Virus record (IMG/VR): IMGVR_UViG_3300029913_000001
Reading direction: 5' to 3' (one strand)
Length of the DNA stretch: 64,000 nt
Source of the DNA: a virus
Taxonomy: Duplodnaviria; Caudoviricetes
Each line of letters begins with the position of its first letter. Positions within the stretch are counted from its first letter, which is position 1. The notes below the pieces were generated by a model. The model did not search any database. It was not told where the DNA came from and saw nothing but the letters and a program-made list of their open reading frames with translations. Positions 1 through 64,000 of this stretch are shown here, piece by piece. A program made the position numbers and the translations under genes.

Positions 1-52
1 ACATTCCTTCTCCCTGAAGCGATTCGAAAATTTCACCAACCTTAATTGCCAT
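1..52 (-). CDS. queE: 7-carboxy-7-deazaguanine synthase QueE (radical SAM), N-terminal 17 codons only; runs off the window
   Basis: Not in the ORF track. ATG at 52 follows the RBS TAGGAG and reads MAIKVGEIFESLQGEGM, the typical QueE N-terminal EIFxSxQGEG motif. It lies downstream of folE and queD-like genes. Confidence 0.8.
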   Translation of the reverse strand, partial: MAIKVGEIFESLQGEGM

Positions 53-59
53 AATTCTC

Positions 60-590
60 CTAATTTACATAAATCAACTTAATTTTGGTTTCATCAAACA
101 TCGAAAGTGAAATTTTAAAATCCTCACCCCATCGAGGATGATCTACGTCTGGGTTAATGCACGAAATTTCTTTAATACCGGCTTGAATAATTGCTCCTGC
201 ACAACCTTAGCAAGGAAACCAATCTAATGCAATCCCCATTCCTTCTAGCGACGTTCCGAGACGAGCTGCATTATAAATTGCATTCGTTTCGGCATGAACA
301 GTATATTTGTATTTTAACGGACGCTCATTTCTTTCATCTATTTTCTTAATTGCTTCGAGGCGAACTGCACGCGGAATTGAACAACCCACTTGACGTTCGC
401 GTTCTTGTAATTTCAAGTCAAATGCCTCTCCTGAATCGTATACTCCTCTAGGAAACCCGTTATATCCAATACTAACGATTGAATTAGTAGTTGGATTGTA
501 AATTACGGCGCCAACCTTTGAGGATGTATCTTTGCTCCACTTAGCAAAAAATGATGCAGCCTCTACAAATCTTTTATTCCAATTAATCAT
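60..590 (-). pseudogene. dCMP deaminase with one in-frame TAA (207-209) inside the PCxxC zinc motif; pseudogene or sequencing error
   Basis: HAETNAI motif present. The frame continues past the stop as WFPC*GCAGAIIQAGIKEISCINPDVDHPRWGEDF...VN to TAG at 60-62. Confidence 0.8.
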
Positions 591-1645
591 TATTTAAAAA
601 ACCTCATCATACCGTGTGAACTAAAAAACTTTGAATATGAATTATCCAAATAATTTTGGGTAGCAGATCGATCATACAATGAAAGAATAAGTCGTATTCG
701 CTCGACTAAATTCATTCGATTTCTTTCATAAGATTTCCAATTTTCTGTCCACACAGACGGATACAAAAAATCTCGATCATGCTTAAAAATTTCTGAATAA
801 CTTAATCTATCCGGGGCAATTGGTATTGCACCTAAAATTGGTCCCTCGGATCCCATCGAAATACCCAAGGTTTCCTGCAATGCCGCGGAAAAAACAATTT
901 TACTCTTTGCCAGCAAAGTATGATACTCATGTTTACTTAGCGGTGTATCTTGGCAAACAATAAATTTCATCTCTGGAATATATTTAGCAAGATCTCGAAA
1001 AATTTCAACTTGCTTTTCTGGTGCGATTCGATGGGGAAATAAAATAATATCTTCTTTTGGAATCGTTTGATATGGTTTTAATACATCAACCATATATTCA
1101 TAAGGATGCCCGCATCGAATAATTCTTAATGGTCCAATATCTTCACCTGTATGCGGATATGCTTTGAGGAATAAATCCTTATGATAATTGGTTGCAAAAT
1201 ATACATGATCATATGCAAAAAACATGCTCTGCTCTGCATACTGAATCCATTTTTTTGGACCAATTAATCTTCCGAGAAAATCTTGAGAGTCATAATTTCC
1301 TGCATGTATCTGGGCATGAAGTGTTACTGGAATACCCAGTAATTCACTCATATATTTTACATTAATTACTGAGGGATTCCAAAAATCAGTAAACAGAAAA
1401 TGATCACCGGCTTTAATAATGCCATCACAAAACATTCTACTAATCTGTTCAAGCTGATTACTTTTCCAGGCATTTGTTCCACCGAAGTTTAAAAATGCTC
1501 CTGGAGTAGTTGCCTCTGGGATGTTAGTTGGGCCAGTTATAACCGTTACATCAAATCCTTTTGATCGAAGTAACTTTGGAATATGAACGCTCCACTGGGA
1601 AGTGTAACGATTTTCCAAACTTTCGAGTTCAACAATATATATCAT
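590..1645 (-). CDS. Glycosyltransferase (GT-B/GT4-like)
   Basis: C-terminal ILFPHRIAPEKQ and LQETLGISMGSEG motifs resemble the GT-B nucleotide-sugar binding region. Confidence 0.7.
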   Translation of the reverse strand: MIYIVELESLENRYTSQWSVHIPKLLRSKGFDVTVITGPTNIPEATTPGAFLNFGGTNAWKSNQLEQISRMFCDGIIKAGDHFLFTDFWNPSVINVKYMSELLGIPVTLHAQIHAGNYDSQDFLGRLIGPKKWIQYAEQSMFFAYDHVYFATNYHKDLFLKAYPHTGEDIGPLRIIRCGHPYEYMVDVLKPYQTIPKEDIILFPHRIAPEKQVEIFRDLAKYIPEMKFIVCQDTPLSKHEYHTLLAKSKIVFSAALQETLGISMGSEGPILGAIPIAPDRLSYSEIFKHDRDFLYPSVWTENWKSYERNRMNLVERIRLILSLYDRSATQNYLDNSYSKFFSSHGMMRFFK

Positions 1646-1653
1646 AATTAATC

Positions 1654-2106
1654 CTATTGGATAAATTCCATATGAGCGCCGTTTTCTCCATCTTCGGAAA
1701 TATCAATAATTACATCTCTGCTAGGATATCTTTCCTCAATCTGAATAAACAAATCCTCACACATCATTTCACAGGATCTATAATCCAATTTAAGAATTTT
1801 ATCATCATAAAAACTTTCGAGCCACTGTTTAAAAAGGATAAATTCTATATCTCGATCGTTCGAATTAACAGAAATTTGAACTTTAAAATGGAAAATATGC
1901 CGATGAGGTGAAGCAAGATAAGAAACTTTTTCTAACGCAGGATCGTCTGCTGCGGCAGGATAATAATGAATGCCAGATTTTTGGAATGTAACCCAGATAA
2001 ATTTATTTACATTTGATAATCTAAGAGCTTGATTATTCTTATTTGCTATTTTAATAGCAGATACTATTAATGCTTGTTCCTCTTCAAGAGTGTTTTTATT
2101 TACCAT
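1654..2106 (-). CDS. Divergent QueD/6-pyruvoyl-tetrahydropterin synthase-like T-fold protein
   Basis: PHRHIFHFKV (His-x-His metal motif), SCEM and EDGENGA motifs; located in the folE-queE cluster. Confidence 0.6.
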   Translation of the reverse strand: MVNKNTLEEEQALIVSAIKIANKNNQALRLSNVNKFIWVTFQKSGIHYYPAAADDPALEKVSYLASPHRHIFHFKVQISVNSNDRDIEFILFKQWLESFYDDKILKLDYRSCEMMCEDLFIQIEERYPSRDVIIDISEDGENGAHMEFIQ

Positions 2107-2993
2107 TTAATATATCCTCTTCCATAATTCTTTGGCCTATTTAAGGCATCGCTGAATGCTTTCTGCCATTCACTATTACGATCATAACAGGTAGTCCAGA
2201 ATTTGTCAATGTCTAAATAATTTGATTCAATATAGAGTCTAGCCTTATGCATTGCATCTAGAAAACATGATGCTCTGGGACTAGGGTGAACCACAACAGC
2301 AGAGGCCCAATCCATTTGAGAAGTATCCATCTTTTTACCAACCGCATTAATAATCAAAGCTTCGTTATTCAAAATATTTTCCGAGGAAGTTTCATTGCCA
2401 GCTCGAATATCAATGATTATATCATAGCTATCAGAATGTCGTTCATTAAGAGTTATACCTTCCGATAGCCAAATATCTAAATTACTATGCCCATCAATAT
2501 CAATAACTCCGATATTATTATATAGTTTTAATGTCTGATAGGCAACATATGCAAGAAATCCAGTTCCTAATATTAAAATATTTTTACTATAATAAATCTT
2601 ATCCGGCATTAATGTACACGGAAATAATATCAAATTAATTCCGCACGCAACCGGTTCTAAGATGTATTTCGGCGCAGCTTCTGGAACAAATACATATTCA
2701 TTTGCACGAACGTTATAAAAATCTGAATATGCAGGCTCGCCGCGAGTCGCGACATAATCTCCAACGCTGATATCCTTTATATCCTTACCAACTTTTGTTA
2801 CCTGTCCCAAACCTTCATGTCCGGACATAGTATAAGGTAAGGTAAATTTACCTTGCATCATTGCAATATCACTGCGACATATACCGGTCATTATACTTTT
2901 AACTTCAATTTGATTGCTATCTGGCTCGGGTTTATCCCAAAACATTTCTCGAAACTTATCGTCCCCATCTGTTACTAATAATCGAGTTTTCAT
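2100..2993 (-). CDS. Medium-chain (zinc-type) alcohol/sugar dehydrogenase
   Basis: GICRSD, GHEGLGQV and GDYV motifs, and Rossmann ILILGTGFLA. Confidence 0.8.
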   Translation of the reverse strand: MKTRLLVTDGDDKFREMFWDKPEPDSNQIEVKSIMTGICRSDIAMMQGKFTLPYTMSGHEGLGQVTKVGKDIKDISVGDYVATRGEPAYSDFYNVRANEYVFVPEAAPKYILEPVACGINLILFPCTLMPDKIYYSKNILILGTGFLAYVAYQTLKLYNNIGVIDIDGHSNLDIWLSEGITLNERHSDSYDIIIDIRAGNETSSENILNNEALIINAVGKKMDTSQMDWASAVVVHPSPRASCFLDAMHKARLYIESNYLDIDKFWTTCYDRNSEWQKAFSDALNRPKNYGRGYIKW

Positions 2994-3037
2994 TTATACC
3001 TTATCTAAAATCACTATTTGATTATTTTCGGCATCAT

Positions 3038-3910
3038 TTATAGCGTATGTAAAAACCTATCAATTTTATATTGGTTATACCAAAAATCTTCATTATCAAA
3101 ATTATGAAGACAATCTAAAATCATTGATTCATATGCTTCTTCTGGACAAAGACCCAATGGAAAGAAATCTTTTCCATTGAAAAAAATACCAATTCGATCT
3201 GGTTCGTTTGTTTTCCACGCGGCATCTAAAATATATGTTTTCCCGCAAATATCGGCTACAATTTTTGCAGTATCGTCCACATCATATACTCCGTTTTCAT
3301 TTACCGGTCCATAATCAGAACCATCGTGCGCAATAGTTTTTAAATCCCAAACCTGACGTTTAATATTCTCAACAACGGTGCAATACTCCCAATTTGCACC
3401 GGCTAGTGCAATCATAATGCTAGCAAGATGTGGAAGAATATCCTTACTAATTCCACCAAGAGATTTTGCTTTTTCAGTAAACCACGAACCCGGGCGAGGA
3501 ACTCTATTCTTAGTTCGCCACTCGATATCTATTATCTCTGTTTTTGCCGCTCGTTCGATTAACGCCGGAATTTCTTTTCGCCACATATTATTTTTAGTCA
3601 TAGTAATTCGAGTGTTAGGATTTAATCCTACCAATCGATTCCATCGTAATTGGCTTTGCACTCCCGGCTTTTCGACGAATACAATATCCGTTTTAGCTGC
3701 AATTTTTTCAGCTATATCTTCATGCAAATAATTAGGAACACAAATATGGGCTATATCAAAATGCATTGTACTTGGAATCTGTTCAACCGAAGTATAATCC
3801 GGAAACTTCAAAACATCGGGATCTACTCTAATAATAGTAGATCCCGCTCGTTCGTAAATTGGCCTATATACAGCATCGCCAAAACCACAACCAACAATTA
3901 ATATATTCAT
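3038..3910 (-). CDS. Gfo/Idh/MocA-family NAD(P)-dependent oxidoreductase
   Basis: N-terminal IVGCGFG, ICVPNYLH, VFVEKPG and GGISKDILPH motifs. Confidence 0.8.
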   Translation of the reverse strand: MNILIVGCGFGDAVYRPIYERAGSTIIRVDPDVLKFPDYTSVEQIPSTMHFDIAHICVPNYLHEDIAEKIAAKTDIVFVEKPGVQSQLRWNRLVGLNPNTRITMTKNNMWRKEIPALIERAAKTEIIDIEWRTKNRVPRPGSWFTEKAKSLGGISKDILPHLASIMIALAGANWEYCTVVENIKRQVWDLKTIAHDGSDYGPVNENGVYDVDDTAKIVADICGKTYILDAAWKTNEPDRIGIFFNGKDFFPLGLCPEEAYESMILDCLHNFDNEDFWYNQYKIDRFLHTL

Positions 3911-3912
3911 TA

Positions 3913-4608
3913 TTAACCTTTCATAGATGCAACAATATGAAAAAATTCATCCTTTTGGGATTGTGATTCCCTGATAGAACCGCGTACAACACTTGTTGTA
4001 AATGCGCTTTCAGCAGCCTGAACGCCGCGCTCTGTAAGACATCCATGAGATGCCTTAATTAGTACGGCTACACCCTTTGCTTCTGTAATACGTTCAATTT
4101 CATCTGCTATCTGAACCGTTAATTCTTCTTGAATAGTTGGACGATTTGAAAACCATTCCGTAATGCGATTAAATTTAGATAATCCAATTACTTTCTTACC
4201 GGGGAAAACACCGATATATGCAACACCGGTAATATTTTGGAAATGGTGGGCACAAACCGAATGAATTGCTATTGGTCCTGCTACTAATAATTGATCATAT
4301 TCTTTTGCGTTCGGAAAACTAGTAACCTTAGGCTCTGGCAAATAACGCCCACTAAGAGTTTCAGTAATATACATCTTAGCCATACGGTGAGCGGTATCTT
4401 TTGTATTATGATCGTTACGAGTATCTATTACTAGACTAGATAATACCGATTCCATTTTCCTTGCTACTTCGTCTTCTAATAAATGTAATTCGGGGGGATT
4501 GATAAATTTACTAATATTATCCGTTGATTTAAAATTTGCATTTGCTCGAGTAATACGTTCTTTAATAACCTCGGAAATACAAACCGTTCCTTCTACAATA
4601 TTCTGCAT
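3913..4608 (-). CDS. folE: GTP cyclohydrolase I
   Basis: SVCAHHF, GLSKFNR, RPTIQEELT and HGCLTERGV motifs. Confidence 0.95.
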   Translation of the reverse strand: MQNIVEGTVCISEVIKERITRANANFKSTDNISKFINPPELHLLEDEVARKMESVLSSLVIDTRNDHNTKDTAHRMAKMYITETLSGRYLPEPKVTSFPNAKEYDQLLVAGPIAIHSVCAHHFQNITGVAYIGVFPGKKVIGLSKFNRITEWFSNRPTIQEELTVQIADEIERITEAKGVAVLIKASHGCLTERGVQAAESAFTTSVVRGSIRESQSQKDEFFHIVASMKG

Positions 4609-4635
4609 TATTATCCTTTTTATTCGATATAATTA

Positions 4636-4664
4636 ATTATAAACCATAAAATAGTATTTGTCAA
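4636..4664 (-). promoter_or_regulatory. Sigma70-type promoter for the folE operon
   Basis: TTGACA (4664-4659), 17-bp spacer, TATAAT (4641-4636). Confidence 0.8.
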
Positions 4665-4736
4665 ACATGAATAAATAATGTTGGCCACTACGCTAAGAAC
4701 GTATGCCAACTCTAAAGCCCCAAGGAGGCAATCAGC

Positions 4737-5869
4737 ATGGATATTTATTCAGACAAAACTATCAACTTCGTATTATGTTCTATGAAAATTCATCATGGAA
4801 AATATTCTTATCCTCAAACCATATTTCGAATTAACACCGAAAAAGTAATTATAACATGCCCTATACACGGAGATTTTCAGCAAACACCCAAGATGCATCT
4901 TAACGGTACTAACTGCCGATTATGCTCTTATAAAAATAACTCTGAAAAGTATACAAGAACAAAAGAACAATTCATTAATTTAGCCAATAAAAAACATTTG
5001 AACAAATATTCATATGATAAATCAATATATGTAGGCTGCAAAATTCCATTAATAATTACCTGCCCTATACACGGAGATTTTCAGCAACTACCGGCCAATC
5101 ATTTGATAGAAAGTGGTTGTTCCTATTGTTCTCATGGTGCGGTACGGCAAATTTTATTCGAAAGGCAAATATAATTCATAAAAAATTCTATACATATCAA
5201 GATTCGGACTGTAGGGGCAGTGAAATACCATTAACTATTACCTGTCCCATTCATGGAAATTTTAGTCAGAAACCAGTTAATCATCTTCGTGGCAGTGGTT
5301 GTCCTGTATGTGGCCGGGATCGAACTACCTGGAATTTAAATGATTTTCTATTAACAGCTAATAAATTACATAATAAATATTATTCTTATGAAAAAATTAT
5401 TTGGCGCGGTGCACAAGAAAAAATTGAAATTATTTGTCCAAAGCACGGATCTTTTTACCAAAAAGCATACGGTCATATATATGGTGCCGGTTGCCCAAAA
5501 TGCCATCTAAGCCACGGTGAAAGAGTAGTTGAAAAATACCTATCAGAAAATCATATAATATTTTCTGTGCAAATTAAAATTCCAGAATGACGTGACAAAA
5601 AATCGATGCCATTTGATTTCGGTATTTTTAATTCTTCAAATAAATTATTAGGACTTATCGAATATCAAGGAGGTCATCATTATCTTAAAGTTAAATGGAA
5701 TAAAAACATGACAGAACTTGAGGCTGAAAGACGATTAAAGAAAGTTCAACATCATGATAAGCTAAAAATGGAATTTTGCCAGAAAAATAATATTCCATTT
5801 TTAGCTATTCACTATCAAGATAATGTTTCTGCGGTACTTTCAAAATTTATTACTCGTATAAATTATTAA
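4737..5869 (+). pseudogene. Decayed free-standing homing endonuclease (repeated CPxHG zinc modules plus C-terminal PD-(D/E)xK-like domain)
   Basis: Three ORF pieces joined by a frameshift near 5140-5170 and an in-frame TGA at 5588-5590 (IPE*RDKKSMPFDF). It is the only plus-strand gene in its neighbourhood and has a hairpin (GTTGGC...GCCAAC) and AGGAGG upstream. Confidence 0.75.
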
Positions 5870-7409
5870 AAGATGTTAGGGAATTTTTAGTCTTTTTTCC
5901 GGTATTCCTACTAGGTGTACCGGAAAATTTTTGCCAGTATGCAGTATAGTGATCTATTAATTTCATAGCCTTACCATAATCACTGGTTGAAAAAATATCC
6001 TCGATAATGTCTTTTAAATACAGTCGATCATAGTACATCATTGGTTTATTACCTTTTGCAAGAGTTGATAATGCCGCCGGATAAAGCCCAGAGTCATATT
6101 TCTTATTGCATTCTATTACAGTCATAATATGCATATATACATTATGTGCCATTTGCAAAGCGTAACTAAACGAATCAAACGAAGTCTTTCCGATTTTGCC
6201 TAACTTATTTAGATCCGTTGGCCCGTATGAACAAATATCATGCCCGGTTAATCGAGCACTAATCGGACTGTCGATAAATTCGTCAAATATACCATCTTGT
6301 TCGAGAATATCTTTTAAGGATCGCATGTCGGTTGAATATTTTTTATCATCGATAAACGGCGCAACAAAAAAAGTCCAATCATCTTTAGATGCATCGAATA
6401 ATTTATAATAAATTGTGGCAAACGTCGAAGAAAGGAACGGTGTTGCGCAATCATAACTAAGCGTTATTTTTGGATTATGATATTTGCGCAATGCTTTCTG
6501 CACATCTGTTAATAACAAACTCCATTCTAAATTGCTATTGCCTAAAAAGTGAATCCAATCGTGAATGCCGGGTTCCAAAAGGCCATCAAATCTCTGCTGA
6601 ACCAACATCTTTAGAGCTAGGTGAGGATCCGCAGATGTCTGACTACCATAGGCCCAGCCATTAAACGGAGATTCATATTGTTTCGGATCGCAATATTTCT
6701 TTACTTGCTTATACCAATCTTCTGCTTCGGCGTGTGTATTTCCCTGCAAAATATTAAGAAATTTACACGACCCGTTTCGATTTCGCATAAAATATTCGTT
6801 ATTAATTTGCGTTGCCTTAACTGCGTCTGCATATGTATTAATGCCTGTTAACTTTCGAACTCGATCTTTCTTCACAATAACTGGACTAACATCAAGTGTC
6901 ATCCCGTATTGTGCTTTTAGATTGCAATCCATCCAATTCAAAACTTGTTTACGTTTTGCCCCAGCCCTAGGACAATTAGGATCTTTCCAATCGCCGGACC
7001 ATTTTTCATTTCCGGATAGAATCTGAAACCCGCCACTATCGGCTAGAATAAAATCAGTTTGATCCCGCTCATATACCATCGATTCAGATTGTGCAATTTT
7101 TGTTAAATCCGTGTGCCCGGCTGAATAAAGATTATGACTATAATTAAAATAACCATTCTTTTTATCTAACCAATTTAAACCATCAATTGATCCGTTGAAT
7201 CCGACAGGAATTCTAGACGGATCAACCTCACCACGAAGATGATATTTTTGTCGTCCGATATATCGTATAAAAAATGTGCTAAGTGCAGGCAAATATAATG
7301 AATACTTCGCTAATCCGGTTTTTGGATCAAATAACTCTTTATCAATATTATGCTGTGAAAATTCCACTATGTTGCCACCTGTATCGGTAATACTCGAACT
7401 GTTTGCCAA
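5850..7409 (-). CDS. tRNA-guanine transglycosylase (TGT/DpdA)-like base-exchange enzyme
   Basis: ILADSGGFQI, MTLDV, LNILQG, WIHFLG and SYDCATPF match TGT barrel motifs; co-located with folE/queD/queE. Confidence 0.75.
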   Translation of the reverse strand: MANSSSITDTGGNIVEFSQHNIDKELFDPKTGLAKYSLYLPALSTFFIRYIGRQKYHLRGEVDPSRIPVGFNGSIDGLNWLDKKNGYFNYSHNLYSAGHTDLTKIAQSESMVYERDQTDFILADSGGFQILSGNEKWSGDWKDPNCPRAGAKRKQVLNWMDCNLKAQYGMTLDVSPVIVKKDRVRKLTGINTYADAVKATQINNEYFMRNRNGSCKFLNILQGNTHAEAEDWYKQVKKYCDPKQYESPFNGWAYGSQTSADPHLALKMLVQQRFDGLLEPGIHDWIHFLGNSNLEWSLLLTDVQKALRKYHNPKITLSYDCATPFLSSTFATIYYKLFDASKDDWTFFVAPFIDDKKYSTDMRSLKDILEQDGIFDEFIDSPISARLTGHDICSYGPTDLNKLGKIGKTSFDSFSYALQMAHNVYMHIMTVIECNKKYDSGLYPAALSTLAKGNKPMMYYDRLYLKDIIEDIFSTSDYGKAMKLIDHYTAYWQKFSGTPSRNTGKKTKNSLTSFNNLYE

Positions 7410-7561
7410 AAACCACCGCCGTTATAATATGCTATATATTCTTGCTGAATTTCAACCGGTTCTAGCCAATAAACATATCGTGTTTTGGGATCGGTAATTT
7501 TTAAAAATGCAAATTTAACTTTTGACCGTACGGCTCCGTATTCAACTTCTTTCCAATGCAT
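7367..7561 (-). CDS. Hypothetical protein (64 aa)
   Basis: ORF with AAGGA RBS, in operon orientation. Confidence 0.5.
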   Translation of the reverse strand: MHWKEVEYGAVRSKVKFAFLKITDPKTRYVYWLEPVEIQQEYIAYYNGGGFWQTVRVLPIQVAT

Positions 7562-7582
7562 ATTTTTCCTTTCTTTTAAAAG

Positions 7583-7602
7583 AAGGGGGATAAATCCCCC
7601 TT
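7583..7602 (-). terminator. Intrinsic terminator after the clamp gene
   Basis: AAGGGGGA-TAAA-TCCCCCTT hairpin followed by a U-rich tract on the minus strand. Confidence 0.65.
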
Positions 7603-7607
7603 AATCT

Positions 7608-8339
7608 TTATTTCGCTAGCGAAAGTACTGTATATTGATGAACCGCGAGCCCAGTTGTTACCTTAATCTCCATTGCGCCGGCATCCGCAATTGAAAGCAC
7701 CTTATCTCCGGTTAGACTCAAAATTGCTAACACGTTTGACAGCGGCCATTCACGGGGTGTCTTAATGGAGCCAGTAACTCCGGCGGCGAACACAAATTCA
7801 CCAGTATGCGAACTATGATCGCCTAAGACAAGGCAAAGATTTCCATTTGATACAGATGCGGTAAATGTATTTGCGCTGCCTGCGGCCTGAGTCTGAAATT
7901 TCAACCGTTGAATTGCATTATCGGTTGGTACGATTGAAATATTCCAAGCAATTGCCTTACGAGTCTTAGAAGGTAACTGCTCTTCAACTACATCTCGGCT
8001 CATGAATCGATAATCGTTTCGGAAATCTCGAGATGCATTCGCAAATGAAATACCAACGGGAACATCTGTTCCATTAACCGTCTGCTTCGTTACCGTAATG
8101 AATGCGTTTTCCTTATATTCTGGAATATTTAAAATAGTATTAAGACGACCTAAATCGTGCAAACCAAAAACCCCTTCTAATTCAGGAATTGGCTGCACAA
8201 ATTGTGAATTAAGAACAACCGTTTTGTCTGCGGCCATTGCATTAAGCTCGGTAGCAGTATCGGTGCCAGTAACCTTAACTAGATCAAGAAAACCTAGAGC
8301 ATGGGAGTATGCGATTATTTCGCGTAGTGTGTCAATCAT
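7608..8339 (-). CDS. Putative DNA polymerase sliding clamp (gp45-like)
   Basis: About 243 aa from ATG 8339 (RBS AAGGA). It follows the polymerase, and FGLHDLGRLNTIL resembles the gp45 xIYDLxxFL segment. Confidence 0.55.
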   Translation of the reverse strand: MIDTLREIIAYSHALGFLDLVKVTGTDTATELNAMAADKTVVLNSQFVQPIPELEGVFGLHDLGRLNTILNIPEYKENAFITVTKQTVNGTDVPVGISFANASRDFRNDYRFMSRDVVEEQLPSKTRKAIAWNISIVPTDNAIQRLKFQTQAAGSANTFTASVSNGNLCLVLGDHSSHTGEFVFAAGVTGSIKTPREWPLSNVLAILSLTGDKVLSIADAGAMEIKVTTGLAVHQYTVLSLAK

Positions 8340-8373
8340 TTTTTCCTTATGAAAATACAAAAGTTTATAATTT

Positions 8374-8402
8374 ATTATAACGTAAAGTTAGAGTAATGTC
8401 AA
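8374..8402 (-). promoter_or_regulatory. Sigma70-type promoter
   Basis: TTGACA (8402-8397), 17 bp, TATAAT (8379-8374). Confidence 0.8.
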
Positions 8403-8413
8403 GCAATTTCAAC

Positions 8414-9622
8414 TTATTCAAAAAAATCAAAAAAGGTATTAATTTTACGAGTCCCTTCTTCTATTGCTTTCCATATTGGTAACTTTCCCAAGAGATTTTC
8501 TAACTTTTTATCTACCACCGCGGCAATCATTGCATCATTGTCAAATGGTAGTTTAGTAAACCAATCCGGTAGATGGGATTCATCTGTTGGATAAGCAACC
8601 GAAGTCATATTCAGTTGATTCTCTTTTAAAGGGCAAACCACACACTTCTGCCCATCAACGATACGAGTATGAACATTATCGTTATTCATTTTTCTTAATG
8701 AATTCCAATTAATTGCCGCTCTGACGTGTCCAGGAACTCGATTACCTTTTCCTTGTGCAATTTGGTCCGCATAAAATGTTAGCTTGTTGACACGCTTCGG
8801 TGTACCTTGCTCATGTAATGGCAATGCTTTAAACTTATCCTTGAATATATTAATTTTTGCTGTTAAATCATCAACTGTTTTACCTTGTAGTAAATCCATT
8901 AATATTTCACTTAAAAATTTCTGGCAAACTTCCGGGGTATCACTGCGACGCAAATCTAATCCCATTGCTTTTAATTTTAAATGATCGTCACCATAAAACT
9001 TACCATCTTTAAAATAATTAAGAATTGCATATCGTTTTTTAGTAATATATAAACCACGATAACCTACTGATTCGCAAGATGATTTAATTAATTGACCAAA
9101 TTTATCCGGACAATTATACGATCTCTTCATATAATCGGCGTAAGAATCGTTAACTTGCTCTCCAATCTTCAAATATAGCTGAACTGCAATATCTCGATTC
9201 CATTCAACTTGACCTTCATCTATCATATCTTTCATCACTGGCCAAGCCGAAAATTGAGTTGAATCTGTATCCCCATAATGAATTGCTCTTCCTAGATAGT
9301 TATATTCTCCAGTTATACATTCATTAACAAACGAACTCTGATGCCTTACAATTCCCCTACCGGTTAAAGTAACCGATTGCCCTACACGTTTGTCAAAAAA
9401 ACGAGAACTTGGTTGGAGCAGCGTTCCATATGTCGCATTGAGTAGGAGTTTTTTTGCGTGCTGCAATCCATCATAATATTCTACCTGTTTTTTAATTTCC
9501 GATATGTTTTTAGAAAAAATTTTTCCATTTCGGATTTCAAGATTATTATTTGTTATAAATTGTTTAATATCCGAGATATTTCCATTAACAAATAACTCCC
9601 GAAGTTTTTTTACTTCCACCAT
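8414..9622 (-). CDS. Family-B DNA polymerase, C-terminal subunit
   Basis: Motif B KKLLLNATYG, motif C YGDTDS and KKRYA. It has its own RBS (AAGGA) inside the upstream HNH ORF. Confidence 0.92.
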   Translation of the reverse strand: MVEVKKLRELFVNGNISDIKQFITNNNLEIRNGKIFSKNISEIKKQVEYYDGLQHAKKLLLNATYGTLLQPSSRFFDKRVGQSVTLTGRGIVRHQSSFVNECITGEYNYLGRAIHYGDTDSTQFSAWPVMKDMIDEGQVEWNRDIAVQLYLKIGEQVNDSYADYMKRSYNCPDKFGQLIKSSCESVGYRGLYITKKRYAILNYFKDGKFYGDDHLKLKAMGLDLRRSDTPEVCQKFLSEILMDLLQGKTVDDLTAKINIFKDKFKALPLHEQGTPKRVNKLTFYADQIAQGKGNRVPGHVRAAINWNSLRKMNNDNVHTRIVDGQKCVVCPLKENQLNMTSVAYPTDESHLPDWFTKLPFDNDAMIAAVVDKKLENLLGKLPIWKAIEEGTRKINTFFDFFE

Positions 9623-10803
9623 ATATGATCCTTATTATAATTATACTCAGATAATGGCATCATTACAACACCTATTTCCTTTAATGTTTTACCACCATAT
9701 ATTTCCGAAAACCTAATTCGTTCAGCAAATTTCCTTTTAGTGGTGCCGGGAATAACAAAATTTAGTATTGATAAATCCCTGGGACTATGATTTTGCAAGG
9801 CACACCGTGATTTCATATACTTTAAAAAATCACCAAGTAAAAAATAATAATTTTCAAAATTAGCAACAATTACTTTTTCCAATGATGTGCCCGCTACTCG
9901 ATAATATGTATTTGAAAAATCTTTCTTCCCGATTAATTTAAATTTTTTATCACGAATATCTAATACTCTTTTATTATTTGGATTATTCGCAGTTGCAAAC
10001 CCTTTATTTTTAAAAATTCTTCCTTCGATAAATCCTTCAGGACGTGGCGCATTTTCATTAATTCTTAAAGTTTCCCCGGTAGTATTATTTGACACCCATC
10101 TTGATTCTGTTATATATGAATAATCGGTGTGTTTTAACCAATCGGGGTATCCCTTAACAAACCCAGGTAAAATTTCATGCATTTGTGCTACTTCTCTCGT
10201 TTTAGGATTATACTGCCATATTTTACCAGTAAAATTCCGGCTGCATAAATCCTTTGACTCTTGGGTACGCACTCTACCTGTTTGAAAAGGCTCCCACTCA
10301 TCTGATTGAGATCCAATCGACATACGTAATAACTCTTTGGTTATTTTATGACGATAAATATTCGTATCCGCAAATAATTTCGACATATAATCACGCTGTT
10401 CTTGTGTTCGCACTTTCCCGGTATTATTTTCAGATATTAGTTTTGCAAATTCTATACGAACGGCCTGATATAACCGGCAGTTAGTAATTCCTCTAGATTT
10501 TGAGACACGGCGCATCTGATTAAATGAGTAAATACAACTGCGATCACGAATTGATTTAAATAATAGATAATGTAGAAGATAATGAGCTTTAGGTTCAACA
10601 ACGATAATATTCCAGGATTCATGCTTATATTCAGGAAATATCGCCACCGGCAAAATATGATGTTTCTCTACTGAACCCAAACCCGATTTGACTAAATCCT
10701 GCGGTAAAAATTTTAGCAATTTAAAATATCGAATAAATTGTCTTTCGTTTTTAACTTTTCCGGTATTGCGAAACATATTTTCCATGTAAAATAAATCGAA
10801 CAT
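9610..10803 (-). CDS. HNH homing endonuclease with NUMOD-like repeats
   Basis: EKHHILP...NII...HYLLHYLL HNH pattern and GKVRTQEQRDYMS/GRVRTQESKDLCS repeats; located between the two polymerase halves. Confidence 0.75.
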   Translation of the reverse strand: MFDLFYMENMFRNTGKVKNERQFIRYFKLLKFLPQDLVKSGLGSVEKHHILPVAIFPEYKHESWNIIVVEPKAHYLLHYLLFKSIRDRSCIYSFNQMRRVSKSRGITNCRLYQAVRIEFAKLISENNTGKVRTQEQRDYMSKLFADTNIYRHKITKELLRMSIGSQSDEWEPFQTGRVRTQESKDLCSRNFTGKIWQYNPKTREVAQMHEILPGFVKGYPDWLKHTDYSYITESRWVSNNTTGETLRINENAPRPEGFIEGRIFKNKGFATANNPNNKRVLDIRDKKFKLIGKKDFSNTYYRVAGTSLEKVIVANFENYYFLLGDFLKYMKSRCALQNHSPRDLSILNFVIPGTTKRKFAERIRFSEIYGGKTLKEIGVVMMPLSEYNYNKDHIWWK

Positions 10804-10901
10804 TTAATAATCCCTATATAATGTTTTTATCATAGTGAACTACCGCGATTCAATGCGTTCTAACGCACGTGAAGTACACACGGGCTTGACTCGTAAAGCC
10901 A

Positions 10902-12557
10902 CTAAGAGGAAAGAGCATCAATTAAATTATCTGGTATCGTTATACCAAATGATAAATCTACAAATTCTTCTTTTTTTGCTTGTAGTTCTTTTCTTTCTGC
11001 ATACCATTTAGCTAATAATCCAGGAATAATCGCTTCTTGATCATAACTAAAAATTGTTCCGTTACCACTTAGCATCCATTTCTGATCGCTATAAAAAATG
11101 ATATCATAAATCTGAGAAGCTGAAAGAGTATCACTTGTACCTGTTGATTCCCAATCAATAATAATATCTACGCCAGGTTTTCGATCAATAACCGCCTGAT
11201 ATTCTAGAGTTGAAAAAACACCCTCCCACGCATGAGAATAAGTCATGCCTTTTTGTGACATTTTTTCAGCAACAAATGCCTCTGTAAGTGTGGGGCGCAA
11301 CTGTCCAATAATAGTTTCTATTCCCATGTTTAATGCACGAATTGTACTAGGATATAGTGAATTAATATCAATTACACCTAGCCATTCGTGAATTCCTACT
11401 TTTGGATCGGCTACATATGCGCCTACTGCGGCTGGCTCGTCATCGTCTTTCTGAGAACTATATTTTGGTTTATTTGGAACAATCATACCCAAATCATGGG
11501 CTCTATTAATAATAGCCTGGTCTGTTTTGGCTACGGTTCCCATACAAGTAGGTAAAAGAGTGGTTGTATCATGGGCGACAACATTAATAAGTTCAATAAA
11601 CTTTAATTTATTGTCTAACTGCTCCAATAGATTAACATCTTGCCTATTATATCTAATAAATAATTCAAAATCATTATTATATAAATCATCTAATGAACCT
11701 TTATATTCAGTCTTACTACTTCCTAATTCATATTCAGCAATAGAATTTAATGAATATGAATGACGTTCTTCATATGTGAATTTTCGGTATAAATCCATCA
11801 TATCGATATGAATCTTGCCAACTAATTCATACGTCTTAAATTCTTTACCATATTTTTCAACTACTTTAGCCTTTGGTTTTTCATTCCAGGATAATTCACA
11901 TAATCTACGAGTATCATCTTTACTCATCACTCGTTGGATTCGATTAACAAGATATGGAATATCGAATCCTTCGCTATTCCATCCTGATATAACATCGCTG
12001 TCTTCTAATATATCGAGAGCGGCATTAAGCATATCAACTTCATTATCGAACACATATGTGTTCTCGAATTTATTTGCTATACTCTGCCCCTCGTCGAAAG
12101 TAATAGTTTTAGGTGGAATTGCTACAGTAATTAGTTTATTACACCAAACTAGATCAATTGTAATTGCGGTTATTTTATTAAAGGGGTCCTCGATGGGCGA
12201 GTATCCCTTATCCTTATCGAAATCAACTTCGATATCGATAAGAGCAACATGAAGATCAGGAGCGGGCTTACCTTTATAATTTTCCGATAAACATTTAAAA
12301 GTAAGATTTAAATCTGACTCCCAAATCTTTTTATCTGTACCTTTAAGGATCGCTAGTTCTTTGTAAAATTCACTAGAAGTTTTAGGGGTAATTTTTGTTA
12401 GAGGCGTATTATAAATTGATTTATAAGACCCATTCGGATCATCGATATAGAAACTATAATCGACAGGATAATTATTGAACACTCTCTTGCCATTGACTCG
12501 TTCGATAACTTCAATACGATCATTCTTACGATCTATTCTAGCTGTAATATATGACAT
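10902..12557 (-). CDS. Family-B DNA polymerase, N-terminal subunit (3'-5' exonuclease plus motif A)
   Basis: ExoI DIEVD, ExoII WNSEGFDIPY and motif A DINSLYPS. Confidence 0.92.
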   Translation of the reverse strand: MSYITARIDRKNDRIEVIERVNGKRVFNNYPVDYSFYIDDPNGSYKSIYNTPLTKITPKTSSEFYKELAILKGTDKKIWESDLNLTFKCLSENYKGKPAPDLHVALIDIEVDFDKDKGYSPIEDPFNKITAITIDLVWCNKLITVAIPPKTITFDEGQSIANKFENTYVFDNEVDMLNAALDILEDSDVISGWNSEGFDIPYLVNRIQRVMSKDDTRRLCELSWNEKPKAKVVEKYGKEFKTYELVGKIHIDMMDLYRKFTYEERHSYSLNSIAEYELGSSKTEYKGSLDDLYNNDFELFIRYNRQDVNLLEQLDNKLKFIELINVVAHDTTTLLPTCMGTVAKTDQAIINRAHDLGMIVPNKPKYSSQKDDDEPAAVGAYVADPKVGIHEWLGVIDINSLYPSTIRALNMGIETIIGQLRPTLTEAFVAEKMSQKGMTYSHAWEGVFSTLEYQAVIDRKPGVDIIIDWESTGTSDTLSASQIYDIIFYSDQKWMLSGNGTIFSYDQEAIIPGLLAKWYAERKELQAKKEEFVDLSFGITIPDNLIDALSS

Positions 12558-12563
12558 ATAACT

Positions 12564-12592
12564 ATTATATAACCGCTATCTATAGTTGTCAA
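12564..12592 (-). promoter_or_regulatory. Sigma70-type promoter; predicted +1 falls on the polymerase ATG
   Basis: TTGACA (12592-12587), 17 bp, TATAAT (12569-12564), 6 nt, ATG (12557). Confidence 0.8.
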
Positions 12593-12596
12593 GAAA

Positions 12597-12857
12597 TTAC
12601 TTTCTACCAACACTGTCTAGAATCTTTTCAAGATCATCTAAATCATCTTTCTGGGAAGCAAAATCACCTTTTTGTGCACGAGTAATTGCACTTTTAAGTA
12701 ACTTGGCAGGTATTTCCAACTCCTCTGCAATTGCTTTTACAGTGTCAGATAAACCTTCTTTTAGTGATTGAATCTCATCCTGTGTCCTAACACCGTCTGT
12801 GATCAAATCCTTTAATCTTTGAATTTCTGCTGGGCCAAAACTTGCGGGTAATGCCAT
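12597..12857 (-). CDS. Small dsDNA-binding protein (T4 DsbA/GapR-like)
   Basis: 86-aa helical protein, EIQSLKEGLSDTVKAIAEELEIPAKLL pattern; strong RBS AAGGAG. Confidence 0.55.
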   Translation of the reverse strand: MALPASFGPAEIQRLKDLITDGVRTQDEIQSLKEGLSDTVKAIAEELEIPAKLLKSAITRAQKGDFASQKDDLDDLEKILDSVGRK

Positions 12858-12918
12858 TAGCGTTTCTCCTTATAAGTAATTATACAGCATATACGTATTA
12901 TTGTGAAGATATTAATTA

Positions 12919-13509
12919 TTATATTGTATAGTGGAATTTATTCGGCATATTTTTCTTAATATCAAAATCTAAAAAATTATCTAATTGATTTTTATATTCG
13001 TCGTATGATACGGCTATATAATTTCCATGTATACATATTTCCATTGATTTTTTAAGAGCAATTTTAATATTTGTGTTATTGTATTTCAACGTCGATACAA
13101 ACTCTTCGGGCGACAAATTTTCTAACTCCTGCTTCGATAATTTAAGTTCTTCATGTAAATCAGCATACCGGCAAAAGGAAAAATCAAAACCATTAATGGG
13201 AAAAATAATATAAGGGTTTCCATAATACTCAGTTGAAAAATAGTCACTTGCGCAAAAAATACTATTTGATCGTAATGCCTTAAACCCGGCGGCACGCAAC
13301 TTACTATCAATTAACTCTTGCAAATCAAGAGTAGTATCCATCGGCTTTCTATTAATAGGTGATTGACCGTTAATTATAGATTTCTCCGATTTAATTCCTC
13401 GGAACAAAACCTTATTACATGAACGAAATATTTTTAAAATATTCGAGCAGTCTGATTCGATTATATAAGAAAATTTACTAAGAGACCCATCAAATTCTAG
13501 TAACTTCAT
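12919..13509 (-). CDS. ADP-ribosyltransferase-like paralog 1 (RSNSIFC family)
   Basis: LFRGI / FKALRSNSIFCAS / EICIHG. Likely start MKLLEF at 13509 after AGGAAGG. Confidence 0.6.
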   Translation of the reverse strand: MKLLEFDGSLSKFSYIIESDCSNILKIFRSCNKVLFRGIKSEKSIINGQSPINRKPMDTTLDLQELIDSKLRAAGFKALRSNSIFCASDYFSTEYYGNPYIIFPINGFDFSFCRYADLHEELKLSKQELENLSPEEFVSTLKYNNTNIKIALKKSMEICIHGNYIAVSYDEYKNQLDNFLDFDIKKNMPNKFHYTI

Positions 13510-13519
13510 TTTACCTTCC

Positions 13520-14377
13520 TTACTCGTCATCGTCTTGATCTTCATCACCTTGAAAAATAGGAACTTGCCCTAATAATTCTAATTGATCTGATTTTAACCA
13601 GCAACTCGATTCACAGTCATATCCGTACGTAAATTGTGTTGCTCCATCATAACCAGCATAACTATATGACCCGAAATTATAATGATGAATGCAATCAAAA
13701 TGCTTCTGTAATTCTTGCCAAGGAAAATCTTTTTTAATCAAATCATCCGGAGACCCGTATGATTTTATTCGTTCCCATTCTGCAGGATCTAAATATGCTG
13801 AATTACCACGGCCCAATTTTTCAAAAATTTCATAAATTATTTTTGCATCATCGGTTGAATCTAATTCATAAACTACAGTGTTCGGCTTAACCTTGTATAC
13901 ATAACCTATTTTACTTTGCCTAGATATTCCCAAATCTCCCATTCCATAGGCTTGTATAAATTTATTCCATCCGCTTGTCCACTTACCATTTGGTAATTTC
14001 TTAGCGGTACTTGTCCATAAAATTGCCCCAACTGGTTTATTATTTCCGGGTAATACCGGGGAGCCGCCGGCTATAACAGGAGCGCCCTCGTTTAAATTTC
14101 TAGACTCCATCGCAGTATCAATATAATTTTTCGCCCAATCGGTAAGATTCCCCTCATCGTCGTATGAATATTTTGCCCTATCTTTAAGTAAATAATCTGA
14201 TCTTTCTTTTTTCGTAGTATATGATACTGATTTTCTGGGTATAAAAAGCTGAAGTGTTCCGTTAGGAGCAACCGTAGTGCCATGTTTTTTGTAATATTCT
14301 AGGGATTCTCTAGCAGCTTCTATTGGATCATATATTGCTTCAATTTTTTTCTTTTTTGCAAATTCATCTATTCTCAT
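13520..14377 (-). CDS. Hypothetical protein, possibly a divergent ADP-ribosyltransferase-like domain
   Basis: MRIDEF N-terminus. KPVG..LWTS and YGYDCES could be the catalytic strands (inference). Confidence 0.4.
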   Translation of the reverse strand: MRIDEFAKKKKIEAIYDPIEAARESLEYYKKHGTTVAPNGTLQLFIPRKSVSYTTKKERSDYLLKDRAKYSYDDEGNLTDWAKNYIDTAMESRNLNEGAPVIAGGSPVLPGNNKPVGAILWTSTAKKLPNGKWTSGWNKFIQAYGMGDLGISRQSKIGYVYKVKPNTVVYELDSTDDAKIIYEIFEKLGRGNSAYLDPAEWERIKSYGSPDDLIKKDFPWQELQKHFDCIHHYNFGSYSYAGYDGATQFTYGYDCESSCWLKSDQLELLGQVPIFQGDEDQDDDE

Positions 14378-14543
14378 TAAAATAGCTCCATATCAATGAT
14401 ATATCGCAGGTAAGGCAGCGACATTCTAATAATCTATTACTCCATTAAGCGGCTACAACTCGATGATTACCATCAATTAAATAATCTTTTCTGTTCCATT
14501 ATTTAACAATAATATTGTTCACGTTAAACTCATCAAATCTCAT
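14378..14543 (-). pseudogene. ParB/Srx-like gene remnant
   Basis: Starts MRFDEF at 14543. YLIDGNHRVVAA* is readable in another frame, with several stops. Confidence 0.5.
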
Positions 14544-14544
14544 T

Positions 14545-15011
14545 TCATACCTCGCCTGGAATAACTAAAATTTTCGGATATGGCTCAACCCCACATATTT
14601 TAGCTGCATTTAACCGAGTGTTCCCTGCCGTTAATACTCGTTGACCATAATGTTCTATTACCATCGCCATAGGAATTGCATCGTTATTTTCAAATCCTCT
14701 TGCAATTCTAAATGGATCTCTAACATAATCAGAATAATACAAACTTATATCTTGCATCATCTGCAAAGAACTACCATTTGTCAATCTAGAAATTGAATTA
14801 AAATTATCGTATGACAGACGTTCAATTTTGCCCCGTAAAACCGCTAGTTTAGCATTTTTCCAGGTAGACCAGCAATTAATATCTGGTAATCCAATTACAT
14901 CAGGATAATCTCTGTCATTTAAATGTTTGAGATCAAATTCTTTCCGCAACTCGGTATCATTAGGCAAACGCCAATTATCATAATGAATTTGTTTAATTTC
15001 AAAAGTCTCAT
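14545..15011 (-). CDS. ParB/Srx-like protein; true start probably ATG 15011, with a 1-nt deletion in a T run
   Basis: LTAGNTRLNAA motif. ATG AGA CTT TT(T) GAA would give MRLFEIKQIHYDNWRLPNDTEL, and this ATG overlaps the upstream TGA (ATGA). Confidence 0.55.
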
Positions 15012-15583
15012 ATAATTACTCCAAGCCAGTCTTGAAACCAATATGTTGAAAAAGAATTATAACGAACTGCTGCATATTTTCCATGAAGGTAAACTTCTAC
15101 TCCGGTATGCATAGCAAATCCTAAATCAGTATCTTTAAACTCCAAATCTTTAATAAATTTATCTGTTGACATATTTTGAATTTGAGGAACATTATATTCC
15201 ATTTCTTCTGTTAAATCTCGATATTTGCAATATGTATAATCGAATCCGTTAACTGGAAAAATTACATATAAACTTCCGCCATCGGCGTATGCTATAGCAT
15301 CATTCTCCCGACCCGTGCAAAAAATACTATTTGATCGTAATGCCTTAAACCCGGCCGCTTGTAACTTGTCGTCGATGGCAAATGATAAAAATCTAGGAGT
15401 ATCTCTTGGCAAACGATTTACTGGTGACTCGTCAATTAAATACTTCTCGGAACTCGCTATTCCTCGGTATAAAACTTTTCTATTCTCGCGATACAGCACC
15501 AAAATATCAGAACACTTTTCTTTAATGAAAGAAATTATTGCATCATTACCGCTTCCCGAGTTATTGATTTCTGTTAATCTCAT
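15008..15583 (-). CDS. ADP-ribosyltransferase-like paralog 2
   Basis: MRLTEI; LYRGI / FKALRSNSIFCTG / EVYLHG. Confidence 0.6.
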   Translation of the reverse strand: MRLTEINNSGSGNDAIISFIKEKCSDILVLYRENRKVLYRGIASSEKYLIDESPVNRLPRDTPRFLSFAIDDKLQAAGFKALRSNSIFCTGRENDAIAYADGGSLYVIFPVNGFDYTYCKYRDLTEEMEYNVPQIQNMSTDKFIKDLEFKDTDLGFAMHTGVEVYLHGKYAAVRYNSFSTYWFQDWLGVII

Positions 15584-16587
15584 ATCTTACCATCGCAGGC
15601 CTTAACAATGTTACTTTGACTCTTACGTCCGATCCGATAAAATTCATCGGCGGTTAACCATTTTGTTTCACTAACTTCAAAACCAGGTTTATCAAAATCT
15701 ACGGGATCGGTTACTTCCCCAATAAAAATAGTCATCTCACTGGTTTCTGTATATCCTGTTATTTCACCTTTCCAACCAATCTTAACGGTGTTAGAAATCA
15801 AATTTGAAGGTCTCAACCCGCATTCTTCGTTTGCTTCTCTAAGCCCTGCTTGCATTTCGTTTTCACCAGCATCAACATGCCCCTTTGCAATCATGGGCTT
15901 GTCCCCACCATACGACGGATCGCTGCTAATAACAAATAACATTCGAGCTACGCCGTTATTATCTCGGTAATACGGAATAAATCCGGCTTTTTTAATTTGG
16001 CTACGATCCCAAGCTTCTTCTAAGTTATTGGACATCGTACCTTTTAATTCACATTCAGCACAACAAAATTTCTGGTCAGTCGAATGAATATTTTTAAATG
16101 TTATTCCACAAACTGGACATTTTTTATCAACTGTTTTATCCGCATTTGCAAATTCATTATACGTTAAACTTTCTTGTACAAGATCCCTCTTTTTCATTTT
16201 ACGCATAAAACCATCTGGGCGATGAAGGAAAGACGAAATGAGATCTTCCTTCTTACTTCCAATATTGCCACCCTCAGCAAATGTATTGGCGATTTCTGTA
16301 GCCGCATTAACTATATCATTCATTGTTAATTTACGAGGTTTTTTTCCTCGCAATTCTTCCCACATTAGATACATAAAATCCGAAGGATCATCATATATCT
16401 CAGCTAATACTTTTTTATTAGTCATATTAATTCTCGAACATCCCATAAATTTTGTACTTAAAATTTTTGATTTCTTGGGCTCAGCACCTAAAATAGGGCC
16501 GAGCTCGTCAACTTTATCTTGTGGCCCGAGCCACTGAGAATTTCTATACGATTTATCAGATCCTAAAATTGTTTTTTTCTTTTTCAC
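15580..16587 (-). CDS. Multidomain protein with a Zn-ribbon (CPVC/CCAEC) and a C-terminal NUDIX hydrolase
   Basis: Nudix box KGHVDAGENEMQAGLREANEECG. Confidence 0.8.
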   Translation of the reverse strand: MKKKKTILGSDKSYRNSQWLGPQDKVDELGPILGAEPKKSKILSTKFMGCSRINMTNKKVLAEIYDDPSDFMYLMWEELRGKKPRKLTMNDIVNAATEIANTFAEGGNIGSKKEDLISSFLHRPDGFMRKMKKRDLVQESLTYNEFANADKTVDKKCPVCGITFKNIHSTDQKFCCAECELKGTMSNNLEEAWDRSQIKKAGFIPYYRDNNGVARMLFVISSDPSYGGDKPMIAKGHVDAGENEMQAGLREANEECGLRPSNLISNTVKIGWKGEITGYTETSEMTIFIGEVTDPVDFDKPGFEVSETKWLTADEFYRIGRKSQSNIVKACDGKI

Positions 16588-17525
16588 TATTTCACCAAAC
16601 TTAAAAAGTCAAATCGTCGTCTTGCGGCTTCGTAGCAATCGTTATCTATTGCAATGTAAGCCCCATGCACCCAAACATCTTGCCCTTTACTCAACGCCCA
16701 TGCTAAATCAGTATCATAAAATTCATTCACCCGCATATATTCTTCTACTATATCTGGGTTAGTTGGTTCTAAATTAATCTTTTCGGATATTTTATCAGCC
16801 TCTTCTCTAAATTCTTCAAATATAGGATATTTTTGCACCAAAATATAAAACTCTTTTAATATTTTATTTATTTTGCCGCGGATCTGATAAATCGTATGGT
16901 AATTCTGTATAATAGTACCTATAGTGTAGGCATCTTTTAAAAATTTTTTTACTTTTATATCTGAACTAGCTATCGTATTGAATTGTTTTTTATAAAATGC
17001 AGACTCTAGTATCTGGTCTATTATTAACCTATGCACATGCGTTTTTAATTCAACTAAAGGACATATATACTCTCTGGCAGTAGTCCAGGTCCATCTTTTA
17101 CTATACCCAAAAGTAAATCCGTTAATAGGTAATATTAGAAAAACTCGGCCCCAGGATCCGGCATCAGAAATGCTTGAAGTGCAAAAAATACTATTACTAC
17201 GCAATGCAGTAAATCCAGAAGATGACATACAATAATCTGCATACTTAACGGCCTTCGCGATTTCATCGTTAGCCAAACGCTGTTCGATACTTTTTCGTTT
17301 TGCTGGAGGATATCCCATAAAAATGGTTGATCCACCCGAAACGCCTTTTATCCCTCGATATAGATAATTATCAGATTCTTTTGCATCTTTTAAAAATTCA
17401 GAGCAATTTTTAAAAATCCATTTTTCAATTTTGGCTAGCTCAGTCGCGGCCGAGGTATAGTTAATCGAAGAAAATGTATTCGGCTTCAGCATAGCGGGAT
17501 CCGGCATTAACTCATTTATCAACAT
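16587..17525 (-). CDS. ADP-ribosyltransferase-like paralog 3 (with helical insertion)
   Basis: MLINEL; LYRGI / FTALRSNSIFCTS / DVWVHG. Confidence 0.6.
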   Translation of the reverse strand: MLINELMPDPAMLKPNTFSSINYTSAATELAKIEKWIFKNCSEFLKDAKESDNYLYRGIKGVSGGSTIFMGYPPAKRKSIEQRLANDEIAKAVKYADYCMSSSGFTALRSNSIFCTSSISDAGSWGRVFLILPINGFTFGYSKRWTWTTAREYICPLVELKTHVHRLIIDQILESAFYKKQFNTIASSDIKVKKFLKDAYTIGTIIQNYHTIYQIRGKINKILKEFYILVQKYPIFEEFREEADKISEKINLEPTNPDIVEEYMRVNEFYDTDLAWALSKGQDVWVHGAYIAIDNDCYEAARRRFDFLSLVK

Positions 17526-17553
17526 GTTTTACTCCTATTCCCTATATCTTGAT

Positions 17554-18192
17554 TTAGTCGAATTCTTCATTTTCTGGGTTATACTTAACCGGTAGACCCT
17601 TAAAATCATCGGCATTAATTTTGGTTTCTTCATGCTTAATAGCAACATAAGCGCCGTGAATCCAAACATCATAATGATTAATTAATGGCCATTGCAAATT
17701 AGTATTGTATAATTCATTGTAATCTAAAAATTCTTCTACATGTTCTGCATTCATCATTCTAGGACGAATATTATATGCGCACGCATTACAATTAGTAAAA
17801 GCCTTACTATATCCAAATGTAAATCCATTAATAGGATATATTTCATATACCTCTCCCCAAGATCTCGCCGCCCCGGTAAAAGAATTACAAAAAATACTAT
17901 TACTTCGTCGAGCCGGCCATCCCGCTAACTTGAGAAGAAAATCAACCTTCTCCGCGGCCTCTGTTGAATAATATTCAACCGTAGGTCGATTTTCCCTAGA
18001 ATAGCCAATAAAAGATTCTCGGGTTTCGTTCTTAATACCGCGATATAATTTATAATCACCCGCAACAGATAAAAATTCGGAGCAATGCTCAACAATCCAG
18101 GATTGCAATTTATCCGATTTATATCTAGCAAGAGATAATTGCTGTCCGGGTTTTAGCAAATCAACTCGATTTAAAATTTCATTTAACCGCAT
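17554..18192 (-). CDS. ADP-ribosyltransferase-like paralog 4
   Basis: Likely start MRLNEI at 18192; LYRGI / ARRSNSIFCNS / DVWIHG. Confidence 0.6.
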   Translation of the reverse strand: MRLNEILNRVDLLKPGQQLSLARYKSDKLQSWIVEHCSEFLSVAGDYKLYRGIKNETRESFIGYSRENRPTVEYYSTEAAEKVDFLLKLAGWPARRSNSIFCNSFTGAARSWGEVYEIYPINGFTFGYSKAFTNCNACAYNIRPRMMNAEHVEEFLDYNELYNTNLQWPLINHYDVWIHGAYVAIKHEETKINADDFKGLPVKYNPENEEFD

Positions 18193-18364
18193 TTTTTCTC
18201 TTCTTCCTATGTCGTTTAATCGGAGAATAAATTGATGAATTAGGGTCACCGCCAAAAAACTGTCCAGCCGGAGGTGTACCCATTGGGCTATTAACAGTTG
18301 ATATAGATCCAGAGCTTGTTCCCCCGCTTGATCCATTTTCTCGAATTATGTCTTTTATCTTCAT
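18179..18364 (-). CDS. Small Gly/Ser-rich protein with a basic tail
   Basis: MKIKDIIRE start, 5 nt downstream of ATAAATA. Confidence 0.55.
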   Translation of the reverse strand: MKIKDIIRENGSSGGTSSGSISTVNSPMGTPPAGQFFGGDPNSSIYSPIKRHRKKRKNAVK

Positions 18365-18372
18365 ATTAATAT

Positions 18373-18804
18373 TTATCGTTTTATTGTTGAACGAAGGAAC
18401 CAAGCAAATTTTTCTTGGGAATCGATTAATCCTTGCACGAAATTTTGTAACCCTAATTGATCGGGTGCCGATGCGTTAACTTCATTAAGAACTTCTATTA
18501 ATTTTTCATTATCAATCAACAATTCTTGAATCATTTCTTGCGCAGGTAAAATACCAGCAAAATCAGATAACACCGATAATCCCATTATTTGTTGAAGACC
18601 GAGGGGAGTAAAAATATCAAGTGCTCGCATCTCTTCTCCAATCCCATCATAGGCAGTATCAACCGATTCATATATGAGTTGTAATAATTTATGCAATTCA
18701 TAAAATCTCGGGCCAGTAATATTAAAGTGTGCAATATGAACCTTAATTGTATAATGTAACACCGTAGCAGTCGCTACCGCCAGCACTTCCTCTAAATTTT
18801 TCAT
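18373..18804 (-). CDS. dps: Dps/ferritin-like DNA protection protein
   Basis: HFNITGPRFYELHKLL and DGIGEEMRAL ferroxidase patterns; 143 aa. Confidence 0.85.
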   Translation of the reverse strand: MKNLEEVLAVATATVLHYTIKVHIAHFNITGPRFYELHKLLQLIYESVDTAYDGIGEEMRALDIFTPLGLQQIMGLSVLSDFAGILPAQEMIQELLIDNEKLIEVLNEVNASAPDQLGLQNFVQGLIDSQEKFAWFLRSTIKR

Positions 18805-18889
18805 TTAATCTCCTATTTTGAAAATTGAATCTTCTGCTTTTCATTTAATTTAGAACTAATCTTCCAATGTTTTAATTGTATATTCGGCA

Positions 18890-19153
18890 TCATGCCAGTT
18901 GCCCATCCTTGGCATCCATAATTTTAATAACTCTGGATAATATTTCAGTTTTTATGTCAGAGTTATTCCAATCTTTATCAACAAACAGATAAAATGGTTT
19001 CCACTTATTACCAATTATTTGCATGATTACCGTACCAATTTCCCCAAAACCTTTACAATACCCAGATAATACATACACCGAAATTTTTGAACCGTTAGTT
19101 AATTTTCCAGTCCATTTAATTTTGTTCGAATTGTTAATTTCATTTACTCGCAT
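18890..19153 (-). CDS. Hypothetical protein
   Basis: MRVNEI N-terminal motif. Confidence 0.5.
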   Translation of the reverse strand: MRVNEINNSNKIKWTGKLTNGSKISVYVLSGYCKGFGEIGTVIMQIIGNKWKPFYLFVDKDWNNSDIKTEILSRVIKIMDAKDGQLA

Positions 19154-19179
19154 AGTTATACTGCTTTTAAAATTTCTGA

Positions 19180-20250
19180 TTATTTCTTTAGACCAAAATA
19201 TTTACATAATAATTTGTCATAATTAATTTCTAGAATATCCTGTCTAATTGCTACATAATGCCCACAAATACATACCTCATTCCTCGTTTTCATTGCTTGA
19301 TCAAGATTATTAGTACGTATGTTATGATATTTTAAAAAATTATTTGATTGTTGCTTACGATCACTTGCCTGCATAATAAGTTTGTACGCGGTTTTTATGT
19401 TGGCGGATGAAATTGAATTCAACTTATATTTTTTAGCAATCTTGCAATAGGTATCTAACGTTGTTTTAATTTTTAATAATTCTTTATTCATGCTAGCTAA
19501 GACATCGGCTGTGTCGTAGGCATCAAAAAATCTAGCATCTGACCAATATTCTTCAATACTTTCTATTATTCTACCGTCCGTTCTTGATAGTTCGGAAAAA
19601 TCTGGAAAGGCTACGGAAAAACTCCTCAATAAAGTTAATAATTTTTTAAATTCTATATTGCTATCAATTATATCATCCACAGATATTTCCCAATCTTCAT
19701 GCTTACTCCAGGTATATGAAAATCCATCACAAGGAAAAATACAAAATATATGCCCATAACCATCTGCACCCAGACTGTTACTTATACAAAAAATACTATT
19801 TGATCGTATTGCCTTACAACCACCAAGCGATAATAATTCATCCACATTTTTTTGAATTTTTTTCGGAGTATCCAATGGACGTCTATTCAATCGTGAAGCA
19901 CCTATAAAATAAACCGTTTTGGGATCTATATCTCGTGATCCGCGATATAATAATGAACTTGATTTTTTCATGTATCTTAAATATTCACTACAATTCTCCT
20001 CTATAAATCGGCAAACTTTTAAAAATCGAAGTTTATCTTTATCCCGCATTGATGCGGGATAAAGATTTAGCAATATTTTCTTGCTAGGCGTTAAATTTGC
20101 ACTAAATAAGTCGCCTTCTACCGTTGATCCCGGTTTTAATTTCTTATAATTTTTCATAGGTAATTTACCCACTCTCTTAATCTTTTTCGTGATTTTAATC
20201 TCAGTTATCTTATTGTATGAATTAATAATCATTTTTAGCAATTCTCTCAT
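19180..20250 (-). CDS. ADP-ribosyltransferase-like paralog 5 (with helical insertion)
   Basis: Likely start MRELLK at 20250; LYRGS / KAIRSNSIFCIS / EVCICG. Confidence 0.6.
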   Translation of the reverse strand: MRELLKMIINSYNKITEIKITKKIKRVGKLPMKNYKKLKPGSTVEGDLFSANLTPSKKILLNLYPASMRDKDKLRFLKVCRFIEENCSEYLRYMKKSSSLLYRGSRDIDPKTVYFIGASRLNRRPLDTPKKIQKNVDELLSLGGCKAIRSNSIFCISNSLGADGYGHIFCIFPCDGFSYTWSKHEDWEISVDDIIDSNIEFKKLLTLLRSFSVAFPDFSELSRTDGRIIESIEEYWSDARFFDAYDTADVLASMNKELLKIKTTLDTYCKIAKKYKLNSISSANIKTAYKLIMQASDRKQQSNNFLKYHNIRTNNLDQAMKTRNEVCICGHYVAIRQDILEINYDKLLCKYFGLKK

Positions 20251-21826
20251 TTTTATTAACAGATTCATTAAAATCATTTGCTGCTCTCTGCCGATAATCA
20301 GTTGGCACATTAATTGTCTTCTTACCATGACAATATACGCATTTTTTCTTCTTGCCATTTATTAATGTAAATCCTTTTCCATCGCATCGAAGGCAAGTTA
20401 GCTGCGCTTCACTTATCTCTAAACCCGGAGTATCATTGGAGTTTATTACTTCATTCATCCCAATTTTAATTATTTTATCGAGTAAGGTTTTATTATTTAA
20501 TGCCACAGCTATATATTTTCCATGAATATAAACCTCAAACATTTTATTCAATGCATCGGTTAAAAAAAGATTAGTAAAACCATATGTTTGTGTGAATTCC
20601 CTGGCCGGCATATTAATCGAATCATTAACAAATGAATTATCACTATAAGTATTGTCTTCATTAAACAAAACGTAGTGTAATCCAAATTTTCCTGTTAAGT
20701 CAAGTGCTCTTCTACACCAGGTATATGAAAATCCATTTAAAGGAAAAATAACATATACTTTTCCGTGATTAGTCTTATCATGATCATTACTATAATTACT
20801 GGCAATCAACTTATCCGACGTACAAAAAATACTATTTGATCGTAATGCAGTAAATCCAACTTTGGATAATGCCGAATCCAATAATTCCGATGCTTTCTCA
20901 TTTGAATCTACCGGCATACGATTTTTAACTTCTTTCCCAAATAAAATAGGTTCGACCGAATGAATACCACGATATAAAAAATCATGATCTTTATAAATTT
21001 GCAAAATATCTGTGCAATTAGTTTTAATAAATCTAACTATTCTATCTTCTTGATTAGGCGTCATACTTTCTTTTAAACTTTTAAAATATTCGACCTCGCC
21101 TTCATGTTTTGCGTCAGCTCTATGACTATCAAAAGTTCCGAGATTCTTACCTTTATGGGAAAGCAATCGATATTTTCCATTCTTTAATTTAACAATATGT
21201 TCGTCTAATTTTGGCGGGGATAATAATACTCGATCGAGTATTACTTTTATTTTATTAACTTTCGTAGATTTAGGGTATAACTCTTGAATGATTTGATATC
21301 TGTCTGTTTCAGAGCCGTTTGCATACATTTCACGAATCTTACTAGCAGAGCTAATATTCTGGCCAAGTATTTTATATTGTATTGCTGGAACAACTACATA
21401 ATAGGCATGCTTATCAAATGTCTGCAATGGAGTAGTAGATGAAACTGGATATGGCTGCATATACGAAAGTTCCCCATTTTTCTTAATAGGAGAACCAAGG
21501 CGATCTCGATCTTTCGATGATAAACCAAAAATTAAAACGGTATTTGCTGAATCATATTTTCCAGTTATTTCGGTAGATTTATACGGACTTACTACTTCAA
21601 CAAATTTATCTTCAGGAACTCCTGCTTGCGCAGCTAAAAATCTCTTCTCTGCAAATGAAAATGGTCGCTCAGACATTTTATTTGAACTAGCCACATATAA
21701 ATCTGCCTTTGGAAATTTATTTTTAAGATAATTATATACTGCGGTATGCCCAGCCGACCATGGGTGAAATCCACCGGGAAATATGCAGAGCTCGTGATAT
21801 CTAGTTTCAAATTCAGAAAGAAGCAT
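20222..21826 (-). CDS. Fusion of an HxGH-type nucleotidyltransferase, ADP-ribosyltransferase-like paralog 6 and a CxxCxGxG zinc ribbon
   Basis: FPGGFHPWSAGH at the N-terminus; LYRGI / FTALRSNSIFCTS / EVYIHG; CLRCDGKG...CVYCHGK. Confidence 0.65.
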   Translation of the reverse strand: MLLSEFETRYHELCIFPGGFHPWSAGHTAVYNYLKNKFPKADLYVASSNKMSERPFSFAEKRFLAAQAGVPEDKFVEVVSPYKSTEITGKYDSANTVLIFGLSSKDRDRLGSPIKKNGELSYMQPYPVSSTTPLQTFDKHAYYVVVPAIQYKILGQNISSASKIREMYANGSETDRYQIIQELYPKSTKVNKIKVILDRVLLSPPKLDEHIVKLKNGKYRLLSHKGKNLGTFDSHRADAKHEGEVEYFKSLKESMTPNQEDRIVRFIKTNCTDILQIYKDHDFLYRGIHSVEPILFGKEVKNRMPVDSNEKASELLDSALSKVGFTALRSNSIFCTSDKLIASNYSNDHDKTNHGKVYVIFPLNGFSYTWCRRALDLTGKFGLHYVLFNEDNTYSDNSFVNDSINMPAREFTQTYGFTNLFLTDALNKMFEVYIHGKYIAVALNNKTLLDKIIKIGMNEVINSNDTPGLEISEAQLTCLRCDGKGFTLINGKKKKCVYCHGKKTINVPTDYRQRAANDFNESVNKNERIAKNDY

Positions 21827-21836
21827 TTATAAATCC

Positions 21837-22805
21837 TCAGTTATATTTATGAAAGAATGGCCCAAGAATAAGATCCCCTTCCTGTGAATACAATTCTTTA
21901 TTAATTTGTAAAATCCATTCAGGCGCAATGTTCTTTCTTCTATAATTTTTTAAAAATAAATGTGTTTCTATCGGAATATCACCGTAAACCTGCAATACAC
22001 CTAGCATTCGATGTCTACCTTCATGATCTATAACTTTAGCTGCACTTCTAAAATTTAAGTCTTCCCAGTTACTCGGAATTTGGATACTTAAAAATGGGCT
22101 TCCAATAGAATTACCATTTTTAATATATTCTCGCATATTATCTACCGAATCAGAAAAATGTGAGAAAGACGGTGTCAATGACAAAAATGAGCTCGGCTTC
22201 ATTGCTACCCGCAACCCAAAATAATCTATATCTTCATTATTGGGAGTTGCACCGGCACCTCTCTTATTATCTATTTTAACTTCCTCAGATATATTCTTTG
22301 AAAATATTTTTGATAACTTTTTAAATGTATTTTTAACGCCCGAATCTTCGTATAATATTCCGATTCCACCCGCAACATTCCAGGATTTAATATTATCATC
22401 CAAATCGTCGATTAATATATTACTATTCCCAACGTATTCATCTTTATTAAAAGCAAAAATAGCGGGAATACCCCCTAAACCATTCTTTTTTAACCATAAC
22501 TTTTTCCCTGCTATACATTCTTCTGTATTAGGAGGGCCCACGGGACGGCTTAAAAAAATATATGGAATTTTTCTATTGTCGAACCAAGCTAATAATTTTT
22601 TTCCATTTGGCATCCATTCTAAATTTGCAAAGAATTTCTTAATGTCGCCGTTATTAATAACATTGCTCCAATACTTATTGTTCCATCCATAGGATTCAAA
22701 TTCCTCTAGCGTAAGATGATTAAAATCAGCCGCGCCCTTAGCACAATCTGCCAGACACCCATCTAGATCTATAAATACTTTGCGTTCGATTTCAGAAATT
22801 CTCAT
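21837..22805 (-). CDS. HAD-family 5'(3')-deoxyribonucleotidase fused to a ParB/Srx-like domain
   Basis: VFIDLDGCLAD and ILIDD motifs; C-terminal DHEGRHRM. Confidence 0.75.
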   Translation of the reverse strand: MRISEIERKVFIDLDGCLADCAKGAADFNHLTLEEFESYGWNNKYWSNVINNGDIKKFFANLEWMPNGKKLLAWFDNRKIPYIFLSRPVGPPNTEECIAGKKLWLKKNGLGGIPAIFAFNKDEYVGNSNILIDDLDDNIKSWNVAGGIGILYEDSGVKNTFKKLSKIFSKNISEEVKIDNKRGAGATPNNEDIDYFGLRVAMKPSSFLSLTPSFSHFSDSVDNMREYIKNGNSIGSPFLSIQIPSNWEDLNFRSAAKVIDHEGRHRMLGVLQVYGDIPIETHLFLKNYRRKNIAPEWILQINKELYSQEGDLILGPFFHKYN

Positions 22806-22839
22806 ATTAATATTTATCCAATAACTCGATTAGCAACAA

Positions 22840-22876
22840 ATAAAAAGCCTATCATGATTCATGATAGGCTTTTTAT
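22840..22876. terminator. Near-perfect palindrome, probable bidirectional terminator
   Basis: ATAAAAAGCCTATCATGA-T-TCATGATAGGCTTTTTAT. Confidence 0.75.
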
Positions 22877-22893
22877 ACTGTTATTTTTACTTT

Positions 22894-23094
22894 TTATCGA
22901 TCAAAAATTCGAGCTAATGTACAATCAATAGCTTGAAACGCGGAAATTCGATTAATATCATTAGTGTCAGTCGAAGTTACTACATTAATTAAACTTAATG
23001 CCATCTTTTCAGCTCGAGTTAGTTCACTGTCATTTAATGTCCCACTAGTCGGCAATACCTTAATTAACGCATCTTGTAACACGCTTTGTTCCAT
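22894..23094 (-). CDS. Hypothetical protein (66 aa)
   Basis: ORF with RBS AGGAG. Confidence 0.55.
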   Translation of the reverse strand: MEQSVLQDALIKVLPTSGTLNDSELTRAEKMALSLINVVTSTDTNDINRISAFQAIDCTLARIFDR

Positions 23095-23095
23095 A

Positions 23096-23983
23096 TTATT
23101 CTCCTATTTTAATTGGTGTAGCTTTAGTTTCAATGTATTTGGCCAAGGCCACCAAATCTGGCTTAAGAGCAAGCATGGACTCTTCGTCCTTTGTTTCATC
23201 TTGGCGAGACGCGATTCTCGGCGTCAATTGTGGGTTTGCCTCTAGAGAAAGACCCATAGATTTATATAAATTAGTTGGATCTCCCGGGAAAACAAAAGTG
23301 CCGCAATGATTTAGTCGTATAGATGGGTCAGCAAAAATTTCGCCGCCAATTGCTCTGTAACGACAACAGAAAAGCCAATCCTCGGAAAGATATTCTTTTG
23401 TATCAGGGCTAATAGAGCAATCAAATAACGCATAGCAGAATGGATTGAACTTTGGATCTAGTCCGATATTATTAGTAAACTTTGTGTGTGGATAAGATAC
23501 CATCATCTTATTAAAAACTTCCCGTTTAATAAGCATGAACCCCGTACCCAAACGACTGACAGGAATTAATCCATCAACTGATTGTAATTTACCATCCGCG
23601 GCTACATTTTCAGGAGATACATTAACAACAAAATCGGTAGGGAGATTTTTCTTGCTATATAATCCGCCAACAATATCTTTATCGTACAGCAGAAGCTTAA
23701 AAATATATTCTGGCTCAAATCCAATATCTGAATCAATAAAAAGCAGATGGGTTGCTACAGAATTCTCTAAAAACTTCGCAACGAGATGATTACGACCGCG
23801 CGGAATTAGGCTTTCGTTAATCATAGTGTCTAGTGACAACGGTAATCCAATTTTTTGCGCATACATGAAAAATTTAATTAATGATGTCGCGGTTTCTGTG
23901 AACATCATGCCGGCATAGCATGGCAGTGCAATTTGCAAATGCATTTTTCTAAGAGCTTCAGCTTGTTCTTGCGTAATATTCAT
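23096..23983 (-). CDS. GT-A fold glycosyltransferase-like protein
   Basis: ESLIPRGRN, LLFIDSDI (DxD), GTGFMLIKR and SEDWLFC motifs. Confidence 0.75.
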   Translation of the reverse strand: MNITQEQAEALRKMHLQIALPCYAGMMFTETATSLIKFFMYAQKIGLPLSLDTMINESLIPRGRNHLVAKFLENSVATHLLFIDSDIGFEPEYIFKLLLYDKDIVGGLYSKKNLPTDFVVNVSPENVAADGKLQSVDGLIPVSRLGTGFMLIKREVFNKMMVSYPHTKFTNNIGLDPKFNPFCYALFDCSISPDTKEYLSEDWLFCCRYRAIGGEIFADPSIRLNHCGTFVFPGDPTNLYKSMGLSLEANPQLTPRIASRQDETKDEESMLALKPDLVALAKYIETKATPIKIGE

Positions 23984-24048
23984 TCTAATCCTTTGTAAAT
24001 CTAGAATTTGTTCTTAATCGCGATTTAAACCCCAGTCATATCTTTCAT

Positions 24049-24312
24049 TTAAAATTTTCTTAGCTTCGGCCCATTTTCTCTCTCAGCATCAGGAACTCCC
24101 GAAATAGAATGCCAGCTAGCGTTCCATCTAGTTGCTGTATCATACGCCGATAAACAATCCAATAGATAATTAGCCAGAATAAAATCAGGAGTGTTAGTTG
24201 AGTTATCAATTGAAAATGTATTAAGAAGATCGGTTAGAGATCGAATTAACGAGGTTTCATTCGATTTTTCGCAGAACCCACTTGCGCAGGTATCTTTATT
24301 ACAATCACACAT
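24049..24312 (-). CDS. Hypothetical protein (87 aa)
   Basis: ORF with RBS; NTPDFILANYL segment. Confidence 0.55.
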   Translation of the reverse strand: MCDCNKDTCASGFCEKSNETSLIRSLTDLLNTFSIDNSTNTPDFILANYLLDCLSAYDTATRWNASWHSISGVPDAERENGPKLRKF

Positions 24313-24321
24313 ATAATTTTC

Positions 24322-24747
24322 CTAATAAGATAATTTTATTGACGATAGAATGCCGTCGGAAATATTTGAAACATTTGCGCGTAGCCAGGCATATTGGCCA
24401 GTAATTGTGTAAAAGGTATTTGTATTATTTGAAATAAAATTCGGTGTGCCAACAACTGATAAATTGTTATAAAATACTAGTTGCTCGTCTGAATCACCGG
24501 TAATTGTATTTGTCAAAGGAATACTTACCCAGGGACCGGAAGAAGAATCCCTGGATAAACTTGCTTCAATTACAATGTTCCCGGTAAAATTAGTAGTCTG
24601 AATTTGCATAGTTTGAAAACCACCGGCTTTTAGAGAAAGGCCAGCAGCTTTAACGGGTTCAGATATATGAGTTGGTTTTTTACTTTCATTACCAACGCCG
24701 CCGCGAAAATCTAATCCCGAAACCATTACAATTCCAAAATCTGTCAT
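24322..24747 (-). CDS. Hypothetical beta-rich protein, possibly structural
   Basis: 141-aa ORF. Confidence 0.55.
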   Translation of the reverse strand: MTDFGIVMVSGLDFRGGVGNESKKPTHISEPVKAAGLSLKAGGFQTMQIQTTNFTGNIVIEASLSRDSSSGPWVSIPLTNTITGDSDEQLVFYNNLSVVGTPNFISNNTNTFYTITGQYAWLRANVSNISDGILSSIKLSY

Positions 24748-24911
24748 CGACTAACTTCTACCAATATAGTTGCATCTTCTAATAGTCCCTCTACCGCGGC
24801 CTGCAATGTTTCGATCTGATCATCCGAAATCATTTCGTGAGGATCGTTATCATTATCACGAAGTATGGTCGATAAAGTAATTGTAATGTTTTCATCTAAA
24901 ATTTTTGCCAT
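24744..24911 (-). CDS. Hypothetical protein (about 55 aa)
   Basis: Start MAKILDE after AGGAG. Confidence 0.5.
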   Translation of the reverse strand: MAKILDENITITLSTILRDNDNDPHEMISDDQIETLQAAVEGLLEDATILVEVSR

Positions 24912-24912
24912 G

Positions 24913-27174
24913 TTATTTCTCCTGTACCGGTTTCTTAATGGAAATAGGAAAAGTATTAATTGCTGTTCCAATTACAAGATTATTACCCACCCAATCTAAA
25001 TTAACAGTCGCTCCGTTTGGAATGATTCCGTTTAATAGTTTAACGCTAAGTGGATATCTAATTAAAGAATCAATAATACCAGAAATCTTTCTTGCCCCAT
25101 ATTCATTACTCTTATTTAGCTCGAGCACATGGCTGATAAGATTTTCAGTCGCAATAATAGTTAAATTTTTATCGGTAAGCGCAGCGATTTCTGCAATTTT
25201 TGTTTGTGCGATTTTACGATAACTAAGATCGTCCAAACTATTATATTCAATCATAGCTGTAATGCGTCCTCGGATTTCAGTGAGGAAAACATTATTAATA
25301 GCCTTTGTAACTGCACTCATGCCATTTGAGTCCGGAATAAAACCTAAATTAATCTTACTCTTTTCTCGACTGCCTACATTACTACTCATAATAATAATTG
25401 TATTTTTGCAATCGGCTGTTTTTCCACTGGCACTTGAAATAGTACCTTCATCCATCATCTGAAGAAGCAAGGTGTATAAATTTGGATTTGCTTTTTCGAT
25501 TTCGTCGAAAAGAATAACCGAATTTGGATGCTTCATTAAATCGTTGATAAGTTTGCCTTCTCCTGCATCCCCATCCCCATATCCTTTATATCCAGGGGGC
25601 GCACCGATTAATGTCGCCATTGCGTGATCTGCCTGATATTCACTCATATCGTAACGAAGTAAATGCATATTCATATACGATGCAAGTTGCTTTGCGGTGT
25701 AAGATTTACCTACGCCGCTAGGGCCGGTTAGTAAAAAACTACCAATGGGTTTAGATGGATCTCGCAACCCGGCTTGTGAAATAATTAGGGACTCGGCAAT
25801 TTTATCAATTGCATGTGTCTGATGGAAAATTTTTGAATTTAGGGTCTCTCGAATATTAAGAATATCGGCCGCGTTATTCTGATCAGTCGTCTTAACCAAA
25901 ATGCCGGTACTAGTTTCGATCTCTCGAATAATATCCAATTTTGTAATACGCTTATTCTTATCTTTAGCAACCGTTTTACGGGCGCAAGCAGAATCGATCA
26001 GATCAATTGCTTTATCTGGAAGCTGCCGATCTGGCTGATAACGAACGGATAATTCGACTGCGGCTTCGATTGCATCGTCCTGAATACGGCATTTATGGAA
26101 TTTATTAAAACTGTTCTTAACTCCTTGAAGAATTAAAATAGTTTCTGCTTTACTCGGTTCCTTTAGAGCAAGCAATCGAAACCTACGCATAAGAGCGGTA
26201 TCTTTCTTAAATGTCTGGGTATATCCATCCCATGTAGTTGCTGCAATAACTTTAATATTACCGCGACTAAGTTCAGGTTTCAACATTGCTGAAAAGGCAA
26301 CACCGGAATCATTTGAGCCGCCTCCGGAATTAATCTGTTGAGCCTCATCTATAAAAAGAATGGCATTTTTTTCATTAACTAATGCGGCTAAGACATTCTT
26401 AATCTTTTCCTCAAAATCTCCTCGGAAATGGCAACCGGCTAAAACCGATCCAACATCTAGACTATAAATAATCTTATCTTTTAAAGTACTGGGTACAATA
26501 CCCGCATTAATATTACGAGCTAATCCTTCAATTAATTCCGATTTACCTACTCCAGGTTCCCCAACCACAAGTACATTATTCTTTTTCTTCTTCGACAGTG
26601 CATGTGCAATGTCAAACAATTCAATTTCCCGGCCAATTAGCACATCGGTAGTACCTTTAACTTTTTCATTTAAATTCACACAAAATTCAGCTAATGCGGT
26701 AGTTGACTGTGTATCAGACGTTGTTAATTGATCTAGTCCGTCAATAATTTTGGAAGTAATGCCGTATTTCTCTAGAAAATAACTAGCATACGACTCCTTT
26801 TCGTTATATAACTTACGAAAAATATCACCAAAAGTTACTTCTCTGCCATATTTTGTGGCTTCGGAGTAAGCCGAAACTAAAACTTTTTGCACCGAGGCTG
26901 TAATTTGCCCAGTCATAATATTCGGCTCGTTACTGGCAATTTTATTTTGAAGTCTAGGAGTTTGTGCTTCGATAAACTTTTTGATGGCCTCAGCCATCAA
27001 ACTAACCGAAACTCCCTGATTTTCGAGATACTTCCGGACAGATGAATACGACAAACTTGCATAAAGAATATGTTCGAGAGTAATAGTTGTTTGATCTAAA
27101 TTAATAGCAAGCTGAAAACTAATATCAATAAGATTCTTAATTAACGGCGATCCGTTCGAAGTAGCAGTTGGCAT
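24913..27174 (-). CDS. clpA: ClpA/ClpC-like Hsp100 AAA+ unfoldase
   Basis: Clp N-domain (EHILYA), Walker A motifs GEPGVGKS and GPSGVGKS, LFIDE and LFDEIEKA, and a ClpP-docking LGF loop (KINLGFIP). Confidence 0.85.
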   Translation of the reverse strand: MPTATSNGSPLIKNLIDISFQLAINLDQTTITLEHILYASLSYSSVRKYLENQGVSVSLMAEAIKKFIEAQTPRLQNKIASNEPNIMTGQITASVQKVLVSAYSEATKYGREVTFGDIFRKLYNEKESYASYFLEKYGITSKIIDGLDQLTTSDTQSTTALAEFCVNLNEKVKGTTDVLIGREIELFDIAHALSKKKKNNVLVVGEPGVGKSELIEGLARNINAGIVPSTLKDKIIYSLDVGSVLAGCHFRGDFEEKIKNVLAALVNEKNAILFIDEAQQINSGGGSNDSGVAFSAMLKPELSRGNIKVIAATTWDGYTQTFKKDTALMRRFRLLALKEPSKAETILILQGVKNSFNKFHKCRIQDDAIEAAVELSVRYQPDRQLPDKAIDLIDSACARKTVAKDKNKRITKLDIIREIETSTGILVKTTDQNNAADILNIRETLNSKIFHQTHAIDKIAESLIISQAGLRDPSKPIGSFLLTGPSGVGKSYTAKQLASYMNMHLLRYDMSEYQADHAMATLIGAPPGYKGYGDGDAGEGKLINDLMKHPNSVILFDEIEKANPNLYTLLLQMMDEGTISSASGKTADCKNTIIIMSSNVGSREKSKINLGFIPDSNGMSAVTKAINNVFLTEIRGRITAMIEYNSLDDLSYRKIAQTKIAEIAALTDKNLTIIATENLISHVLELNKSNEYGARKISGIIDSLIRYPLSVKLLNGIIPNGATVNLDWVGNNLVIGTAINTFPISIKKPVQEK

Positions 27175-27219
27175 AATGTCCCTTTCATTTATAAGTATAA
27201 AACATTATTCATACGTAAG

Positions 27220-27810
27220 TCAAGAGAAAAACGAAACTAACTGAATAAAAAGATCTCCTCGCAGTTTTGTTTTTCGATTGAATAAACCAGCATCGGGTAT
27301 TCGATAAATTGTTTTTGATTTACATCTTTTCGGTATCGAAATTCGGAATCGTACGCCATCGGGTCCAATTATTGTTATTTCCCCGCCTACTATACTCTTC
27401 CAAAAAGATACTCGAATTTTTTGAATTAATTTATCGGCTATTACAATAAAATCATTGGGCATTTCTACCTTAATTTTTGCTTGCAAAATAGAAAATCGAT
27501 CTTCCTCTAGCTGAATATTTCGAAAACATAACGATTCTCCAGTTTTAATACCGGCAGGTATTGATAATCGAAAGGTTCGATTACCATCATTGGACATAAA
27601 ATATCGTTCACATCCTAATATAGAATCTTGTAAAGATATCGCAATTTTAATCTGAAAAATTGTATTAAGACATTTGTTATATTCAAGATTCAGCAAATTA
27701 AATTTTTCTGCGGCTAGCGGATCAGTTGGATGTAAATCTGGATGGCATTCTTTTGCCAATTTTCGATAATTAGAGTGAATTTGATTGAAAAAGATAGAAG
27801 AGTTAGGCAT
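27220..27810 (-). CDS. J-domain co-chaperone (DnaJ/CbpA-like)
   Basis: YRKLAKECHPD J-domain and a DnaJ C-terminal-like region ending in RGDLFI. Confidence 0.8.
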   Translation of the reverse strand: MPNSSIFFNQIHSNYRKLAKECHPDLHPTDPLAAEKFNLLNLEYNKCLNTIFQIKIAISLQDSILGCERYFMSNDGNRTFRLSIPAGIKTGESLCFRNIQLEEDRFSILQAKIKVEMPNDFIVIADKLIQKIRVSFWKSIVGGEITIIGPDGVRFRISIPKRCKSKTIYRIPDAGLFNRKTKLRGDLFIQLVSFFS

Positions 27811-27833
27811 TATTCACCCCGTGCTAATTAGAT

Positions 27834-28286
27834 TTAAATTCGATATTGTAATTCCTTCTCAGTTTCTTGCTTAACTATAAATTTAATAGGTGGGCATAAT
27901 CCATTCCAAAATTCTGGTGTGCCATCTGGCATTTTTTTTCTTAGTGCATCATTTGTTACAATTAATTCTACTTCTCTCCAAGCCAAGCTCGATCTCGATT
28001 CATGCAGGGATAAAATTTCAAATCGAAATTTGTCTTTTCCTCTTAAGGTAATTTCTTCATTTAATGTCTTACAACTACCGGTATATTTTTTCCAATTCGA
28101 TTCATTTATTACTTTTTTTCTATTTGTTCTGTTTTTAATTTTTTTTCGGGTTGTCATAAAAAAGAATTTCTTGCCGATATATTTGCGATTGGTATCTATA
28201 CATGTAATTTTATACACAAAGCCAATCCATTCAGTTGGATCAAAATTAAATGGAAATTCCCAATGTCCTATGTCTATTTTTTCCAT
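27834..28286 (-). CDS. GIY-YIG nuclease-like protein
   Basis: GFVYKIT...KYIGKK and NWKKYTGS motifs. Confidence 0.7.
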   Translation of the reverse strand: MEKIDIGHWEFPFNFDPTEWIGFVYKITCIDTNRKYIGKKFFFMTTRKKIKNRTNRKKVINESNWKKYTGSCKTLNEEITLRGKDKFRFEILSLHESRSSLAWREVELIVTNDALRKKMPDGTPEFWNGLCPPIKFIVKQETEKELQYRI

Positions 28287-28341
28287 ATCAATATTTAGCT
28301 GAACATACCGAAATAAGAAAATAGTTAACTATTTTATCGAA

Positions 28342-28857
28342 TTATTTACCGATTATTAAATTTTTCGCAGCTAATTTTTTATTGGAAAATATTTTCTTTT
28401 GTCTATTACGTGATTTGTAATAAGCGGCGTCTTTTAAAATTCGTTGTCGAAAAATCCATTCGTTGTCTTTTAAAAGAATAGCAATTGAAATCGTATTTGG
28501 ATTTAACTGAAATAATAGATCAGTGTCATTAAAAAAATCAATTATGTCATCTCGTAAAATTCCTATACGAAAATTTTCGGTTTTGCTATAAGAAATTATT
28601 CCCTTTTCTTTTAAACTATAATATTGTTCTATAATTGACATAAAAATATAATTGGGAATATCTTGCCAATCGCAATACAGTTTAATTTCATTAATTGTAT
28701 CAATCCAAAAATTTTTATCTATTTCATTAATTGAATTGTCGAAGTCAATTATCATATTCCAAAAATTCATTGATATATCAAAAAATATTAAAAATAATTG
28801 TTTTTGCAATTCATTTAATTTAATAATTTCATCTTGATAATATGATACATATTTCAT
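28342..28857 (-). CDS. Hypothetical protein (about 171 aa)
   Basis: Likely start MKYVSY at 28857 after AAGGA; the ORF-track extension runs into the hairpin region. Confidence 0.5.
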   Translation of the reverse strand: MKYVSYYQDEIIKLNELQKQLFLIFFDISMNFWNMIIDFDNSINEIDKNFWIDTINEIKLYCDWQDIPNYIFMSIIEQYYSLKEKGIISYSKTENFRIGILRDDIIDFFNDTDLLFQLNPNTISIAILLKDNEWIFRQRILKDAAYYKSRNRQKKIFSNKKLAAKNLIIGK

Positions 28858-28875
28858 AAATATATTTCCTTGTTT

Positions 28876-29038
28876 TGCTTTTCCGAGTGGTGGATGACAA
28901 CACCAAGCGAAAGCGATATGCGAAGCCAGTGAACGACAGTGAAACATCTCATCAAATATTATTAAAATTTTTCACTGTCGTTCACTGGCTTCGCTTACTG
29001 GCGCTTTCGCTATGTGCTCTCCACAAGTCCGAAAAGCG
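28876..29038. repeat. Long nested inverted repeat (candidate origin/cruciform)
   Basis: Perfect 25-bp arms 28920-28944 and 28970-28994; 9-bp arms 28907-28915 and 29002-29010; imperfect outer arms. Confidence 0.9.
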
Positions 29039-29542
29039 AAAATTTTAAATATTTTTGATGAATTAAAAATAAAATTATGGTTATTTTAAAGACAAAGACG
29101 CTTGGGGCGCCTCCCGTCTCTTTGGAACAACTTCCAAACTAAACTCCAATCCTTCCTATCCCGCTATATCATTAAGATCCGGCTCTTCATTTTGGGCTTC
29201 CGGGGCTTCATAGGAATTTCAGCGGTTATGCTGTACTGAAATAAGACCGTGCGGTCTATGATTGATCTGAAAAACACAACGCAATTATTTCAAATGAGTT
29301 TAGCAATTTGAAATAACTATATCAGGATTAGGAGCATTACGCTCTCGCCTTTACCTGTCTGTCTTTGTCACTTTTCTCAAGCCATGATAGCTATATTGAT
29401 GGGGGGACCCTCCAGGTAGTACTCTACCAACGACATTGGACACTAGGAGTTGCTGGGTGTTTAAGGCCAATAACCTTTGATCTAAATTGTAGGTATTGCT
29501 CCATATTTGCTACTCCATAAGTATTTTCCATGATTAATATAC

Positions 29543-29571
29543 AATATAACATTGATACGTTAACTTGTCAA
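29543..29571 (-). promoter_or_regulatory. Sigma70-type promoter firing into the non-coding region
   Basis: TTGACA (29571-29566), 17 bp, TATATT (29548-29543). Confidence 0.55.
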
Positions 29572-29584
29572 GACATTTTTTATT

Positions 29585-30886
29585 TTATTTGAAAAAATAA
29601 TTTGCTTCTTCTATCTGTTCAACTGTAGCATTGGGAAAAAATAAATTTCTCATATTTTGAGCCATAGCCTTAGTTGGTAGATATACAATATTGTTATTAT
29701 ATGCTCCGGTTCTTAAGGAACTACGTAAAAGACCTTGATATGAGTGAGATAGCGTATGATGCATTAAAATTTCGTCAGCATCGAATCCGAGATCTACCAT
29801 TTTTTTCTGGTACGCGGGTGGCCACCTATAAGCACCAGATTCTCCGTAATTATGTGTACCAACATAGGTGTTTAATCCCTTAACTTCAAACGGCATAAAA
29901 ATAGGATTTTTAATATGGGTAAATTTATTACCTTTATTATTCTGTAACAAAATTTCGTTATCACCAATTGAATTTCCAACTAATAGATCGAATAATTCGA
30001 AATTGGTAAGAGTTGGTTCTATAAGATTTTTTGAGTTGTAGTAATTTTTACTCCATAGACTAATTTTTTCGGTCATCCATTTGATAGTAATAGGTTGATC
30101 GTGCTTATCAAATCTTTTAGGAATTACAAACTCTTCAATTGCAATGCCTTTTAACTTAAAATAGGCTATGATTTTACTACGTTGAATTTCTGCGCCCATT
30201 AAATAAATGTTTTCAAAACCTTCAAATATGTTGGTATTTAATTCAGCCCACATTTCGGCTTCGTAATTACCAAATTTAAAAGCTGTCAATGATGCAGTAT
30301 CCGCATATATTTTCATATTGGGATTCAATATCAATTGAATAAATTTTTGGAATGGCGGGTAAATAAAATCGTCGCGAAAGCAAAGAGTTTTTAAAAATCG
30401 CTGATCTTCTTTTGAGAGACGTTTTCGCTTAATAGACGTGTACCCACCGGCATTTATTTTGCAGGTACTAATTTTTTCAATATCTGCCATTAGGTCATTA
30501 CCGAATTCATAACTTGATGCATCGTCCGAATCAAAAGTAATGAAGTCAGTTGGTTCTATTTCTTCATCAACAAAAACAGTCCAATTTTTTTTATTCGGAA
30601 AATTCAAAATATTCTTAAATGCCGCATGTGTAATAATAAGGACTTCGCATCGTAATGGTATTGTTAGATATGCATTGATTGCCTTAGTAACACCCATACT
30701 GTCATTTTCCATATAATTGATAATTTTATATGGGGTATTTCCCAATCGTTTAGCAATTTCGTATTGCAAATCGGTTGAGGGGGTTACGAAAAGCACTCGT
30801 TTTTTGTTATTAACGAGTTCTTTAGATAAGTTAACAGCAAAATATGTTTTGCCGGCCCCGCACAACGAATTAATATATCTTATCAT
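29585..30886 (-). CDS. SF2 helicase-like protein, possible origin-binding protein
   Basis: N-terminal Walker A CGAGKT, Walker B VFVDE and a QGLLRSSLR motif VI-like segment. Confidence 0.6.
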   Translation of the reverse strand: MIRYINSLCGAGKTYFAVNLSKELVNNKKRVLFVTPSTDLQYEIAKRLGNTPYKIINYMENDSMGVTKAINAYLTIPLRCEVLIITHAAFKNILNFPNKKNWTVFVDEEIEPTDFITFDSDDASSYEFGNDLMADIEKISTCKINAGGYTSIKRKRLSKEDQRFLKTLCFRDDFIYPPFQKFIQLILNPNMKIYADTASLTAFKFGNYEAEMWAELNTNIFEGFENIYLMGAEIQRSKIIAYFKLKGIAIEEFVIPKRFDKHDQPITIKWMTEKISLWSKNYYNSKNLIEPTLTNFELFDLLVGNSIGDNEILLQNNKGNKFTHIKNPIFMPFEVKGLNTYVGTHNYGESGAYRWPPAYQKKMVDLGFDADEILMHHTLSHSYQGLLRSSLRTGAYNNNIVYLPTKAMAQNMRNLFFPNATVEQIEEANYFFK

Positions 30887-30892
30887 CGTTTG

Positions 30893-30921
30893 ATTATAAT
30901 TGATTTTATGCCGAATGTCAA
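30893..30921 (-). promoter_or_regulatory. Sigma70-type promoter; predicted +1 falls on the helicase ATG
   Basis: TTGACA (30921-30916), 17 bp, TATAAT (30898-30893), 6 nt, ATG (30886). Confidence 0.8.
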
Positions 30922-31481
30922 GCTATTAATTCCTTGATAAGTGCATTGAATTTTTCTTCCGCCAAGAACATACATTTTCCAGTAATTAGTATTTCATTAC
31001 CTGATGTAGTTGCCTTTAACAAATTATCCTGCCTAAATGAATATAACGAAGTAAACTCGTTGGGATCCATGTCTATAATTTTAGGTGCGTATTTTGAATA
31101 TTTGCCCTGATCATAATTCGTATATAAATCTTGCATCGTTTCTGACCATGTGAACTCGAAGTTATTGAATGGGAAGGTTATGAAAATTTTTCCATATCTA
31201 TTTGCCACAGATCTTTTATTTGTGCAGAAAATACTATTCGATCGTAGAGCCTTAAATCCTGCTGCTGATAATTTTTCATCAAATATTTTTTGTTGTTTAA
31301 TAGAAAATGACATTGGGTGCCTATCGGCAACCTTAGAAATAATAAACATATTTTCTAATCGGTGTGATCCGTGATAAAGAAATTCACCCGAAGATTTGTA
31401 GAAATCAACAATTTGAGAGCAAGATTTGCTGATAAATTTTTTAATATTATTGAGGTCTGGAGTAATTTCAAATTCTCTCAT
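30918..31481 (-). CDS. ADP-ribosyltransferase-like paralog 7
   Basis: MREFEI; LYHGS / FKALRSNSIFCTN / EILITG. Confidence 0.6.
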   Translation of the reverse strand: MREFEITPDLNNIKKFISKSCSQIVDFYKSSGEFLYHGSHRLENMFIISKVADRHPMSFSIKQQKIFDEKLSAAGFKALRSNSIFCTNKRSVANRYGKIFITFPFNNFEFTWSETMQDLYTNYDQGKYSKYAPKIIDMDPNEFTSLYSFRQDNLLKATTSGNEILITGKCMFLAEEKFNALIKELIA

Positions 31482-33211
31482 TAATATCCTATTGCTATCC
31501 AGAACGCAGTTTCCCCACTACCACCGCAAATTATATTAAAATGATCGGAATCTGTTGGCGCTGCCGCCATTGGTTGGGGTACTCCTAGTGTTACACGCGG
31601 CCCGTTATCGGTAGCAACCATTCCAAAACAAGCATGGGTAAATGGGGTAGTAAAGGGAAAATTTTGTGTAGTATTATCCACAAGTGACGGAGTCGTACCC
31701 CATTGCAAGATTAGGCCACCCGGAAAATATTGATATCCATTGCCGCTAAGAGCATGAGTTAAAAATGAATTAAGATTGTAGTTACCCCATGCTGCTAATG
31801 CCGAGCCTGCATTTATAAGCGGAGATCCTACAGAAGGTGGCGCTGCCGTAGGTAATGATATTTGGCCCGCACCTCCTTGATTAATTACCGTAGTTCCTTG
31901 AATGTGTAAATCACTTTGCGCAGTAACTAGTGCGTCTAGAGTTGAAACACCATCTACTGAAAGTTGATTTTGTACCGTAAGAGTGCCATTAACAGTGGTG
32001 TCACCAACCGAATCAATTGTTAATAGATTAGTGCTGCCGCCAAAAGTTTGAACTACAAGAGCTTTTGGTGCGGTCGCGCCGGGCTGTATTGTTACATAAC
32101 TTGCCGTTTCCGCTCCTGTAATCAGCCCGCCTAGTATAGCAGTACCCAATACAGAAAGATTTTCTGAAATTAATAATGATTCACTAATAGCAGCCGAATT
32201 TGCTACCGTTAACGGACCAATTATATTTGCACCGGTTGAATTTACATTGCCTGCTATATCAACAGTATCGTAAACTTCAATATTTTCAACATTTAAAGTA
32301 TTTGGAATTATTACATTCTCACCCGTGCTATCTAATGTTAGATTAGCAGTAGCGGATAAAATACCATTTTGATTAAACAATACTTGATTATTACTGCCAG
32401 GTACAGTACTATAAAGCGAATTAGCTACAACTAAATTATTTATATACACGGTACCAGTTATATTTGCTAATTCTCCTGCAACCAACGTGTTTCCATTAGT
32501 AGCATAAAGAACATTGCCATTGTTAACCGATAGTACTGTATTGTCATTAACATCAATAGACATGCGAAGTTGGTCATTGTCGCCAATTGATATATCGTTG
32601 ACGTTATAAATTCCGCTGCCGGTAATACCGTGCGTCGGTGAAGTGACAAAATTTATGCCGGGTCTAATATTTCCAAACCCTGCTATACCTGGACTAATGA
32701 GATTATCTGAAGAGACAATAGCAATAAGATTATCATTAGCATATAATTCTAGATAGATAATATTACTATTAGACGCTAATGCAGTTACCACAAATCCTTC
32801 TAGCCCGGTGCCTTCACTTCCCGGAGGCCCAATTAAAATCCATTGATTAAGAGTTATATCCCATACAAAAAGTTGTTTATGTACGGTGTCAAACCATTCG
32901 TCACCTTCTAATGGATTTAATGGGGCTACCGCGCCGGTAGTAATAACACTTATTGGTTTGAAAATTGTTCCATTCCAGAACTTAATGATATTAGAAACGC
33001 TATCGAACCAAAATTGTCCTATGAATGGATTTGGGGGAGGGGTAGAGTTTGCAAAATTTTCAGTTATTCTAACTAAATCTTCATTTAAGACCGTACCGAA
33101 ACCTGGATATTTTTTTCCGATAAGAGTAAGGCCGCCATAAGCAGATACCATTTGAGAATCGGGGACGTTTGTTAAAATATTTCCATTAGTTAAATTTACT
33201 TTATATCCCAT
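31481..33211 (-). CDS. Baseplate/tail-fibre-like structural protein
   Basis: ENFANSTPP..P..GQFWFD repeats and a C-terminal GYQYFPGGLILQWG fibre-tip motif. Confidence 0.7.
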   Translation of the reverse strand: MGYKVNLTNGNILTNVPDSQMVSAYGGLTLIGKKYPGFGTVLNEDLVRITENFANSTPPPNPFIGQFWFDSVSNIIKFWNGTIFKPISVITTGAVAPLNPLEGDEWFDTVHKQLFVWDITLNQWILIGPPGSEGTGLEGFVVTALASNSNIIYLELYANDNLIAIVSSDNLISPGIAGFGNIRPGINFVTSPTHGITGSGIYNVNDISIGDNDQLRMSIDVNDNTVLSVNNGNVLYATNGNTLVAGELANITGTVYINNLVVANSLYSTVPGSNNQVLFNQNGILSATANLTLDSTGENVIIPNTLNVENIEVYDTVDIAGNVNSTGANIIGPLTVANSAAISESLLISENLSVLGTAILGGLITGAETASYVTIQPGATAPKALVVQTFGGSTNLLTIDSVGDTTVNGTLTVQNQLSVDGVSTLDALVTAQSDLHIQGTTVINQGGAGQISLPTAAPPSVGSPLINAGSALAAWGNYNLNSFLTHALSGNGYQYFPGGLILQWGTTPSLVDNTTQNFPFTTPFTHACFGMVATDNGPRVTLGVPQPMAAAPTDSDHFNIICGGSGETAFWIAIGY

Positions 33212-33220
33212 TAGTATTCC

Positions 33221-33829
33221 TTATGCCGCGAGTGAAGATAGTGTTGATATACGAATCGTATAAGTTATGTTAAGCAGACGATTAGCGCTTTTTAAAACGG
33301 GGGTAAAGATTACATGTGTTAACAATTGCCCGGAACTACTAACGATTCCCATTTCGTCAAATGCATATTGGCTATTAATATTATTTGAATTATCAAATGC
33401 TATTTGATTAGCCGGCTCACCGTAATTTAACATACATGATATTACCATATCTGTATATGCTTTCCCGGGAACATGGTCGTACGTAATATTATTATCTGTT
33501 GAATCGGTATCGGCTGAAAAATTATTGTTTATTATTTTGCTATACGTTTGATTATATAATGCTGCGGCTGTGCCAATAGTGTTTGGAGGATTATAGGTTA
33601 TAATACCCGAACTGCTAACCGTTGTTCCGCCATTGCCGAACGCTAATGAATACACAAATCCAGTTTGACTATAGGTAGAAGCATTAAGCGGCCCACTTAT
33701 GAGACTTTGTACAATAGCGACAGACATTGTTTCAAAGTTAATAGAATTTGACTTGTCAACTAAAATTTCTTTGGTTATTGGGTCGATAATTTTAAGATGA
33801 CCGCTTAAAATAATATTTTCGTTTTCCAT
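33221..33829 (-). CDS. Virion structural protein (baseplate-associated)
   Basis: GHLKIID, FDEMGI and PVLKSANR pattern; located in the structural module. Confidence 0.55.
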   Translation of the reverse strand: MENENIILSGHLKIIDPITKEILVDKSNSINFETMSVAIVQSLISGPLNASTYSQTGFVYSLAFGNGGTTVSSSGIITYNPPNTIGTAAALYNQTYSKIINNNFSADTDSTDNNITYDHVPGKAYTDMVISCMLNYGEPANQIAFDNSNNINSQYAFDEMGIVSSSGQLLTHVIFTPVLKSANRLLNITYTIRISTLSSLAA

Positions 33830-33958
33830 TTATACTCTCTGGTTAATGCATATTTTACTATTTGTTAGTATTATATTGCCGTTGTCTTTTTTTTCGATTA
33901 TAATTATCTTAAGGTGTTCAACCGCAGTAATAATCGGAATTTCATTTGGCTTCATCAT
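33830..33958 (-). CDS. 42-aa ORF resembling the N-terminus of the next gene
   Basis: MMKPNEIPIITAVEHLKIII... shares HLKII with the downstream gene; preceded by ATAAATA. Confidence 0.4.
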   Translation of the reverse strand: MMKPNEIPIITAVEHLKIIIIEKKDNGNIILTNSKICINQRV

Positions 33959-33962
33959 ATAT

Positions 33963-35579
33963 TTATGCCGGGATAAATGCACCTTGTGAAAGCAAAAATG
34001 TCGAAATTGCAGAATTTGAATTAGCTAATGGAACATTAGCCGAATCATACCACGAGGTTGAACCCGGATTCGCGGTAACTTGTTGGGTGAACGATGCCAC
34101 CACGATTTGTGAATTAGCTAAATGAACATTTGGTATACCTGTGCCGGAAGTGCCGCGCATTAATCCCGATAAAATATTACTTGTTCGATTAATATATAGA
34201 TAAGTTATACATTCGCCATTTATAAAAACTTGCCCTCGAAGATTAGCCGCTAATACGGGAGTTATAAATTGATTGGTATTTTGAACAGATATAGTTGAAT
34301 CAGTTGAATTAAGATTGGCAGTTAATGTGGATACCGCATTTGCTCCTAGGCTATAATACGTAACGTCGCCAGTTAAAGTAATAACTACATTACTATTTGC
34401 CGGTATATCAGACGGCAAAACTAAATTATTATTTTTAATGGACCAGCTAGCCGATGGAAGACTTATTCCATCGATTTGTATAGTAGCTGAGTCATTATCT
34501 AATGTACTCCATGGCACTTTATAGATAAAGGAATTTGCTGTAGTAAATTGATAAGAATCGAATGGGCCAATCGAAATGCTATCTTTGAAAATTCTATAGC
34601 CTAATAATAAGGCATTTGCGTTAAAATAAGGATTAGCTATATTAGAAATTGGAGCAGAGATATTTGATATATTTGAACTTAAATATGAACAGTTTGCATT
34701 TTGAAAAACATCGATCTCTAGAGTATCAAAAATTTGTCCCTCTATTCGTTCTTCGGGAGCATGACTAGTCATGCTATCTACAAATCCTCCACCGTAAATA
34801 TTAATATCTTGCGCTCGGGTACCTAAAGTAGTATCCGTTGATAGACTATAAATAGAATTTTGCTCGTTTAAAGTTACTACATGCCGCGCAACCCCTTTTG
34901 TTACTCGAATATCACCGAATTTTCCTAATAATGGATTTTCCCCATTTTTGTTGGCGCCAATAGTTAATAGCGCCGGACCATTGGTCCGATTAAGTACCTG
35001 ATACGGGGGTATCGAATTTGTTATTAATTGATCGGGAATACTAATTAATGCGGTAGCAGCGTTACCTTGTAATACTCCGTCTAAGAATAAATAACATTTG
35101 CTGTCTTTACGTTCAACACTAACAAAATGGGTAGTAGTTTCAGAAACTTGATTCCCTAGTATTGAAAATAATATCTCGCAGGCCTCTACTAGAACAGTTC
35201 CAGATACGATTACATCGCTAGACAATGTTACATTTCCATTAATAAAAGTATATTGATCGGTAGCTAATAATGTGCCGTTATAAAATATTTTAATATTACT
35301 GGCTTCGGCTCCTGGTAATTGGAAAAAATTGTTGCCGCTCGAAAGAATTATTGGCCAGCTACTTTGAAGGGCATATGTATTAATATTTCCATTTTCCAAT
35401 AATGTAACGAATCTAGTTTTTTTGTATAAATCGGTAGCCGAGGATTCATTATTAGTAATTTCGAATAATGTTTGCGCCCCAATGTGGCTAAAGGTCTCGA
35501 CGAAAAATTCTATCGTGAAATCTTGATAACCAAAATTATAATCGCTATCGCCTATCGCTCTTGCGTATCCGTTGCCCAC
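33963..35579 (-). CDS. Structural protein with a LamG/concanavalin-like domain; may be the frameshifted C-terminus of 35588..40567
   Basis: DFTIEFF...HFVSVER..GKFGDIRVTKGVARH. The frame stays open about 55 nt upstream of the GTG, overlapping the end of the preceding ORF. Confidence 0.65.
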   Translation of the reverse strand: MGNGYARAIGDSDYNFGYQDFTIEFFVETFSHIGAQTLFEITNNESSATDLYKKTRFVTLLENGNINTYALQSSWPIILSSGNNFFQLPGAEASNIKIFYNGTLLATDQYTFINGNVTLSSDVIVSGTVLVEACEILFSILGNQVSETTTHFVSVERKDSKCYLFLDGVLQGNAATALISIPDQLITNSIPPYQVLNRTNGPALLTIGANKNGENPLLGKFGDIRVTKGVARHVVTLNEQNSIYSLSTDTTLGTRAQDINIYGGGFVDSMTSHAPEERIEGQIFDTLEIDVFQNANCSYLSSNISNISAPISNIANPYFNANALLLGYRIFKDSISIGPFDSYQFTTANSFIYKVPWSTLDNDSATIQIDGISLPSASWSIKNNNLVLPSDIPANSNVVITLTGDVTYYSLGANAVSTLTANLNSTDSTISVQNTNQFITPVLAANLRGQVFINGECITYLYINRTSNILSGLMRGTSGTGIPNVHLANSQIVVASFTQQVTANPGSTSWYDSANVPLANSNSAISTFLLSQGAFIPA

Positions 35580-35587
35580 TGTTCCTC

Positions 35588-38500
35588 TTATTGATTCAAA
35601 GTTAATGCCATTATTAAGCTGTTTTGTGGTTGTATATTAGTATTTAATAGAGAAGAATCTATTTTAAGATTCGACCCATAATTGACTAACTCTAATTGTT
35701 TTTGATTCCAGGATAAATCGTTAATATATGTTACTGAATTAACCGCTTCGAAAGTAATAGTTGGACTAGCCTCGTTATTTAACGATTCAAATCCATAAAT
35801 TATTGGAGTGTATGGTAAATTAAAATATGGATCTCCTGCTAAATTTCTAGGGAATGGCTGATTTGGAATAGGAATTATTATTGTTCCCGGCGTATATCTA
35901 GTAATGCCTGTCGTCCATCGTAATTCATCGAGGTATCCAGAAAAAATATTTGCACCTGAAATTTCAGCTCCTATAGTTAGACTTGAATCCGAAAAAATTG
36001 GTAACCCAATATTTGCGACAGATTCGTTTAACATTCCATTAAAATATATATAAAGATTATTGCCGTTGCCCTGTACAGTAATATAAGTCCAGTCATTGAT
36101 AGTTACTGGGAGAAGACTAGATATGAATGCATTACTTGTGTTTTCACCAAAGCAAATATAATTTGCACTATTTTTATAAATAACCATCCCATTATTACTA
36201 GAATTATTTAACCGGGTATCAATCAACGTCATAATATTTGAATTGATATTTGAAAAGTTACAGAAAAATTCAATAGTAAAAATATTGGAAGTATTTCCTA
36301 AATCATTTATATCAGGACTTGCTTGATTTGCCGTTATATACTGGGATGATGCGCCCCCAAAATACCCGGACGAATTTCCAAACCTAGCATTGACCATAGA
36401 TAATCCTGTATTAGTTATAAGATTTGGATGCCATGCAACATTAAGAGATGTAAACTCAGAATCGTCATCTATATCATATAGAGATCCGGTTGGAATTGAG
36501 TACGTTTGAACCATGTCTCCGCCATTAACAAAAACACCTGGATACTCCACGTTATTCATTAATAGTCGCGCCTGATTTGCAAACATATTATTTGTTGGTT
36601 CATATAATGCTGTAATTCTATTCATTGCCGTTGATTCAGCAATAGAATTATTATTTGCTATATTTCTTTGGAAATTAACACTAAATGTCGCGCCGTAACC
36701 AATAGAATTCACGGTAATATCAGTCGTTAACACATTTGCGATGTTGGACGGAAAAGAAGTATAATATTCGTCTTCTGCGGGTACTAATGAAAAAGTTGAT
36801 ATAGAATTATTATGTGAACTATCAATCGATGTAACTAATATAGTTGCACTATTTGAATATGTTCCTCCTTCCAAGTTTAATAGGTCAAATACTTTATAAT
36901 GCTGTCCGGAGTTAACTAGCTCAACATTAGCAACTGAAAAAATTGCACCTTCAACGAAAGCGCTATTGGCGGTATCATATAAGACCGAGCTAACAGGATA
37001 AGAAACATTCGCATCTAGATATTCGATGGAAGAACTTACACGATCAAAGCGCAATGTCGTATCTATTGACCTAATAAGACTACTATTGTTAATGTAATTA
37101 TTGTTCCATGCTGAATAAACTGGTAATTGTAAGGTTACTGGATCCGAACTAACAGATCCGTCTGGGGTTCTAATAAACCCGTTAACGGTATCTATTACAG
37201 GAAGGAAGGGAATAGTTATATTTCCGTTGGAATATACAGGAATATTATTACCATTTATATAGGTATACGCGGTATTAAACGGTATTCCGTTATAATTTGG
37301 TCCCAGTACGTATGGATAAGTTGGTACATTATTGTTATCAACTGTAATAAAATATGCATAAATTCCGTTTGGATATTCCGGGGTAACACATTGACGACCA
37401 TTATTTTCGTCTAATGTACCTAAATTAGCAACATAATTAAAATCTTGAATATATTTGCCGGAAGGCGCCGAATAAATTGCTAACTGCAAGCCGTTAACAA
37501 TAGGTTGCCCACTCGCATCTAATCTAGGGATTAATGACAACTCATAACTACTAGTATTTTTAATTATTCCCCCGGTGCCATTGGCATTTGCAAATCCGTA
37601 TGGGCCATAAATTGGACTACCGTCCCATGCATATCCTATTATTGGGCTATGAGAAGAAGAATTTTTAGTGTATAACAAATACGGATCCGAAAAATATTGA
37701 AAAACACCATTTTCATTTGGATAACCGGCACCGGGGTCTAGACCATCTTGTATTGCTTCCCATACCGAATTTATTGTTAATGTTTGTTGATTTGCTATAT
37801 TTCCTAGTTGATAGAGTGTTTCGTTTTCACCACTGTTGGAGCTATAAAATGGAATTCCATTTGTAGCTAATGCCTCTGGCCCGTTAACATTAATAATAGT
37901 GGTAAATGTAGTATTGGCGGTTTGAATACTTTGTGGAAAGCCAAAGGACCAATTTTGCGGTTCTACCGCGGTTTCATCATCTACCTGAGGAAAGTTAGTT
38001 GCATAATTTGGTAACCCATTACTTGTAACATAAAAAGAGGTTGCGTCTGCGAAGACGCCGGTTATATTTGAAAACTGGCTTAGTTGTAACAGACCATTTG
38101 GTCGTACGTTATTAGTATATTCTAGAACAATATTTGCATAATTATTATCGTATTGTGCAGGTAAATCAAAATCTGATATTCCTATATTTGCATAATCGTC
38201 AGATGTGTATGTATCATTGAATTGACGTATTCGAGTATGGAATGGAGTAGTCTCTTGAATAAAATTTTCTATTGTTGATTGATTGTCTGGCTCATAATTT
38301 CCTTGAATATTAAGACTACGATTTGTATAATTCACAGATACGAAACTAGTTTTAAATAACCAATCAAGATTTTTATTTTCAGACATAATATATTGGATAA
38401 CCGCATAAAATGCCCGATCGGCAGCCTTAGTAAGATCATCGTTTCCAACTAAAATCATGTCGTTAAGAATGCTGGTTATCATTCTAATTTCGAGATATGG

Positions 38501-40567
38501 ATCATTATCAAATGGTTCCGCGTCAAAGGAAGACACATCAAACCCAATGCCAGAAGAAATAAAATCATAAAGATTTGGTAAAAATTGAATAGAGCCATTG
38601 TGAATTAAAATAGGTTCTAGTTCAAGTATATTTGAATCTAAAGAATTTGCGGTTGCTAGATATATGCTACTATTACCGTTTTCCCCATTAATTTGAACAA
38701 CGTCATTAAGTTTATAGGTAATTTGAGGAAGATCACCGATTGAATTTAGGCTGTAAGTTGGCTGAGTCGAAATATAATCTGGGGAATACCAATCAATATA
38801 TTTCCAGTTCTTACTAAGATCATATAATTGCGTTTGTACGATTTGCCACTCACCATTTGATACGGCTACTATTGACCAATAATTATTAAGAGTAGAATCT
38901 TCGGTTAATAAAATTCGGTAATTTTCAGGAAAAAGAGTAATGTCTAGTTGATTAAGAATAGTTCTATTCGACAGTTGTTGAGAAAAACCCGAAATAGGTA
39001 ATGGATCGCTCGCGCTTAATGCAGATATAATTGCGCTAGATGTCACTGCTAAATTTGCTAATTGTGAATTAATAACAGAATAATAAATGTCTAGTGCTGT
39101 TACTCGATTAACAAAAATTGATTGAACCGGGTTTTCTAAGATTCCGGTTTGCTGACTACTAGGTAATGTAATGTCGGGTACTAGAAGGTCGAATGAGGTA
39201 ACTCCAGTTAAACTATCGATAAATTTTTGATAGATTGGAGTGTGATACCATGACTTTGTACCATCGTTACTAATTAACGCAAATTCATTGTGGGGTTGAT
39301 TATCGGCAGATTCTAGAACATAATCTATATGTAAAATAACGGTGTTTGCAGATATAAATTGGTTAATATTCCACACAGCGACGGCATTAGTATCGATAGC
39401 CGTTAACATAGGAATTCCAGAATTTGGAATATTTGCCAAGGCAGATATTAATTGATCAGTAGACATATCATGTCTTGTACCGGGCAGAGTTTTATCATAT
39501 ACCCAGAATCCATAGGGAGCATTAGATGCTGCGTCAAATGTATATGGACAATTGGGGTCGGTTATATATCCGTTTGCATCCGAACTTGAATATGCTGCGG
39601 GTGGAACAGCGCTAGATACCCACTCATATACTTCGATTTGGGAGTTTGGGAACCATTGATTCCAATCAGATGCCCGTTGTGAAATCGTGCCTAATTGTGC
39701 ATTTACTGTCTTAAGATTTTGTGTCTTGAACCAGGTTTTTCCTAGTTGAGCGTTTCCCCATTTTTCATTACCCGGGCTAGTAAAGGTGTTTTTAGATTCA
39801 ATTAATGTCCATAACTTACTGTTAAAAACGCTTCCACTTTTTCCAGCGTGCAGGGCTTGATAAAGTAATCCACCGTAAAGCACACGATCGCTAATGTTAT
39901 ACAATGCTCCAGGCATCCAATTTGGAATATTATAAATTGCTGGATCATTGTCACATATATAATCTAAATTTTCATCAAGTGTACCTGGTAATATGCCAGA
40001 TGATAGGTCGACTACTTCTAGATCAACTAATTTAATTTTGGTAACAGAGTCATAAATCCAAGCTCTGCTTATGCTAGCCGGGTCAATAGGCAGCTCTTGT
40101 GAAGTTTCGACAGTCCAACCATGCGATAAATTTGTATTATTAAAAATTTTTATTGTTTCTTCGGGATTTGCCGAATCGGTAATAAAAATGTTTTCGATAT
40201 TTCCAGCATATATTAGATTCGGCTGAACACTTTTTTCTAGAATAATATTGTTAACAGGGGTAAGCTGAATTATATCCTGTGTAGAATCTACCCAGGTTCT
40301 TTTCGTTGTTAATACCTGATAAATTGTAATATTTTGAGCGGATTCAGTTGTTAATTCTATAAACTTATTTTGTAACCCATCAAAGTATGTACCGTCCAAA
40401 AAAGAATCTTCGGGGTTTGGCACGGATTGATTGTTTATAGTTTTAACGGTGCCAATAAGATCGGGTCCTAACCATTTGGTGTTTTGTCCCACTTGCTGAA
40501 ATACAGAGTCCGACGGAACAATAGAATCAACCAATACGAATTTACTGAATACGCTTTGACTTATCAC
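35588..40567 (-). CDS. Giant baseplate-wedge-like structural protein, part 2 (YHYH-like and LamG-like domains)
   Basis: 1659 aa; PIIGYAWDGSPIYGPYG...GTLDENNGR...YPNGIYAYF and FTIEFF...GYLDELRWT. Confidence 0.65.
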   Translation of the reverse strand: MISQSVFSKFVLVDSIVPSDSVFQQVGQNTKWLGPDLIGTVKTINNQSVPNPEDSFLDGTYFDGLQNKFIELTTESAQNITIYQVLTTKRTWVDSTQDIIQLTPVNNIILEKSVQPNLIYAGNIENIFITDSANPEETIKIFNNTNLSHGWTVETSQELPIDPASISRAWIYDSVTKIKLVDLEVVDLSSGILPGTLDENLDYICDNDPAIYNIPNWMPGALYNISDRVLYGGLLYQALHAGKSGSVFNSKLWTLIESKNTFTSPGNEKWGNAQLGKTWFKTQNLKTVNAQLGTISQRASDWNQWFPNSQIEVYEWVSSAVPPAAYSSSDANGYITDPNCPYTFDAASNAPYGFWVYDKTLPGTRHDMSTDQLISALANIPNSGIPMLTAIDTNAVAVWNINQFISANTVILHIDYVLESADNQPHNEFALISNDGTKSWYHTPIYQKFIDSLTGVTSFDLLVPDITLPSSQQTGILENPVQSIFVNRVTALDIYYSVINSQLANLAVTSSAIISALSASDPLPISGFSQQLSNRTILNQLDITLFPENYRILLTEDSTLNNYWSIVAVSNGEWQIVQTQLYDLSKNWKYIDWYSPDYISTQPTYSLNSIGDLPQITYKLNDVVQINGENGNSSIYLATANSLDSNILELEPILIHNGSIQFLPNLYDFISSGIGFDVSSFDAEPFDNDPYLEIRMITSILNDMILVGNDDLTKAADRAFYAVIQYIMSENKNLDWLFKTSFVSVNYTNRSLNIQGNYEPDNQSTIENFIQETTPFHTRIRQFNDTYTSDDYANIGISDFDLPAQYDNNYANIVLEYTNNVRPNGLLQLSQFSNITGVFADATSFYVTSNGLPNYATNFPQVDDETAVEPQNWSFGFPQSIQTANTTFTTIINVNGPEALATNGIPFYSSNSGENETLYQLGNIANQQTLTINSVWEAIQDGLDPGAGYPNENGVFQYFSDPYLLYTKNSSSHSPIIGYAWDGSPIYGPYGFANANGTGGIIKNTSSYELSLIPRLDASGQPIVNGLQLAIYSAPSGKYIQDFNYVANLGTLDENNGRQCVTPEYPNGIYAYFITVDNNNVPTYPYVLGPNYNGIPFNTAYTYINGNNIPVYSNGNITIPFLPVIDTVNGFIRTPDGSVSSDPVTLQLPVYSAWNNNYINNSSLIRSIDTTLRFDRVSSSIEYLDANVSYPVSSVLYDTANSAFVEGAIFSVANVELVNSGQHYKVFDLLNLEGGTYSNSATILVTSIDSSHNNSISTFSLVPAEDEYYTSFPSNIANVLTTDITVNSIGYGATFSVNFQRNIANNNSIAESTAMNRITALYEPTNNMFANQARLLMNNVEYPGVFVNGGDMVQTYSIPTGSLYDIDDDSEFTSLNVAWHPNLITNTGLSMVNARFGNSSGYFGGASSQYITANQASPDINDLGNTSNIFTIEFFCNFSNINSNIMTLIDTRLNNSSNNGMVIYKNSANYICFGENTSNAFISSLLPVTINDWTYITVQGNGNNLYIYFNGMLNESVANIGLPIFSDSSLTIGAEISGANIFSGYLDELRWTTGITRYTPGTIIIPIPNQPFPRNLAGDPYFNLPYTPIIYGFESLNNEASPTITFEAVNSVTYINDLSWNQKQLELVNYGSNLKIDSSLLNTNIQPQNSLIMALTLNQ

Positions 40568-40646
40568 AGATTACTCCCTCTTCTTATTTATCCCCAATTA
40601 TTGAGCTTGAATTGCCATATCTCTAACGGACATGGCAGTTCACGAT

Positions 40647-43600
40647 TTAAATAATGCCTCTTAACGGTGCAGTCGTTGTCATCGGAGAGAAGTGATGAAT
40701 ACCAGGGGGGATAATTGGCGAAATATTCCCAAGGTCGCCGCCGGAGTTCTTAAGACTCCACAATGCTTGAAAAATTGATGTTGGCGGGCGATCTCGAAAA
40801 ATATTTCCGGTAATTGCAGGCGGAGTAAAAGTAATTTCGGTATTTGTCCAGGTATATGGAAAATTAGTTATACCGGTGGATTGTAATGTTTGATCTATAA
40901 ATAAAATCAAATTATTATTAGCTATAGATGCTGTAATCCCCGAATAATTAGATAAAGAATTAATATCATTAACCAAAGTTAATGCATCAGTTCCAGATCG
41001 AGTGATAACCCAATCATTTACATTAAATGACGGTGTATTCAATACTAAATCTGACAGAGGAATACTTTTTGTAGATGCTAGTTGAGTATCAAGTGAGTAC
41101 AAATAAATTGCTCCTGTATTATTGTTACTACCAGGGCTGCCTACTATTAACTGATTATTCTGTACGTCTAATGACATCCCAAAATAGTAATCTGTACCAT
41201 TTGGCGGCTGTATAAATTGTGAAAGTGCGAAGCAAAATCCTTCGATTTGAATGACACTCCCCGCTAATAAATTAGGAGAAAAACTAATATTAGTAGGATT
41301 ATCACTCGGATATGAGTATTTCGAAGGTGATAATAATTGTCCATTAACAGTTATTGAAGAAATAGATGAAAATGGATTTATTGTTGTTATGTTGGCCGTA
41401 GCTGCGGCTTTATAAGTTTTTTCAATAACTCTATTAAAAATTATAATTCCACCAAAATTACTATTAAATTGTGGTACGCCGACAGCTATTATTTCTCCTG
41501 CTGCGTCGCACGCCATCGATGTCCCAAACCCAGAATTTTGTCCCGTCGGATCAATTAAACTGCCTTGAAATTTATAATATTTGGTTAAGCCAGATACTGA
41601 AACAATATCCGAATCAGAAATTATTATATTTGGATTAATTATATTAATCACATTACCCGAAGATATACTATAATCAATTCCGGGTACTAGAATATTTGGA
41701 ATAGCATTAGGATAATTTAAAACAATTTTTATGCTATATTCATCTAGAATGCTGTTATTAACTGTAATTGAATTACTTGTCGTTGAAAGAACTGAATATG
41801 AAAGTAACGGAACCGTTTGCAGTGAATATACTGCTATACCGGCAAATCCCGCAGCGGTCATAGATTGAATTGAGACATATAACCAATTATTATCACTCAT
41901 TGCAAAATTATAACCAAAATTTGAATTATTTAAAGTTGGCATGGTAACACCATCGCCGCTTAAAATTTGAGTGACAATTGGTACATTTAAGTCGTTTAAT
42001 TGAGTAATATATACCTGTCCAATATTAGTAAGAATATTATTGTATCTTGTTGTTGCTGAGATTGCTCCTATTCCTTGATGGCATATAACTTTTCGGCCCA
42101 AATTAAAGGTTGTCGGATTTAACGGCTCAATTGCATATATTTTAGAATCTAACGCAGGTAGAGCAATATTATTTGAAGTAATTGTTTGTGATAACACTCG
42201 TATTTCTACTTCTCCAAAACCATCAGCCGATGATGGTTTTCCGGACCATATCATTTGTGAAGCAGAATCATAGAATAAAGAGGCAACTAAATCTTGATTA
42301 ATTACATCCTCATATGCTATTTCGGTGGCATATGGGGTAATTAGTGTATATGCTGCTTCACCAAAAGAATCGGTTGTAACATATATATGATCGTCAACCG
42401 CTGATATATTACTTTCGGCTATAGATTTTCCTCTTAGACTTCGGTTAGTCCATATTGACAATTCATCCCACGCCGGAACGTAACTAATATTTGAGATATT
42501 TGAATTTGCAAAATTACCTACAATCGTTAGATTTGCATAGCTATTTGCAGTAGGTGCAATATAGTAATCTAAAATTTTAAAAGTTCCTCTGATGGAAATA
42601 TTTGAATTAGTATCAGAATGATCAATAATAATAACATCATTTTTAACTACTCCGATATCCGTCGAAATTCCAAAACTAATAGAATTAGATGTTAGTTGGG
42701 TTATAGAGTTTATTTTTGTGTTTGCTCCGGTAAAAGTTATAACATCCCATTGATTTGGTCCATCGGCAAGTGTATTAGACTCGATCCAAAATGAACCCTG
42801 ATTTTCAGCGATTTTTAATATATTATCTTGTGAGGTGCTTTGCATCATTGTCGAAATATTTGCAAAGAATAATGATGCTTCATCTGATTCGATAAATTCT
42901 GGAATTTTTTGATAGGCCTGAGAAATAATATTTTCTGGTAATATTGGCCCGCCGTCAATGAATTTAGGATTGGTTAATTTAAGATTACCATAATTTTGAA
43001 TAAAATCATTCTGCCAGTTAGTAGATTTTTCATATAGATTAAATGGAGTAACTTGAATTGTTGAGGTATCGTTGATATCTGGAGTAGAGACAAACGATAT
43101 AACCAATGGATTTTGTGTATTGGTTGAGGGTGGAAGACTCACGTCACCATATCCGGTTCTAGCTGTGGCACCGTATTCACCGACTTTCATTGCGTATTCT
43201 TCATTTAATGAAACCTGGGTGTTAAACTTCGAGGTAGACCCGCGTCCGTAACTGTTCAGCGCATTTACCGTGCCTTTTTCTTTAATCCATCCTCGATAAA
43301 AATTTGTTTGCCCGGCTGGATCGATGCCCAATGAAGATAGCCAGTCTCGCTCGACGTACCCAATAGTGTTATTTCTTAGTGTCACTAAGTCTGTTAAATA
43401 TGGTCGATAATTAATATTGTATGCATTACTTAAATCAACAGCTTTAAGTGATAGGTTTGGTAGTAATTGATTTGTAAAAGTTGTAGAAATACGCTTAAAT
43501 TGACTATATTGGAAAGAAGCAGCTCCTATAATGTCAGAGTTCGCGATGTAATTAAAATTTTTCCATTTAACCACTGCACCCAATAGATAATCTTTATTTG

Positions 43601-46600
43601 GAATCCAGGAATCAACTTGATTTGTTGTTAAAATAAAGCCAGGAATATCTAGAGAGCCAGTCCAGTTGGCTGTTTTCTGCCCAGATATTAAGAGTCTATT
43701 TTGTCGCGATCCAGTGACGGGGTCGTAAATTATATCATTAAATTCTGAAACATTATTAATAACAAATCGGTGTTCATAGTTAACAATATTTGCAGCGATG
43801 CACGCAAATACGCTGCCGTCTTGATTTGTTATAGATACTGTATTCCCAGTTCTATATACATCGAAATATTTAGGATCAACAGAATTACCATTTACATCGA
43901 GAACTAGACTAGACAGTGGATCCGATAAATCATATAAAGTTCCGGACGTTGCTGTGTATTCAATTATTGCAGAACTAGGATTAAGAACTAATGATAGATC
44001 ATTGCTTCCCCAATTAACTAGACTCCATTTAACAAATTGCAGAGCCGCATTTGACCAGTCGATTTTATCTTGATCGATGTTTACATTAAATGAAATTCCA
44101 TTTGTTAATAAAAATTGACCATATCCTGCAAGAAAATTAATAACCGATTGCTGATCCGGCAATGTTGTATTATAAGGTATAATTGTTGTTTTACTACTGA
44201 AAATAGCAGGATATGTAAAGTTATTATTTCCAACTCCCAACGGAATCGACGCCGCGGTGGTGGCAGCGGCATAAATGGTAAAGTATGGATTATTACGATT
44301 GTATCCAGTTATTTTATACCCCGTATTATTGCCGGCAATTGAGATAATTACCCCACTATAATTGATTGTACCTACCGGGGTGCTAGTATTAAGGAACAAG
44401 GAGTAATCGGCATCCGGGATCATTTCCTCGGCCCCGACATCTGCTGGGTTGTTCGGCGAAGCAAATACCGATAAATTTTGAACATCGGTAAATCCTGCCA
44501 TACTGTAAGCTAATTCTACAAATGTAGAATTTAATGTTGTTCTTAATATAGAAGGATCCTGCCCATTGCGTCGAATATATTCTACTGAATAATTAACGAT
44601 GCTATTAACAGGGGTTGCATCGACGCTATTAATTATTATCTGATTATTTGAAGCGAAAAAATTATTTTGAAATTTAAATTGATATGCCCCGTTCGTTGGG
44701 GTATAATTATTCATATCCCACGTGGTACCTAGCATGAATAAAGGATTTTGAAGAATTAATGCGCGTAATCTTGAAAACGGATATATGCTACTTCGTTTCC
44801 AAGCAGTTTCTACTGGGCCGCAGTCTCCATAAATAAATCCATCGGGTGAGGAGCTATTATTAAATGTTCCTACTACTGCCTCATTAGGATTCAATAAAAT
44901 ACCATTTTCGTTCACGGGAATAACATCCAGCATTCCCACTCTGGTTCCATAACTACTAAGGGAAATGCCATTTGGATTACGAATAATACCATTTGCAATA
45001 TCATTCCACATTACATTATTTTCGCCGGTATATGGTGCTGGACCATATGTTGCATCCCACCATGACGGCTTAATCGACAGATTAAGCATTTCCCATGGAC
45101 GAGTATTTACATTCTCGGAATTATAGAACCAATCATAAATTCCCCTCCAGTATCCTAATAATGGTTGCCCAAATTTATCAAGACTTGAATTCCAGTTCCA
45201 GGTAAATAGATTATTCTCGTCGTAGAAATTATTATCTGAACTGATATTATATTGTGCCGTCCATTCATAAAACATTCTTTGCGAAATATTTAATTGTTCG
45301 GCTTCAGAATAAACGCCGGTTGCAAATTTACTTGTTTGATGAACCCGGGTTTCTATAATATCAACCCACTGTTGATTGTTAACCTTAAGATTATTATATA
45401 CACGTAATTCATAATCCAAAAGTAAATTATCACGATAATCATTGAAGCATTCTGTTATGCTTCCGTCATGACCTTGAATAACTTTTCTAGGAGTTTGATA
45501 TGTATAATCGATATACATTTGCGGAATGAATGCCGCAGCAAGACCTAACTTAGTTGGAGTTGCCGGTATGAAAGATCCACTAGTGTTGGAAATCTCATAT
45601 ATATTAATTAAATCTTTTAGGTTTAATGTTCGTAATATAGTTAGTATATTATCTGTAGTTTTATAATCAATTCCATACGTAAGTTGGGTTCCATTTATGT
45701 AAACCTGTAACGATTGATAATTTGAAGCATTCCAATTATAAACTTGTGTTAAATTAAATGTAACAGCTCTAACATTAGAAACTGTTATCGACGTTTGCTT
45801 CCCGCCCCAGTAACACATATCGCTTGAAGCCCAGGGTTGGCCAGATGTGTAAATCGAGGCAATAGTCTGTAATGCGGTATCAACCACCTGTTTCGATGAT
45901 AAATTTTGCGCATTTGAAATCTGGGAAAACGTATTAATTAATTTTTGTTTAAAGGAAATATAGTCTTCACCCGCTGATCTAATAGCCTGATCTATATCAA
46001 ACTGGGGGTTTGTTAATAATAGGGCTGGCAAAATTGGTAATGATTCTTGATATAGCATACTTCCAGCAACGCCCTGATAAGAATTAAGCTGTAAGTCTAT
46101 TATGCGGCTAGAATCATTTGCGTTAACCTGGCTTGTAGTAGCATGATCTCTAATATTACTCATTGTTAATACAGGCAAACTTTGGCCTAGAGGATTATTG
46201 CTAAATGCCGAAGGAACGTCGTACCAAGCATTTGTTATTGGTGTTGCACTTTGAATTTTAAGAAAAACAACACTATTTACAGAGATTAGATCAAATTTAA
46301 TGGTAACAACAATTTTTTCACCGAGTTGGACAACGGTAAATTGATCGGCTGATAGTTTGGTGCCATCTACAAAAATCTGTGGTGACAATCCATTTAATAA
46401 TGTTCCAACCATTCGAATAATATTCGATCCAAAAGCGACAGTATTTTGATATAATTGCCTATCACCGTTAACATATTGCCACGCATCATATATTGATTCA
46501 TCATGGGAAATCGAATCAATTTGGTGCGCTCTTCCTATAATAATGCTTTGCGGATTGGTTCCTGTAGTTAGATAGGAAAAAGTATCAGATACATAATTAT

Positions 46601-47969
46601 TTGTAAAAATAACATCGTTTAGATTGCCAATTGGACCATATGACAGCGGAAATCCCAATACAGAATCATTTAATCCTACTCCAATTTCATATGAAAAAAG
46701 ACTGCTGCCGGCAAAATCTGAATCTGGATAAAATGAAACATTAGCAAGACTATTACCATTCAGATCAAACACATCAAATAACGGCGCCTGATTAATACCG
46801 GTTTTATTCTGCGAGGATACAGCCCAATTTGATCCGTCAAATATTATTGTCTCATTGCTGCTTGTAACCAATGTACAATTATTCTCGACCGCGACTTGCG
46901 ATGGGGAAAGATGAATTACAAAGTTATTTGTATTATTTGGATCAATAAAATTAACGGTATAAAGTGTTGCTCGTACGTTGCTGTTTTTGTCGCCGGCAAA
47001 AATTACACTATCACCAGATTTTAGTGATGTACCATTATATGAAAAACTAGCTGCACCTTGTACAATTGAAAAAGCATTAGGTGTGTAAAAATCGACGTAT
47101 GTAACTGGTGATAGACCAATTCTTCCCTGATCAAATAAAACTAAAGGTATAAATTCAATTATTGGCCGATTTGCTGCTATGAAACTCTGGGGAGTATTTT
47201 CCAAGGACAGCGCTGATATTATAGCATTGACTGTATCTTTATGTACCCATAAGTTTGAGCGACTCCATAAATTAAGATCTGGAGCAGAACGGTTTATTGT
47301 CAAATAATCAGGAGGATTATTTTGATCGGCGGCAAACGAAGGAGTTAGAATGTTTGTTAACGGAATTAAAACAATTTCTTTTCCAACACCTTCAACAATA
47401 TAACTTACGTTAGCAATTGATACAATCATGCCGTCTAATAATGTTATATTATCTGATGTTATATAAGAAATATGGCCCTGCACATTATTAATAGAATCAT
47501 TAATTTCTATGCTATTATTCCAGTACCATGCATTAACGGATTGAATATTATCTACCGGTTGATACAGCCAATAATAATTTTGATAATTTATTAATTTGTC
47601 GATGTCGACAAATCCCTTCCAACTATACATTCCGGAAGTTAATATTCGAGCCCAGTCAGATACGATGCCATCTTTGTTTGAGGTAGCATTAAGTACATCA
47701 ATAAAATTAGAAATATTGGTTATGTTATTTTGGTCGTCTGTCGTAACAAACGCTGATTCTAATTGATAATTCTGCCTAGGCGCGGTTGACTCTAATAGGT
47801 AAGAGCCGTCTAGCAATGTGCCATTTTTCCATTGTCTTCCGATATAACCATTAAATCTAGATAGTTGTGGTGGGGAAGTTAGCACATCTAACGTGCTATC
47901 TAGAAATCTTTTATTCGGACGCGTTCGTAAATATGGCGGTAAAAAATCTATTGTTTTTGATATTGGCAT
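40647..47969 (-). CDS. Giant baseplate-wedge-like structural protein, part 1
   Basis: 2440-aa Asn/Ser/Thr-rich ORF with late-type ATAAATA 5 nt before the ATG, in the structural module. Confidence 0.7.
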   Translation of the reverse strand: MPISKTIDFLPPYLRTRPNKRFLDSTLDVLTSPPQLSRFNGYIGRQWKNGTLLDGSYLLESTAPRQNYQLESAFVTTDDQNNITNISNFIDVLNATSNKDGIVSDWARILTSGMYSWKGFVDIDKLINYQNYYWLYQPVDNIQSVNAWYWNNSIEINDSINNVQGHISYITSDNITLLDGMIVSIANVSYIVEGVGKEIVLIPLTNILTPSFAADQNNPPDYLTINRSAPDLNLWSRSNLWVHKDTVNAIISALSLENTPQSFIAANRPIIEFIPLVLFDQGRIGLSPVTYVDFYTPNAFSIVQGAASFSYNGTSLKSGDSVIFAGDKNSNVRATLYTVNFIDPNNTNNFVIHLSPSQVAVENNCTLVTSSNETIIFDGSNWAVSSQNKTGINQAPLFDVFDLNGNSLANVSFYPDSDFAGSSLFSYEIGVGLNDSVLGFPLSYGPIGNLNDVIFTNNYVSDTFSYLTTGTNPQSIIIGRAHQIDSISHDESIYDAWQYVNGDRQLYQNTVAFGSNIIRMVGTLLNGLSPQIFVDGTKLSADQFTVVQLGEKIVVTIKFDLISVNSVVFLKIQSATPITNAWYDVPSAFSNNPLGQSLPVLTMSNIRDHATTSQVNANDSSRIIDLQLNSYQGVAGSMLYQESLPILPALLLTNPQFDIDQAIRSAGEDYISFKQKLINTFSQISNAQNLSSKQVVDTALQTIASIYTSGQPWASSDMCYWGGKQTSITVSNVRAVTFNLTQVYNWNASNYQSLQVYINGTQLTYGIDYKTTDNILTILRTLNLKDLINIYEISNTSGSFIPATPTKLGLAAAFIPQMYIDYTYQTPRKVIQGHDGSITECFNDYRDNLLLDYELRVYNNLKVNNQQWVDIIETRVHQTSKFATGVYSEAEQLNISQRMFYEWTAQYNISSDNNFYDENNLFTWNWNSSLDKFGQPLLGYWRGIYDWFYNSENVNTRPWEMLNLSIKPSWWDATYGPAPYTGENNVMWNDIANGIIRNPNGISLSSYGTRVGMLDVIPVNENGILLNPNEAVVGTFNNSSSPDGFIYGDCGPVETAWKRSSIYPFSRLRALILQNPLFMLGTTWDMNNYTPTNGAYQFKFQNNFFASNNQIIINSVDATPVNSIVNYSVEYIRRNGQDPSILRTTLNSTFVELAYSMAGFTDVQNLSVFASPNNPADVGAEEMIPDADYSLFLNTSTPVGTINYSGVIISIAGNNTGYKITGYNRNNPYFTIYAAATTAASIPLGVGNNNFTYPAIFSSKTTIIPYNTTLPDQQSVINFLAGYGQFLLTNGISFNVNIDQDKIDWSNAALQFVKWSLVNWGSNDLSLVLNPSSAIIEYTATSGTLYDLSDPLSSLVLDVNGNSVDPKYFDVYRTGNTVSITNQDGSVFACIAANIVNYEHRFVINNVSEFNDIIYDPVTGSRQNRLLISGQKTANWTGSLDIPGFILTTNQVDSWIPNKDYLLGAVVKWKNFNYIANSDIIGAASFQYSQFKRISTTFTNQLLPNLSLKAVDLSNAYNINYRPYLTDLVTLRNNTIGYVERDWLSSLGIDPAGQTNFYRGWIKEKGTVNALNSYGRGSTSKFNTQVSLNEEYAMKVGEYGATARTGYGDVSLPPSTNTQNPLVISFVSTPDINDTSTIQVTPFNLYEKSTNWQNDFIQNYGNLKLTNPKFIDGGPILPENIISQAYQKIPEFIESDEASLFFANISTMMQSTSQDNILKIAENQGSFWIESNTLADGPNQWDVITFTGANTKINSITQLTSNSISFGISTDIGVVKNDVIIIDHSDTNSNISIRGTFKILDYYIAPTANSYANLTIVGNFANSNISNISYVPAWDELSIWTNRSLRGKSIAESNISAVDDHIYVTTDSFGEAAYTLITPYATEIAYEDVINQDLVASLFYDSASQMIWSGKPSSADGFGEVEIRVLSQTITSNNIALPALDSKIYAIEPLNPTTFNLGRKVICHQGIGAISATTRYNNILTNIGQVYITQLNDLNVPIVTQILSGDGVTMPTLNNSNFGYNFAMSDNNWLYVSIQSMTAAGFAGIAVYSLQTVPLLSYSVLSTTSNSITVNNSILDEYSIKIVLNYPNAIPNILVPGIDYSISSGNVINIINPNIIISDSDIVSVSGLTKYYKFQGSLIDPTGQNSGFGTSMACDAAGEIIAVGVPQFNSNFGGIIIFNRVIEKTYKAAATANITTINPFSSISSITVNGQLLSPSKYSYPSDNPTNISFSPNLLAGSVIQIEGFCFALSQFIQPPNGTDYYFGMSLDVQNNQLIVGSPGSNNNTGAIYLYSLDTQLASTKSIPLSDLVLNTPSFNVNDWVITRSGTDALTLVNDINSLSNYSGITASIANNNLILFIDQTLQSTGITNFPYTWTNTEITFTPPAITGNIFRDRPPTSIFQALWSLKNSGGDLGNISPIIPPGIHHFSPMTTTAPLRGII

Positions 47970-48000
47970 AAGTATATTTATGCTTTGAAAAATAGTAGAT

Positions 48001-48372
48001 TTAGAGCCTGTTAATGTAGTTACCTATTTGGTCTAAAAACAAGGATGGGGGAGGAAGTTTCATTATGGACCTACCTGTGCTCCAGATGTAGCTGATCTCC
48101 ACGTTCTTGATCCAGATATGATGACTGCTTGACTGGACCTCAGCCCCCGACACCATGCTTGCCCAGTAATTGGATGGGTGAGAACCGCTCTCCGCAGGGA
48201 CAGCCGCCGTCAGGATCGTAATTCCGTCGCTGGCGTAGACCGCTGGGGTGCCGATTGGAGCGAGAACATTAACATCCGTCTCCCCGGTGATTCCCGCGCC
48301 GTTATCAAACAGGAAGCCGAAGTCGTAGCTCCCATCCGAGTTGCTCTGCATAGTTGTGATTCTGTCTGCCAT
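48001..48372 (-). CDS. Small protein downstream of the tail spike (possible assembly chaperone)
   Basis: Start MADRIT at 48372 after AAGGAG; shares the high GC content of the spike gene. Confidence 0.5.
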   Translation of the reverse strand: MADRITTMQSNSDGSYDFGFLFDNGAGITGETDVNVLAPIGTPAVYASDGITILTAAVPAESGSHPSNYWASMVSGAEVQSSSHHIWIKNVEISYIWSTGRSIMKLPPPSLFLDQIGNYINRL

Positions 48373-48380
48373 GATGCTCC

Positions 48381-51300
48381 TTAGTTTCCTTCGCAGTGAT
48401 AGAAGAGGTTGCCGGTCAGTGATGGGAAGGTGAACGTCACCGCCGTGTTGCTTTGTGCGCTGTTGTAGACGTTGGTTGCCAGCGTTGTACTCGCGTTCGC
48501 CGTGCAAAACGCCGCATTTGTCCATCCAGAATTGGCAAAGGTGATAGTCACGGATGTTGCCGCGCTCAGGCCGGTGATCTCGCCACCCGCATTGGTGGAG
48601 TAGGCCGCGATAGTTCCCGCTGAGGTTATGGGCGCTGTTGCTGTGATGTGCTGAGTGCCGTTCAACCAGGTTCCCACCGTTGCAGTGTTGCCCACCGTTG
48701 AGGTGTTGCTGCCGTTCCCAACTGCTCCGTTGCCAATCACATTTTCATTCGTGTCGCCGCTGGCCTTTGCCTCCGTGTTAGCGCCTAGGTAGACGCTGTT
48801 TGAAGAGGTTGCGTTGGCTGTCGAACCGTCGCTGATAAATTGACCAGCCTGGTAACCCTGCGCGGAGTTGTAGTTGCCGGTCGTGTTGGAGTAGAGGACA
48901 TTGTACCCCTGCGCGGAGTTGTAGTTGCCGGTCGTGTTGGAGTAGAGGGCATTGTACCCCTGCGCGGAGTTGTAGCTGCCGGTCGTGTTATATGTTCCGC
49001 CCCCGCCCTCGAAAATGTTGTGCAAAGAAGCCAAGCCTTGATACAGCATGGTAGTCGATACTGCGCCAGTCGAGTCTTTCCCCGTGTACGAAAAGGTTGT
49101 GATGGGGTTGATCTTCTTTGCGCTGATCGCTATCGTCCCGTTAAAAGCCGCAGTCGGCGTGTAGGTAAGCGAAGTTCCATTCGCCTTCGGACTGAATGTG
49201 AGTGTGCTGCTTGCCGCCGTGCTGCTGGTATACGTCTGTGCTGTCCCGATTGCGACTGTTACCGTCCCACTGCCCGTGTTGCCTGTTATTCCTGCCGAAA
49301 TCTGGTAAAAACTTCCACTCGTAAATCCTGTGCAAGTCAGCGGTGCGGTCGTTCCAGGTGCAACGTAGTTGGGATAAGTCCCTGTCCAGCCGGTGCCGCT
49401 GCATGTTCCGCTGGTGGTCAGTTCTGGTCCAAGCGAGGCGGAATCTGTGGCTGATGTGGCTGCCGGAGATGTAATCGAGCCTACAGTTAGGATCGGAGTG
49501 CTCAAACCTCCGATTGGAGTCAGGGTCCCCGAATCGTTCAGCGTCATAAGCGACTGCCATGCAGTTCCGCTGCTATTCGGAGCCCACCACTGATGGGCAT
49601 AAGAAGACGCCCCGGTATAGAGTCCCGTGTACCAGTCTGCCTCTCCGTTTCCCGTGGAGGCGTTGAAGCCCGCCATTGCCTCAGATTGAGACGCGAACGG
49701 AAGCACGCCACCTGCATAGAGATTAGCGCCCCCGACGCTACCAAACGAGCGGATAGAGCTTGCTTCCAGCGTGATTGTATTTCCATATTTGCAAACTCCA
49801 TTGTATTGATTGCAAAAGGTGTTAGTACCTGTTGGGTCGGTTACAGCATACCCATCAAATGATCCGAAAAAGAAGTTTCCTGCATTAGTCGTCGTGTTGT
49901 TGATGACGATCCCGTTGTTCGTGTCCCAGATAGAGAGGTTGGTCCAATAATTCTGCTGCCAGGTGCCCGCTCCATCGATTTGGATTCCAATATCGCCGGG
50001 GATCAGGGCCTGAAAATTGTCCGCGATAAAGTTATTTCGTGCTATCAGTCCCGTCGATGTCGGATTGATTTCCGTGCCGATGATCGAATATGAATCCTGC
50101 ACCCCATTAAAGCTTACCGAGTTGATGAAACCTGTCGTTGTGGCTGTGAGGTATCGACCGTATTGAAAGCCCTCAATCGTCACATCGTTGAACGCGACCG
50201 TGTAAATCGACTGCGTAGCCGCGTTCGTTGCAGATATATAGATCGCAGTGCCCGTTCTGACGGGATAGGCGGTGAGTTTCGAGTGCTCTAAGGTTGTCTG
50301 ACTTCCATCGCGGTAATTGTCAGTATAGCTTATGACTTCGCCAGAGAATGCCGCTTGATTTGAGGCGTCAAACCAACATCCGGTGATGATAGAATTGTTG
50401 TTCTGAATCACCATCGTTTCAGCGGCGGTCGTCGGCTGAAATTCCTGCCCAAAGTCGCATTGTAACTTCTGGCCGTTCCCTATAGTAATCTGCGCCATTG
50501 GGAAGACGCCTGTGCCAAGTCCGCGTGTATCGCATGTTCCTTTTCCAGACGGCAGCGCGGCAAGGCAGGCATTGATCTTTGCACCCACATCTGCGCCGGG
50601 AAACTGTGCCACAGAATAAACTCCATTCACAGCGCCAGCCGCGACGTTGCCTGAGAACGATGCGCTGGTGCCGCTGAGTGCGCCGGTCAGCGTGCCGCCA
50701 GTGAGGGGAAGATAGCTGCCGCTACCGCCTGCGCACCCCGTCGTTGTAAGCGCCCCGCCTGTGCCGTTGGCGCAGACCGGAGACGTGCTGGGAGTGATGT
50801 TAGTAGGAATAATCGCCGGAGAAGACATCGATCCTGGAACTAGAAAATTTCCGCTTGGATCAAGCGTCGCACAGAGAGATGGATTATTGGACCCGTACAT
50901 GCAGTACCACTTGAAACCTGCTGTGTTGAAGGTTTTGAGATAAGCACCGAATGCTGCGCCCTGCTGGTAATAGTTTCCACCAGCACCGTTTACCCCGAAA
51001 CCGTAGCCAGTTAGATTCTCTCCAGCGGAAGTAACCCCATTATTGAGCAGAGAAGAGTTAGTCTGAAAAGAAGTCGTCGCCGTTCCATTCGTGGCTGTAC
51101 CAGAAGCGAAACTATTATTACTGACGTTTCCCCATATCGGGCTGAAGTAACTTAAGCTTCCAATCGAAGCTGCAAAGGTGTTTGTGTTTTGAAATACAGC
51201 GCCGGTGCCGTCTATAGAAGCGCCTCCGCCGATGAAGCTATTTTGTATAAAACTTGTGCCTGAGTACAGAATTCCGACACCACCAATTCCGCTCGGATTT

Positions 51301-52331
51301 TCATAGGTATAGCCAAAAAACGTATTATTAATCGCATTGCCTAGAGTAGGATTGCCCGTGGCATTTAGTTCGATTCCAGCCCCGCTTCCGGTAGCCTGCA
51401 CATCTTCGAATATATTATCGTTCACCCACCCGTTAGAAGAAGCCGATATATAAATGCAGCGATAACCTCCGTAGCAGCGGATGTGCTTGAATGGAATGAA
51501 GGCAATGCCATAATACGAGGCGGTTGAAGATACATAAATGCCATAACCGCCCGGCTGCCCTTCGGCAGACTCCGCACTCACATTGAAGTTGAAGTCCTCA
51601 ACTCCCCCCGTGGCACCATCAATAGAGTTTTCGTTGATTGTGATTTCCTTCCCGGTATAAGCTGCTGTGCTAGGAAAAGTAGTATGAAGGCCCTTGATCG
51701 TTCCGTTCGGTCCCTTTAGGAACATGTTCGTGGAGTTTGTCGAAGGAAGTACATTGGTGGCAGGATCAAAGAGCAACGTTTGGGAAGGCCCTGACATGCT
51801 ACCCGGAGCAACATGCACCTGCGCCGCAATATAGATTGTTAATGCTCCGTAGCATCGCGCATCCACTGTGCCGCCGCTAGAGATGTCCGCGAGAGCCGCC
51901 GTAATCTGCACATCGGCGGTCGCCCCAGCATAAGAGCAGGAAGAGACAATACTGTTCACAGCGCCAGCCGCGACGTTGCCTGAGAATGTGCCATTACCAG
52001 TGGACCCGTCCAGGGTAATCGACGGTGCGATCGGAGTGCCTACCGCGAAGGTACCAGGAGCTGTTACAACCTGCGAACTACCACTGCCTGTTGCGGTCCA
52101 TCCAGACGGCAATCCTGTAAAACTAGAGCAAGTAATTGCTCCATTAGATGCGGTTGCTAATACAGGACAGTTAGCCGCAATGCCGGCGCCAGTAAAAAGA
52201 TTTGCCCAAGCTCCTGCGGCGGTATTTGCTCCGGTTCCCCCATTATGGATGTTAACGGTTGTTATATTTTGGGCAATTAAATTAATGGGCAATAAACATA
52301 AAAATAAGAATAATAATTTTTTAGCTAACAT
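48381..52331 (-). CDS. Tail spike/fibre-like protein with two beta-helix-like modules and a signal-peptide-like N-terminus
   Basis: 1316 aa, Gly/Thr/Ser/Asn rich and clearly more GC-rich than its flanks. Contains GADV..I.A.L...GG motifs of pectin-lyase-like domains and NTTGNYNSAQGY repeats. Confidence 0.7.
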   Translation of the reverse strand: MLAKKLLFLFLCLLPINLIAQNITTVNIHNGGTGANTAAGAWANLFTGAGIAANCPVLATASNGAITCSSFTGLPSGWTATGSGSSQVVTAPGTFAVGTPIAPSITLDGSTGNGTFSGNVAAGAVNSIVSSCSYAGATADVQITAALADISSGGTVDARCYGALTIYIAAQVHVAPGSMSGPSQTLLFDPATNVLPSTNSTNMFLKGPNGTIKGLHTTFPSTAAYTGKEITINENSIDGATGGVEDFNFNVSAESAEGQPGGYGIYVSSTASYYGIAFIPFKHIRCYGGYRCIYISASSNGWVNDNIFEDVQATGSGAGIELNATGNPTLGNAINNTFFGYTYENPSGIGGVGILYSGTSFIQNSFIGGGASIDGTGAVFQNTNTFAASIGSLSYFSPIWGNVSNNSFASGTATNGTATTSFQTNSSLLNNGVTSAGENLTGYGFGVNGAGGNYYQQGAAFGAYLKTFNTAGFKWYCMYGSNNPSLCATLDPSGNFLVPGSMSSPAIIPTNITPSTSPVCANGTGGALTTTGCAGGSGSYLPLTGGTLTGALSGTSASFSGNVAAGAVNGVYSVAQFPGADVGAKINACLAALPSGKGTCDTRGLGTGVFPMAQITIGNGQKLQCDFGQEFQPTTAAETMVIQNNNSIITGCWFDASNQAAFSGEVISYTDNYRDGSQTTLEHSKLTAYPVRTGTAIYISATNAATQSIYTVAFNDVTIEGFQYGRYLTATTTGFINSVSFNGVQDSYSIIGTEINPTSTGLIARNNFIADNFQALIPGDIGIQIDGAGTWQQNYWTNLSIWDTNNGIVINNTTTNAGNFFFGSFDGYAVTDPTGTNTFCNQYNGVCKYGNTITLEASSIRSFGSVGGANLYAGGVLPFASQSEAMAGFNASTGNGEADWYTGLYTGASSYAHQWWAPNSSGTAWQSLMTLNDSGTLTPIGGLSTPILTVGSITSPAATSATDSASLGPELTTSGTCSGTGWTGTYPNYVAPGTTAPLTCTGFTSGSFYQISAGITGNTGSGTVTVAIGTAQTYTSSTAASSTLTFSPKANGTSLTYTPTAAFNGTIAISAKKINPITTFSYTGKDSTGAVSTTMLYQGLASLHNIFEGGGGTYNTTGSYNSAQGYNALYSNTTGNYNSAQGYNVLYSNTTGNYNSAQGYQAGQFISDGSTANATSSNSVYLGANTEAKASGDTNENVIGNGAVGNGSNTSTVGNTATVGTWLNGTQHITATAPITSAGTIAAYSTNAGGEITGLSAATSVTITFANSGWTNAAFCTANASTTLATNVYNSAQSNTAVTFTFPSLTGNLFYHCEGN
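48856..48989. repeat. 51-bp coding tandem repeat, about 2.6 copies (17-aa YNSAQGYNxLYSNTTGN)
   Basis: Units start at 48856, 48907 and 48958. Confidence 0.9.
50626..51986. repeat. Identical 32-bp direct repeats flanking the first beta-helix module
   Basis: TTCACAGCGCCAGCCGCGACGTTGCCTGAGAA at 50626-50657 and 51955-51986 (encodes FSGNVAAGAVN). Confidence 0.9.
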
Positions 52332-52971
52332 AATAAGCCTTCAATATAGAATTTGTTTGCGGTGCTGTAAACATAGTAATAGTAGTTCCCGATAACGTGT
52401 AATCGTCATTTTGTGATAAGACTACCCCGCCTAACGTCAAAATAAGTGAATCCGGCGTTGACGGTAAAGATGCCAAATTAAAAATTAAGTTGACACCATT
52501 TATAATGCCGGATACCGTAGTATTTCCATATACGGTTGAACTTCCAGTAGATATTAAATACTGCCAATAAAAAAAATATAAATTATCGTCCGGCTGCGGA
52601 GCTTCTGTAAAAGTAATTGTGCTTCCGGCGATAGAATATCCTACCCCAGGTATTAATGGAAAATTTTTCCATACAATTAATGTATTTCCCATCGGCGTGG
52701 ATGGAAGATGAAAAACATTATTGCTTCCATCAACTGAGCCGGACGGAACTCCGGCAATCGGAAGACCTGAGCCGGAACTAGTTTCCGTTGAATTAGGAAC
52801 AGTAACAATTTCGGTGTTGCCAGAATATGGGGCGCCGTCGACGATGGTTCCATTTCCAACAAATAATCGTTGAGTATCTACAGCCCAGCAAAGTTCACCT
52901 TTCGCCAATTGCGGCAAATTCTGCTGAAGGCCCGAACGAATTTGAATTCTAGAATTTTGCTTGATAGCCAT
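52321..52971 (-). CDS. Tail-fibre-associated protein (Mtd-N-like head plus small beta-domain repeats)
   Basis: RIQIRSG...LAKGELCWAVDTQRLFVGNG and two GxxNG.N..F.L...P repeats; start ATG 52971. Confidence 0.65.
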   Translation of the reverse strand: MAIKQNSRIQIRSGLQQNLPQLAKGELCWAVDTQRLFVGNGTIVDGAPYSGNTEIVTVPNSTETSSGSGLPIAGVPSGSVDGSNNVFHLPSTPMGNTLIVWKNFPLIPGVGYSIAGSTITFTEAPQPDDNLYFFYWQYLISTGSSTVYGNTTVSGIINGVNLIFNLASLPSTPDSLILTLGGVVLSQNDDYTLSGTTITMFTAPQTNSILKAYYVS

Positions 52972-53104
52972 TAAGATTCCTCTCTTATATTTATATCCAA
53001 CTCGCAAATGTAAAACCAATAACTAGAGTTAGTAGATATAAGCGAGTTGTGTGGCCTGCCGCATAAATGTGGCGGCTCACGTTAATGAATATTTTTTACA
53101 AAGA

Positions 53105-53135
53105 GAAACGACCAATCACTAAGATTGGCCGTTTC
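53105..53135. terminator. Probable terminator hairpin
   Basis: GAAACGaCCAATC-ACTAA-GATTGGcCGTTTC. Confidence 0.5.
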
Positions 53136-53163
53136 TAACTACCCGCGTTTAAAAGATTAATTT

Positions 53164-53712
53164 CTATGGACGATAAATTGCAACAGAAGTTGGCGTTTCC
53201 TTAAAAGTAACACCGGTAAGGTATGCCTGTTTATTTGTGGCTTCTAAAATTTGCGGCGCTAGTATATAGAAAAAATGTTCTGCCAAAGATTCCGCCGTAG
53301 GAAACTCATTAATAATATATGTTTTACCAAATGCAGTTTTTCCTGACCAAAACGAATGTTGTCGAACAGTTTCCGTAATTTTATTTACCCAATCAGAAAA
53401 GATAATGCCCTTAGCTGAGGGCAAGGACTCTTCATATGCCAGACCAACATACTTCGCATCTTGTAAGGAAATAATCATGGCATGATCGCACATTGCATCA
53501 ATATGGGTCATCATTAAATTTTTAAGAATTCCATAATCAAGAACCATTTCAGTTTGCGGGCCGCTACCGAATAACTCACCCACCATTTCTGCAATAATCA
53601 CACCCGAATGCCCGTGACAGGATGAACATTTCCCTGGTCCGCCTTCTGCATTTTGGTGTCTTGCCACTCGGTGGCCGTAATCTATTCGAATTTCTTTTGA
53701 AATAATATTCAT
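53164..53712 (-). CDS. queD: 6-carboxy-5,6,7,8-tetrahydropterin synthase
   Basis: IDYGHRV, CSSCHGHS, DHAM, PTAESLA and ETPTS motifs. Confidence 0.85.
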   Translation of the reverse strand: MNIISKEIRIDYGHRVARHQNAEGGPGKCSSCHGHSGVIIAEMVGELFGSGPQTEMVLDYGILKNLMMTHIDAMCDHAMIISLQDAKYVGLAYEESLPSAKGIIFSDWVNKITETVRQHSFWSGKTAFGKTYIINEFPTAESLAEHFFYILAPQILEATNKQAYLTGVTFKETPTSVAIYRP

Positions 53713-53743
53713 ATATCTCCTAGTAATTTATTATAGCATACAG

Positions 53744-54178
53744 TTACAAAAATATCACATCAAAATTGTACCCACGCAATTCTTTTTCTGGATCAGCAAA
53801 AATAACGGTATTCCCATTTGAAAATGTCATACGGTCATTCCTATTACTTTCCAAAAAATTCGCCGAAATAAAGACCGCCCACACCTTTAAATTCTCTTGA
53901 ATTATACTGGGTAAAATACCGCGGTTCTCGCAAAATATAAAAATAGGTTTATCCGAATTACTTAAAATATACTGCTGTAGTAATTCAATCGACCATTCAC
54001 CAGGAAAGAATATCTTTGATGAATATCTCATTGAAAATGCAAACAACCTCGACAATTGGTGTTTAATTCGATTTTCAAGATGAGTTAACTTTTCATCATC
54101 CCAACTATCCGGATTAGAGAACGGCGATAATAAATTTAGAAGAGTTTCAATTTCTTCCCTATCTAATTCTATTTTCAT
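53744..54178 (-). CDS. Hypothetical protein
   Basis: 144-aa ORF. Confidence 0.5.
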   Translation of the reverse strand: MKIELDREEIETLLNLLSPFSNPDSWDDEKLTHLENRIKHQLSRLFAFSMRYSSKIFFPGEWSIELLQQYILSNSDKPIFIFCENRGILPSIIQENLKVWAVFISANFLESNRNDRMTFSNGNTVIFADPEKELRGYNFDVIFL

Positions 54179-54179
54179 A

Positions 54180-54752
54180 TTATCCTCGAATCTTTCGAAT
54201 CATTTCAATATGCAGCCTTCCTAAATTAATAGCATCCGTTACTGCGCTATGCGGTTTTCCTTCGAATGTTAAATGAAGATATTTTAACGCATTTGCTAAC
54301 GTCAATTTTTTCTTGATCGAATAGTTACTTCGAAAAATAACACCCAAATCCCAAATACCGGTATTACCCCAAGGATTTTCAATATTATCTTTTAAACATT
54401 GCTCAATGATAGCATCATTGTCCGATCCCCATGCGTAAGAAACTTTTCCTCGCGGAGAAAATTCATTTCGAATGGTATTCATAACATCCGAAAATCGTCT
54501 CCCTTCTTTTAATAATAATTCTTTTGTTATTCCGGTGAGGTTAGTACAATACTCAGATACTTCAAAATCTTTATAATTCGGACGAATATAATAATTAGCT
54601 GTTCGAGTAATTTTCAAATCGTATGAGTCAATTTCACATATACCGACTTGAATGATATGCTTCGATTGGCCCAATGGGCATTTTCCATCCGGCCAGCATA
54701 ACATTTCTAAATCCATAAAACTAATTTTTTGTGATGATAAATTCTTTGTCAT
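54180..54752 (-). CDS. DEDDh 3'-5' exonuclease (ERI-1/KapD-like)
   Basis: FMDLEM, IIQVGI, LTGIT, WGSDND and HSAVTDA motifs. Confidence 0.85.
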   Translation of the reverse strand: MTKNLSSQKISFMDLEMLCWPDGKCPLGQSKHIIQVGICEIDSYDLKITRTANYYIRPNYKDFEVSEYCTNLTGITKELLLKEGRRFSDVMNTIRNEFSPRGKVSYAWGSDNDAIIEQCLKDNIENPWGNTGIWDLGVIFRSNYSIKKKLTLANALKYLHLTFEGKPHSAVTDAINLGRLHIEMIRKIRG

Positions 54753-54762
54753 TACATCTTTC

Positions 54763-54957
54763 TTATTCAGATAATTTCATAATCAATAATGCAGACTTGG
54801 CTTCGTGAGCAGTAATATATCGATCCTTCAACCAAAACCAATCTTCAAGCATGTTAACTTGAATACCAAATGTATTGCCTTCGGCTGGATATATTCTAGT
54901 AGGATATGCGTTAACAACGGCATCTGATAGATACCAGGTTGATTGAAGTTTTGGCAT
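54763..54957 (-). CDS. Small protein, KLSE-tail family
   Basis: Ends EAKSALLIMKLSE. Confidence 0.6.
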   Translation of the reverse strand: MPKLQSTWYLSDAVVNAYPTRIYPAEGNTFGIQVNMLEDWFWLKDRYITAHEAKSALLIMKLSE

Positions 54958-54959
54958 AA

Positions 54960-55115
54960 TTACTCGGATAATTTCATAATCAATAATGCAGAATTGGCTT
55001 CTGCTTCAGATGCAAACGGGCCAGATCGTACATACCATTGTCCATTAAAATAAGGACGTATACACCATCTAATTAGCCCGGTTATAGTTTTATAACTTTC
55101 TATCTTATATTTCAT
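54960..55115 (-). CDS. Small protein (51 aa), KLSE-tail family; not in the ORF track
   Basis: MKYKIESY...FASEAEANSALLIMKLSE. Confidence 0.6.
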   Translation of the reverse strand: MKYKIESYKTITGLIRWCIRPYFNGQWYVRSGPFASEAEANSALLIMKLSE

Positions 55116-55375
55116 TCTGATAGTCGATCATCTAGTTGATCGCTCACCGTGGCAATTCGGCCATAAATATCTACCGTGTCTATCCATCGTTCTAACGGGA
55201 AAAAGAATACTCTATGCATACGGCAACTTCGTATTTTATAACAACGGTTGGTATTAGTACACGCCATTACTATGCACTCTTCTCGCGTGCGAGCGGAAAA
55301 CCTATCAAAAATATTGCCGTATACTACAACCCGATCTCCAATTTGATATTTTGTTTCATTCATTTGTGAATCCAA
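55112..55375 (-). CDS. Hypothetical protein (SH3/KOW-like start)
   Basis: KYQIGDRVVV pattern; ends RLSE. Confidence 0.5.
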   Translation of the reverse strand: MDSQMNETKYQIGDRVVVYGNIFDRFSARTREECIVMACTNTNRCYKIRSCRMHRVFFFPLERWIDTVDIYGRIATVSDQLDDRLSE

Positions 55376-55384
55376 TCTGTTTTA

Positions 55385-55621
55385 TTATTCGGACAATTTT
55401 AAAATTAGTAATGCAGCTTCCGCTTCTTCCTTCGTTGTATATAACTCTGGGCTAAGATAATACCAGCCGCCCCGCAATATTGAATGAAATCGAGTTTGAA
55501 TTCCATACCAATTACCCAGCTCTTCTATTCGATATTCTCTAATTAATTTCGGCAATGGCTGTATCTCGGAAAACGTAAAATTTTTGCACATCTCAATTAT
55601 TAATTTGGTATCAAGATTCAT
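55385..55621 (-). CDS. Small protein, KLSE-tail family
   Basis: Ends YTTKEEAEAALLILKLSE. Confidence 0.6.
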   Translation of the reverse strand: MNLDTKLIIEMCKNFTFSEIQPLPKLIREYRIEELGNWYGIQTRFHSILRGGWYYLSPELYTTKEEAEAALLILKLSE

Positions 55622-55779
55622 TCGGATAATTTTTCTATCAAAATATAATTTTTAGCTTCGATTTCAGTATCAAATACTCGTAAAAATTGGGCGAGCCCTC
55701 GATAATCTAAGCGATAAACTAGCCATCTATCGCATATTAATATAGGTGGCAAAATTTCATATGTATATTCAGTATTCAT
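55618..55779 (-). CDS. Small protein (53 aa), KLSE-tail family; not in the ORF track
   Basis: MNTEYTYE...FDTEIEAKNYILIEKLSE. Confidence 0.6.
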   Translation of the reverse strand: MNTEYTYEILPPILICDRWLVYRLDYRGLAQFLRVFDTEIEAKNYILIEKLSE

Positions 55780-55799
55780 ACAATTTGTATACCCCGTTT

Positions 55800-56143
55800 C
55801 TTTTACATAGGCGGGGTCACCCTACGGCGCACAGTTTTTAGGCTAGTGCGAGCTCGCGATTGCTAATTTTTACAGGGTACGTAAAAATCTTGGTCGCGCC
55901 ATTGACGATTGAATCGGCAATTATACATATCATTTTTCAATTATGGGCGAAAATAACAAAGACCCAAGCCGTCCACATGACTTTCATTTATCCGTCGAAA
56001 CCGTGACGCGCCCTAGTAGAATACTGGGGTGTAACACCACATCCATCTAATACGAAACTATCTAACTAGTTCAGTATTCTTTTGGACGCGCGGAGAGTTG
56101 AACTCCGGTCCGCATAAAGAAATTCATGCTTCGTACGACTCTA
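55800..56143 (-). ncRNA. ssrA: Circularly permuted (two-piece) tmRNA
   Basis: T-arm CGGAG-TTCAACT-CTCCG and 3' acceptor strand CGCGTCC-A (56107-56083) lie upstream of the 5' strand GGGCGCG-TCACGGTTTCGAC (from 56013). G3-U70 pair; P2 pairings between the pieces; resume GCC at 55918 after ATAATT; tag ends at TAA 55840-55838. Confidence 0.88.
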
Positions 56144-56145
56144 AC

Positions 56146-56838
56146 TTATGCAAATTTTTTTTCGTTGATCATAATTGGTTTCGAATACAATTCTTTCATT
56201 ACTTTTGCATAACCGACTGAATTAGTACACAATGTCTTAAGATGATCCCGATATAATCTTTTTCTGAGTATTGCATGATGCCCTTCATCCAAATTAGTTA
56301 ATAAACCACCATTAGTTAAAAGTCCAAAAATATCGATTAATTTAGATTCAGCTTGAAATGCTTCTGCTTCAGTTAAACTTCCTTTAACTCGAAATACTAT
56401 ATGCTTTTCATTTAACGAATTTATAGATTGCAAAATTTTTCGATGTGTTTCATTTCGCCGCGAATTTTTATCACGATCATTTACTCCTTTTCCTATATAA
56501 AAAGGAACATACTCCATACCCAGGCTAGCGGCAAACGCGTCTTTTGCTTTTTCTAAATCAAGATCAAACAATGGATTCAAGTGAGCATACACAAAATATT
56601 TCTTTTCGTTTGATAATTCTAAATCTTCATAAATCGAGCTAATATCGGAATTCCATATAGAATTATATGCTTCGAATTTTGGACCCTGCCTAACGATATT
56701 CTCCGCTCCTAGACCATTCTTTTCTAACGCTCGAATTCTAGATTTTAAATATCGAACTTTACCTTTCAGCGAATCAATCGAATTCCAATTAACCTTAATA
56801 TTCACTTTTATTTCCTCAATATTTATAGTATACAACAA
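56146..56838 (-). CDS. GIY-YIG (LEM-3-like) endonuclease
   Basis: YFVYAH...FYIGKG...R and EAFQAESKLIDIFG...LTN motifs; late-type TATAAATA overlaps the annotated TTG start, so the true start is probably the GTG just downstream. Confidence 0.7.
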   Translation of the reverse strand: MLYTINIEEIKVNIKVNWNSIDSLKGKVRYLKSRIRALEKNGLGAENIVRQGPKFEAYNSIWNSDISSIYEDLELSNEKKYFVYAHLNPLFDLDLEKAKDAFAASLGMEYVPFYIGKGVNDRDKNSRRNETHRKILQSINSLNEKHIVFRVKGSLTEAEAFQAESKLIDIFGLLTNGGLLTNLDEGHHAILRKRLYRDHLKTLCTNSVGYAKVMKELYSKPIMINEKKFA

Positions 56839-56859
56839 TAATAAAAATATAGCAACAAC

Positions 56860-57141
56860 TTATTTTACATATTGCCCAATACTAACACCTAATTGGCCGG
56901 TGTCTGATGAATTCAAACTCTCTTTAATTTCGATTATTAATTTAGGTATATCTAACAAGTCGGAATCCTCTAGGAAAAAGCACTTAAAATCTCCGGCATC
57001 ATTAATTTGAAGAGCGAGCTTATCTTCCCAACCGGTGTCATTACTACCATATCTAGCGTAGGTCAATACATGATGGCAACGCGCCGGCGGCGGAATATCG
57101 GCTTCTACTGCTTTCAGAAAATCGATTAAAAATTGTCGCAT
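56860..57141 (-). CDS. Hypothetical protein
   Basis: ORF with RBS AGGAG. Confidence 0.55.
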   Translation of the reverse strand: MRQFLIDFLKAVEADIPPPARCHHVLTYARYGSNDTGWEDKLALQINDAGDFKCFFLEDSDLLDIPKLIIEIKESLNSSDTGQLGVSIGQYVK

Positions 57142-57412
57142 ATCACTCCTAATATTAAGAAGATATCGAACGTTGGTATTTGCGCCTTACAAATATGATA
57201 CACCTTAAATAAGTCTAATTTAAGAATATTTGCAATCGGTGATACTCCATTCAGGATATCGATTTCTATCCTCGAGCTCGATACCATCTTAATTCTTTTA
57301 AATCAACTGCATAAAATCATATTATTTTTCATATTTAAAATTGGGGGCGCACGAAGCGATAATCAACATGCGCCGCCTCCACCACCGAATCAGAAAGGAT
57401 TCGGACTTATTA

Positions 57413-57640
57413 CTACATACTTAATCTTTCGAGCAATAACCAATCTTCTGCTTCCTTTTTTGTAGAGCACGAATGAATAACCGTAGGAGGAATACACTCG
57501 TCGCATGGATTTCGACTATTTGAAAAATCGTAGGTTTTAATAACGTTCCATTTATTATCTACCCGATCATCTTTAACGATCTTCAAGGAAGTTTTCACAA
57601 TGAAGTGGTAATTCACCTCGGATTTATCACACCTATTCAA
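57413..57640 (-). CDS. Small protein, KLSE-tail-related
   Basis: Ends STKKEAEDWLLLERLSM. Confidence 0.5.
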   Translation of the reverse strand: MNRCDKSEVNYHFIVKTSLKIVKDDRVDNKWNVIKTYDFSNSRNPCDECIPPTVIHSCSTKKEAEDWLLLERLSM

Positions 57641-57812
57641 ATTTCATACCTTTCTTGGGAGTGTACGTCACCAACCAGGCATAACTGCCATCTTTATTTT
57701 TTGACAAATTTAGATATCCGGCAACTTTTTCTTTTCTGAGAGAATCAATAAAATCAAGGGCGGCCTTGGTCGTTTCAAATTCAGATGTCTTCTGCTTCAT
57801 AATATCCTTTCT

Positions 57813-58073
57813 TATTCTGATAAGCTTTCGATTAAAATCGCTGATTCGGCTTCTTTCAATGAATCATATATTGCATATGTCACCGGGGGCAATAAGCATA
57901 CCGGTTTTTATATCATAATGTTTAATTTCCACAGGATATTTTTCATTTTCCTTCGGCAACAATTTAAATGCGGCGCGATACCCATCCCAGATAGGCGGCC
58001 TACAAATCTTACCAAATGCAAAGTTTAAAGAAATTTTCTTCTTACCTTGCATATCGCTTTCCCGCAGGAACAC
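57813..58073 (-). CDS. Small protein, KLSE-tail family, with an apparent +1 indel in an A run near 57906
   Basis: Removing one A joins the ORF to ...YDSLKEAESAILIESLSE*. Confidence 0.4.
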
Positions 58074-58332
58074 CAGTTAACCACGCAAGATTAATTTTTC
58101 GAATATTGGAAACTTGCTCGCCATTATCTAATAGACCATTCCAGATTGCGGAAAGCTCGCGGGCTGTTTGCTCGGGTACATCAATTGCGATAAATTCATT
58201 TGCTGCGCCATTATAAACATCGAAGGTATCAATGGGCGCAGAACTGTTTTGCGCAGGTACAACAATTACATGATTACCTGCTTCACGAATTTTAATAGCG
58301 ATTTCAGAATCAATTTCGTTCATCCAGTTCAT
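58042..58332 (-). CDS. Hypothetical protein
   Basis: ORF downstream of a TTGACT-17-TACACT promoter (58396-58368). Confidence 0.55.
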   Translation of the reverse strand: MNWMNEIDSEIAIKIREAGNHVIVVPAQNSSAPIDTFDVYNGAANEFIAIDVPEQTARELSAIWNGLLDNGEQVSNIRKINLAWLTGVPAGKRYAR

Positions 58333-58410
58333 AATGTCCTGCTTCCTGTGATTTTACTCACATTACCAGTGTAAACTATTTAGCATGAAAAGTCAAGCAA
58401 CATCCCAAAA

Positions 58411-58617
58411 TTATAGAGAAAATCGTTCAATCAAATTACGATCTCGAATAAACTCTTCGGCTTCCTTAAGAGAATTCTTCCCATAAAATCGATAATACTG
58501 AACTACTATCCTCCTACCGAAGGCCGAAGATTCGTCGTCCGAATATCTAGACTGAACTACAATTCGATATAGTGGGTTTTTATTCTTCGTTCCTGTTAGT
58601 TCGTAAAAATCAGGCAT
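58411..58617 (-). CDS. Hypothetical protein
   Basis: ORF; SLKEAEEFI segment similar to the small-protein family. Confidence 0.5.
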   Translation of the reverse strand: MPDFYELTGTKNKNPLYRIVVQSRYSDDESSAFGRRIVVQYYRFYGKNSLKEAEEFIRDRNLIERFSL

Positions 58618-58902
58618 TTATTCCTCTTCAAACAATTTCTTCAAAATAGGTAATGCACGACGATAAAACTTGGCGCGAACACGCGCATGATTCTTTCTCC
58701 AAAGAGCTAAAAAGTTTTCGTGGCGGTTCGAGTAATTCGGCGTTCCATATAGTTGCACGTTAAATCGAATCCGCTCAAGAACTCGGGAGGCCGCCTGGTC
58801 CGCTAATACTGATCCCAGGCCTTTCGATGTTACGTAATTTTTTCCGAAACACGAAACAACAACGGTCTTTTTAACCTTCATATTTTTACCGTAATGACTC
58901 AT
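58618..58902 (-). CDS. Hypothetical basic protein
   Basis: ORF in the early-gene run. Confidence 0.5.
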   Translation of the reverse strand: MSHYGKNMKVKKTVVVSCFGKNYVTSKGLGSVLADQAASRVLERIRFNVQLYGTPNYSNRHENFLALWRKNHARVRAKFYRRALPILKKLFEEE

Positions 58903-58938
58903 TCAAACACATCCATTTCTGCCTCAGTAATGAGGCAT

Positions 58939-59139
58939 TTATTCCTTTTCATATCCTTCAAACCACGGACCCATTCGGCGAGTTGCCTCCTTACCAGACG
59001 GGGTTTGCGTGGTCGCCGAACTAGTATCTTCACGCTTGCACCATTCTTGTGCTTGCTCCAAAGTATATCCTCGATACATGGTTCGTTTCCGCTTATTGGA
59101 ATCAGCATAATACCGAACGATTTTGTAGGTTTCAGCCAC
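58939..59139 (-). CDS. Hypothetical small phage protein
   Basis: YKIVRYY...GYTLEQAQEWC; directly follows cca. Confidence 0.6.
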   Translation of the reverse strand: MAETYKIVRYYADSNKRKRTMYRGYTLEQAQEWCKREDTSSATTQTPSGKEATRRMGPWFEGYEKE

Positions 59140-59142
59140 AGA

Positions 59143-60462
59143 TTATACCTTTCCGGAAGAAGCGGTAACCAACGCTACCGCTTCTTCCCTTGTAGTAACT
59201 ACGCCTTCGAGTTGAGCAGTTTCGACCGCTTCTAGCAAAGTCTTGAATACCGGGCCTGCCTTAAATCCCATAGCAAGCAAATCGTTTCCGGTGAGCAAAC
59301 GAACGGGATGAAGTTCATCCTTCATGTTGTCGCGAAACCCACGGCAAAAATTGTTTGCGGTGAGATCGCCATTACTACCAAGGCTGTCAACCCGGTTAAG
59401 TTCAAGCAGTTCAGAAAAATTTTCCATACGAACAAACCGCTTCATCTTTGACAACGACATCTTTTCCGTGTTAAAAAACCGCATATGATTTTCAACCAAA
59501 GACGACACCGTGCCGACAACTTCATTTGAAAACCGAAAATCACGAAGCAGCCGTTCAGCCATACGAGCCCCAACGTGCTCATGCCCGTGAAACTGATTAT
59601 GTCCGGTCTTTTCATTTGTCTTTGCTGTGACCGGCTTCCCTACATCGTGAAGCAAGGTTGCAAGCGCCAACGTAAGAGAGCAGCCGGATTCGAGCATAGA
59701 AAGCATCTTCATTGTATGCTGCCACACATCGCCTTCCGGATGCCACATTGAATTCTGCGTAACCCCATGCATATTGCACAGTTCCGGCATAAAATGAACT
59801 AGCAAACCGGTGGTGTCCATTGTCTGAAAAGCTACCTGTACATTACCGCCAGTAAGAATCTTTGCCAGTTCACCAGCAACACGATCAGCGGGCAAAGTCG
59901 TAACATCCTTCGAACGCAATGTCATTGCGGACACGGTAAGCGGATCAAGCATGAACCCCAAACGAGCTGCAAATCGAACGGCTCGCAGCAGGCGCAAAGC
60001 ATCTTCTTGAAACCGATCGCTAGGATTGCCGACCGTGCGCAAAACCTTATTTTCGAGGTCGGCAAGGCCATTAACAAAGTCAAATACCTTGCCCGATTCG
60101 TCCATCAGAAGTGCATTGACTGTAAAATCACGGCGCTTAACATCTTCCCTAGGATCCGTTGTAAACTTAACAGAATCCGGGCGGCGATTGTCAGAATACG
60201 CACCATCCTCGCGGAAGGTTGCAACTTCGAACTGCTCACCATTCACATTAACAACCGAAACGCCAAAATTCTTACCAACCAATTTCGAGGTAGAAAACAA
60301 TTCGGTGACCTGATCAGGAGTTGCACTCGTGGCCAGATCCCAATCATGAACCGGAAGATTCAACAGTGAATCTCGCACGCAACCACCCGCGAAGTAGGAT
60401 TCAAATCCCGCATTCTTAAGGGTGACTAGTGCTACCATCGCATTGTGATTCATCTCAACCAT
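59143..60462 (-). CDS. cca: CCA-adding tRNA nucleotidyltransferase with HD domain
   Basis: GGCVRD...HDWDLAT, EVATFR, DVKRRDFTVNA, RFQEDALRLLRAVRF and LLHDVGK motifs. Confidence 0.93.
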   Translation of the reverse strand: MVEMNHNAMVALVTLKNAGFESYFAGGCVRDSLLNLPVHDWDLATSATPDQVTELFSTSKLVGKNFGVSVVNVNGEQFEVATFREDGAYSDNRRPDSVKFTTDPREDVKRRDFTVNALLMDESGKVFDFVNGLADLENKVLRTVGNPSDRFQEDALRLLRAVRFAARLGFMLDPLTVSAMTLRSKDVTTLPADRVAGELAKILTGGNVQVAFQTMDTTGLLVHFMPELCNMHGVTQNSMWHPEGDVWQHTMKMLSMLESGCSLTLALATLLHDVGKPVTAKTNEKTGHNQFHGHEHVGARMAERLLRDFRFSNEVVGTVSSLVENHMRFFNTEKMSLSKMKRFVRMENFSELLELNRVDSLGSNGDLTANNFCRGFRDNMKDELHPVRLLTGNDLLAMGFKAGPVFKTLLEAVETAQLEGVVTTREEAVALVTASSGKV

Positions 60463-60468
60463 GCTTAA

Positions 60469-60497
60469 AGTATATCAACTTTCGGTTAGTTTGTCAA
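60469..60497 (-). promoter_or_regulatory. Sigma70-type promoter; predicted +1 falls on the cca ATG
   Basis: TTGACA (60497-60492), 17 bp, TATACT (60474-60469), 6 nt, ATG (60462). Confidence 0.8.
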
Positions 60498-60519
60498 GAG
60501 AAAATTACTGGTTGAAAAC

Positions 60520-60599
60520 AAAGGACTTAAATCACCCCAGTATGCCCTGATTCAATTCCGCCATACCAGACCACAACGGGCCCATATTGGGGCCCTGGT
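60520..60599 (-). ncRNA. Candidate small two-hairpin RNA with its own promoter
   Basis: TTGATT-17-TATAAT (60634-60606) upstream; GC-rich hairpins ACCA-GGGCCC/GGGCCC-TGGT and CTGGTATG/CATACTGG; only a 17-codon ORF. Confidence 0.4.
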
Positions 60600-60638
60600 G
60601 GGGGAATTATAATATATCGACCCTTTTAAATCAATGAC

Positions 60639-60824
60639 TTAATCGGTATCGTGGTCCTCATCGTTGGCCTTGGCAATAAGATCTCGCATAGAAGTCTTAT
60701 AACGAGCGGGTTTTTCATGCTTTGGTGTGATTGCAAACGAAGCCTTAGGTGTACCAATACGATCTCGGGCATTCGATTTCACTTGAGCAACAGCACTGAA
60801 AACATCCTTTTTACGCTTCGACAT
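60639..60824 (-). CDS. Hypothetical basic protein
   Basis: 61-aa ORF with RBS. Confidence 0.5.
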   Translation of the reverse strand: MSKRKKDVFSAVAQVKSNARDRIGTPKASFAITPKHEKPARYKTSMRDLIAKANDEDHDTD

Positions 60825-61018
60825 TATTTTCTCCGATTTCTTAAGGTTTTATAAAGAACAAATCCAGCAACAATGCCAGCAAAATTAGCTGCTCGTTGTT
60901 CGGGAGTCCAATGAAAACATCCGGCCAATTGGCTAATCAAAAACATCAAAAAACCAAAGGACACAAGCGCAATTCCTCCGAATACAATCCAAACAATTGC
61001 ACCTAAAATTAAATTCAT
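60824..61018 (-). CDS. Small membrane protein
   Basis: Two hydrophobic segments; TTGACA-17-TATACT promoter at 61067-61039. Confidence 0.6.
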   Translation of the reverse strand: MNLILGAIVWIVFGGIALVSFGFLMFLISQLAGCFHWTPEQRAANFAGIVAGFVLYKTLRNRRK

Positions 61019-61096
61019 TTGATCTCCTTACTTAAATAAGTATAACAAATATCAGTCTAAATGTCAACCGAATATAAAGTCTTTGCTATAAACTGT

Positions 61097-61708
61097 TTAC
61101 AGTTCTGAAATCGAAAGTTCATTTAGACATTGAAACTCTGTGCCTTCAATTGTCTTTTCCCAGTCGGCATGGTAATGCCCAAAATTCCAATATTTCGGCT
61201 GATATGCCGAAAACATTGCGGACAGTGCTTGCCCTGTTCGAGTCGGATAAACTTCCGGATTGCCATACAATGAATGCCGAAGTAAAATGTGCGCTGCTAC
61301 TTTCGTGGGGCAATCATGTGAGAGCACAATTTCTGGTCGTTCATTGATATAAAGTTCAAATGCATCTTCGAGTTCCTTAATCGAAAGCTCTTCATCGTAC
61401 CACCAGGTTAATCCCGATCGGCGAAATCTTTGATCGATACTCCAAGCGCCAGACAAGTAAAATACTTTTCGATCATCGATAATTTTAACACCATAATCAC
61501 CCAGATAATTGGGGTGTGCTCTTGCTACTGCGGGGTTATCATGATTTCCGCGAATAAAATAAAAATTTTCAGGGAAAGTTGGAAGCGTAGATTGCCCTGG
61601 AAAACCGACACCAAAATCCCCCACCTGAATAATTGTCTTGCCGGGATTTTCCGTTACAATCTTTTTGCATTCCTTAAATTTTCCATGTACGTCACCAATT
61701 AGCAGCAT
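61097..61708 (-). CDS. Calcineurin-like metallophosphoesterase
   Basis: IGDVHG, VGDFG, IRGNHD, SHDCP and FGHYH motifs. Confidence 0.9.
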   Translation of the reverse strand: MLLIGDVHGKFKECKKIVTENPGKTIIQVGDFGVGFPGQSTLPTFPENFYFIRGNHDNPAVARAHPNYLGDYGVKIIDDRKVFYLSGAWSIDQRFRRSGLTWWYDEELSIKELEDAFELYINERPEIVLSHDCPTKVAAHILLRHSLYGNPEVYPTRTGQALSAMFSAYQPKYWNFGHYHADWEKTIEGTEFQCLNELSISEL

Positions 61709-61756
61709 ACTTTTTCCTCTCGGTATAAATGTTAACGGAAATATTTCCGATAGTTT

Positions 61757-62047
61757 CTACTCGTGAAATACCGGTGATTCGATCTCGGGCGGAGCCCCGT
61801 TTTCATTTGAAACATGCTTCCACGTTAATTTACCGGTTCGAATTTCTTCCAATGCAATCTTTGGTAGCCGGCAAAAAGGTATTTCTTCTCGGCCCGGATT
61901 AAATTCTTTTGAAAGTCCATGCTTAATCGACGCTCCGTTGATAAGCTGATTTGTTCGGGCCATTACCATTGTTGCCAGCAGATATCTACTACCAACCTTT
62001 TCTAAATGTGATTGGATTGTTTTGATTTTTTCTTTTTCGTTTAACAT
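61757..62047 (-). CDS. rpoZ: RNA polymerase omega subunit-like protein
   Basis: SRYLLATMVMARTNQLINGA...PKIALEEIRTGKL matches the RpoZ SRYxLxxxxAxRAxQL...KPxxIALxEIxxG pattern. Confidence 0.7.
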   Translation of the reverse strand: MLNEKEKIKTIQSHLEKVGSRYLLATMVMARTNQLINGASIKHGLSKEFNPGREEIPFCRLPKIALEEIRTGKLTWKHVSNENGAPPEIESPVFHE

Positions 62048-62059
62048 TTTTTCCTTTTG

Positions 62060-62872
62060 TTATTCTGAATATACTTCTTCGAATTCAACCTGGTCGTAAT
62101 ACGGATTAACAACTAATTTCGCCATCGGATACCATTGTCCCTTGTGCAAAAATCTATCGTCGACTACTACATAATTCGTTAACTTTTCAAAAAATTGCGG
62201 AAGATGTTTTACAAAATATTGATGCAATGGAATTGCAACCTGCCGCATTGAAGGATGTGCAGTTTCCGGTGTTCGTTTATAGAAAAAATTCCACCAGCTA
62301 CCTAAATTTAGACTTGCAGCATATTCTGTCTTCACGCCTTGAGGAAGCCAATACCGAGCCTTTTCTGGGGTCCACCCACGAGTCCGCCATTTTGCGTATC
62401 GGGAATCATCGGCTCGTGTATCACTAACAAATTCTGCCCAATCATCATTGTTATCTGAGGAATATTCATTAACCCACGGTGGCAAAATATATGATGCACC
62501 TTTATTTAACTCGCCTTCTTTTGCATAATCAACGTACCTTGTACTTTCCTGCAGGTAGGCCGCCATTCTGTGACGCACGCCTTCGTGGGAGACTCCTCGA
62601 TCTGTAATGAATGTCGACGAAATCATTCGATGCTCGGCAATTCCGGTATGCCGATTTGTATTGAAAAGTCTACCGGGAAATGTGAGATAGGAATCATCGG
62701 TCATTCGACCTTCTGATTTATAACACTTTCTGGAAAACATTTCAATTTTCTTTAACATGTGTTGCGCCAATGTCATTCCATTAGGCAACAGCATTTCGAG
62801 GTCGTCTTCGACGATAACAACGGGTTTAATGATTCTCATATATAATGTCCTTAGTTCACAATTGGTACCCAT
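62060..62872 (-). CDS. thyX: Flavin-dependent thymidylate synthase
   Basis: SHEGVRHRMAAYLQESTRYV signature, plus ARYWLP and AHPSMR. Confidence 0.9.
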   Translation of the reverse strand: MGTNCELRTLYMRIIKPVVIVEDDLEMLLPNGMTLAQHMLKKIEMFSRKCYKSEGRMTDDSYLTFPGRLFNTNRHTGIAEHRMISSTFITDRGVSHEGVRHRMAAYLQESTRYVDYAKEGELNKGASYILPPWVNEYSSDNNDDWAEFVSDTRADDSRYAKWRTRGWTPEKARYWLPQGVKTEYAASLNLGSWWNFFYKRTPETAHPSMRQVAIPLHQYFVKHLPQFFEKLTNYVVVDDRFLHKGQWYPMAKLVVNPYYDQVEFEEVYSE

Positions 62873-63075
62873 TTACCAGAAAACCATGTGCCTGGATTAT
62901 ACCATACCGATGTAGATACGTATTGCTCAGTACGCACAAGAGATAACGAACGACTTCCGGTATTCAAAAATTTGCTGCAAGCCGGACAACGGTCGTACGG
63001 ATCATACCCACTGCAACAGTTCCGATAAAGATGTGCGCCACAGGCGCCGCATTGCATAACAAATCGTCTATCCAT
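62851..63075 (-). CDS. Small Cys-rich zinc-finger protein
   Basis: CGACG and CPACS motifs. Confidence 0.5.
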   Translation of the reverse strand: MDRRFVMQCGACGAHLYRNCCSGYDPYDRCPACSKFLNTGSRSLSLVRTEQYVSTSVWYNPGTWFSGKWVPIVN

Positions 63076-63087
63076 TTAAATGGCCTT

Positions 63088-63303
63088 CTATTCCGGTATT
63101 TGAACTAATTGCTTTTCTAGAAAATCCCCACAGGTAAGACAGGTATTCGTGTAGAGCAATACATGCCCATCTGACCGTTCGTTATACAGTGAATCGCGAT
63201 ATATTCTTACAGATTTAAATTCCGAAACAAGTTTCCATTTATCTTTATCAAACGTATGACGATGCGGCGATGCGGTTTCAATCAATCCCCAAAATAGCTT
63301 CAT
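63088..63303 (-). CDS. Hypothetical protein
   Basis: HRH and CLTC possible zinc ligands. Confidence 0.5.
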   Translation of the reverse strand: MKLFWGLIETASPHRHTFDKDKWKLVSEFKSVRIYRDSLYNERSDGHVLLYTNTCLTCGDFLEKQLVQIPE

Positions 63304-63328
63304 ATGATTTTTCCTTGAATTACCATAA

Positions 63329-63361
63329 AAATAACGGGCTGAATCTGTCAGCCCGTTATTT
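63329..63361. terminator. Strong bidirectional intrinsic terminator
   Basis: AAATAACGGGCTGA-ATCTG-TCAGCCCGTTATTT, 14-bp perfect stem. Confidence 0.85.
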
Positions 63362-63376
63362 TAATTGATTTTCGAA

Positions 63377-64000
63377 TTAGGCTACGTCGTTGACGGTTGC
63401 AACCTGGGGAGTGGAGGTTAGTGCAGATTGCGCCTTGGCGCGGATCGAATGACCCTTGCGAGCGGAATTGACAATGGTAGTAACCAGCGAGTCGGCGGCA
63501 ACCGGACGCTTCTCAATGGGCTCAGGACCTACCGGCTTGACCGGCGTCGGAAGTACGGGAGCAACCGGCTTCGCAGCAGCCTTTGCGGCCGCCTTCGTTG
63601 CCTTCTCGGCATCCTTCACAATCTTTGCATTAGCACGGGCGAGCTCCTTCGCTGCCTTTGCCGCGGCACGCTCAAATACCTTCGCGGCCTTTGCCGTTTC
63701 CTTGGCGAGCTTCGCAGCAGCCTTCTCTTCATCGGTCTTCGTTGCCTTGGTAGCGCGAGGAGTGCTACGCACAACCAATGAAGTTTCCTTGGAGGCAAGT
63801 GCTTCGAGATTAACGCCCACGGGCTTCGCTTCCTGCAGGAATGCAATGGCATCAGTCTTGGTCATAGGATTGGGCAGCTCGACCAGTACAACATCGGTGT
63901 CGCCATAACGCTCCAGCATCTTAACACGTCCAGCAACGTCCTGCGCGAAACGCGCCTTGTAGGAACCGTTAGAAAGTGAAGTACCGGCAACAGTGAACAG
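63377..64000 (-). CDS. Lys/Ala-rich (histone-like tail) protein; 5' end lies outside the window
   Basis: The frame is open from 64000 (LFTVAGTS...) through ATG 63919; AKAAKE-type repeats; GC-rich codon usage. Confidence 0.7.
   Translation of the reverse strand: MFTVAGTSLSNGSYKARFAQDVAGRVKMLERYGDTDVVLVELPNPMTKTDAIAFLQEAKPVGVNLEALASKETSLVVRSTPRATKATKTDEEKAAAKLAKETAKAAKVFERAAAKAAKELARANAKIVKDAEKATKAAAKAAAKPVAPVLPTPVKPVGPEPIEKRPVAADSLVTTIVNSARKGHSIRAKAQSALTSTPQVATVNDVA

Follow-up and report, generated by a model that had tools for sequence, protein, structure and literature searches.

The window analysed here, 64,000 nucleotides of DNA from an uncultured jumbo phage from peat that is a distant relative of PA5oct, begins with a 7-deazaguanine operon of the QueC-less, DpdL-type (dDG-like) branch, not of the plain CDG type, in which a glycosyltransferase (GT), a Gfo/Idh/MocA oxidoreductase (Gfo) and an MDR dehydrogenase are integral, conserved members. 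The best reading of this gene set, which has about an even chance of being correct, is a DpdL-type replacement of guanine in DNA by a deazaguanine that would also be glycosylated and sugar-tailored.

Organization of the operon and its inserts

All of the genes named in the first-pass annotation were found on the minus strand, in the order folE, Gfo, MDR, dpdL, GT, dCMP deaminase and the start of queE (Table 1), with inter-gene gaps of -7 to +44 bases. This tight packing, together with a sigma-70 consensus site (4664-4636) that is the sole perfect TTGACA-17-TATAAT match within positions 1-7700, supported the proposed transcription of the operon from one promoter. The 519-aa TGT-fold gene was located upstream of the folE-led operon, as had been claimed, but outside the folE promoter, because homing-endonuclease ORFs on the opposite strand separate the two genes. 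These ORFs occupy two frames, a stop separates the second from the third, and the insert is missing in the closest relative, contig L007, in which the TGT-like gene and folE abut; in a freshwater relative, 656 different letters replace positions 4459-6025. The homing endonuclease is a broken, lineage-specific insert.

The dCMP deaminase, also assigned to the operon initially, was present, but a TAA at 207-209 interrupts its PCxxC zinc motif (read-through, PC*GCAGAIIQAGIK). All four fetched assembly loci (one JGI and three ENA samples) were the same as the window over the shared 11.6 kb, including this TAA. The gene is missing in L007 and in the freshwater relative, whose contig joins position 52 to 584, and the deaminase is a lineage-specific insert that is probably a pseudogene. 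A GT2-type gene lies a few kilobases to the left of the window.

Table 1 Features of the deazaguanine operon and related genes in the window
Feature	Coordinates	Strand	Details
queE 5' end (7-carboxy-7-deazaguanine synthase)	1..50	-	translation MAIKVGEIFESLQGEG; runs off window
dCMP deaminase with in-frame TAA	66..590	-	PF00383, phrog_174
GT4-type GT-B glycosyltransferase, 351 aa (P0002)	590..1645	-	predicted fold
DpdL, QueD paralogue, 150 aa (P0003)	1654..2106	-	LASPHRHIF motif; phrog_17812 at 1.2e-35
MDR zinc dehydrogenase, polyol-dehydrogenase type, 297 aa	2100..2993	-	ADH_N, 42.8 bits
Gfo/Idh/MocA oxidoreductase, 290 aa	3038..3910	-	PF01408 (35.8 bits; cut-off 24), PF22725
FolE, GTP cyclohydrolase I	3913..4608	-	PF01227, 155.6 bits
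Promoter-like site TTGACA-17-TATAAT	4636..4664	-	12/12 match, 28 bases upstream of folE start
Three ORFs of homing-endonuclease families	4737..5869	+	DUF723, phrog_559/681/9084
Divergent TGT/DpdA-superfamily transglycosylase, 519 aa (P0001)	5850..7409	-	DSGGFQ motif; TGT fold in model
Terminator-like hairpin, two-way	7583..7602	.	between upstream structural-protein gene and TGT-like gene
Canonical QueD, 6-carboxytetrahydropterin synthase	53164..53712	-	PF01242, 77.3 bits; KCSSCHGH

Deazaguanine and sugar-type enzymes

The initial assignment of a 7-deazaguanine cluster with a TGT-superfamily enzyme was backed by gene identities and fold. The TGT-like protein had no Pfam match; the top 50 Foldseek matches of its structure model (pLDDT 88) were all tRNA-guanine transglycosylases, and the Z-scores for representative chains were 19.1 (arcTGT), 18.5 (QTRT2), 17.2 (bTGT) and 16.0 (DpdA, 7ui4), against at most 12.3 for other TIM barrels. 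Among 30 homologues, D124-SGG-Q129, D173, G223 and D320 are invariant and F128 and Q222 nearly so; the aspartates of the DSGGFQ and SYDCATP motifs are among the invariant residues. FolE scored 135.7-164.2 bits against the NCBIfam FolE models, in each case under the model's own curated cut-off (162-202). The complete QueE, encoded in contigs L019-L022, which are identical to the window, comprises 283 aa, has a weak radical-SAM Pfam match and shares 26-36% identity with the annotated QueE of PA5oct.

The 150-aa protein described as QueD-like is indeed a QueD paralogue, but its LASPHRHIF motif agrees with the DpdL signature LxxxHRHxF (PMC10516641), and it is DpdL, the predicted CDG decarboxylase yielding 7-deazaguanine. 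Its homologues include gp125 of phage ACP17 (53%) and the phiST locus holding CGPG_00067 (30%). Unlike PTPS and QueD, DpdL has no catalytic cysteine, and its decarboxylase activity is a prediction in the source publication as well, where no dDG was obtained in E. coli with dpdL plus dpdA from phiST and ACP17 (PMC10516641). The true QueD, whose KCSSCHGH agrees with CxxxHGH, is encoded 49 kb from the operon. At the same time, QueC and QueF gave zero Pfam matches in the scanned ORFs of at least 100 aa, in line with their reported absence from the window, and the FolE-QueD-QueE route proposed originally was thus retained as a deazaguanine pathway but refined to the QueC-less, DpdL-type branch.

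The GT and both oxidoreductases fall outside the canonical que set, as the first-pass annotation had pointed out. The GT had no Pfam match; the best structural match of its AlphaFold model (pLDDT 83) was BshA (3mbo; Z 22.8, rmsd 2.7 over 293 residues), and sucrose-phosphate synthase and MshA were among the other close matches. At least 7999 metagenomic homologues were found; H205, R206, K211, E258 and E267 are invariant among the GT homologues, and a mean column identity of 68% puts the GT among the best-conserved genes in the cluster.

Gfo retains GxGxG, E80-K81-P82 and D157/H161. In the PDB, its family profile matched DgpA best (7xr9, E 2.7e-9); DgpA2 (6.7e-5) and glucuronide 3-dehydrogenase (1e-4) came next. 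DgpA, whose EKP and GG..D...H regions align, surpassed all other solved members of the family by four to five orders of magnitude, though at a similarity of only 40 bits. By profile comparison, Gfo thus appears closest to the glycoside 3-dehydrogenases, DgpA being a glycoside 3''-dehydrogenase. The gut bacterial DgpA oxidizes aryl C- and O-glycosides at the C3 hydroxyl of their sugar (PMC9939296, PMC11239390) and is catabolic, with a C-C-cleaving DgpBC partner, whereas in the biosynthetic operon of the phage an MDR reductase takes the place of that partner. The MDR protein carries C39, H59, E60, E113-P114 and a GTGFLA glycine motif, and its Cys/His/Glu/Glu zinc ligands are typical of polyol dehydrogenases; among solved structures it is nearest to threonine, xylitol and ketose dehydrogenases, with the match confined to the N-terminal domain.

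Linkage in relatives and known phage systems

Loss of the link between the sugar-type genes and the que genes in relatives had been named as one refuting outcome, but the linkage was kept in all 80 viral contigs collected with the Gfo protein as seed, which group into 47 clusters at 90% identity and have pairwise identities as low as 38%. It was likewise kept in the cultured relatives PA5oct and ACP17 and in Phosso. The order TGT-Gfo-MDR-DpdL-GT was collinear on one strand in all 80 contigs and, where the flank allowed, MDR was present in 74/74, TGT in 72/72, DpdL in 65/65 and GT in 55/55. DpdL was located just upstream of the GT in 13/13 GT-seeded contigs, in six of which Gfo and MDR were not nearby. 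The two genes are also adjacent in ACP17 (genus Busanvirus, 156 kb) and in Phosso (a Sinorhizobium phage of 469 kb) and no more than 4 kb apart in PA5oct, BCSR5, BUDD and X1. Since every GT seen was accompanied by DpdL, while phiST and RHph_I1_18 have DpdL but not the GT, the GT is placed downstream of DpdL. A full GalE-type epimerase directly follows the GT in L008, L009-L011, L016 and L018 and was undetected in most Gfo-seeded contigs; a small phosphoribosyltransferase is also found in the operon of relatives. These two genes and a conserved gp122-like partner of the relatives did not turn up in the window or within 10 kb to its left. In all relatives, the operon lies beside DNA polymerase and FEN, and the PolB-to-FEN order is conserved; the family-wide synteny may come partly from shared descent rather than shared function.

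The dDG system of the Cellulophaga phage phiST consists of FolE, QueD, QueE, DpdL, DpdA3 and a MazG-like protein (Cui, Hutinet et al., NAR 2023, PMC10516641). The peat phage shares with it the QueC-less FolE, QueD and QueE, a DpdL with LxxxHRHxF, a TGT-superfamily enzyme and adjacent replication genes. However, GT, Gfo and MDR are missing from phiST, its DpdA3 (259 aa) is not significantly similar to the 519-aa enzyme, and its dDG was measured, whereas the product here is a predicted one. The Pseudomonas jumbo phage PA5oct (Wroclawvirus), whose DNA contains modified G according to restriction tests and resists G-site restriction (PMC12191111), has homologues of TGT-like (33%), GT (42%), DpdL (48%), Gfo (30%) and MDR (36%) and the same PolB-to-FEN synteny, but there the cluster is distributed over three loci. 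PA5oct's versions of Gfo and MDR are devoid of the glycine loop, EKP motif and Cys/His ligands; because of this loss of cofactor and catalytic motifs, the tailoring step would be dispensable or altered in that phage. In the Acidovorax phage ACP17, QueD, FolE, gp122, a DpdA, GT, DpdL and QueE form one run. The GT and oxidoreductases are undiscussed in the PA5oct and ACP17 papers.

Proposed product and alternative readings

Judging from family membership, FolE, QueE and the distant QueD would convert GTP into 7-carboxy-7-deazaguanine (CDG), DpdL would remove its carboxyl group to give 7-deazaguanine without QueC, and the divergent TGT-fold enzyme would exchange guanine in DNA for the deazapurine. 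The presumed function of the GT4-type, retaining GT would be the transfer of a sugar from a nucleotide sugar to deazaguanine; the DgpA-like Gfo may then oxidize a hydroxyl of this glycoside, probably at C3, and the polyol-dehydrogenase-type MDR may reduce the keto sugar, the net result being epimerization to an unusual sugar. These steps could take the free base as substrate, the enlarged TGT then inserting the finished product as eukaryotic TGT does with queuine, or they could occur on DNA. Against this reading, 7-deazaguanine has no obvious hydroxyl acceptor, nor an exocyclic amine of the kind used by known GT4 enzymes, which leaves the acceptor of the GT unexplained. Glucosylation of 5-hydroxymethylcytosine in T-even phages offers a parallel, with a phage GT-B enzyme, a nucleotide sugar, a non-canonical DNA base and a counter-defence role, but the T4 alpha- and beta-glucosyltransferases act on a pyrimidine hydroxymethyl in DNA, for which 7-deazaguanine has no evident counterpart, and there are no sugar-tailoring dehydrogenases in T4; the two T4 glucosyltransferases were not among the structural matches listed for the GT. 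The bacterial Dpd and phage DpdA1/DpdA2 systems (dPreQ0, dADG, dPreQ1) likewise exchange DNA bases by a que-fed TGT-superfamily enzyme, but they need QueC plus DpdB/DpdC or QueF and insert preQ0-type bases.

It seems improbable that the sugar enzymes act on a small-molecule intermediate of the pathway, either as a transient handle or carrier or in nucleotide-level traffic with the phosphoribosyltransferase, leaving the final DNA base sugar-free. The closest solved Gfo and MDR relatives do work on small molecules, the cluster proteins are all acidic, and full dDG replacement in phiST occurs without any GT, but a transient sugar would be unprecedented in deazapurine pathways, the GT is highly conserved, and the phosphoribosyltransferase of relatives could be explained by salvage of guanine freed during base exchange. 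An unrelated target of the sugar enzymes (a different base, a protein of phage or host, or the envelope), with their position due to early-gene packing beside the replication module, is also unlikely. Jumbo phages have many glycosyltransferases, the leftward GT2-type gene among the nearby ones, and the loci all come from a single broad phage family in which the PolB-to-FEN order is kept; against this, the three genes remain between the TGT-like gene and DpdL/QueE throughout the Gfo-seeded contigs down to 38% identity, GT-DpdL adjacency extends to ACP17 and Phosso, and no enzyme for hydroxymethyl-pyrimidines was seen in the window, which has ThyX only.

The first-pass annotation had left the choice between DNA and tRNA open, and modification of phage or host tRNA by the TGT-like enzyme and its pathway is very unlikely, even though the fold is as near to tRNA transglycosylases as to DpdA by the Z-scores above. 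In vertebrates, tRNA queuosine is glycosylated by the GT4-family enzyme QTMAN/GTDC1, which also counts for a tRNA target. Nevertheless, DNA is far likelier than tRNA because the cluster lies beside DNA polymerase (and FEN) in all relatives, the DNA of PA5oct itself resists G-site restriction (PMC12191111), and the DNA of the DpdL-bearing phiST carries dDG (PMC10516641); additionally, an ARAGORN scan of the window returned no tRNA genes. Synthesis of a glycosylated pterin, comparable to the cyanobacterial biopterin glucoside, instead of a DNA base is scarcely probable at all: FolE, a PTPS-family protein, two reductases and the GT parallel the set of GTP cyclohydrolase, PTPS, reductases and pteridine glycosyltransferase, but QueE and the TGT-like gene are constant in the operon, and DpdL is without the PTPS/QueD cysteine. 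The tetrahydrobiopterin glucosyltransferase 9v0l was among the GT Foldseek matches at rank 50 but fell outside the top 50 when these were ordered by Z, and it is thus no nearer to the GT than other GT4 enzymes are.

According to the glycosylated DNA-base reading, the end product in this phage would be a sugar-bearing 7-deazaguanine, a type of DNA deazapurine of which we found no description in the literature, and its presence in phage DNA would block restriction.

Layout of the gene run and its surroundings

All of the genes named in the first-pass annotation are present in the first 7.4 kb of the window, on the minus strand, and its gene list was correct (see table). The genes downstream of the promoter are closely packed, with intergenic gaps of -7 to +44 bases, and the region's only perfect sigma-70 consensus (TTGACA-17-TATAAT, 4664-4636) is located 28 bases ahead of folE. 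The gene of the 519-aa protein resembling tRNA-guanine transglycosylases (TGT) lies behind a two-way terminator-like hairpin at 7583-7602. Megablast of window positions 1-7500 against phage records gave no match.

Features of the putative deazaguanine gene run and related genes in the window
Feature	Position	Strand	Remark
queE, first 17 codons	from position 50	-	only 17 codons inside the window
dCMP deaminase	66-590	-	interrupted by TAA
351-aa protein P0002, putative glycosyltransferase (GT)	590-1645	-	without Pfam match
QueD paralogue (DpdL), P0003, 150 aa	1654-2106	-	
MDR zinc dehydrogenase	2100-2993	-	in tight gene run
Gfo/Idh/MocA oxidoreductase (Gfo)	3038-3910	-	in tight gene run
folE	3913-4608	-	in tight gene run
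three ORFs, two frames	4737-5869	+	homing-endonuclease families (DUF723, phrog_559/681/9084); between TGT-like gene and folE
TGT-like gene, P0001, 519 aa	5850-7409	-	DSGGFQ motif; upstream of folE run
canonical QueD	53164-53712		PF01242 77.3 bits, above cut-off; CSSCHGH; 49 kb from operon

Comparison with related contigs shows the deaminase gene and the three endonuclease-type ORFs to be lineage-specific inserts that stand outside the system. The in-frame TAA of the deaminase gene (207-209) falls between the cysteines of the PCxxC zinc motif (PC-stop-GC); it is not a sequencing slip, because the four fetched assembly loci, identical to the window across the shared 11.6 kb, carry the same stop. 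No tRNA that might suppress the stop was called by ARAGORN in the window. The deaminase gene is entirely missing in a freshwater relative, which has a different sequence in place of the three ORFs, and the TGT-like gene and folE lie directly side by side in the closest viral contig. Since they are missing in the closest relatives, these ORFs look like a decaying mobile endonuclease.

In the family-B DNA polymerase next to the run (8414-12557, minus strand), a 397-aa ORF without family matches (9610-10803) separates the gene for the N-terminal part (10902-12557) from that for the C-terminal part (8414-9622); the polymerase of phage PA5oct is likewise split, by a Hef-like homing endonuclease. 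On the other side, a few genes to the left of the window past queE, contig L020, an assembly contig identical to the window where the two overlap, encodes an Acb1-type anti-CBASS phosphodiesterase and a GT2-family glycosyltransferase (L020:15736-16227 and 16224-16877). A short adenylosuccinate synthetase (343-362 aa, L020:14277-15365), four genes past queE and about 3.7 kb left of the window, is nearest to archaeal PurA (5k7x, 1e-61) and then to phage PurZ-type enzymes (1e-35), and may serve either metabolism, like PurA, or the making of 2-aminoadenine DNA, like PurZ.

Elsewhere, the window carries a CCA-adding/poly(A) polymerase-type nucleotidyltransferase with an HD domain (59143-60462), the thymidylate synthase ThyX (62060-62872), a ClpB-like chaperone with a DnaJ neighbour (24913-27174) and a tmRNA-like gene (55747-56172, minus strand; star-flagged by ARAGORN) with the tag peptide ADSIVNGATKIFTYPVKISNRELALA. 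The G+C content is 0.51-0.54 at 48000-52400 versus about 0.35 elsewhere; this segment spans a 1316-aa ORF without Pfam matches (48381-52331), which adjoins a protein with a major-tropism-determinant N-terminal domain (52321-53019), and may be a tail-fibre/receptor-binding region of different origin or with repeats.

Properties of the encoded enzymes

The 150-aa protein had been described as QueD-like. It is indeed a QueD paralogue, and its assignment as QueD itself was rejected, as it has no Pfam match and a leucine replaces the cysteine of CxxxHGH. Its motif, YLASPHRHIFHF, fits LxxxHRHxF, the defining signature of DpdL, the predicted decarboxylase of 7-carboxy-7-deazaguanine (CDG) in phages phiST and ACP17 (Cui, Hutinet et al., PMC10516641). 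The relationship was supported by tblastn (53% identity to ACP17 DpdL, 2e-33; 30% to CGPG_00067 of phiST, 2e-13) and by a match to phrog_17812 at 1.2e-35; searches of Pfam and NCBIfam gave none. This protein is predicted to convert CDG to 7-deazaguanine, as in the literature, where the DpdL activity is itself a prediction and expression of dpdL together with dpdA in E. coli yielded no 7-deazaguanine deoxynucleoside (dDG) (PMC10516641).

The canonical QueD is encoded far from the operon, and FolE, QueD and QueE are therefore all provided by the phage. The full queE gene, read from L020, scores 24 bits for Radical_SAM, below the cut-off of 29.5, and its product is 26-36% identical to the annotated QueE of PA5oct. 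Among the scanned ORFs of at least 100 aa neither QueC nor QueF was found, in agreement with the first-pass annotation.

The TGT-like protein and the GT were both folded from alignments of metagenomic homologues. For the TGT-like protein (model pLDDT 88), the top 50 Foldseek matches were all tRNA-guanine transglycosylases. The top five representative chains in VIA-align were arcTGT (Z 19.1, rmsd 4.5, 291 residues aligned), QTRT2 (18.5), bTGT (17.2), DpdA 7ui4 (16.0, rmsd 4.0, 290 residues aligned) and Cap10 (15.0), against Z values of no more than 12.3 for unrelated TIM barrels, and the fold is that of a TGT-superfamily barrel. Across 30 homologues, D124 (LADSGGFQ), D173, G223 and D320 (SYDCATP) do not vary, and Q222 hardly does. 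The protein thereby retains the catalytic aspartates of the superfamily, one in the DSGGFQ-type motif and the nucleophile in the FDCVxP-type motif; D124, D320 and D173 presumably correspond to D102, D280 and D156 of the Z. mobilis enzyme. At the same time, no match was obtained in Pfam (including the TGT model PF01702), NCBIfam or PHROG, nor in the PDB by sequence or profile. Comparison with CGPG_00065 (DpdA3) of phiST gave a BLASTP E value of 6.7 and an hhalign probability of 0.4 (519 versus 259 aa), the similarity to the DpdA of ACP17 was marginal, and the hhalign comparison of the family with ACP17 gp123 was not significant, though the motifs line up. These comparisons indicate a separate, larger branch of the superfamily; the family of the TGT-like protein has at least 2133 members in the metagenomic protein set.

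The model of the 351-aa protein (pLDDT 83) has the two Rossmann domains of the GT-B fold and aligns with BshA (3mbo; Z 22.8, rmsd 2.7, 293 residues), sucrose-phosphate synthase (6kih; Z 22.7) and MshA (Z 21.4), which identifies it, at the level of the predicted structure, as a GT-B glycosyltransferase nearest to the retaining enzymes of GT4; its best viral structural match is ACP17 gp124 (TM 0.86). No match was found in Pfam (including Glycos_transf_1 and Glyco_trans_4) or NCBIfam, or in the PDB by sequence or profile. Residues H205, R206, K211, E258 and E267 are invariant, the glutamates being spaced E-x8-E; the Arg/Lys and the Glu pair may correspond to the donor-binding residues and the E-x7-E-type pair in the C-terminal domain of GT4 enzymes. 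When the metagenomic protein set is clustered at 90%, this family counts at least 7999 members, on contigs of up to 376 kb.

Both oxidoreductases retain their catalytic motifs. The Gfo protein (PF01408, 35.8 bits versus a cut-off of 24) retains the glycine loop VGCGFG (GxGxG), E80-K81-P82 and D157/H161. Its family profile matched, in the PDB, DgpA (7xr9, 2.7e-9, at a score of just 40 bits), DgpA2 (6.7e-5) and a glucuronide 3-dehydrogenase (1e-4). DgpA acts on aryl C- and O-glycosides, whose C3'' hydroxyl it oxidises (PMC9939296, PMC11239390), and this 40-bit lead suggests that the substrate is a sugar already attached to an aromatic aglycone and not a nucleotide sugar. The MDR protein (ADH_N, the GroES-like domain, 42.8 bits versus 23.5) has the zinc ligands C39, H59, E60 and E113 and the cofactor loop GTGFLA (GxGxxA). 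Its Cys/His/Glu plus Glu ligands follow the pattern of the polyol-dehydrogenase subtype. In the homologues of PA5oct (EST35_0362/0363, L005:6870-8638), neither the glycine-rich loop nor the EKP motif nor the Cys/His zinc ligands survive, and these proteins may be inactive or repurposed.

Conservation of the module in related phages

Viral contigs retrieved with the GT comprised 13 loci, in every one of which DpdL is encoded directly upstream of the GT, with the TGT-like gene, FolE and QueE around them. The Gfo-MDR pair also occurs in 7 of the 13, and about half of these lineages are without the pair nearby. A search with the Gfo family alignment gave 80 viral loci, which group into 47 clusters at the 90% identity level and share as little as 38% identity pairwise. 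All of them are collinear and lie on a single strand, running PolB, TGT-like, Gfo, MDR, an unassigned protein of about 175 aa, DpdL, GT, phosphoribosyltransferase, FolE, QueE and FEN. Where the contigs had enough flank, MDR was present in 74 of 74, the TGT-like gene in 72 of 72, DpdL in 65 of 65 and the GT in 55 of 55. The linkage of the oxidoreductases and the GT to the que genes, which the first-pass annotation had put forward as a check, thus held in relatives, and no loss of it was seen among these 80 contigs.

In PA5oct, which together with ACP17 is the closest cultured relative, the genes are distributed over three loci: one has the TGT-like gene followed by those of the GT and DpdL, and QueE 1.3 kb beyond; another combines the Gfo-MDR pair with the protein of about 175 aa; FolE and QueD occupy the last. 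In ACP17, a single run contains QueD, FolE, this same partner (gp122), a DpdA, GT, DpdL and QueE, and in Phosso, BCSR5, BUDD and X1 the GT and DpdL genes lie no more than 4 kb apart. DpdL occurs without the GT in phiST, RHph_I1_18 and others, and the GT was never seen without DpdL in the relatives examined, so the GT is placed after DpdL in the pathway.

Of 73 related contigs, 67 encode the gp122-like protein (EST35_0364 in PA5oct; L009:7345-7872, with 57 other loci) between MDR and DpdL, and it is likely a further pathway enzyme. It had no Pfam match, and its profile had none in the PDB; Atlas features gave weak leads to TIM-barrel glycosidases (score 0.90, few shared features). Additionally, a full-length GalE-type epimerase directly follows the GT in some relatives, and one lineage adds, just upstream, a cytidylyltransferase, a phosphomannomutase-like protein and a UDP-sugar dehydrogenase-like gene, all of which is consistent with a supply of nucleotide sugar. 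In the window plus 10 kb leftward (74 kb), HMM searches detected neither the gp122-like protein nor the phosphoribosyltransferase nor the epimerase.

Many peat metagenomes of 2019-2020 contain the phage at full identity, and freshwater runs of 2025 contain a diverged relative; the longest contig carrying the GT has 292,778 bases, roughly 230 kb of the phage lying outside the window. Contigs from peat RNA libraries of two studies are 100% identical to pieces of the GT, DpdL, MDR, Gfo, folE and endonuclease ORFs (window 941-5465). These do not establish transcription, since DNA carry-over is possible, and they hint at a phage active in situ.

Proposed chemistry and its significance

According to the families to which they belong, FolE, QueD and QueE would form CDG, which DpdL is predicted to turn into 7-deazaguanine, and the TGT-like enzyme would exchange guanine in DNA for this base. 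The GT would place a sugar on the deazapurine, and after this step Gfo would oxidise, and the MDR protein re-reduce, a hydroxyl of the sugar. The closest described system is that of phiST, in whose DNA dG is fully replaced by dDG (PMC10516641).

The first-pass annotation had left the decorated base in either DNA or tRNA. Of these, DNA is favoured, because the operon adjoins a polymerase, because of the dDG replacement in phiST and because PA5oct DNA is resistant at five G-containing restriction sites (PMC12191111); modification of tRNA is less so. The structural matches listed for the GT included no T4-type DNA glucosyltransferase, a result that does not speak against DNA as the substrate; among its Foldseek matches a tetrahydrobiopterin glucosyltransferase came no higher than rank 50. 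The sugar might be worked on at the level of DNA or of the free base, and all proteins of the cluster, including the TGT-like enzyme, are acidic, so that net charge fails to separate the two. We lean to the free base, because the nearest relatives of Gfo and MDR act on small molecules and the TGT-like enzyme is unusually large.

The weakest point of this mechanism is the acceptor, as 7-deazaguanine offers no hydroxyl for a sugar. Speculatively, a carbon-linked sugar at C7, which DpdL would leave free, would agree with the DgpA lead. A fully specified version, in which a hexose would be C-C bonded to C7 of the free base, its C3 hydroxyl inverted by Gfo and MDR, and the C-glycosyl base inserted by the enlarged TGT-like enzyme, is in our estimate improbable. 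Against the proposed mechanism in general count the motif losses in PA5oct, the GT-seeded lineages lacking the pair, the missing partner genes and the failure to obtain dDG in E. coli. As a gene system, the sugar-enzyme deazaguanine module is well supported; its chemistry is what we infer.

Eight 7-deazaguanine derivatives are known in phage DNA. None of them, as far as we know, bears a sugar, and we know of sugar-decorated DNA bases among pyrimidines and not purines. No glycosylated deazaguanine in phage DNA, and no discussion of the GT and oxidoreductases of PA5oct and ACP17, was found in the literature. If the C-glycosyl reading were true, no earlier case of a C-glycosylated nucleobase, or of a purine bearing a sugar, would be known in a genome. 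The chemistry predicted for the module is open to direct testing, as PA5oct and ACP17 are in culture. The module is not rare, and if it does what its gene content suggests, a common class of environmental jumbo phages would have an undescribed DNA chemistry, which would bear on evasion of restriction and CRISPR, on the sequencing of such DNA and on how modification-dependent nucleases recognise it, among them the END nucleases that act on PA5oct.

What the first reader, a model, noticed from the sequence alone, without database searches (positions are those of the whole stretch)
24913..60462. Possible phage-private ribosome rescue and degradation circuit: tmRNA, CCA enzyme, ClpA-like unfoldase and J-domain protein
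Seen: the tmRNA lacks an encoded CCA, and the phage encodes a CCA-adding enzyme (59143-60462). The tag is long and ends in -LALA rather than the usual -LAA. The Hsp100 at 24913-27174 keeps the LGF ClpP-docking loop and sits next to a J-domain gene. Established: ClpXP reads a terminal AA-COOH, ClpA also recognises ssrA tags, and many anti-phage systems cleave tRNA or stall ribosomes. Inference: the phage may mature its own tmRNA and route rescued peptides to its own ClpA, countering translation-targeting defence. No smpB is visible in this window.
Basis: inference. Interest (0 to 1): 0.7.

Follow-up and report, generated by a model that had tools for sequence, protein, structure and literature searches.

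The report
Jumbo-phage tmRNA with long conserved tag
A giant peat-bog phage carries its own ribosome-rescue RNA whose unusually long peptide tag is conserved among related phages, plus a phage Clp protease module and a CCA-adding enzyme, but these genes are inherited independently and do not form one dedicated circuit.

Summary
The window is a piece of a T4-related jumbo phage known only from peat metagenomes. It holds three things. A two-piece (permuted) tmRNA lies at about 56140-55791 on the minus strand (Rfam 60 bits). Its tRNA-like domain is intact, with G3.U70, no encoded CCA and a 26-residue tag. A class II CCA-adding enzyme lies 3 kb away. A J-protein/ClpA gene pair lies 30 kb away.

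They are not one co-inherited circuit. The J-ClpA pair is near-universal in this phage group (43 of 45 loci). It always travels with phage ClpP and ClpS (9/9 genomes) and usually ClpX (8/9). tmRNA (4/9) and the CCA enzyme (4/9) come and go independently. SmpB was found in none. The -LALA ending and the missing CCA are peculiar to this one phage.

The new result is that the long tag itself is conserved. Eight distinct related phages encode 23-27-residue tags with a shared [KED]-I-[FHY]-T-Y-x-V core kept through synonymous codon changes. More distant relatives have 10-13-residue AND...LAA tags. No bacterial tmRNA with this pattern was found. Which protease reads the tag is untested. An overlapping window of this scan noted the same stretch.

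The parts
55747..56172 (-). Two-piece (circularly permuted) tmRNA gene, ARAGORN limits
   Evidence: ARAGORN. Rfam RF04321 60.3 bits over 55838-56140. An identical copy lies in metagenome contig L068.
56083..56140 (-). Acceptor piece: P2 3' strand, T-arm (56107-56091), 3' acceptor strand CGCGUCC (56090-56084), discriminator A (56083)
   Evidence: Rfam alignment, direct reading, script.
56014..56082 (-). Intervening segment removed on maturation. It begins with AAA at the place where CCA would be encoded.
   Evidence: Relatives have CCA (or CCU) here.
55791..56013 (-). Coding piece: 5' acceptor strand GGGCGCG (G3.U70), GGUUUCGAC element, hairpin/PK1 region, tag frame, terminal hairpin
55838..55918 (-). 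Tag reading frame: resume codon GCC after UAUAAUU, 26 codons, then UAA. Product ADSIVNGATKIFTYPVKISNRELALA.
   Evidence: Homologous 23-27-residue tags occur in seven other phage lineages.
55791..55817 (-). Terminal hairpin with the conserved loop CCU.UGUAAAAGAAA. The stem covaries among relatives.
   Evidence: It resembles the last hairpin of the Rfam alpha and beta tmRNA models.
59143..60462 (-). Class II CCA-adding tRNA nucleotidyltransferase with an HD domain (439 aa)
   Evidence: Pfam, NCBIfam, motifs in the translation. Orthologues lie at the syntenic place in L087, L089 and L093.
24913..27174 (-). ClpA-type double-ring AAA+ unfoldase (753 aa)
   Evidence: Pfam AAA_2, AAA_lid_9, ClpB_D2-small. 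TIGR02639 ClpA is the best NCBIfam model. End-to-end alignment to E. coli ClpA. 56 IMG/VR relatives.
25339..25347 (-). LGF tripeptide (residues 610-612), the ClpP-docking loop
   Evidence: Aligned to IGL of E. coli ClpA. GF is invariant in relatives; the family consensus is IGF.
27220..27810 (-). Short J-domain protein (196 aa): J domain without helix I, HPD at residues 23-25 (27744-27736), DnaJ C-terminal domain, no G/F or zinc-finger region
   Evidence: Pfam, translation, alignment. It lies directly upstream of ClpA in 43 of 45 loci and in Atu_ph07, PA5oct and Phosso.
54180..54752 (-). RNase T/DnaQ-like exonuclease. This is the syntenic anchor used to find the tmRNA of relatives.

Best explanation
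The window carries three separately inherited auxiliary modules of a T4-related jumbo phage, not one circuit.

(1) J-protein/ClpA gene pair. It belongs to a phage-encoded Clp system (ClpA, ClpS, one or two ClpP, usually ClpX) that is a hallmark of this jumbo-phage group. ClpA keeps its Walker motifs, aromatic pore loops and the ClpP-docking loop, so it most likely works as a ClpAP(S) protease. The J protein (HPD intact) would recruit host DnaK or hand over clients. These roles are inferred.

(2) A two-piece tmRNA of a phage-resident lineage. It has everything needed for charging by AlaRS (G3.U70, discriminator A) and for entry into stalled ribosomes. No SmpB was found in any relative, so it most likely depends on host SmpB, EF-Tu, AlaRS and the processing RNases. 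It adds a 26-residue tag. The tag's central [KED]-I-[FHY]-T-Y-x-V core is under peptide-level selection, and its last residues vary apart from a final Ala. The tag is most likely a degron whose specificity has moved away from the C-terminal LAA read by ClpX towards an internal motif, as in the long Lon-directed Mycoplasma tag. Candidates are phage ClpXP, phage ClpAP, host Lon, or an adaptor.

(3) A CCA-adding/repair enzyme. It serves phage tRNAs in general. In this one phage it (or the host enzyme) must also add CCA to the tmRNA acceptor piece, because the gene has AAA there.
For: tmRNA anatomy.

Conserved long tag:
- Eight distinct tags of 23-27 aa were recovered and aligned.
- The window and L089 tags share 14 of 26 residues, and 7 of those use different codons.
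- The acceptor stems covary at positions 4-7, with G3.U70 invariant.
- More distant relatives have AND...LAA tags of 10-13 aa.
- A scan of 185,579 species genomes for the tag pattern gave 48 hits, none of them a tmRNA.
- The window tmRNA fits no bacterial subtype model above its cut-off.

Independent inheritance: ClpP 9/9, ClpS 9/9, ClpX 8/9, tmRNA 4/9, CCA enzyme 4/9, SmpB 0/9. Within the sub-clade, tmRNA and CCA enzyme vary separately.

J-ClpA adjacency: 43/45 loci and cultured phages.

ClpA features.

Precedents: huge phages are known to carry tmRNA, SmpB and CCA-adding enzymes (PMC7162821). The 27-aa Mycoplasma tag is read by Lon (PMC8403727).
Against: - The rest of this phage's genome could not be searched, so ClpP, ClpS, ClpX and SmpB are inferred from relatives only.
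- Nothing here shows that the tag is a degron.
- Only one contig, the window itself, links a long-tag tmRNA and a ClpA physically. For relatives the link rests on shared samples and similar divergence.
- The window sub-clade's ClpA has an altered D1 pore-1 loop (C-[HKRN]-[FYL]-R instead of S-K-Y-R). D1 pore-1 is the loop that engages ssrA in E. coli ClpA. This is compatible with co-adaptation of ClpA and tag, and so with the rival reading.
- Absence of tmRNA or of the CCA enzyme in fragments is weak evidence.
Confidence: 0.6

Rival explanations
1. First reader's circuit. The phage matures its own tmRNA with its own CCA enzyme, and the long tag delivers rescued chains specifically to phage ClpA-ClpP. 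This bypasses host ClpXP and counters defences that target translation.
For: - All parts are on one contig.
- The tmRNA needs CCA addition.
- The tag is phage-specific and conserved, and 5 of 8 tags lack the AA-COOH ending.
- ClpA degrades ssrA substrates in E. coli through its D1 pore loops (PMC8666677). Exactly this loop differs in the long-tag sub-clade.
- The phage group has its own ClpP.
Against: - ClpA, ClpP and the J protein are just as conserved in phages without tmRNA.
- tmRNA and the CCA enzyme do not co-vary.
- Only this one phage lacks the encoded CCA.
- ClpS is present in 9/9 genomes and antagonises ssrA degradation by ClpA in E. coli.
- ClpX is present in 8/9 genomes.
- No SmpB was found anywhere.
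- The pore-loop difference is one phylogenetic event and is not uniform (HFR, KFR, RYR, NLR).
Confidence: 0.17
2. The phage tmRNA is a competitor or decoy. It takes stalled ribosomes (and SmpB) away from host tmRNA and adds a tag that host ClpXP/SspB does not read. Rescue is thereby uncoupled from host proteolysis, or from a host sensing pathway.
For: - The tags lack the SspB-type AANDENY-like start and mostly lack the LAA end.
- A phage tmRNA-like RNA (DS6A) inhibits endogenous tmRNA when expressed in E. coli (PMC11915505).
- The tmRNA depends on host SmpB (no phage SmpB found).
Against: - A conserved 7-residue core and a constant length of about 26 residues point to a binding partner, not mere loss of recognition.
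- All tags keep a hydrophobic ending with a final Ala, as degrons do.
- More distant relatives keep fully canonical degrons.
Confidence: 0.12
3. The window's tmRNA is a decaying copy (low Rfam score, no CCA, odd tag) with no function.
For: It scores only 60 bits against 85-142 bits for relatives. CCA is lost.
Against: - All structural elements are intact and the stems covary.
- The tag frame stays open and is conserved at the peptide level in eight lineages.
- The sequence is present in peat metatranscriptome contigs.
Confidence: 0.04

Closest known systems
Two-piece (permuted) tmRNAs of Alpha- and Betaproteobacteria, and the phage tmRNAs already catalogued (79 phage entries in the tmRNA database, PMC11915505; Sinorhizobium jumbo phages AP-J-162 and Phosso)
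   Same: Gene order (acceptor piece, intervening segment, coding piece), T-arm, G3.U70, the UAUAAUU-GCN resume context, and a terminal hairpin with a CCU.GUAA.AGAA loop. It sits in a jumbo phage that also carries Clp genes.
   Different: The tag is 26 residues, against a modal 10, and has no AND start. It has a conserved internal I-F-T-Y-x-V core and a variable ending. No CCA is encoded. It fits none of the alpha, beta or cyano subtype models above their cut-offs.
[quoted passage not shown]
   Same: A long tag that goes with a change of protease specificity. Internal residues matter, not only the C-terminus.
   Different: No sequence similarity. No Lon was found in five related phage genomes.
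E. coli ClpAPS protease
   Same: End-to-end homology of ClpA, with two AAA+ rings and a docking tripeptide. ClpS and ClpP are encoded by all related phages.
   Different: About 35% identity, below the NCBIfam equivalog cut-off. The D1 pore loop is HFR instead of KYR. It is paired in an operon-like arrangement with a J-domain protein, which bacterial clpA is not known to be (my knowledge).
DnaJ-ClpA gene pair of cultured jumbo phages Atu_ph07, PA5oct and Phosso (annotated, function untested)
   Same: Same adjacency and orientation.
   Different: The J protein here is shortened (196 aa; helix I, G/F and the C-terminal tail are missing) compared with 264-289 aa in most relatives.
Bacterial class II CCA-adding enzymes with an HD domain (E. 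coli Cca type), and the CCA-adding enzymes of huge phages (PMC7162821)
   Same: Head, neck and HD domains and the catalytic motifs.
   Different: Just below the NCBIfam cut-off. In this phage it lies 3 kb from a tmRNA gene that lacks CCA.

Membership tests
tmRNA, permuted form (Rfam RF04321) | Covariance-model score above the gathering cut-off, with the tRNA-like domain in permuted order | tested here: met
   60.3 bits against a cut-off of 47; model positions 1-213 all matched. ARAGORN agrees.
tmRNA, permuted form (Rfam RF04321) | Alanine identity: 7-bp acceptor stem with G3.U70 and discriminator A | tested here: met
   GGGCGCG pairs with CGCGUCC, then A. The stem covaries in six relatives with G.U kept.
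tmRNA, permuted form (Rfam RF04321) | Tag frame that starts with an Ala resume codon and ends in a stop | tested here: met
   GCC followed by 25 further sense codons, then UAA.
tmRNA, permuted form (Rfam RF04321) | Encoded 3' CCA (usual but not universal) | tested here: not met
   AAA follows the discriminator. The tmRNA database states that CCA is not always encoded.
tmRNA, permuted form (Rfam RF04321) | Dedicated partner SmpB in the same genome | not testable with these tools
   No whole genome is held. There is none in the window and none in 9 related genomes.
Canonical ssrA degron | C-terminal [LV]AA-COOH read by ClpX | tested here: not met
   The window's tag ends in LALA. Only 3 of the 8 clade tags end in AA.
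ClpA (Hsp100 class I, ClpP-binding) | Two AAA+ modules with Walker A/B, and no ClpB/ClpC-type middle domain | tested here: met
   GxxGxGK and DE are invariant in both rings. 753 aa align to the 758-aa E. coli ClpA without a large gap.
ClpA (Hsp100 class I, ClpP-binding) | ClpP-docking [ILV]-G-[FL] loop in D2 | tested here: met
   LGF at 610-612 aligns to IGL. GF is invariant.
ClpA (Hsp100 class I, ClpP-binding) | NCBIfam equivalog score | tested here: not met
   TIGR02639 scores 630.5 bits against a cut-off of 993, yet it is the best-scoring model. This is a diverged member.
ClpA (Hsp100 class I, ClpP-binding) | ClpP partner encoded or available | not testable with these tools
   Not in the window. 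Present in 9/9 related genomes.
J-domain protein (Hsp40) | HPD tripeptide between helices II and III | tested here: met
   H23-P24-D25, invariant in 12 relatives.
J-domain protein (Hsp40) | Complete four-helix J domain | tested here: inconclusive
   Pfam matches only profile positions 15-48 of 63. Helix I is missing compared with longer relatives.
J-domain protein (Hsp40) | Class A features (G/F region, zinc-finger domain) | tested here: not met
   Only DnaJ and DnaJ_C are found. The alignment shows the linker deleted.
Class II CCA-adding enzyme | Head-domain motifs A-D, including EDxxR, and the family score | tested here: inconclusive
   The motifs are read in the translation. NF009814 scores 285.7 bits against a cut-off of 290; PcnB models score lower. 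Activity was not tested.

The most novel reading that the evidence does not exclude
A clade of peat jumbo phages maintains its own tmRNA lineage. Its roughly 26-residue tag, with a conserved [KED]-I-[FHY]-T-Y-x-V core, is a private degron read by phage-encoded Clp machinery (ClpA with its altered D1 pore loop, or phage ClpX, possibly with ClpS or the J protein). During infection, the fate of rescued nascent chains would then be decided by the phage and not by host ClpXP/SspB.
Probability: 0.2. Interest if true: 0.75.

Novelty: new variant of a known kind. Interest (0 to 1): 0.5.

Why it matters
Phage tmRNAs, phage CCA enzymes and phage Clp genes have each been listed before, but nobody has tested what a phage tmRNA tag does. 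Here a family of long phage tags is under peptide-level selection, differs from all bacterial tags searched, and sits in phages that own ClpA, ClpS, ClpP and ClpX. This gives a concrete, testable case of a virus possibly rewriting the link between ribosome rescue and proteolysis. It would also offer new orthogonal degron/protease pairs. In addition, the near-universal J-protein/ClpA pairing in jumbo phages is an unstudied chaperone-protease coupling.

Tried and rejected
- Near and distant DNA searches of the tmRNA-CCA region against GenBank phages found no match.
- An exact tmRNA core pattern in IMG/VR gave nothing.
- The CCA enzyme as a query in IMG/VR returned no relative.
- No whole genome is held for this window, and metagenome records could not be searched whole. 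ClpP, ClpX, ClpS and SmpB of this very phage therefore remain unknown.
- Walking 10 kb past the window's right end (L169) found no Clp gene.
- Complex prediction for ClpA with the J protein gave no verdict (score 0.04). I do not count this either way.
- ARAGORN missed three of the five clade tmRNAs first examined (L092-L094), and it also missed Phosso's. They were recovered with nhmmer and by reading the sequence.
- The proteins directly upstream of the tmRNA in the window, L089 and L093 are not homologous to one another, so there is no conserved tmRNA-linked protein.
- The promoter and terminator scan around the tmRNA was at chance level.
- Peat metatranscriptome contigs cover 55830-56144, including the intervening segment, and also the flanks. 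Contigs cannot show processing, CCA addition or even transcription with certainty.
- A weak SmpB-like stretch in G002 (17.6 bits, with an internal stop) is below the cut-off and I disregarded it.
- The genome-wide scan for the tag pattern hit a cyanobacterial protein gene (an ...ELAIIAARSVNGEIVTYPVVE... frame) and other chance sites, but no tmRNA. The pattern was narrow, so tags with other spacing would be missed.
- I considered a tmRNA fragment serving as an integration site. I rejected this because both pieces and the tag frame are complete.

Full report
WHAT IS THERE

The window is almost entirely transcribed on the minus strand. It belongs to a phage that is absent from GenBank phages. The phage recurs in peat metagenomes: the CCA-enzyme protein is found letter for letter on 22 contigs from JGI, ENA and Logan peat samples. 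CheckV estimates for related IMG/VR fragments imply genomes of about 350 kb. Earlier notes of this scan call it a T4-related jumbo phage.

ARAGORN and Rfam agree on a circularly permuted tmRNA. Reading the sequence gives these elements:
- a T-arm at 56107-56091;
- the 3' acceptor strand CGCGUCC, then discriminator A at 56083, then AAA where CCA would be;
- a 66-nt spacer;
- the 5' strand GGGCGCG (G3.U70);
- the GGUUUCGAC element and a hairpin/PK1 region;
- the resume context UAUAAUU-GCC;
- a 26-codon frame ending in UAA at 55840-55838;
- a terminal hairpin at 55817-55791.

Three kb upstream lies a class II CCA-adding enzyme with an HD domain.

Thirty kb away lies a ClpA-type unfoldase, separated from the tmRNA by giant virion and tail-fibre genes. 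It aligns end to end with E. coli ClpA, and its LGF falls on the IGL ClpP-docking loop. A 196-residue J-domain protein with an intact HPD lies directly upstream of it.

THE CLP MODULE IS GENERAL, NOT tmRNA-LINKED

The ClpA has 56 relatives on IMG/VR contigs at 36-59% identity, and relatives at about 35% identity in the cultured jumbo phages Phosso, Atu_ph07, PA5oct, Vibrio 2.275.O and SCTP-2.

A profile of the J protein finds a J-protein ORF on the same strand within 1.5 kb upstream of ClpA in 43 of 45 loci that have enough upstream DNA. All those inspected carry HPD. GenBank annotation shows the same DnaJ-ClpA pair in Atu_ph07 and PA5oct, and in Phosso with a peptide deformylase gene in between.

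I searched nine large records: three IMG/VR genomes that are 91-100% complete, one that is 53% complete, and five GenBank genomes.

| Gene | Records with it |
|---|---|
| ClpP | 9/9, often two copies |
| ClpS | 9/9 |
| ClpX | 8/9 |
| Lon | 0/5 |
| SmpB | 0/9 |
| Permuted tmRNA | 4/9 |
| CCA enzyme | 4/9 |

tmRNA and the CCA enzyme occur in every combination. Phosso has both. G003-G005 have tmRNA only. Atu_ph07, 2.275.O and G002 have the CCA enzyme only. PA5oct and SCTP-2 have neither.

A 126-kb contig that appears to belong to the lineage closest to the window (inferred from matching contig lengths and samples) carries ClpX, an Hsp20 and ClpS side by side. A T4-type PNKP and two RNA ligases follow.

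So the J-ClpA pair is part of a phage Clp system that exists whether or not a tmRNA is present. Two further points weigh against it. In E. coli, ClpS competes with ssrA substrates for the D1 pore loops of ClpA (PMC8666677). ClpX, the usual ssrA reader, is also phage-encoded.

THE tmRNA: WHAT IS ORDINARY AND WHAT IS NOT

Huge phages with tmRNA, SmpB and CCA-adding enzymes are already described (PMC7162821). The tmRNA database lists 79 phage tmRNAs, gives 10 aa as the modal tag length, and notes that CCA is not always encoded.

The more distant relatives of this phage fit that picture. Their permuted tmRNAs are of beta or alpha type at 85-142 bits. Their tags are ANDEVYALAA, ANDELYALAA, ANDNSTMDIALAA, ANDSYYAMAA and ANDNVSTKVALAA. 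CCA is encoded, or CCU in one lineage.

The window's tmRNA is the outlier, so I looked for closer relatives through the neighbouring RNase T gene. ARAGORN found some of their tmRNAs. nhmmer and direct reading found the rest.

Eight distinct tags resulted:
- ADSIVNGATKIFTYPVKISNRELALA (window)
- ATSGINGSAKIFTYSVNLRNTELVNA
- AIKNDGIQKAEIFTYGVNLRNMEIAA
- AANRINGVNEIATYNVVRNQVNVPVLA
- ANTVDNTHSEDIHVFSMDVREMAIAA
- ANTVDNGQFGDIHTYEYALNPERVLVA
- AMNNNNGVKIYTYPVNLNEPSIA
- AVKSNVKEIHTVAVRRVKNFEPVAA

They are 23-27 residues long. They share an invariant Ile within a [KED]-I-[FHYA]-[TV]-[YFV]-x-[VMY] core, and all end in Ala.

The window and L089 tags share 14 of 26 residues, and seven of those are written with different codons. 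Other pairs behave alike. Selection therefore acts on the peptide.

The RNAs are functional by comparative criteria. Acceptor-stem positions 4-7 covary perfectly in seven sequences while G3.U70 stays fixed. The terminal hairpin keeps its loop and changes its stem by compensatory pairs.

A degenerate scan for the tag pattern in 185,579 species genomes gave 48 hits. None is a tmRNA. The window and L089 tmRNAs, the two clade members scanned, reach no alpha, beta or cyano subtype cut-off. This points to a long-resident phage lineage of tmRNA and not to a recent host capture. The caveat is that the pattern was narrow.

- The missing CCA is real but unique. All six clade relatives whose acceptor end could be read encode CCA.
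- The CCA enzyme sits at the syntenic place in the window, L087, L089 and L093, but not in L092 or L094, which do have tmRNA. L087 has the enzyme and no tmRNA was detected within the 10 kb fetched on either side of its RNase T gene.
- The enzyme is therefore best seen as a general tRNA 3'-end maturation and repair factor. Its presence, or the host's enzyme, allowed this tmRNA gene to lose CCA. Relatives without the enzyme encode CCA in their tRNA genes.
- The -LALA ending is not conserved. The core is.
- No SmpB was found anywhere, so the system is at most semi-private.

WHAT SPEAKS FOR A PRIVATE READER

The conserved internal motif and constant length suggest a binding partner. The best precedent is the 27-residue Mycoplasma tag that switched specificity to Lon (PMC8403727).

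One observation fits ClpA. The D1 pore-1 loop engages ssrA in E. coli ClpA. It is S-K-Y-R in almost the whole phage family, but C-H-F-R, C-K-F-R, C-R-Y-R or C-N-L-R in the window's sub-clade. That sub-clade also has LGF instead of IGF. This is a single clade-level change and is not uniform, so it is a hint only.

A complex prediction of ClpA with the J protein gave no verdict.

Peat metatranscriptome contigs contain the tmRNA region, including the unprocessed spacer, and also the flanks. They cannot show processing or CCA addition.

VERDICT

The most likely picture, at about 0.6, is three independent auxiliary modules. The tmRNA works with host SmpB and appends a phage-specific long tag whose reader is unknown.

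The private ClpA circuit remains possible at about 0.17. A broader reading, that the tag is read by any of the phage's own Clp machines, stands at about 0.2.

Novelty lies in the conserved long-tag family and in the near-universal J-ClpA pairing. The mere presence of tmRNA, CCA enzyme or Clp genes in a jumbo phage is not new.

Noticed in passing
window 57343-57404 (+): GGGGGCG ... CGCCUCC-ACCA forms a 7-bp alanine-type acceptor stem (G3.U70, discriminator A, encoded CCA). It stacks on a 5-bp GCGCA/UGCGC stem with a 14-nt loop and is followed by a 7-bp hairpin. It lies on the strand opposite to the genes. It is found only in contigs of the same phage (L068-L072), not in relatives. It could be a minihelix substrate or decoy for AlaRS or the CCA enzyme, or a relic of a tmRNA.
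   Followed up: partly
window 27834-28286 (-) and 56146-56838 (-); L093:6826-7602: GIY-YIG homing-endonuclease-like genes flank both modules. A SegE-type gene lies just upstream of the J gene. A weak LEM-3-like GIY-YIG gene ends 2 nt before the tmRNA, and a GIY-YIG-like ORF sits in the same position in L093. The proteins upstream of the tmRNA are not homologous between lineages.
   Followed up: partly
window 23096-23983 (-): A 295-aa protein with a DxD motif (phrog_1574, weak glycosyltransferase match) is conserved downstream of ClpA in 44 of 56 related loci. A 141-aa protein of unknown function (24322-24747) is conserved in 25 loci.
   Followed up: partly
window 26416-26430 (-), ClpA residues about 249-253: The D1 pore-1 loop reads H-F-R in the window and varies (KFR, RYR, NLR) in the closest relatives. 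About 45 other phage ClpA sequences keep K/R-Y-R.
   Followed up: partly
L167:10001-19825: A close relative carries ClpX, Hsp20 and ClpS in a row. A few kb on come a T4-type polynucleotide kinase-phosphatase, an Rnl2-like ligase and an Rnl1-like ligase, that is, a tRNA break-repair set next to the Clp genes.
   Followed up: no
L078 (Sinorhizobium phage Phosso, record 349596-350198): Phosso's permuted tmRNA has an intervening segment of about 460 nt and is missed by ARAGORN. ARAGORN also missed three of the first five peat-clade tmRNAs examined (L092-L094), so phage tmRNA counts based on ARAGORN alone are too low.
   Followed up: partly
L058:1534-1565, L085: One beta-type phage tmRNA lineage encodes CCU instead of CCA after the discriminator. 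Its genome (G004) has no CCA enzyme.
   Followed up: no
window 35588-47969 (-): Two giant virion structural proteins (1659 and 2440 aa; phrog_10938, baseplate-wedge-like segments) and tail-fibre-like genes lie between the Clp module and the tmRNA island. The J-ClpA pair thus sits among late structural genes, as in PA5oct.
   Followed up: no
window 61757-62047 (-): A 96-aa ORF with a weak RNA polymerase omega (Rpb6/RpoZ) match lies next to ThyX and a metallophosphoesterase. It is conserved in relatives (L068, L094).
   Followed up: no

What the first reader, a model, noticed from the sequence alone, without database searches (positions are those of the whole stretch)
55800..56143. Circularly permuted, two-piece tmRNA gene carried by a phage
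Seen on the minus strand, in this order: (a) a 3' piece of about 60 nt with T-arm CGGAG/TTCAACT/CTCCG and acceptor strand CGCGTCC plus discriminator A (56083); (b) a 69-nt intervening segment closed by a 9-bp inverted repeat (AGAATACTG 56080-56072 / CAGTATTCT 56026-56018); (c) the 5' piece GGGCGCG-TCACGGTTTCGAC (from 56013). The acceptor stem pairs 7/7 with a G3-U70 wobble, the alanine identity element. P2 helices pair across the two pieces (ATAAA/TTTAT, GAAA/TTTC, TCATGT/GCATGA, ACGGCT/AGTCGT). A resume codon GCC follows ATAATT and gives a 26-aa tag, ADSIVNGATKIFTYPVKISNRELALA*. Established: permuted tmRNAs occur in alphaproteobacteria, some cyanobacteria and betaproteobacteria, and jakobid mitochondria, and some phages carry one-piece tmRNAs. 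Inference: I know of no permuted tmRNA in a phage, so this may be an independent permutation event. CCA is not encoded.
Basis: partly seen in the sequence, partly recalled or inferred. Interest (0 to 1): 0.9.

Follow-up and report, generated by a model that had tools for sequence, protein, structure and literature searches.

The report
Two-piece tmRNA gene in jumbo phage
An uncultured giant phage from peat carries a rearranged ("two-piece") gene for tmRNA, the RNA that rescues stalled ribosomes. Such phage genes are already documented, so this is a new family member with a long conserved tag, not a first.

Summary
No downstream T-arm exists that would allow a one-piece gene. A homologue in a related peat phage (L015) has many compensatory base-pair changes and a 26-residue tag under peptide-level selection. 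Peat metatranscriptomes hold the locus, and two hold only the coding piece.

The window is a jumbo T4-like myophage (contig at least 293 kb), distantly related to Phosso, Atu_ph07 and PA5oct.

The novelty premise is wrong. Buchholz et al. 2022 list about 53 two-piece tmRNA structures in phages. I confirmed permuted genes in HTVC008M, S-SSM7, S-CRM01, phiCbK and, unannotated, in Phosso. This scan has also found many on other DNA.

"Independent permutation" is unresolved. The gene fits no alpha, beta or cyano lineage model, but neither does phiCbK's. Candidate hosts (Acidobacteriota, inferred only from the CCA enzyme) carry one-piece tmRNAs.

New here:
- a small peat-phage tmRNA family with a conserved KIFTY-core tag
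- only pseudoknot PK1 retained
- CCA and spacer length differing between the two homologues
- patchy presence among syntenic relatives

The parts
56083..56143 (-). Acceptor piece (gene-proximal). It holds the 5' strands of the four P2 segments, GGAC, the T-arm (56107-56091), the acceptor 3' strand CGCGUCC (56090-56084) and discriminator A (56083). CCA is not encoded.
   Evidence: Rfam alignment, cofold, sequence. Contigs from RNA libraries end at 56143 and 56144 in two samples.
56014..56082 (-). Intervening segment of 69 nt, removed on maturation. It is closed by a 9-bp inverted repeat (56080-56072 / 56026-56018). It is too short to hold a gene.
   Evidence: Sequence and fold at -16.9 kcal/mol, z = -2.2. 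The homologue L015 has only about 24 nt here, after an encoded CCA.
55968..56013 (-). 5' end of the coding piece: acceptor 5' strand GGGCGCG (56013-56007), the D-arm analogue UCACGGUUUCGAC, and the 3' strands of P2.
   Evidence: RNA-library contigs in two further studies end at 56005, 8 nt inside the predicted 5' end.
55934..55966 (-). Pseudoknot PK1: stem UGGGU (55966-55962) / GCCCA (55948-55944), and loop UUUUC (55953-55949) pairing with GAAAA (55938-55934).
   Evidence: The hairpin is in the Rfam consensus structure. The second stem was read from the sequence and was not tested by covariation.
55838..55918 (-). Tag reading frame: resume codon GCC (55918-55916), 26 codons, stop TAA (55840-55838). 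Peptide ADSIVNGATKIFTYPVKISNRELALA.
   Evidence: ARAGORN. Compared with L015, 14 of 26 residues are identical and 7 of those use different codons. Differences by codon position are 10/6/15, and the other two frames contain stops.
55792..55829 (-). 3' trailer with two hairpins: CGCC-GUAG-GGUG (55829-55818) and CCCCG-loop-CGGGG (55816-55792). The second has an invariant loop core, UGUAAAAGAAA.
   Evidence: Both hairpins recur in L015 with compensatory changes (ACUC/GAGU and UUCCG/CGGAA), and a 14-nt loop-to-stem block is identical.
59143..60462 (-). Phage CCA-adding enzyme (class II nucleotidyltransferase with an HD domain), 3 kb upstream. It is a possible but not dedicated helper for the CCA-less acceptor piece.
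   Evidence: Pfam and PHROG hits. It is conserved in relatives that lack the tmRNA, and in L015, where CCA is encoded.

Best explanation
The locus is a functional, phage-encoded, circularly permuted ssrA gene.

Proposed mechanism:
1. It is transcribed on the minus strand as one precursor, probably by read-through from the upstream ORF. No sigma-70-like promoter or terminator lies next to it.
2. The precursor folds so that the upstream acceptor piece pairs with the downstream coding piece through the acceptor stem and a four-segment P2 helix.
3. tRNA-processing enzymes remove the 69-nt hairpin spacer: RNase P at G56013, and a 3' endonuclease or exonucleases back to A56083.
4. Because CCA is not encoded, a CCA-adding enzyme (the host's or the phage's own) completes the 3' end.
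5. The G3-U70 pair directs charging with alanine.
6. With host SmpB the two-piece RNA enters stalled ribosomes. Translation resumes at GCC 55918 and appends a 26-residue tag ending in Ala.

Shown here: the gene architecture, its conservation with compensatory changes, peptide-level selection on the tag, and the presence of the locus in RNA libraries.

Inferred from established tmRNA and tRNA biology: the processing enzymes, alanylation, use of SmpB, and the fate of tagged proteins.
For: Detection:
- ARAGORN calls a permuted tmRNA.
- RF04321 scores 60.3 bits against a cutoff of 47, E = 3.5e-9, over the full model length.
- Cofolding and the precursor fold both recover the tRNA-like domain and P2.
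- There is no alternative downstream T-arm or acceptor strand.

Homologue:
- A related phage, L015, also present as L017, L018 and L022, scores 73-75 bits at the syntenic place.
- Fully compensatory changes against L015: 4 of 5 T-stem pairs, 2 of 7 acceptor pairs with G3-U70 kept, 2 outer P2 pairs, and both trailer hairpins.
- Tag: 14 of 26 identical residues, 7 of them through synonymous codons, with third-position excess.
- L015 has a stop codon, not an ATG, upstream in the tag frame, so the frame is not a conventional ORF.

RNA libraries (4 libraries, 3 studies):
- Two hold contigs that end at 56143/56144 and span the spacer, which is precursor-like.
- Two hold only 55830/55855-56005, the coding piece, one at depth 27.

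Precedent: phage two-piece tmRNAs are reported in PMC9004378 and were verified here.
Against: - No direct evidence exists for cleavage, CCA addition, alanylation or tagging.
- The RNA evidence is from assembled contigs, which cannot prove ends or strand, and DNA carry-over is possible. Two libraries also cover neighbouring genes.
- The whole-gene folding z-score is only -1.7.
- The tag ends in -LA here and -NA in L015, not the canonical -AA, so recognition by ClpXP-type proteases is uncertain.
- No SmpB was found in the window, in the fetched parts of relatives, or in complete Phosso, so the RNA would depend on the host's.
- The gene is missing from five syntenic relatives, so it is dispensable.
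- Only two distinct sequences support the covariation.
Confidence: 0.85

Rival explanations
1. Origin rival A. The gene descends from one of the established permuted lineages (alpha, beta or cyano type). It was captured by an ancestral phage and then diverged beyond recognition by the lineage-specific models.
For: - All well-characterised permuted tmRNAs fall in those lineages (PMC11915505).
- The nearest cultured relative, Phosso, carries a clean alpha-type gene (alpha_tmRNA 108 bits).
- phiCbK, a phage of an alphaproteobacterium, also fails every lineage model (best is beta at 32.7 bits) while passing RF04321 at 71 bits. Divergence alone can therefore produce the pattern seen here.
- Jumbo phages of this group have about 35% GC whatever the host, so composition does not exclude a proteobacterial host.
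Against: - The best lineage-model score is only 34.6 bits (beta, cutoff 84) for the window, and 39 bits for L015, covering the tRNA-like domain only.
- There is no BLAST similarity to the alpha or cyano phage references beyond noise.
- Phosso's gene is not at the syntenic place.
- The phage CCA enzyme's nearest cellular relatives are Acidobacteriota, which carry one-piece tmRNAs.
Confidence: 0.5
2. Origin rival B. This is an independent permutation of a one-piece tmRNA, for example of the host's type, that arose within this phage lineage by tandem duplication and loss.
For: - The gene fits none of the three lineage models.
- Candidate host phylum Acidobacteriota: 40 of 41 sampled genomes have a standard tmRNA, and 0 of 151 have a genuine permuted one.
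- The window's 5' half of the tRNA-like domain (19-mer GCGUCACGGUUUCGACGGA), its CGGAC and its T-loop UUCAACU match acidobacterial one-piece genes. The resume region matches one of them at 13 of 14 positions.
- Earlier follow-ups in this scan describe other phage two-piece families that appear to derive from one-piece types (unchecked here).
Against: - The matching stretch is not specific. It is 18/18 identical in a Smithella genome and absent from the sister gene L015.
- The host assignment rests on one gene at 46-51% identity.
- No similarity was found outside the tRNA-like domain.
- phiCbK shows that failing the lineage models proves nothing.
- No alphaproteobacterial or betaproteobacterial genome set could be sampled for comparison.
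Confidence: 0.3
3. The RNA is made but does not perform full trans-translation. It might act as a decoy that titrates host SmpB or AlaRS, as proposed for the domain-only RNA of phage DS6A, or it might be a decaying relic.
For: - PMC4131195 and PMC11915505 describe phage and plastid forms that lack a tag and may inhibit tmRNA.
- The gene is dispensable among relatives.
- The tag has a non-canonical C-terminus.
Against: - The tag frame is intact in both homologues, with synonymous-site excess and 14 of 26 conserved residues.
- PK1 and the AUAAUU-GCC resume context are kept.
- A decoy would not need these features.
Confidence: 0.08
4. Detector artefact: a tRNA-like fragment that happens to lie upstream of the 5' half of a one-piece tmRNA, or a conventional 31-codon ORF starting at ATG 55933.
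For: - This artefact does occur. Five Acidobacteriota genomes pass the RF04321 cutoff only because a tRNA-Asp or similar sequence lies just upstream of a standard tmRNA.
- The window has an in-frame ATG five codons before the resume codon.
Against: - There is no downstream T-arm or acceptor strand, and no tRNA is called anywhere in the window.
- P2 pairs between the two pieces and covaries with L015.
- L015 lacks the ATG and has a stop there.
Confidence: 0.02

Closest known systems
Phage-encoded two-piece tmRNAs: Methylophilales phage Melnitz, Pelagibacter phages HTVC008M and Mosig, cyanophages S-SSM7, S-CRM01, S-CAM1/3, and Caulobacter phages phiCbK, CcrSC, CcrBL9, CcrPW (Buchholz et al. 2022, PMC9004378, Table S1)
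   Same: - A permuted ssrA gene in a large tailed phage, several of them T4-like or jumbo, passing RF04321 (71-91 bits in my check).
- Tags are often long: 19-31 residues in S-CRM01, phiCbK and S-SSM7.
- No phage SmpB is required.
   Different: - No detectable sequence similarity beyond the tRNA-like domain.
- The source is peat, whereas most listed cases are marine or aquatic.
- HTVC008M and the cyanophage genes pass their host-lineage models (alpha 84; cyano 74-109 bits), but this one passes none. In that respect it resembles phiCbK.
- The tag family (A-x-S-x-[VI]-N-G-x-x-KIFTY-x-V...EL-x-x-A) is its own.
Unannotated alpha-type two-piece tmRNA of Sinorhizobium phage Phosso (PV764938.1, 349596-350198, minus strand)
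   Same: It is carried by the nearest cultured relative by DNA polymerase (43% identity). It is a permuted gene in a jumbo myophage (RF04321 113 bits).
   Different: - Phosso's gene is a clean alpha type (alpha_tmRNA 108 bits), with the host-like tag ANDNVSTKVALAA, an encoded CCA and a spacer of about 430 nt.
- It is not at the syntenic locus, so it was probably acquired separately.
Bacterial two-piece tmRNA (Caulobacter; alpha, beta and cyano lineages; Rfam RF01849, RF01850, RF01851, RF04321)
   Same: The gene order is acceptor piece, spacer, coding piece. The two pieces are held together by the acceptor stem and P2. The number of pseudoknots is reduced, and tRNA-type processing is expected.
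   Different: - The gene is below cutoff on all three lineage models.
- CCA is not encoded in the window copy.
- The tag is 26 residues and ends in -LA rather than -AA.
- The gene is carried by a virus.
One-piece tmRNA of Acidobacteriota (candidate host phylum), e.g. loci L126, L136, L137
   Same: It has a near-identical 5' half of the tRNA-like domain, the same CGGAC, the same T-loop UUCAACU, and a similar resume context (AAUUGCC-R-AUUCAA).
   Different: - The gene order is standard, with four pseudoknots and 9-10-residue tags (ANNQFAYAA and similar).
- The shared stretch also occurs in other phyla, so it does not show descent.

Membership tests
tmRNA, permuted (two-piece) gene form (Rfam RF04321) | Score at or above the curated cutoff of the covariance model, over its full length | tested here: met
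   60.3 bits against 47, model positions 1-213 of 213, E = 3.5e-9. The homologue L015 scores 73-75 bits.
tmRNA, permuted (two-piece) gene form (Rfam RF04321) | tRNA-Ala-like acceptor stem of 7 bp with G3-U70 and discriminator A | tested here: met
   GGGCGCG / CGCGUCC-A, 7/7 pairs with G3-U70. L015 has GGGCCUG / CAGGUCC-A, with two compensatory pairs and G3-U70 kept.
tmRNA, permuted (two-piece) gene form (Rfam RF04321) | T-arm next to the acceptor 3' strand | tested here: met
   CGGAG-UUCAACU-CUCCG at 56107-56091. Four of its five pairs change compensatorily in L015 (ACCGG/CCGGU).
tmRNA, permuted (two-piece) gene form (Rfam RF04321) | Permuted order: the 3' half of the tRNA-like domain lies upstream of the 5' half, separated by a spacer, with no one-piece alternative | tested here: met
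   The order is shown. A scan of 1.2 kb downstream finds no acceptor plus T-arm candidate.
tmRNA, permuted (two-piece) gene form (Rfam RF04321) | A long P2 helix formed between the two pieces | tested here: met
   Four segments appear in the model alignment with one non-canonical pair. They are recovered by free cofolding. The outer segment covaries with L015, AGUCG/CGGCU against GCUCG/CGAGC.
tmRNA, permuted (two-piece) gene form (Rfam RF04321) | Pseudoknot PK1 just upstream of the resume codon | tested here: inconclusive
   The hairpin UGGGU/GCCCA is in the model's structure. The second stem, UUUUC/GAAAA, was read from the sequence only. The L015 alignment has non-canonical pairs in this hairpin.
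tmRNA, permuted (two-piece) gene form (Rfam RF04321) | A tag reading frame that opens with an alanine resume codon, ends at a stop, and is conserved as a peptide | tested here: met
   GCC 55918 to TAA 55838, 26 codons. 14 of 26 residues are identical to L015, 7 of them through synonymous codons, and the other frames are closed.
tmRNA, permuted (two-piece) gene form (Rfam RF04321) | Canonical degradation signal at the tag's C-terminus (…LAA or …AA) | tested here: not met
   The tag ends in -LALA in the window and -LVNA in L015. Only the final Ala is shared. This feature is typical rather than strictly defining.
tmRNA, permuted (two-piece) gene form (Rfam RF04321) | Maturation into two RNA pieces | tested here: inconclusive
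   RNA-library contigs: two libraries hold only 55830/55855-56005, the coding piece; two others span the spacer and end at 56143/56144. Contigs cannot prove ends or strand.
tmRNA, permuted (two-piece) gene form (Rfam RF04321) | Works with SmpB, is charged with alanine, and performs trans-translation | not testable with these tools
   No SmpB was found in the 64-kb window or the fetched parts of relatives (tblastn), nor in Phosso or the L018 record. One related contig does encode SmpB. The whole genome is not held.
Alpha-, beta- or cyanobacterial two-piece tmRNA lineages (RF01849, RF01850, RF01851) | Score at or above the cutoff of the lineage-specific model, which includes lineage-specific helices and termini | tested here: not met
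   The best is beta_tmRNA at 34.6 bits against a cutoff of 84, and the other two models score lower. L015 scores 39 bits on beta, over the tRNA-like domain only. Controls: HTVC008M alpha 84, S-SSM7 cyano 109, S-CRM01 cyano 74, Phosso alpha 108. phiCbK also fails, at 33 bits.

The most novel reading that the evidence does not exclude
This small family of peat jumbo-phage tmRNAs arose by its own permutation of a one-piece tmRNA, in phages whose hosts (possibly Acidobacteriota) use one-piece tmRNA. Its conserved 26-residue tag (KIFTY core, non-canonical C-terminus) is a phage-specific degron or sorting signal, read by the phage's own ClpA-type unfoldase rather than by the host's ClpXP route.
Probability: 0.15. 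Interest if true: 0.55.

Novelty: new member of a known kind. Interest (0 to 1): 0.3.

Why it matters
Phage-borne tmRNAs are a poorly understood form of takeover of the host's translation quality control. This case adds a soil and peat jumbo-phage family to a list dominated by marine phages.

It offers a natural comparison: two homologues that differ in whether CCA is encoded and in spacer length (69 against about 24 nt). That pair could be used to study how two-piece tmRNA precursors are processed.

The tag is long and under peptide-level selection, with a non-canonical end. That suggests it is read by something other than the standard ClpXP/SspB route, which would be worth testing.

The finding does not change the picture of where permuted tmRNAs occur, because phage examples, including jumbo phages, are already published.

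Tried and rejected
1. DNA similarity to 50,697 phage records, near and distant: no match.
2. Exact tRNA-like-domain patterns in IMG/VR: nothing, or only tRNA-Ile genes.
3. The search for related loci with the CCA enzyme in IMG/VR: nothing.
4. Metagenome pattern scan: 18 hits, only one a real tmRNA and it duplicates L018.
5. Leader-trailer terminal helix: no conserved pairing.
6. Apparent permuted tmRNAs in 5 of 151 Acidobacteriota: artefacts of a tRNA-Asp or other upstream sequence next to a standard tmRNA.
7. A handle labelled "Gammaproteobacteria" led to a phylum of genomes around 1 Mb, not Pseudomonadota. No alphaproteobacterial or betaproteobacterial genome set could be sampled.
8. BLAST ranking of both phage genes against 68 one-piece and 5 permuted references: only a short, non-specific match in the tRNA-like domain.
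9. ClpA homologue search for host clues: relatives carry no organism names.
10. The idea that the phage CCA enzyme exists to serve the CCA-less tmRNA: weakened. The enzyme is conserved in relatives without the tmRNA and in L015, where CCA is encoded.
11. The GIY-YIG-like ORF as a mobility partner of the tmRNA: it is unique to the window and unrelated to L015's upstream ORF.
12. Sharkady and Williams 2004, the paper that defines the lineages, is not held.
13. The MFE cofold of the L015 pieces did not give the canonical T-arm, so I used the covariance-model alignment instead.

Full report
WHAT IS THERE

On the minus strand between about 56143 and 55792 lies a circularly permuted tmRNA gene. ARAGORN reports a permuted tmRNA at 55747-56172 with the tag ADSIVNGATKIFTYPVKISNRELALA*. 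Rfam's tmRNA_permuted model (RF04321) matches 56140-55838 over its full length at 60.3 bits against a cutoff of 47, with E = 3.5e-9 for the whole 64-kb window. The only correction is that the resume codon GCC is at 55918-55916.

Free cofolding of the two proposed pieces, and folding of the whole precursor, recover the acceptor stem, the T-arm and P2. A pseudoknot PK1 (UGGGU/GCCCA plus UUUUC/GAAAA) precedes the resume codon. After the stop codon come two small hairpins.

THE FINDING'S OWN REFUTATION TESTS

- A covariance-model hit exists.
- A scan of the 1.2 kb downstream of the 5' piece finds no 7-mer that pairs 7/7 with GGGCGCG, and none of the 6/7 candidates follows a 5-bp T-stem. The upstream site scores 7/7 and 5/5. 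The upstream half is therefore not an att-like duplicate of a normal gene.
- This check mattered, because the permuted model can be fooled. Five Acidobacteriota genomes pass its cutoff only because a tRNA-Asp or similar sequence sits just upstream of an ordinary one-piece tmRNA. That situation does not apply here. ARAGORN finds no tRNA anywhere in the window, and P2 pairs across the two pieces.

CONTEXT

The window is phage DNA:
- Mtd_N and virion-protein hits, QueD, ThyX and a metallophosphatase
- a class II CCA-adding enzyme
- a family-B DNA polymerase split by an HNH endonuclease gene
- a two-ring ClpA-type ATPase next to a DnaJ-like gene

The nearest cultured relatives by DNA polymerase are jumbo myophages: Sinorhizobium phage Phosso, Agrobacterium phage Atu_ph07 and the Pseudomonas PA5oct group, at 42-45% identity. 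The window's ClpA-like protein is on record on a contig of 292,778 bp. The stretch occurs in 14 peat metagenomes and in peat metatranscriptomes. No whole genome is held.

A HOMOLOGUE, COVARIATION AND SELECTION

The CCA enzyme has close relatives on large uncultured contigs. Synteny is conserved: ThyX, metallophosphatase, CCA enzyme, orf96, a variable block, RNase T-like exonuclease, QueD.

One relative, L015, is a 148-kb contig whose CCA enzyme is 63% identical. The same gene occurs on IMG/VR contigs L017 and L018 and on L022. In the variable block it carries a permuted tmRNA of 73-75 bits with a 26-residue tag, ATSGINGSAKIFTYSVNLRNTELVNA.

Compared with the window:
- Four of five T-stem pairs change on both sides (CGGAG/CUCCG against ACCGG/CCGGU).
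- Two of seven acceptor pairs change on both sides, and G3-U70 is kept.
- Two outer P2 pairs change on both sides.
- Both trailer hairpins covary, around an invariant loop UGUAAAAGAAA.

In the tag, 14 of 26 residues are identical and seven of those use different codons. Nucleotide differences fall 10, 6 and 15 on codon positions 1, 2 and 3, and the other frames are closed. The tag is therefore selected as a peptide. The window has an in-frame ATG five codons upstream, but L015 has a stop there, so a conventional ORF does not explain the frame.

The two homologues differ in an instructive way. L015 encodes CCA and has a spacer of about 24 nt. The window lacks CCA and has a 69-nt hairpin spacer.

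Five other syntenic relatives (L011, L012/L013, L014, L037, L038) have no tmRNA in the fetched region. The gene is therefore accessory and patchily distributed.

EXPRESSION

All of the following comes from four peat RNA libraries in three studies.
- In two libraries (X15, X16), contigs cover 55840-56143 and 55877-56144. They span the spacer and stop within two or three bases of the upstream ORF's stop codon.
- In the other two (X17, X18), the only contigs on the 1.4-kb stretch are 55830-56005 and 55855-56005, one at depth 27.

That is what an abundant, separate coding piece beginning near 56013 would give, allowing for the usual loss of a few 5'-terminal bases. But these are assembled contigs. 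They cannot establish ends or strand, and DNA carry-over is possible. I treat this as suggestive only.

HOW IT PROBABLY WORKS

1. The precursor is probably made by read-through from the upstream gene. No promoter-like or terminator-like site flanks the gene above background.
2. It folds through the acceptor stem and P2.
3. The spacer is removed by tRNA-processing enzymes.
4. CCA is added, which is necessary in this copy.
5. The G3-U70 pair directs alanylation.
6. With SmpB the RNA rescues stalled ribosomes and appends the tag.

These steps are inferred from established tmRNA biology, not shown here. No SmpB gene is present in the window or in the fetched parts of relatives, nor in complete Phosso, so the host's SmpB is presumably used. 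One related contig does encode SmpB near its CCA enzyme.

The phage's CCA enzyme and ClpA-like ATPase could take part. Both, however, are conserved in relatives that lack the tmRNA, and the CCA enzyme is also present where CCA is encoded. They are not dedicated partners.

The tags end in -LA and -NA rather than -AA, so their fate is open.

COMPARISON WITH WHAT IS KNOWN

The claim that no permuted tmRNA is known in a phage is wrong.
- Buchholz et al. 2022 (PMC9004378) describe a two-piece tmRNA in phage Melnitz and report 53 two-piece structures among 133 unique phage tmRNAs. Their Table S1 lists jumbo Caulobacter phages (CcrSC, CcrBL9, CcrPW, phiCbK-like), cyanophages and pelagiphages.
- With the covariance model I confirmed permuted genes in HTVC008M (91 bits), S-CRM01 (83), S-SSM7 (79) and phiCbK (71). 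The listed call in Citrobacter phage Mordin did not hold up (30 bits).
- Phosso, the window's nearest cultured relative, carries an unannotated alpha-type gene at 113 bits.
- Long tags are not unusual in these genes: 19, 20 and 31 residues.
- This scan has also already recorded many phage two-piece tmRNAs on other DNA.

WAS IT AN INDEPENDENT PERMUTATION?

The window's gene is far below cutoff on the alpha, beta and cyano models; the best is beta at 34.6 bits against 84. HTVC008M and the cyanophage genes pass their host-type models, but phiCbK, whose host is an alphaproteobacterium, also fails (33 bits). Failure alone is therefore not evidence.

The phage CCA enzyme's nearest cellular relatives are peat Acidobacteriota, at 46-51% identity. 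In that phylum 40 of 41 sampled genomes have a standard tmRNA and none of 151 has a genuine permuted one. The tally of 40 includes G031, an unpublished genome. Without it the count is 39 of 40, and its sequence (L152) was left out of all comparisons.

The window's tRNA-like domain resembles acidobacterial one-piece genes. However, the shared 18-19-mer is equally present in a Smithella genome and is absent from L015, and nothing outside that domain aligns to any reference. I could not sample alphaproteobacterial or betaproteobacterial genomes. The question stays open. I put independent origin at about 0.3.

VERDICT

This is a real, conserved and probably expressed two-piece tmRNA gene in a peat jumbo phage. 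It is a new member of a known kind.

What is new is modest:
- a small, previously undescribed sequence family with a conserved 26-residue tag
- only PK1 retained
- a natural pair of variants with and without encoded CCA
- patchy presence within a variable block of otherwise syntenic phages

Noticed in passing
window 57343-57404 (+), and L011 8405-8446 (-): A 42-nt element, GGGGGCG...CGCCTCC-ACCA, whose ends equal the termini of acidobacterial one-piece tmRNAs, followed by a 7-bp hairpin. It is 66/70 identical in the closest relative L011, which lacks the tmRNA, and the 17-nt loop is identical. A CA..TG to AC..GT compensatory change supports a 9-bp hairpin register rather than the 7-bp acceptor register. 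On the transcribed minus strand it reads as a GC-rich hairpin followed by AAUUUU, a possible terminator. Whether it is a terminator or a remnant containing only the tRNA-like domain is undecided.
   Followed up: partly
L008 1458-2147 (-) = PV764938.1 about 349553-350242: Sinorhizobium phage Phosso has an unannotated alpha-type two-piece tmRNA (RF04321 113 bits, alpha_tmRNA 108 bits, tag ANDNVSTKVALAA) in a gap between annotated CDS 479 and 480. Its spacer is about 430 nt and contains same-strand ORFs of 51 and 57 codons, which I did not test.
   Followed up: partly
L132-L137 (Acidobacteriota genomes G128, G104, G092, G065, G082, G069): RF04321 gives above-cutoff false positives (50-58 bits) where a tRNA-Asp or other sequence lies just upstream of a standard one-piece tmRNA. 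This is a caution for automated calls of permuted tmRNA.
   Followed up: yes
L210 (Citrobacter phage Mordin, KT363872.2 29582-29770): The 'Permuted' tmRNA listed for Mordin in the published Table S1 scores only 30 bits on RF04321 (cutoff 47). Some ARAGORN-based permuted calls in phages of one-piece hosts may not be real tmRNAs.
   Followed up: partly
window 8414-12557 (-): The family-B DNA polymerase is encoded as two ORFs (10902-12557 and 8414-9622), with an HNH/homing-endonuclease ORF (9610-10803) between them. Atu_ph07 also annotates two adjacent polymerase CDSs.
   Followed up: no
window 24913-28286 (-): A two-ring ClpA-type ATPase (753 aa; AAA_2, AAA_lid_9, ClpB_D2-small), next to a DnaJ-like protein (196 aa) and a SegE-type GIY-YIG endonuclease (150 aa). 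No ClpP lies beside them. ClpA relatives at 50-60% identity occur on many large uncultured contigs.
   Followed up: partly
window 48381-52331 (-): A 1316-aa ORF lies in a block of 53% GC within a window of about 35% GC. It has no Pfam or PHROG hit. The neighbouring 2440-aa ORF (40647-47969) also has no Pfam hit.
   Followed up: no
window 56146-56838 (-): The ORF that ends 2-3 nt before the tmRNA gene has weak homing-endonuclease/GIY-YIG similarity (phrog_314 E = 3.6e-5; Pfam LEM-3 GIY-YIG below cutoff). It has no counterpart in any fetched relative, and L015 has an unrelated ORF in the same position.
   Followed up: partly
contig of P0013 (NCBI GCA_015689235.1, 192,592 bp; no DNA available): A related large contig encodes an SmpB (PF01668) about 5 kb from its CCA enzyme (57% identical to the window's). 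Some members of this phage group therefore carry tmRNA's protein partner.
   Followed up: no
L209 506-992 (-) (Caulobacter phage phiCbK): A GOLLD RNA (RF02032, 165 bits) lies in the tRNA cluster about 0.5 kb from phiCbK's two-piece tmRNA.
   Followed up: no
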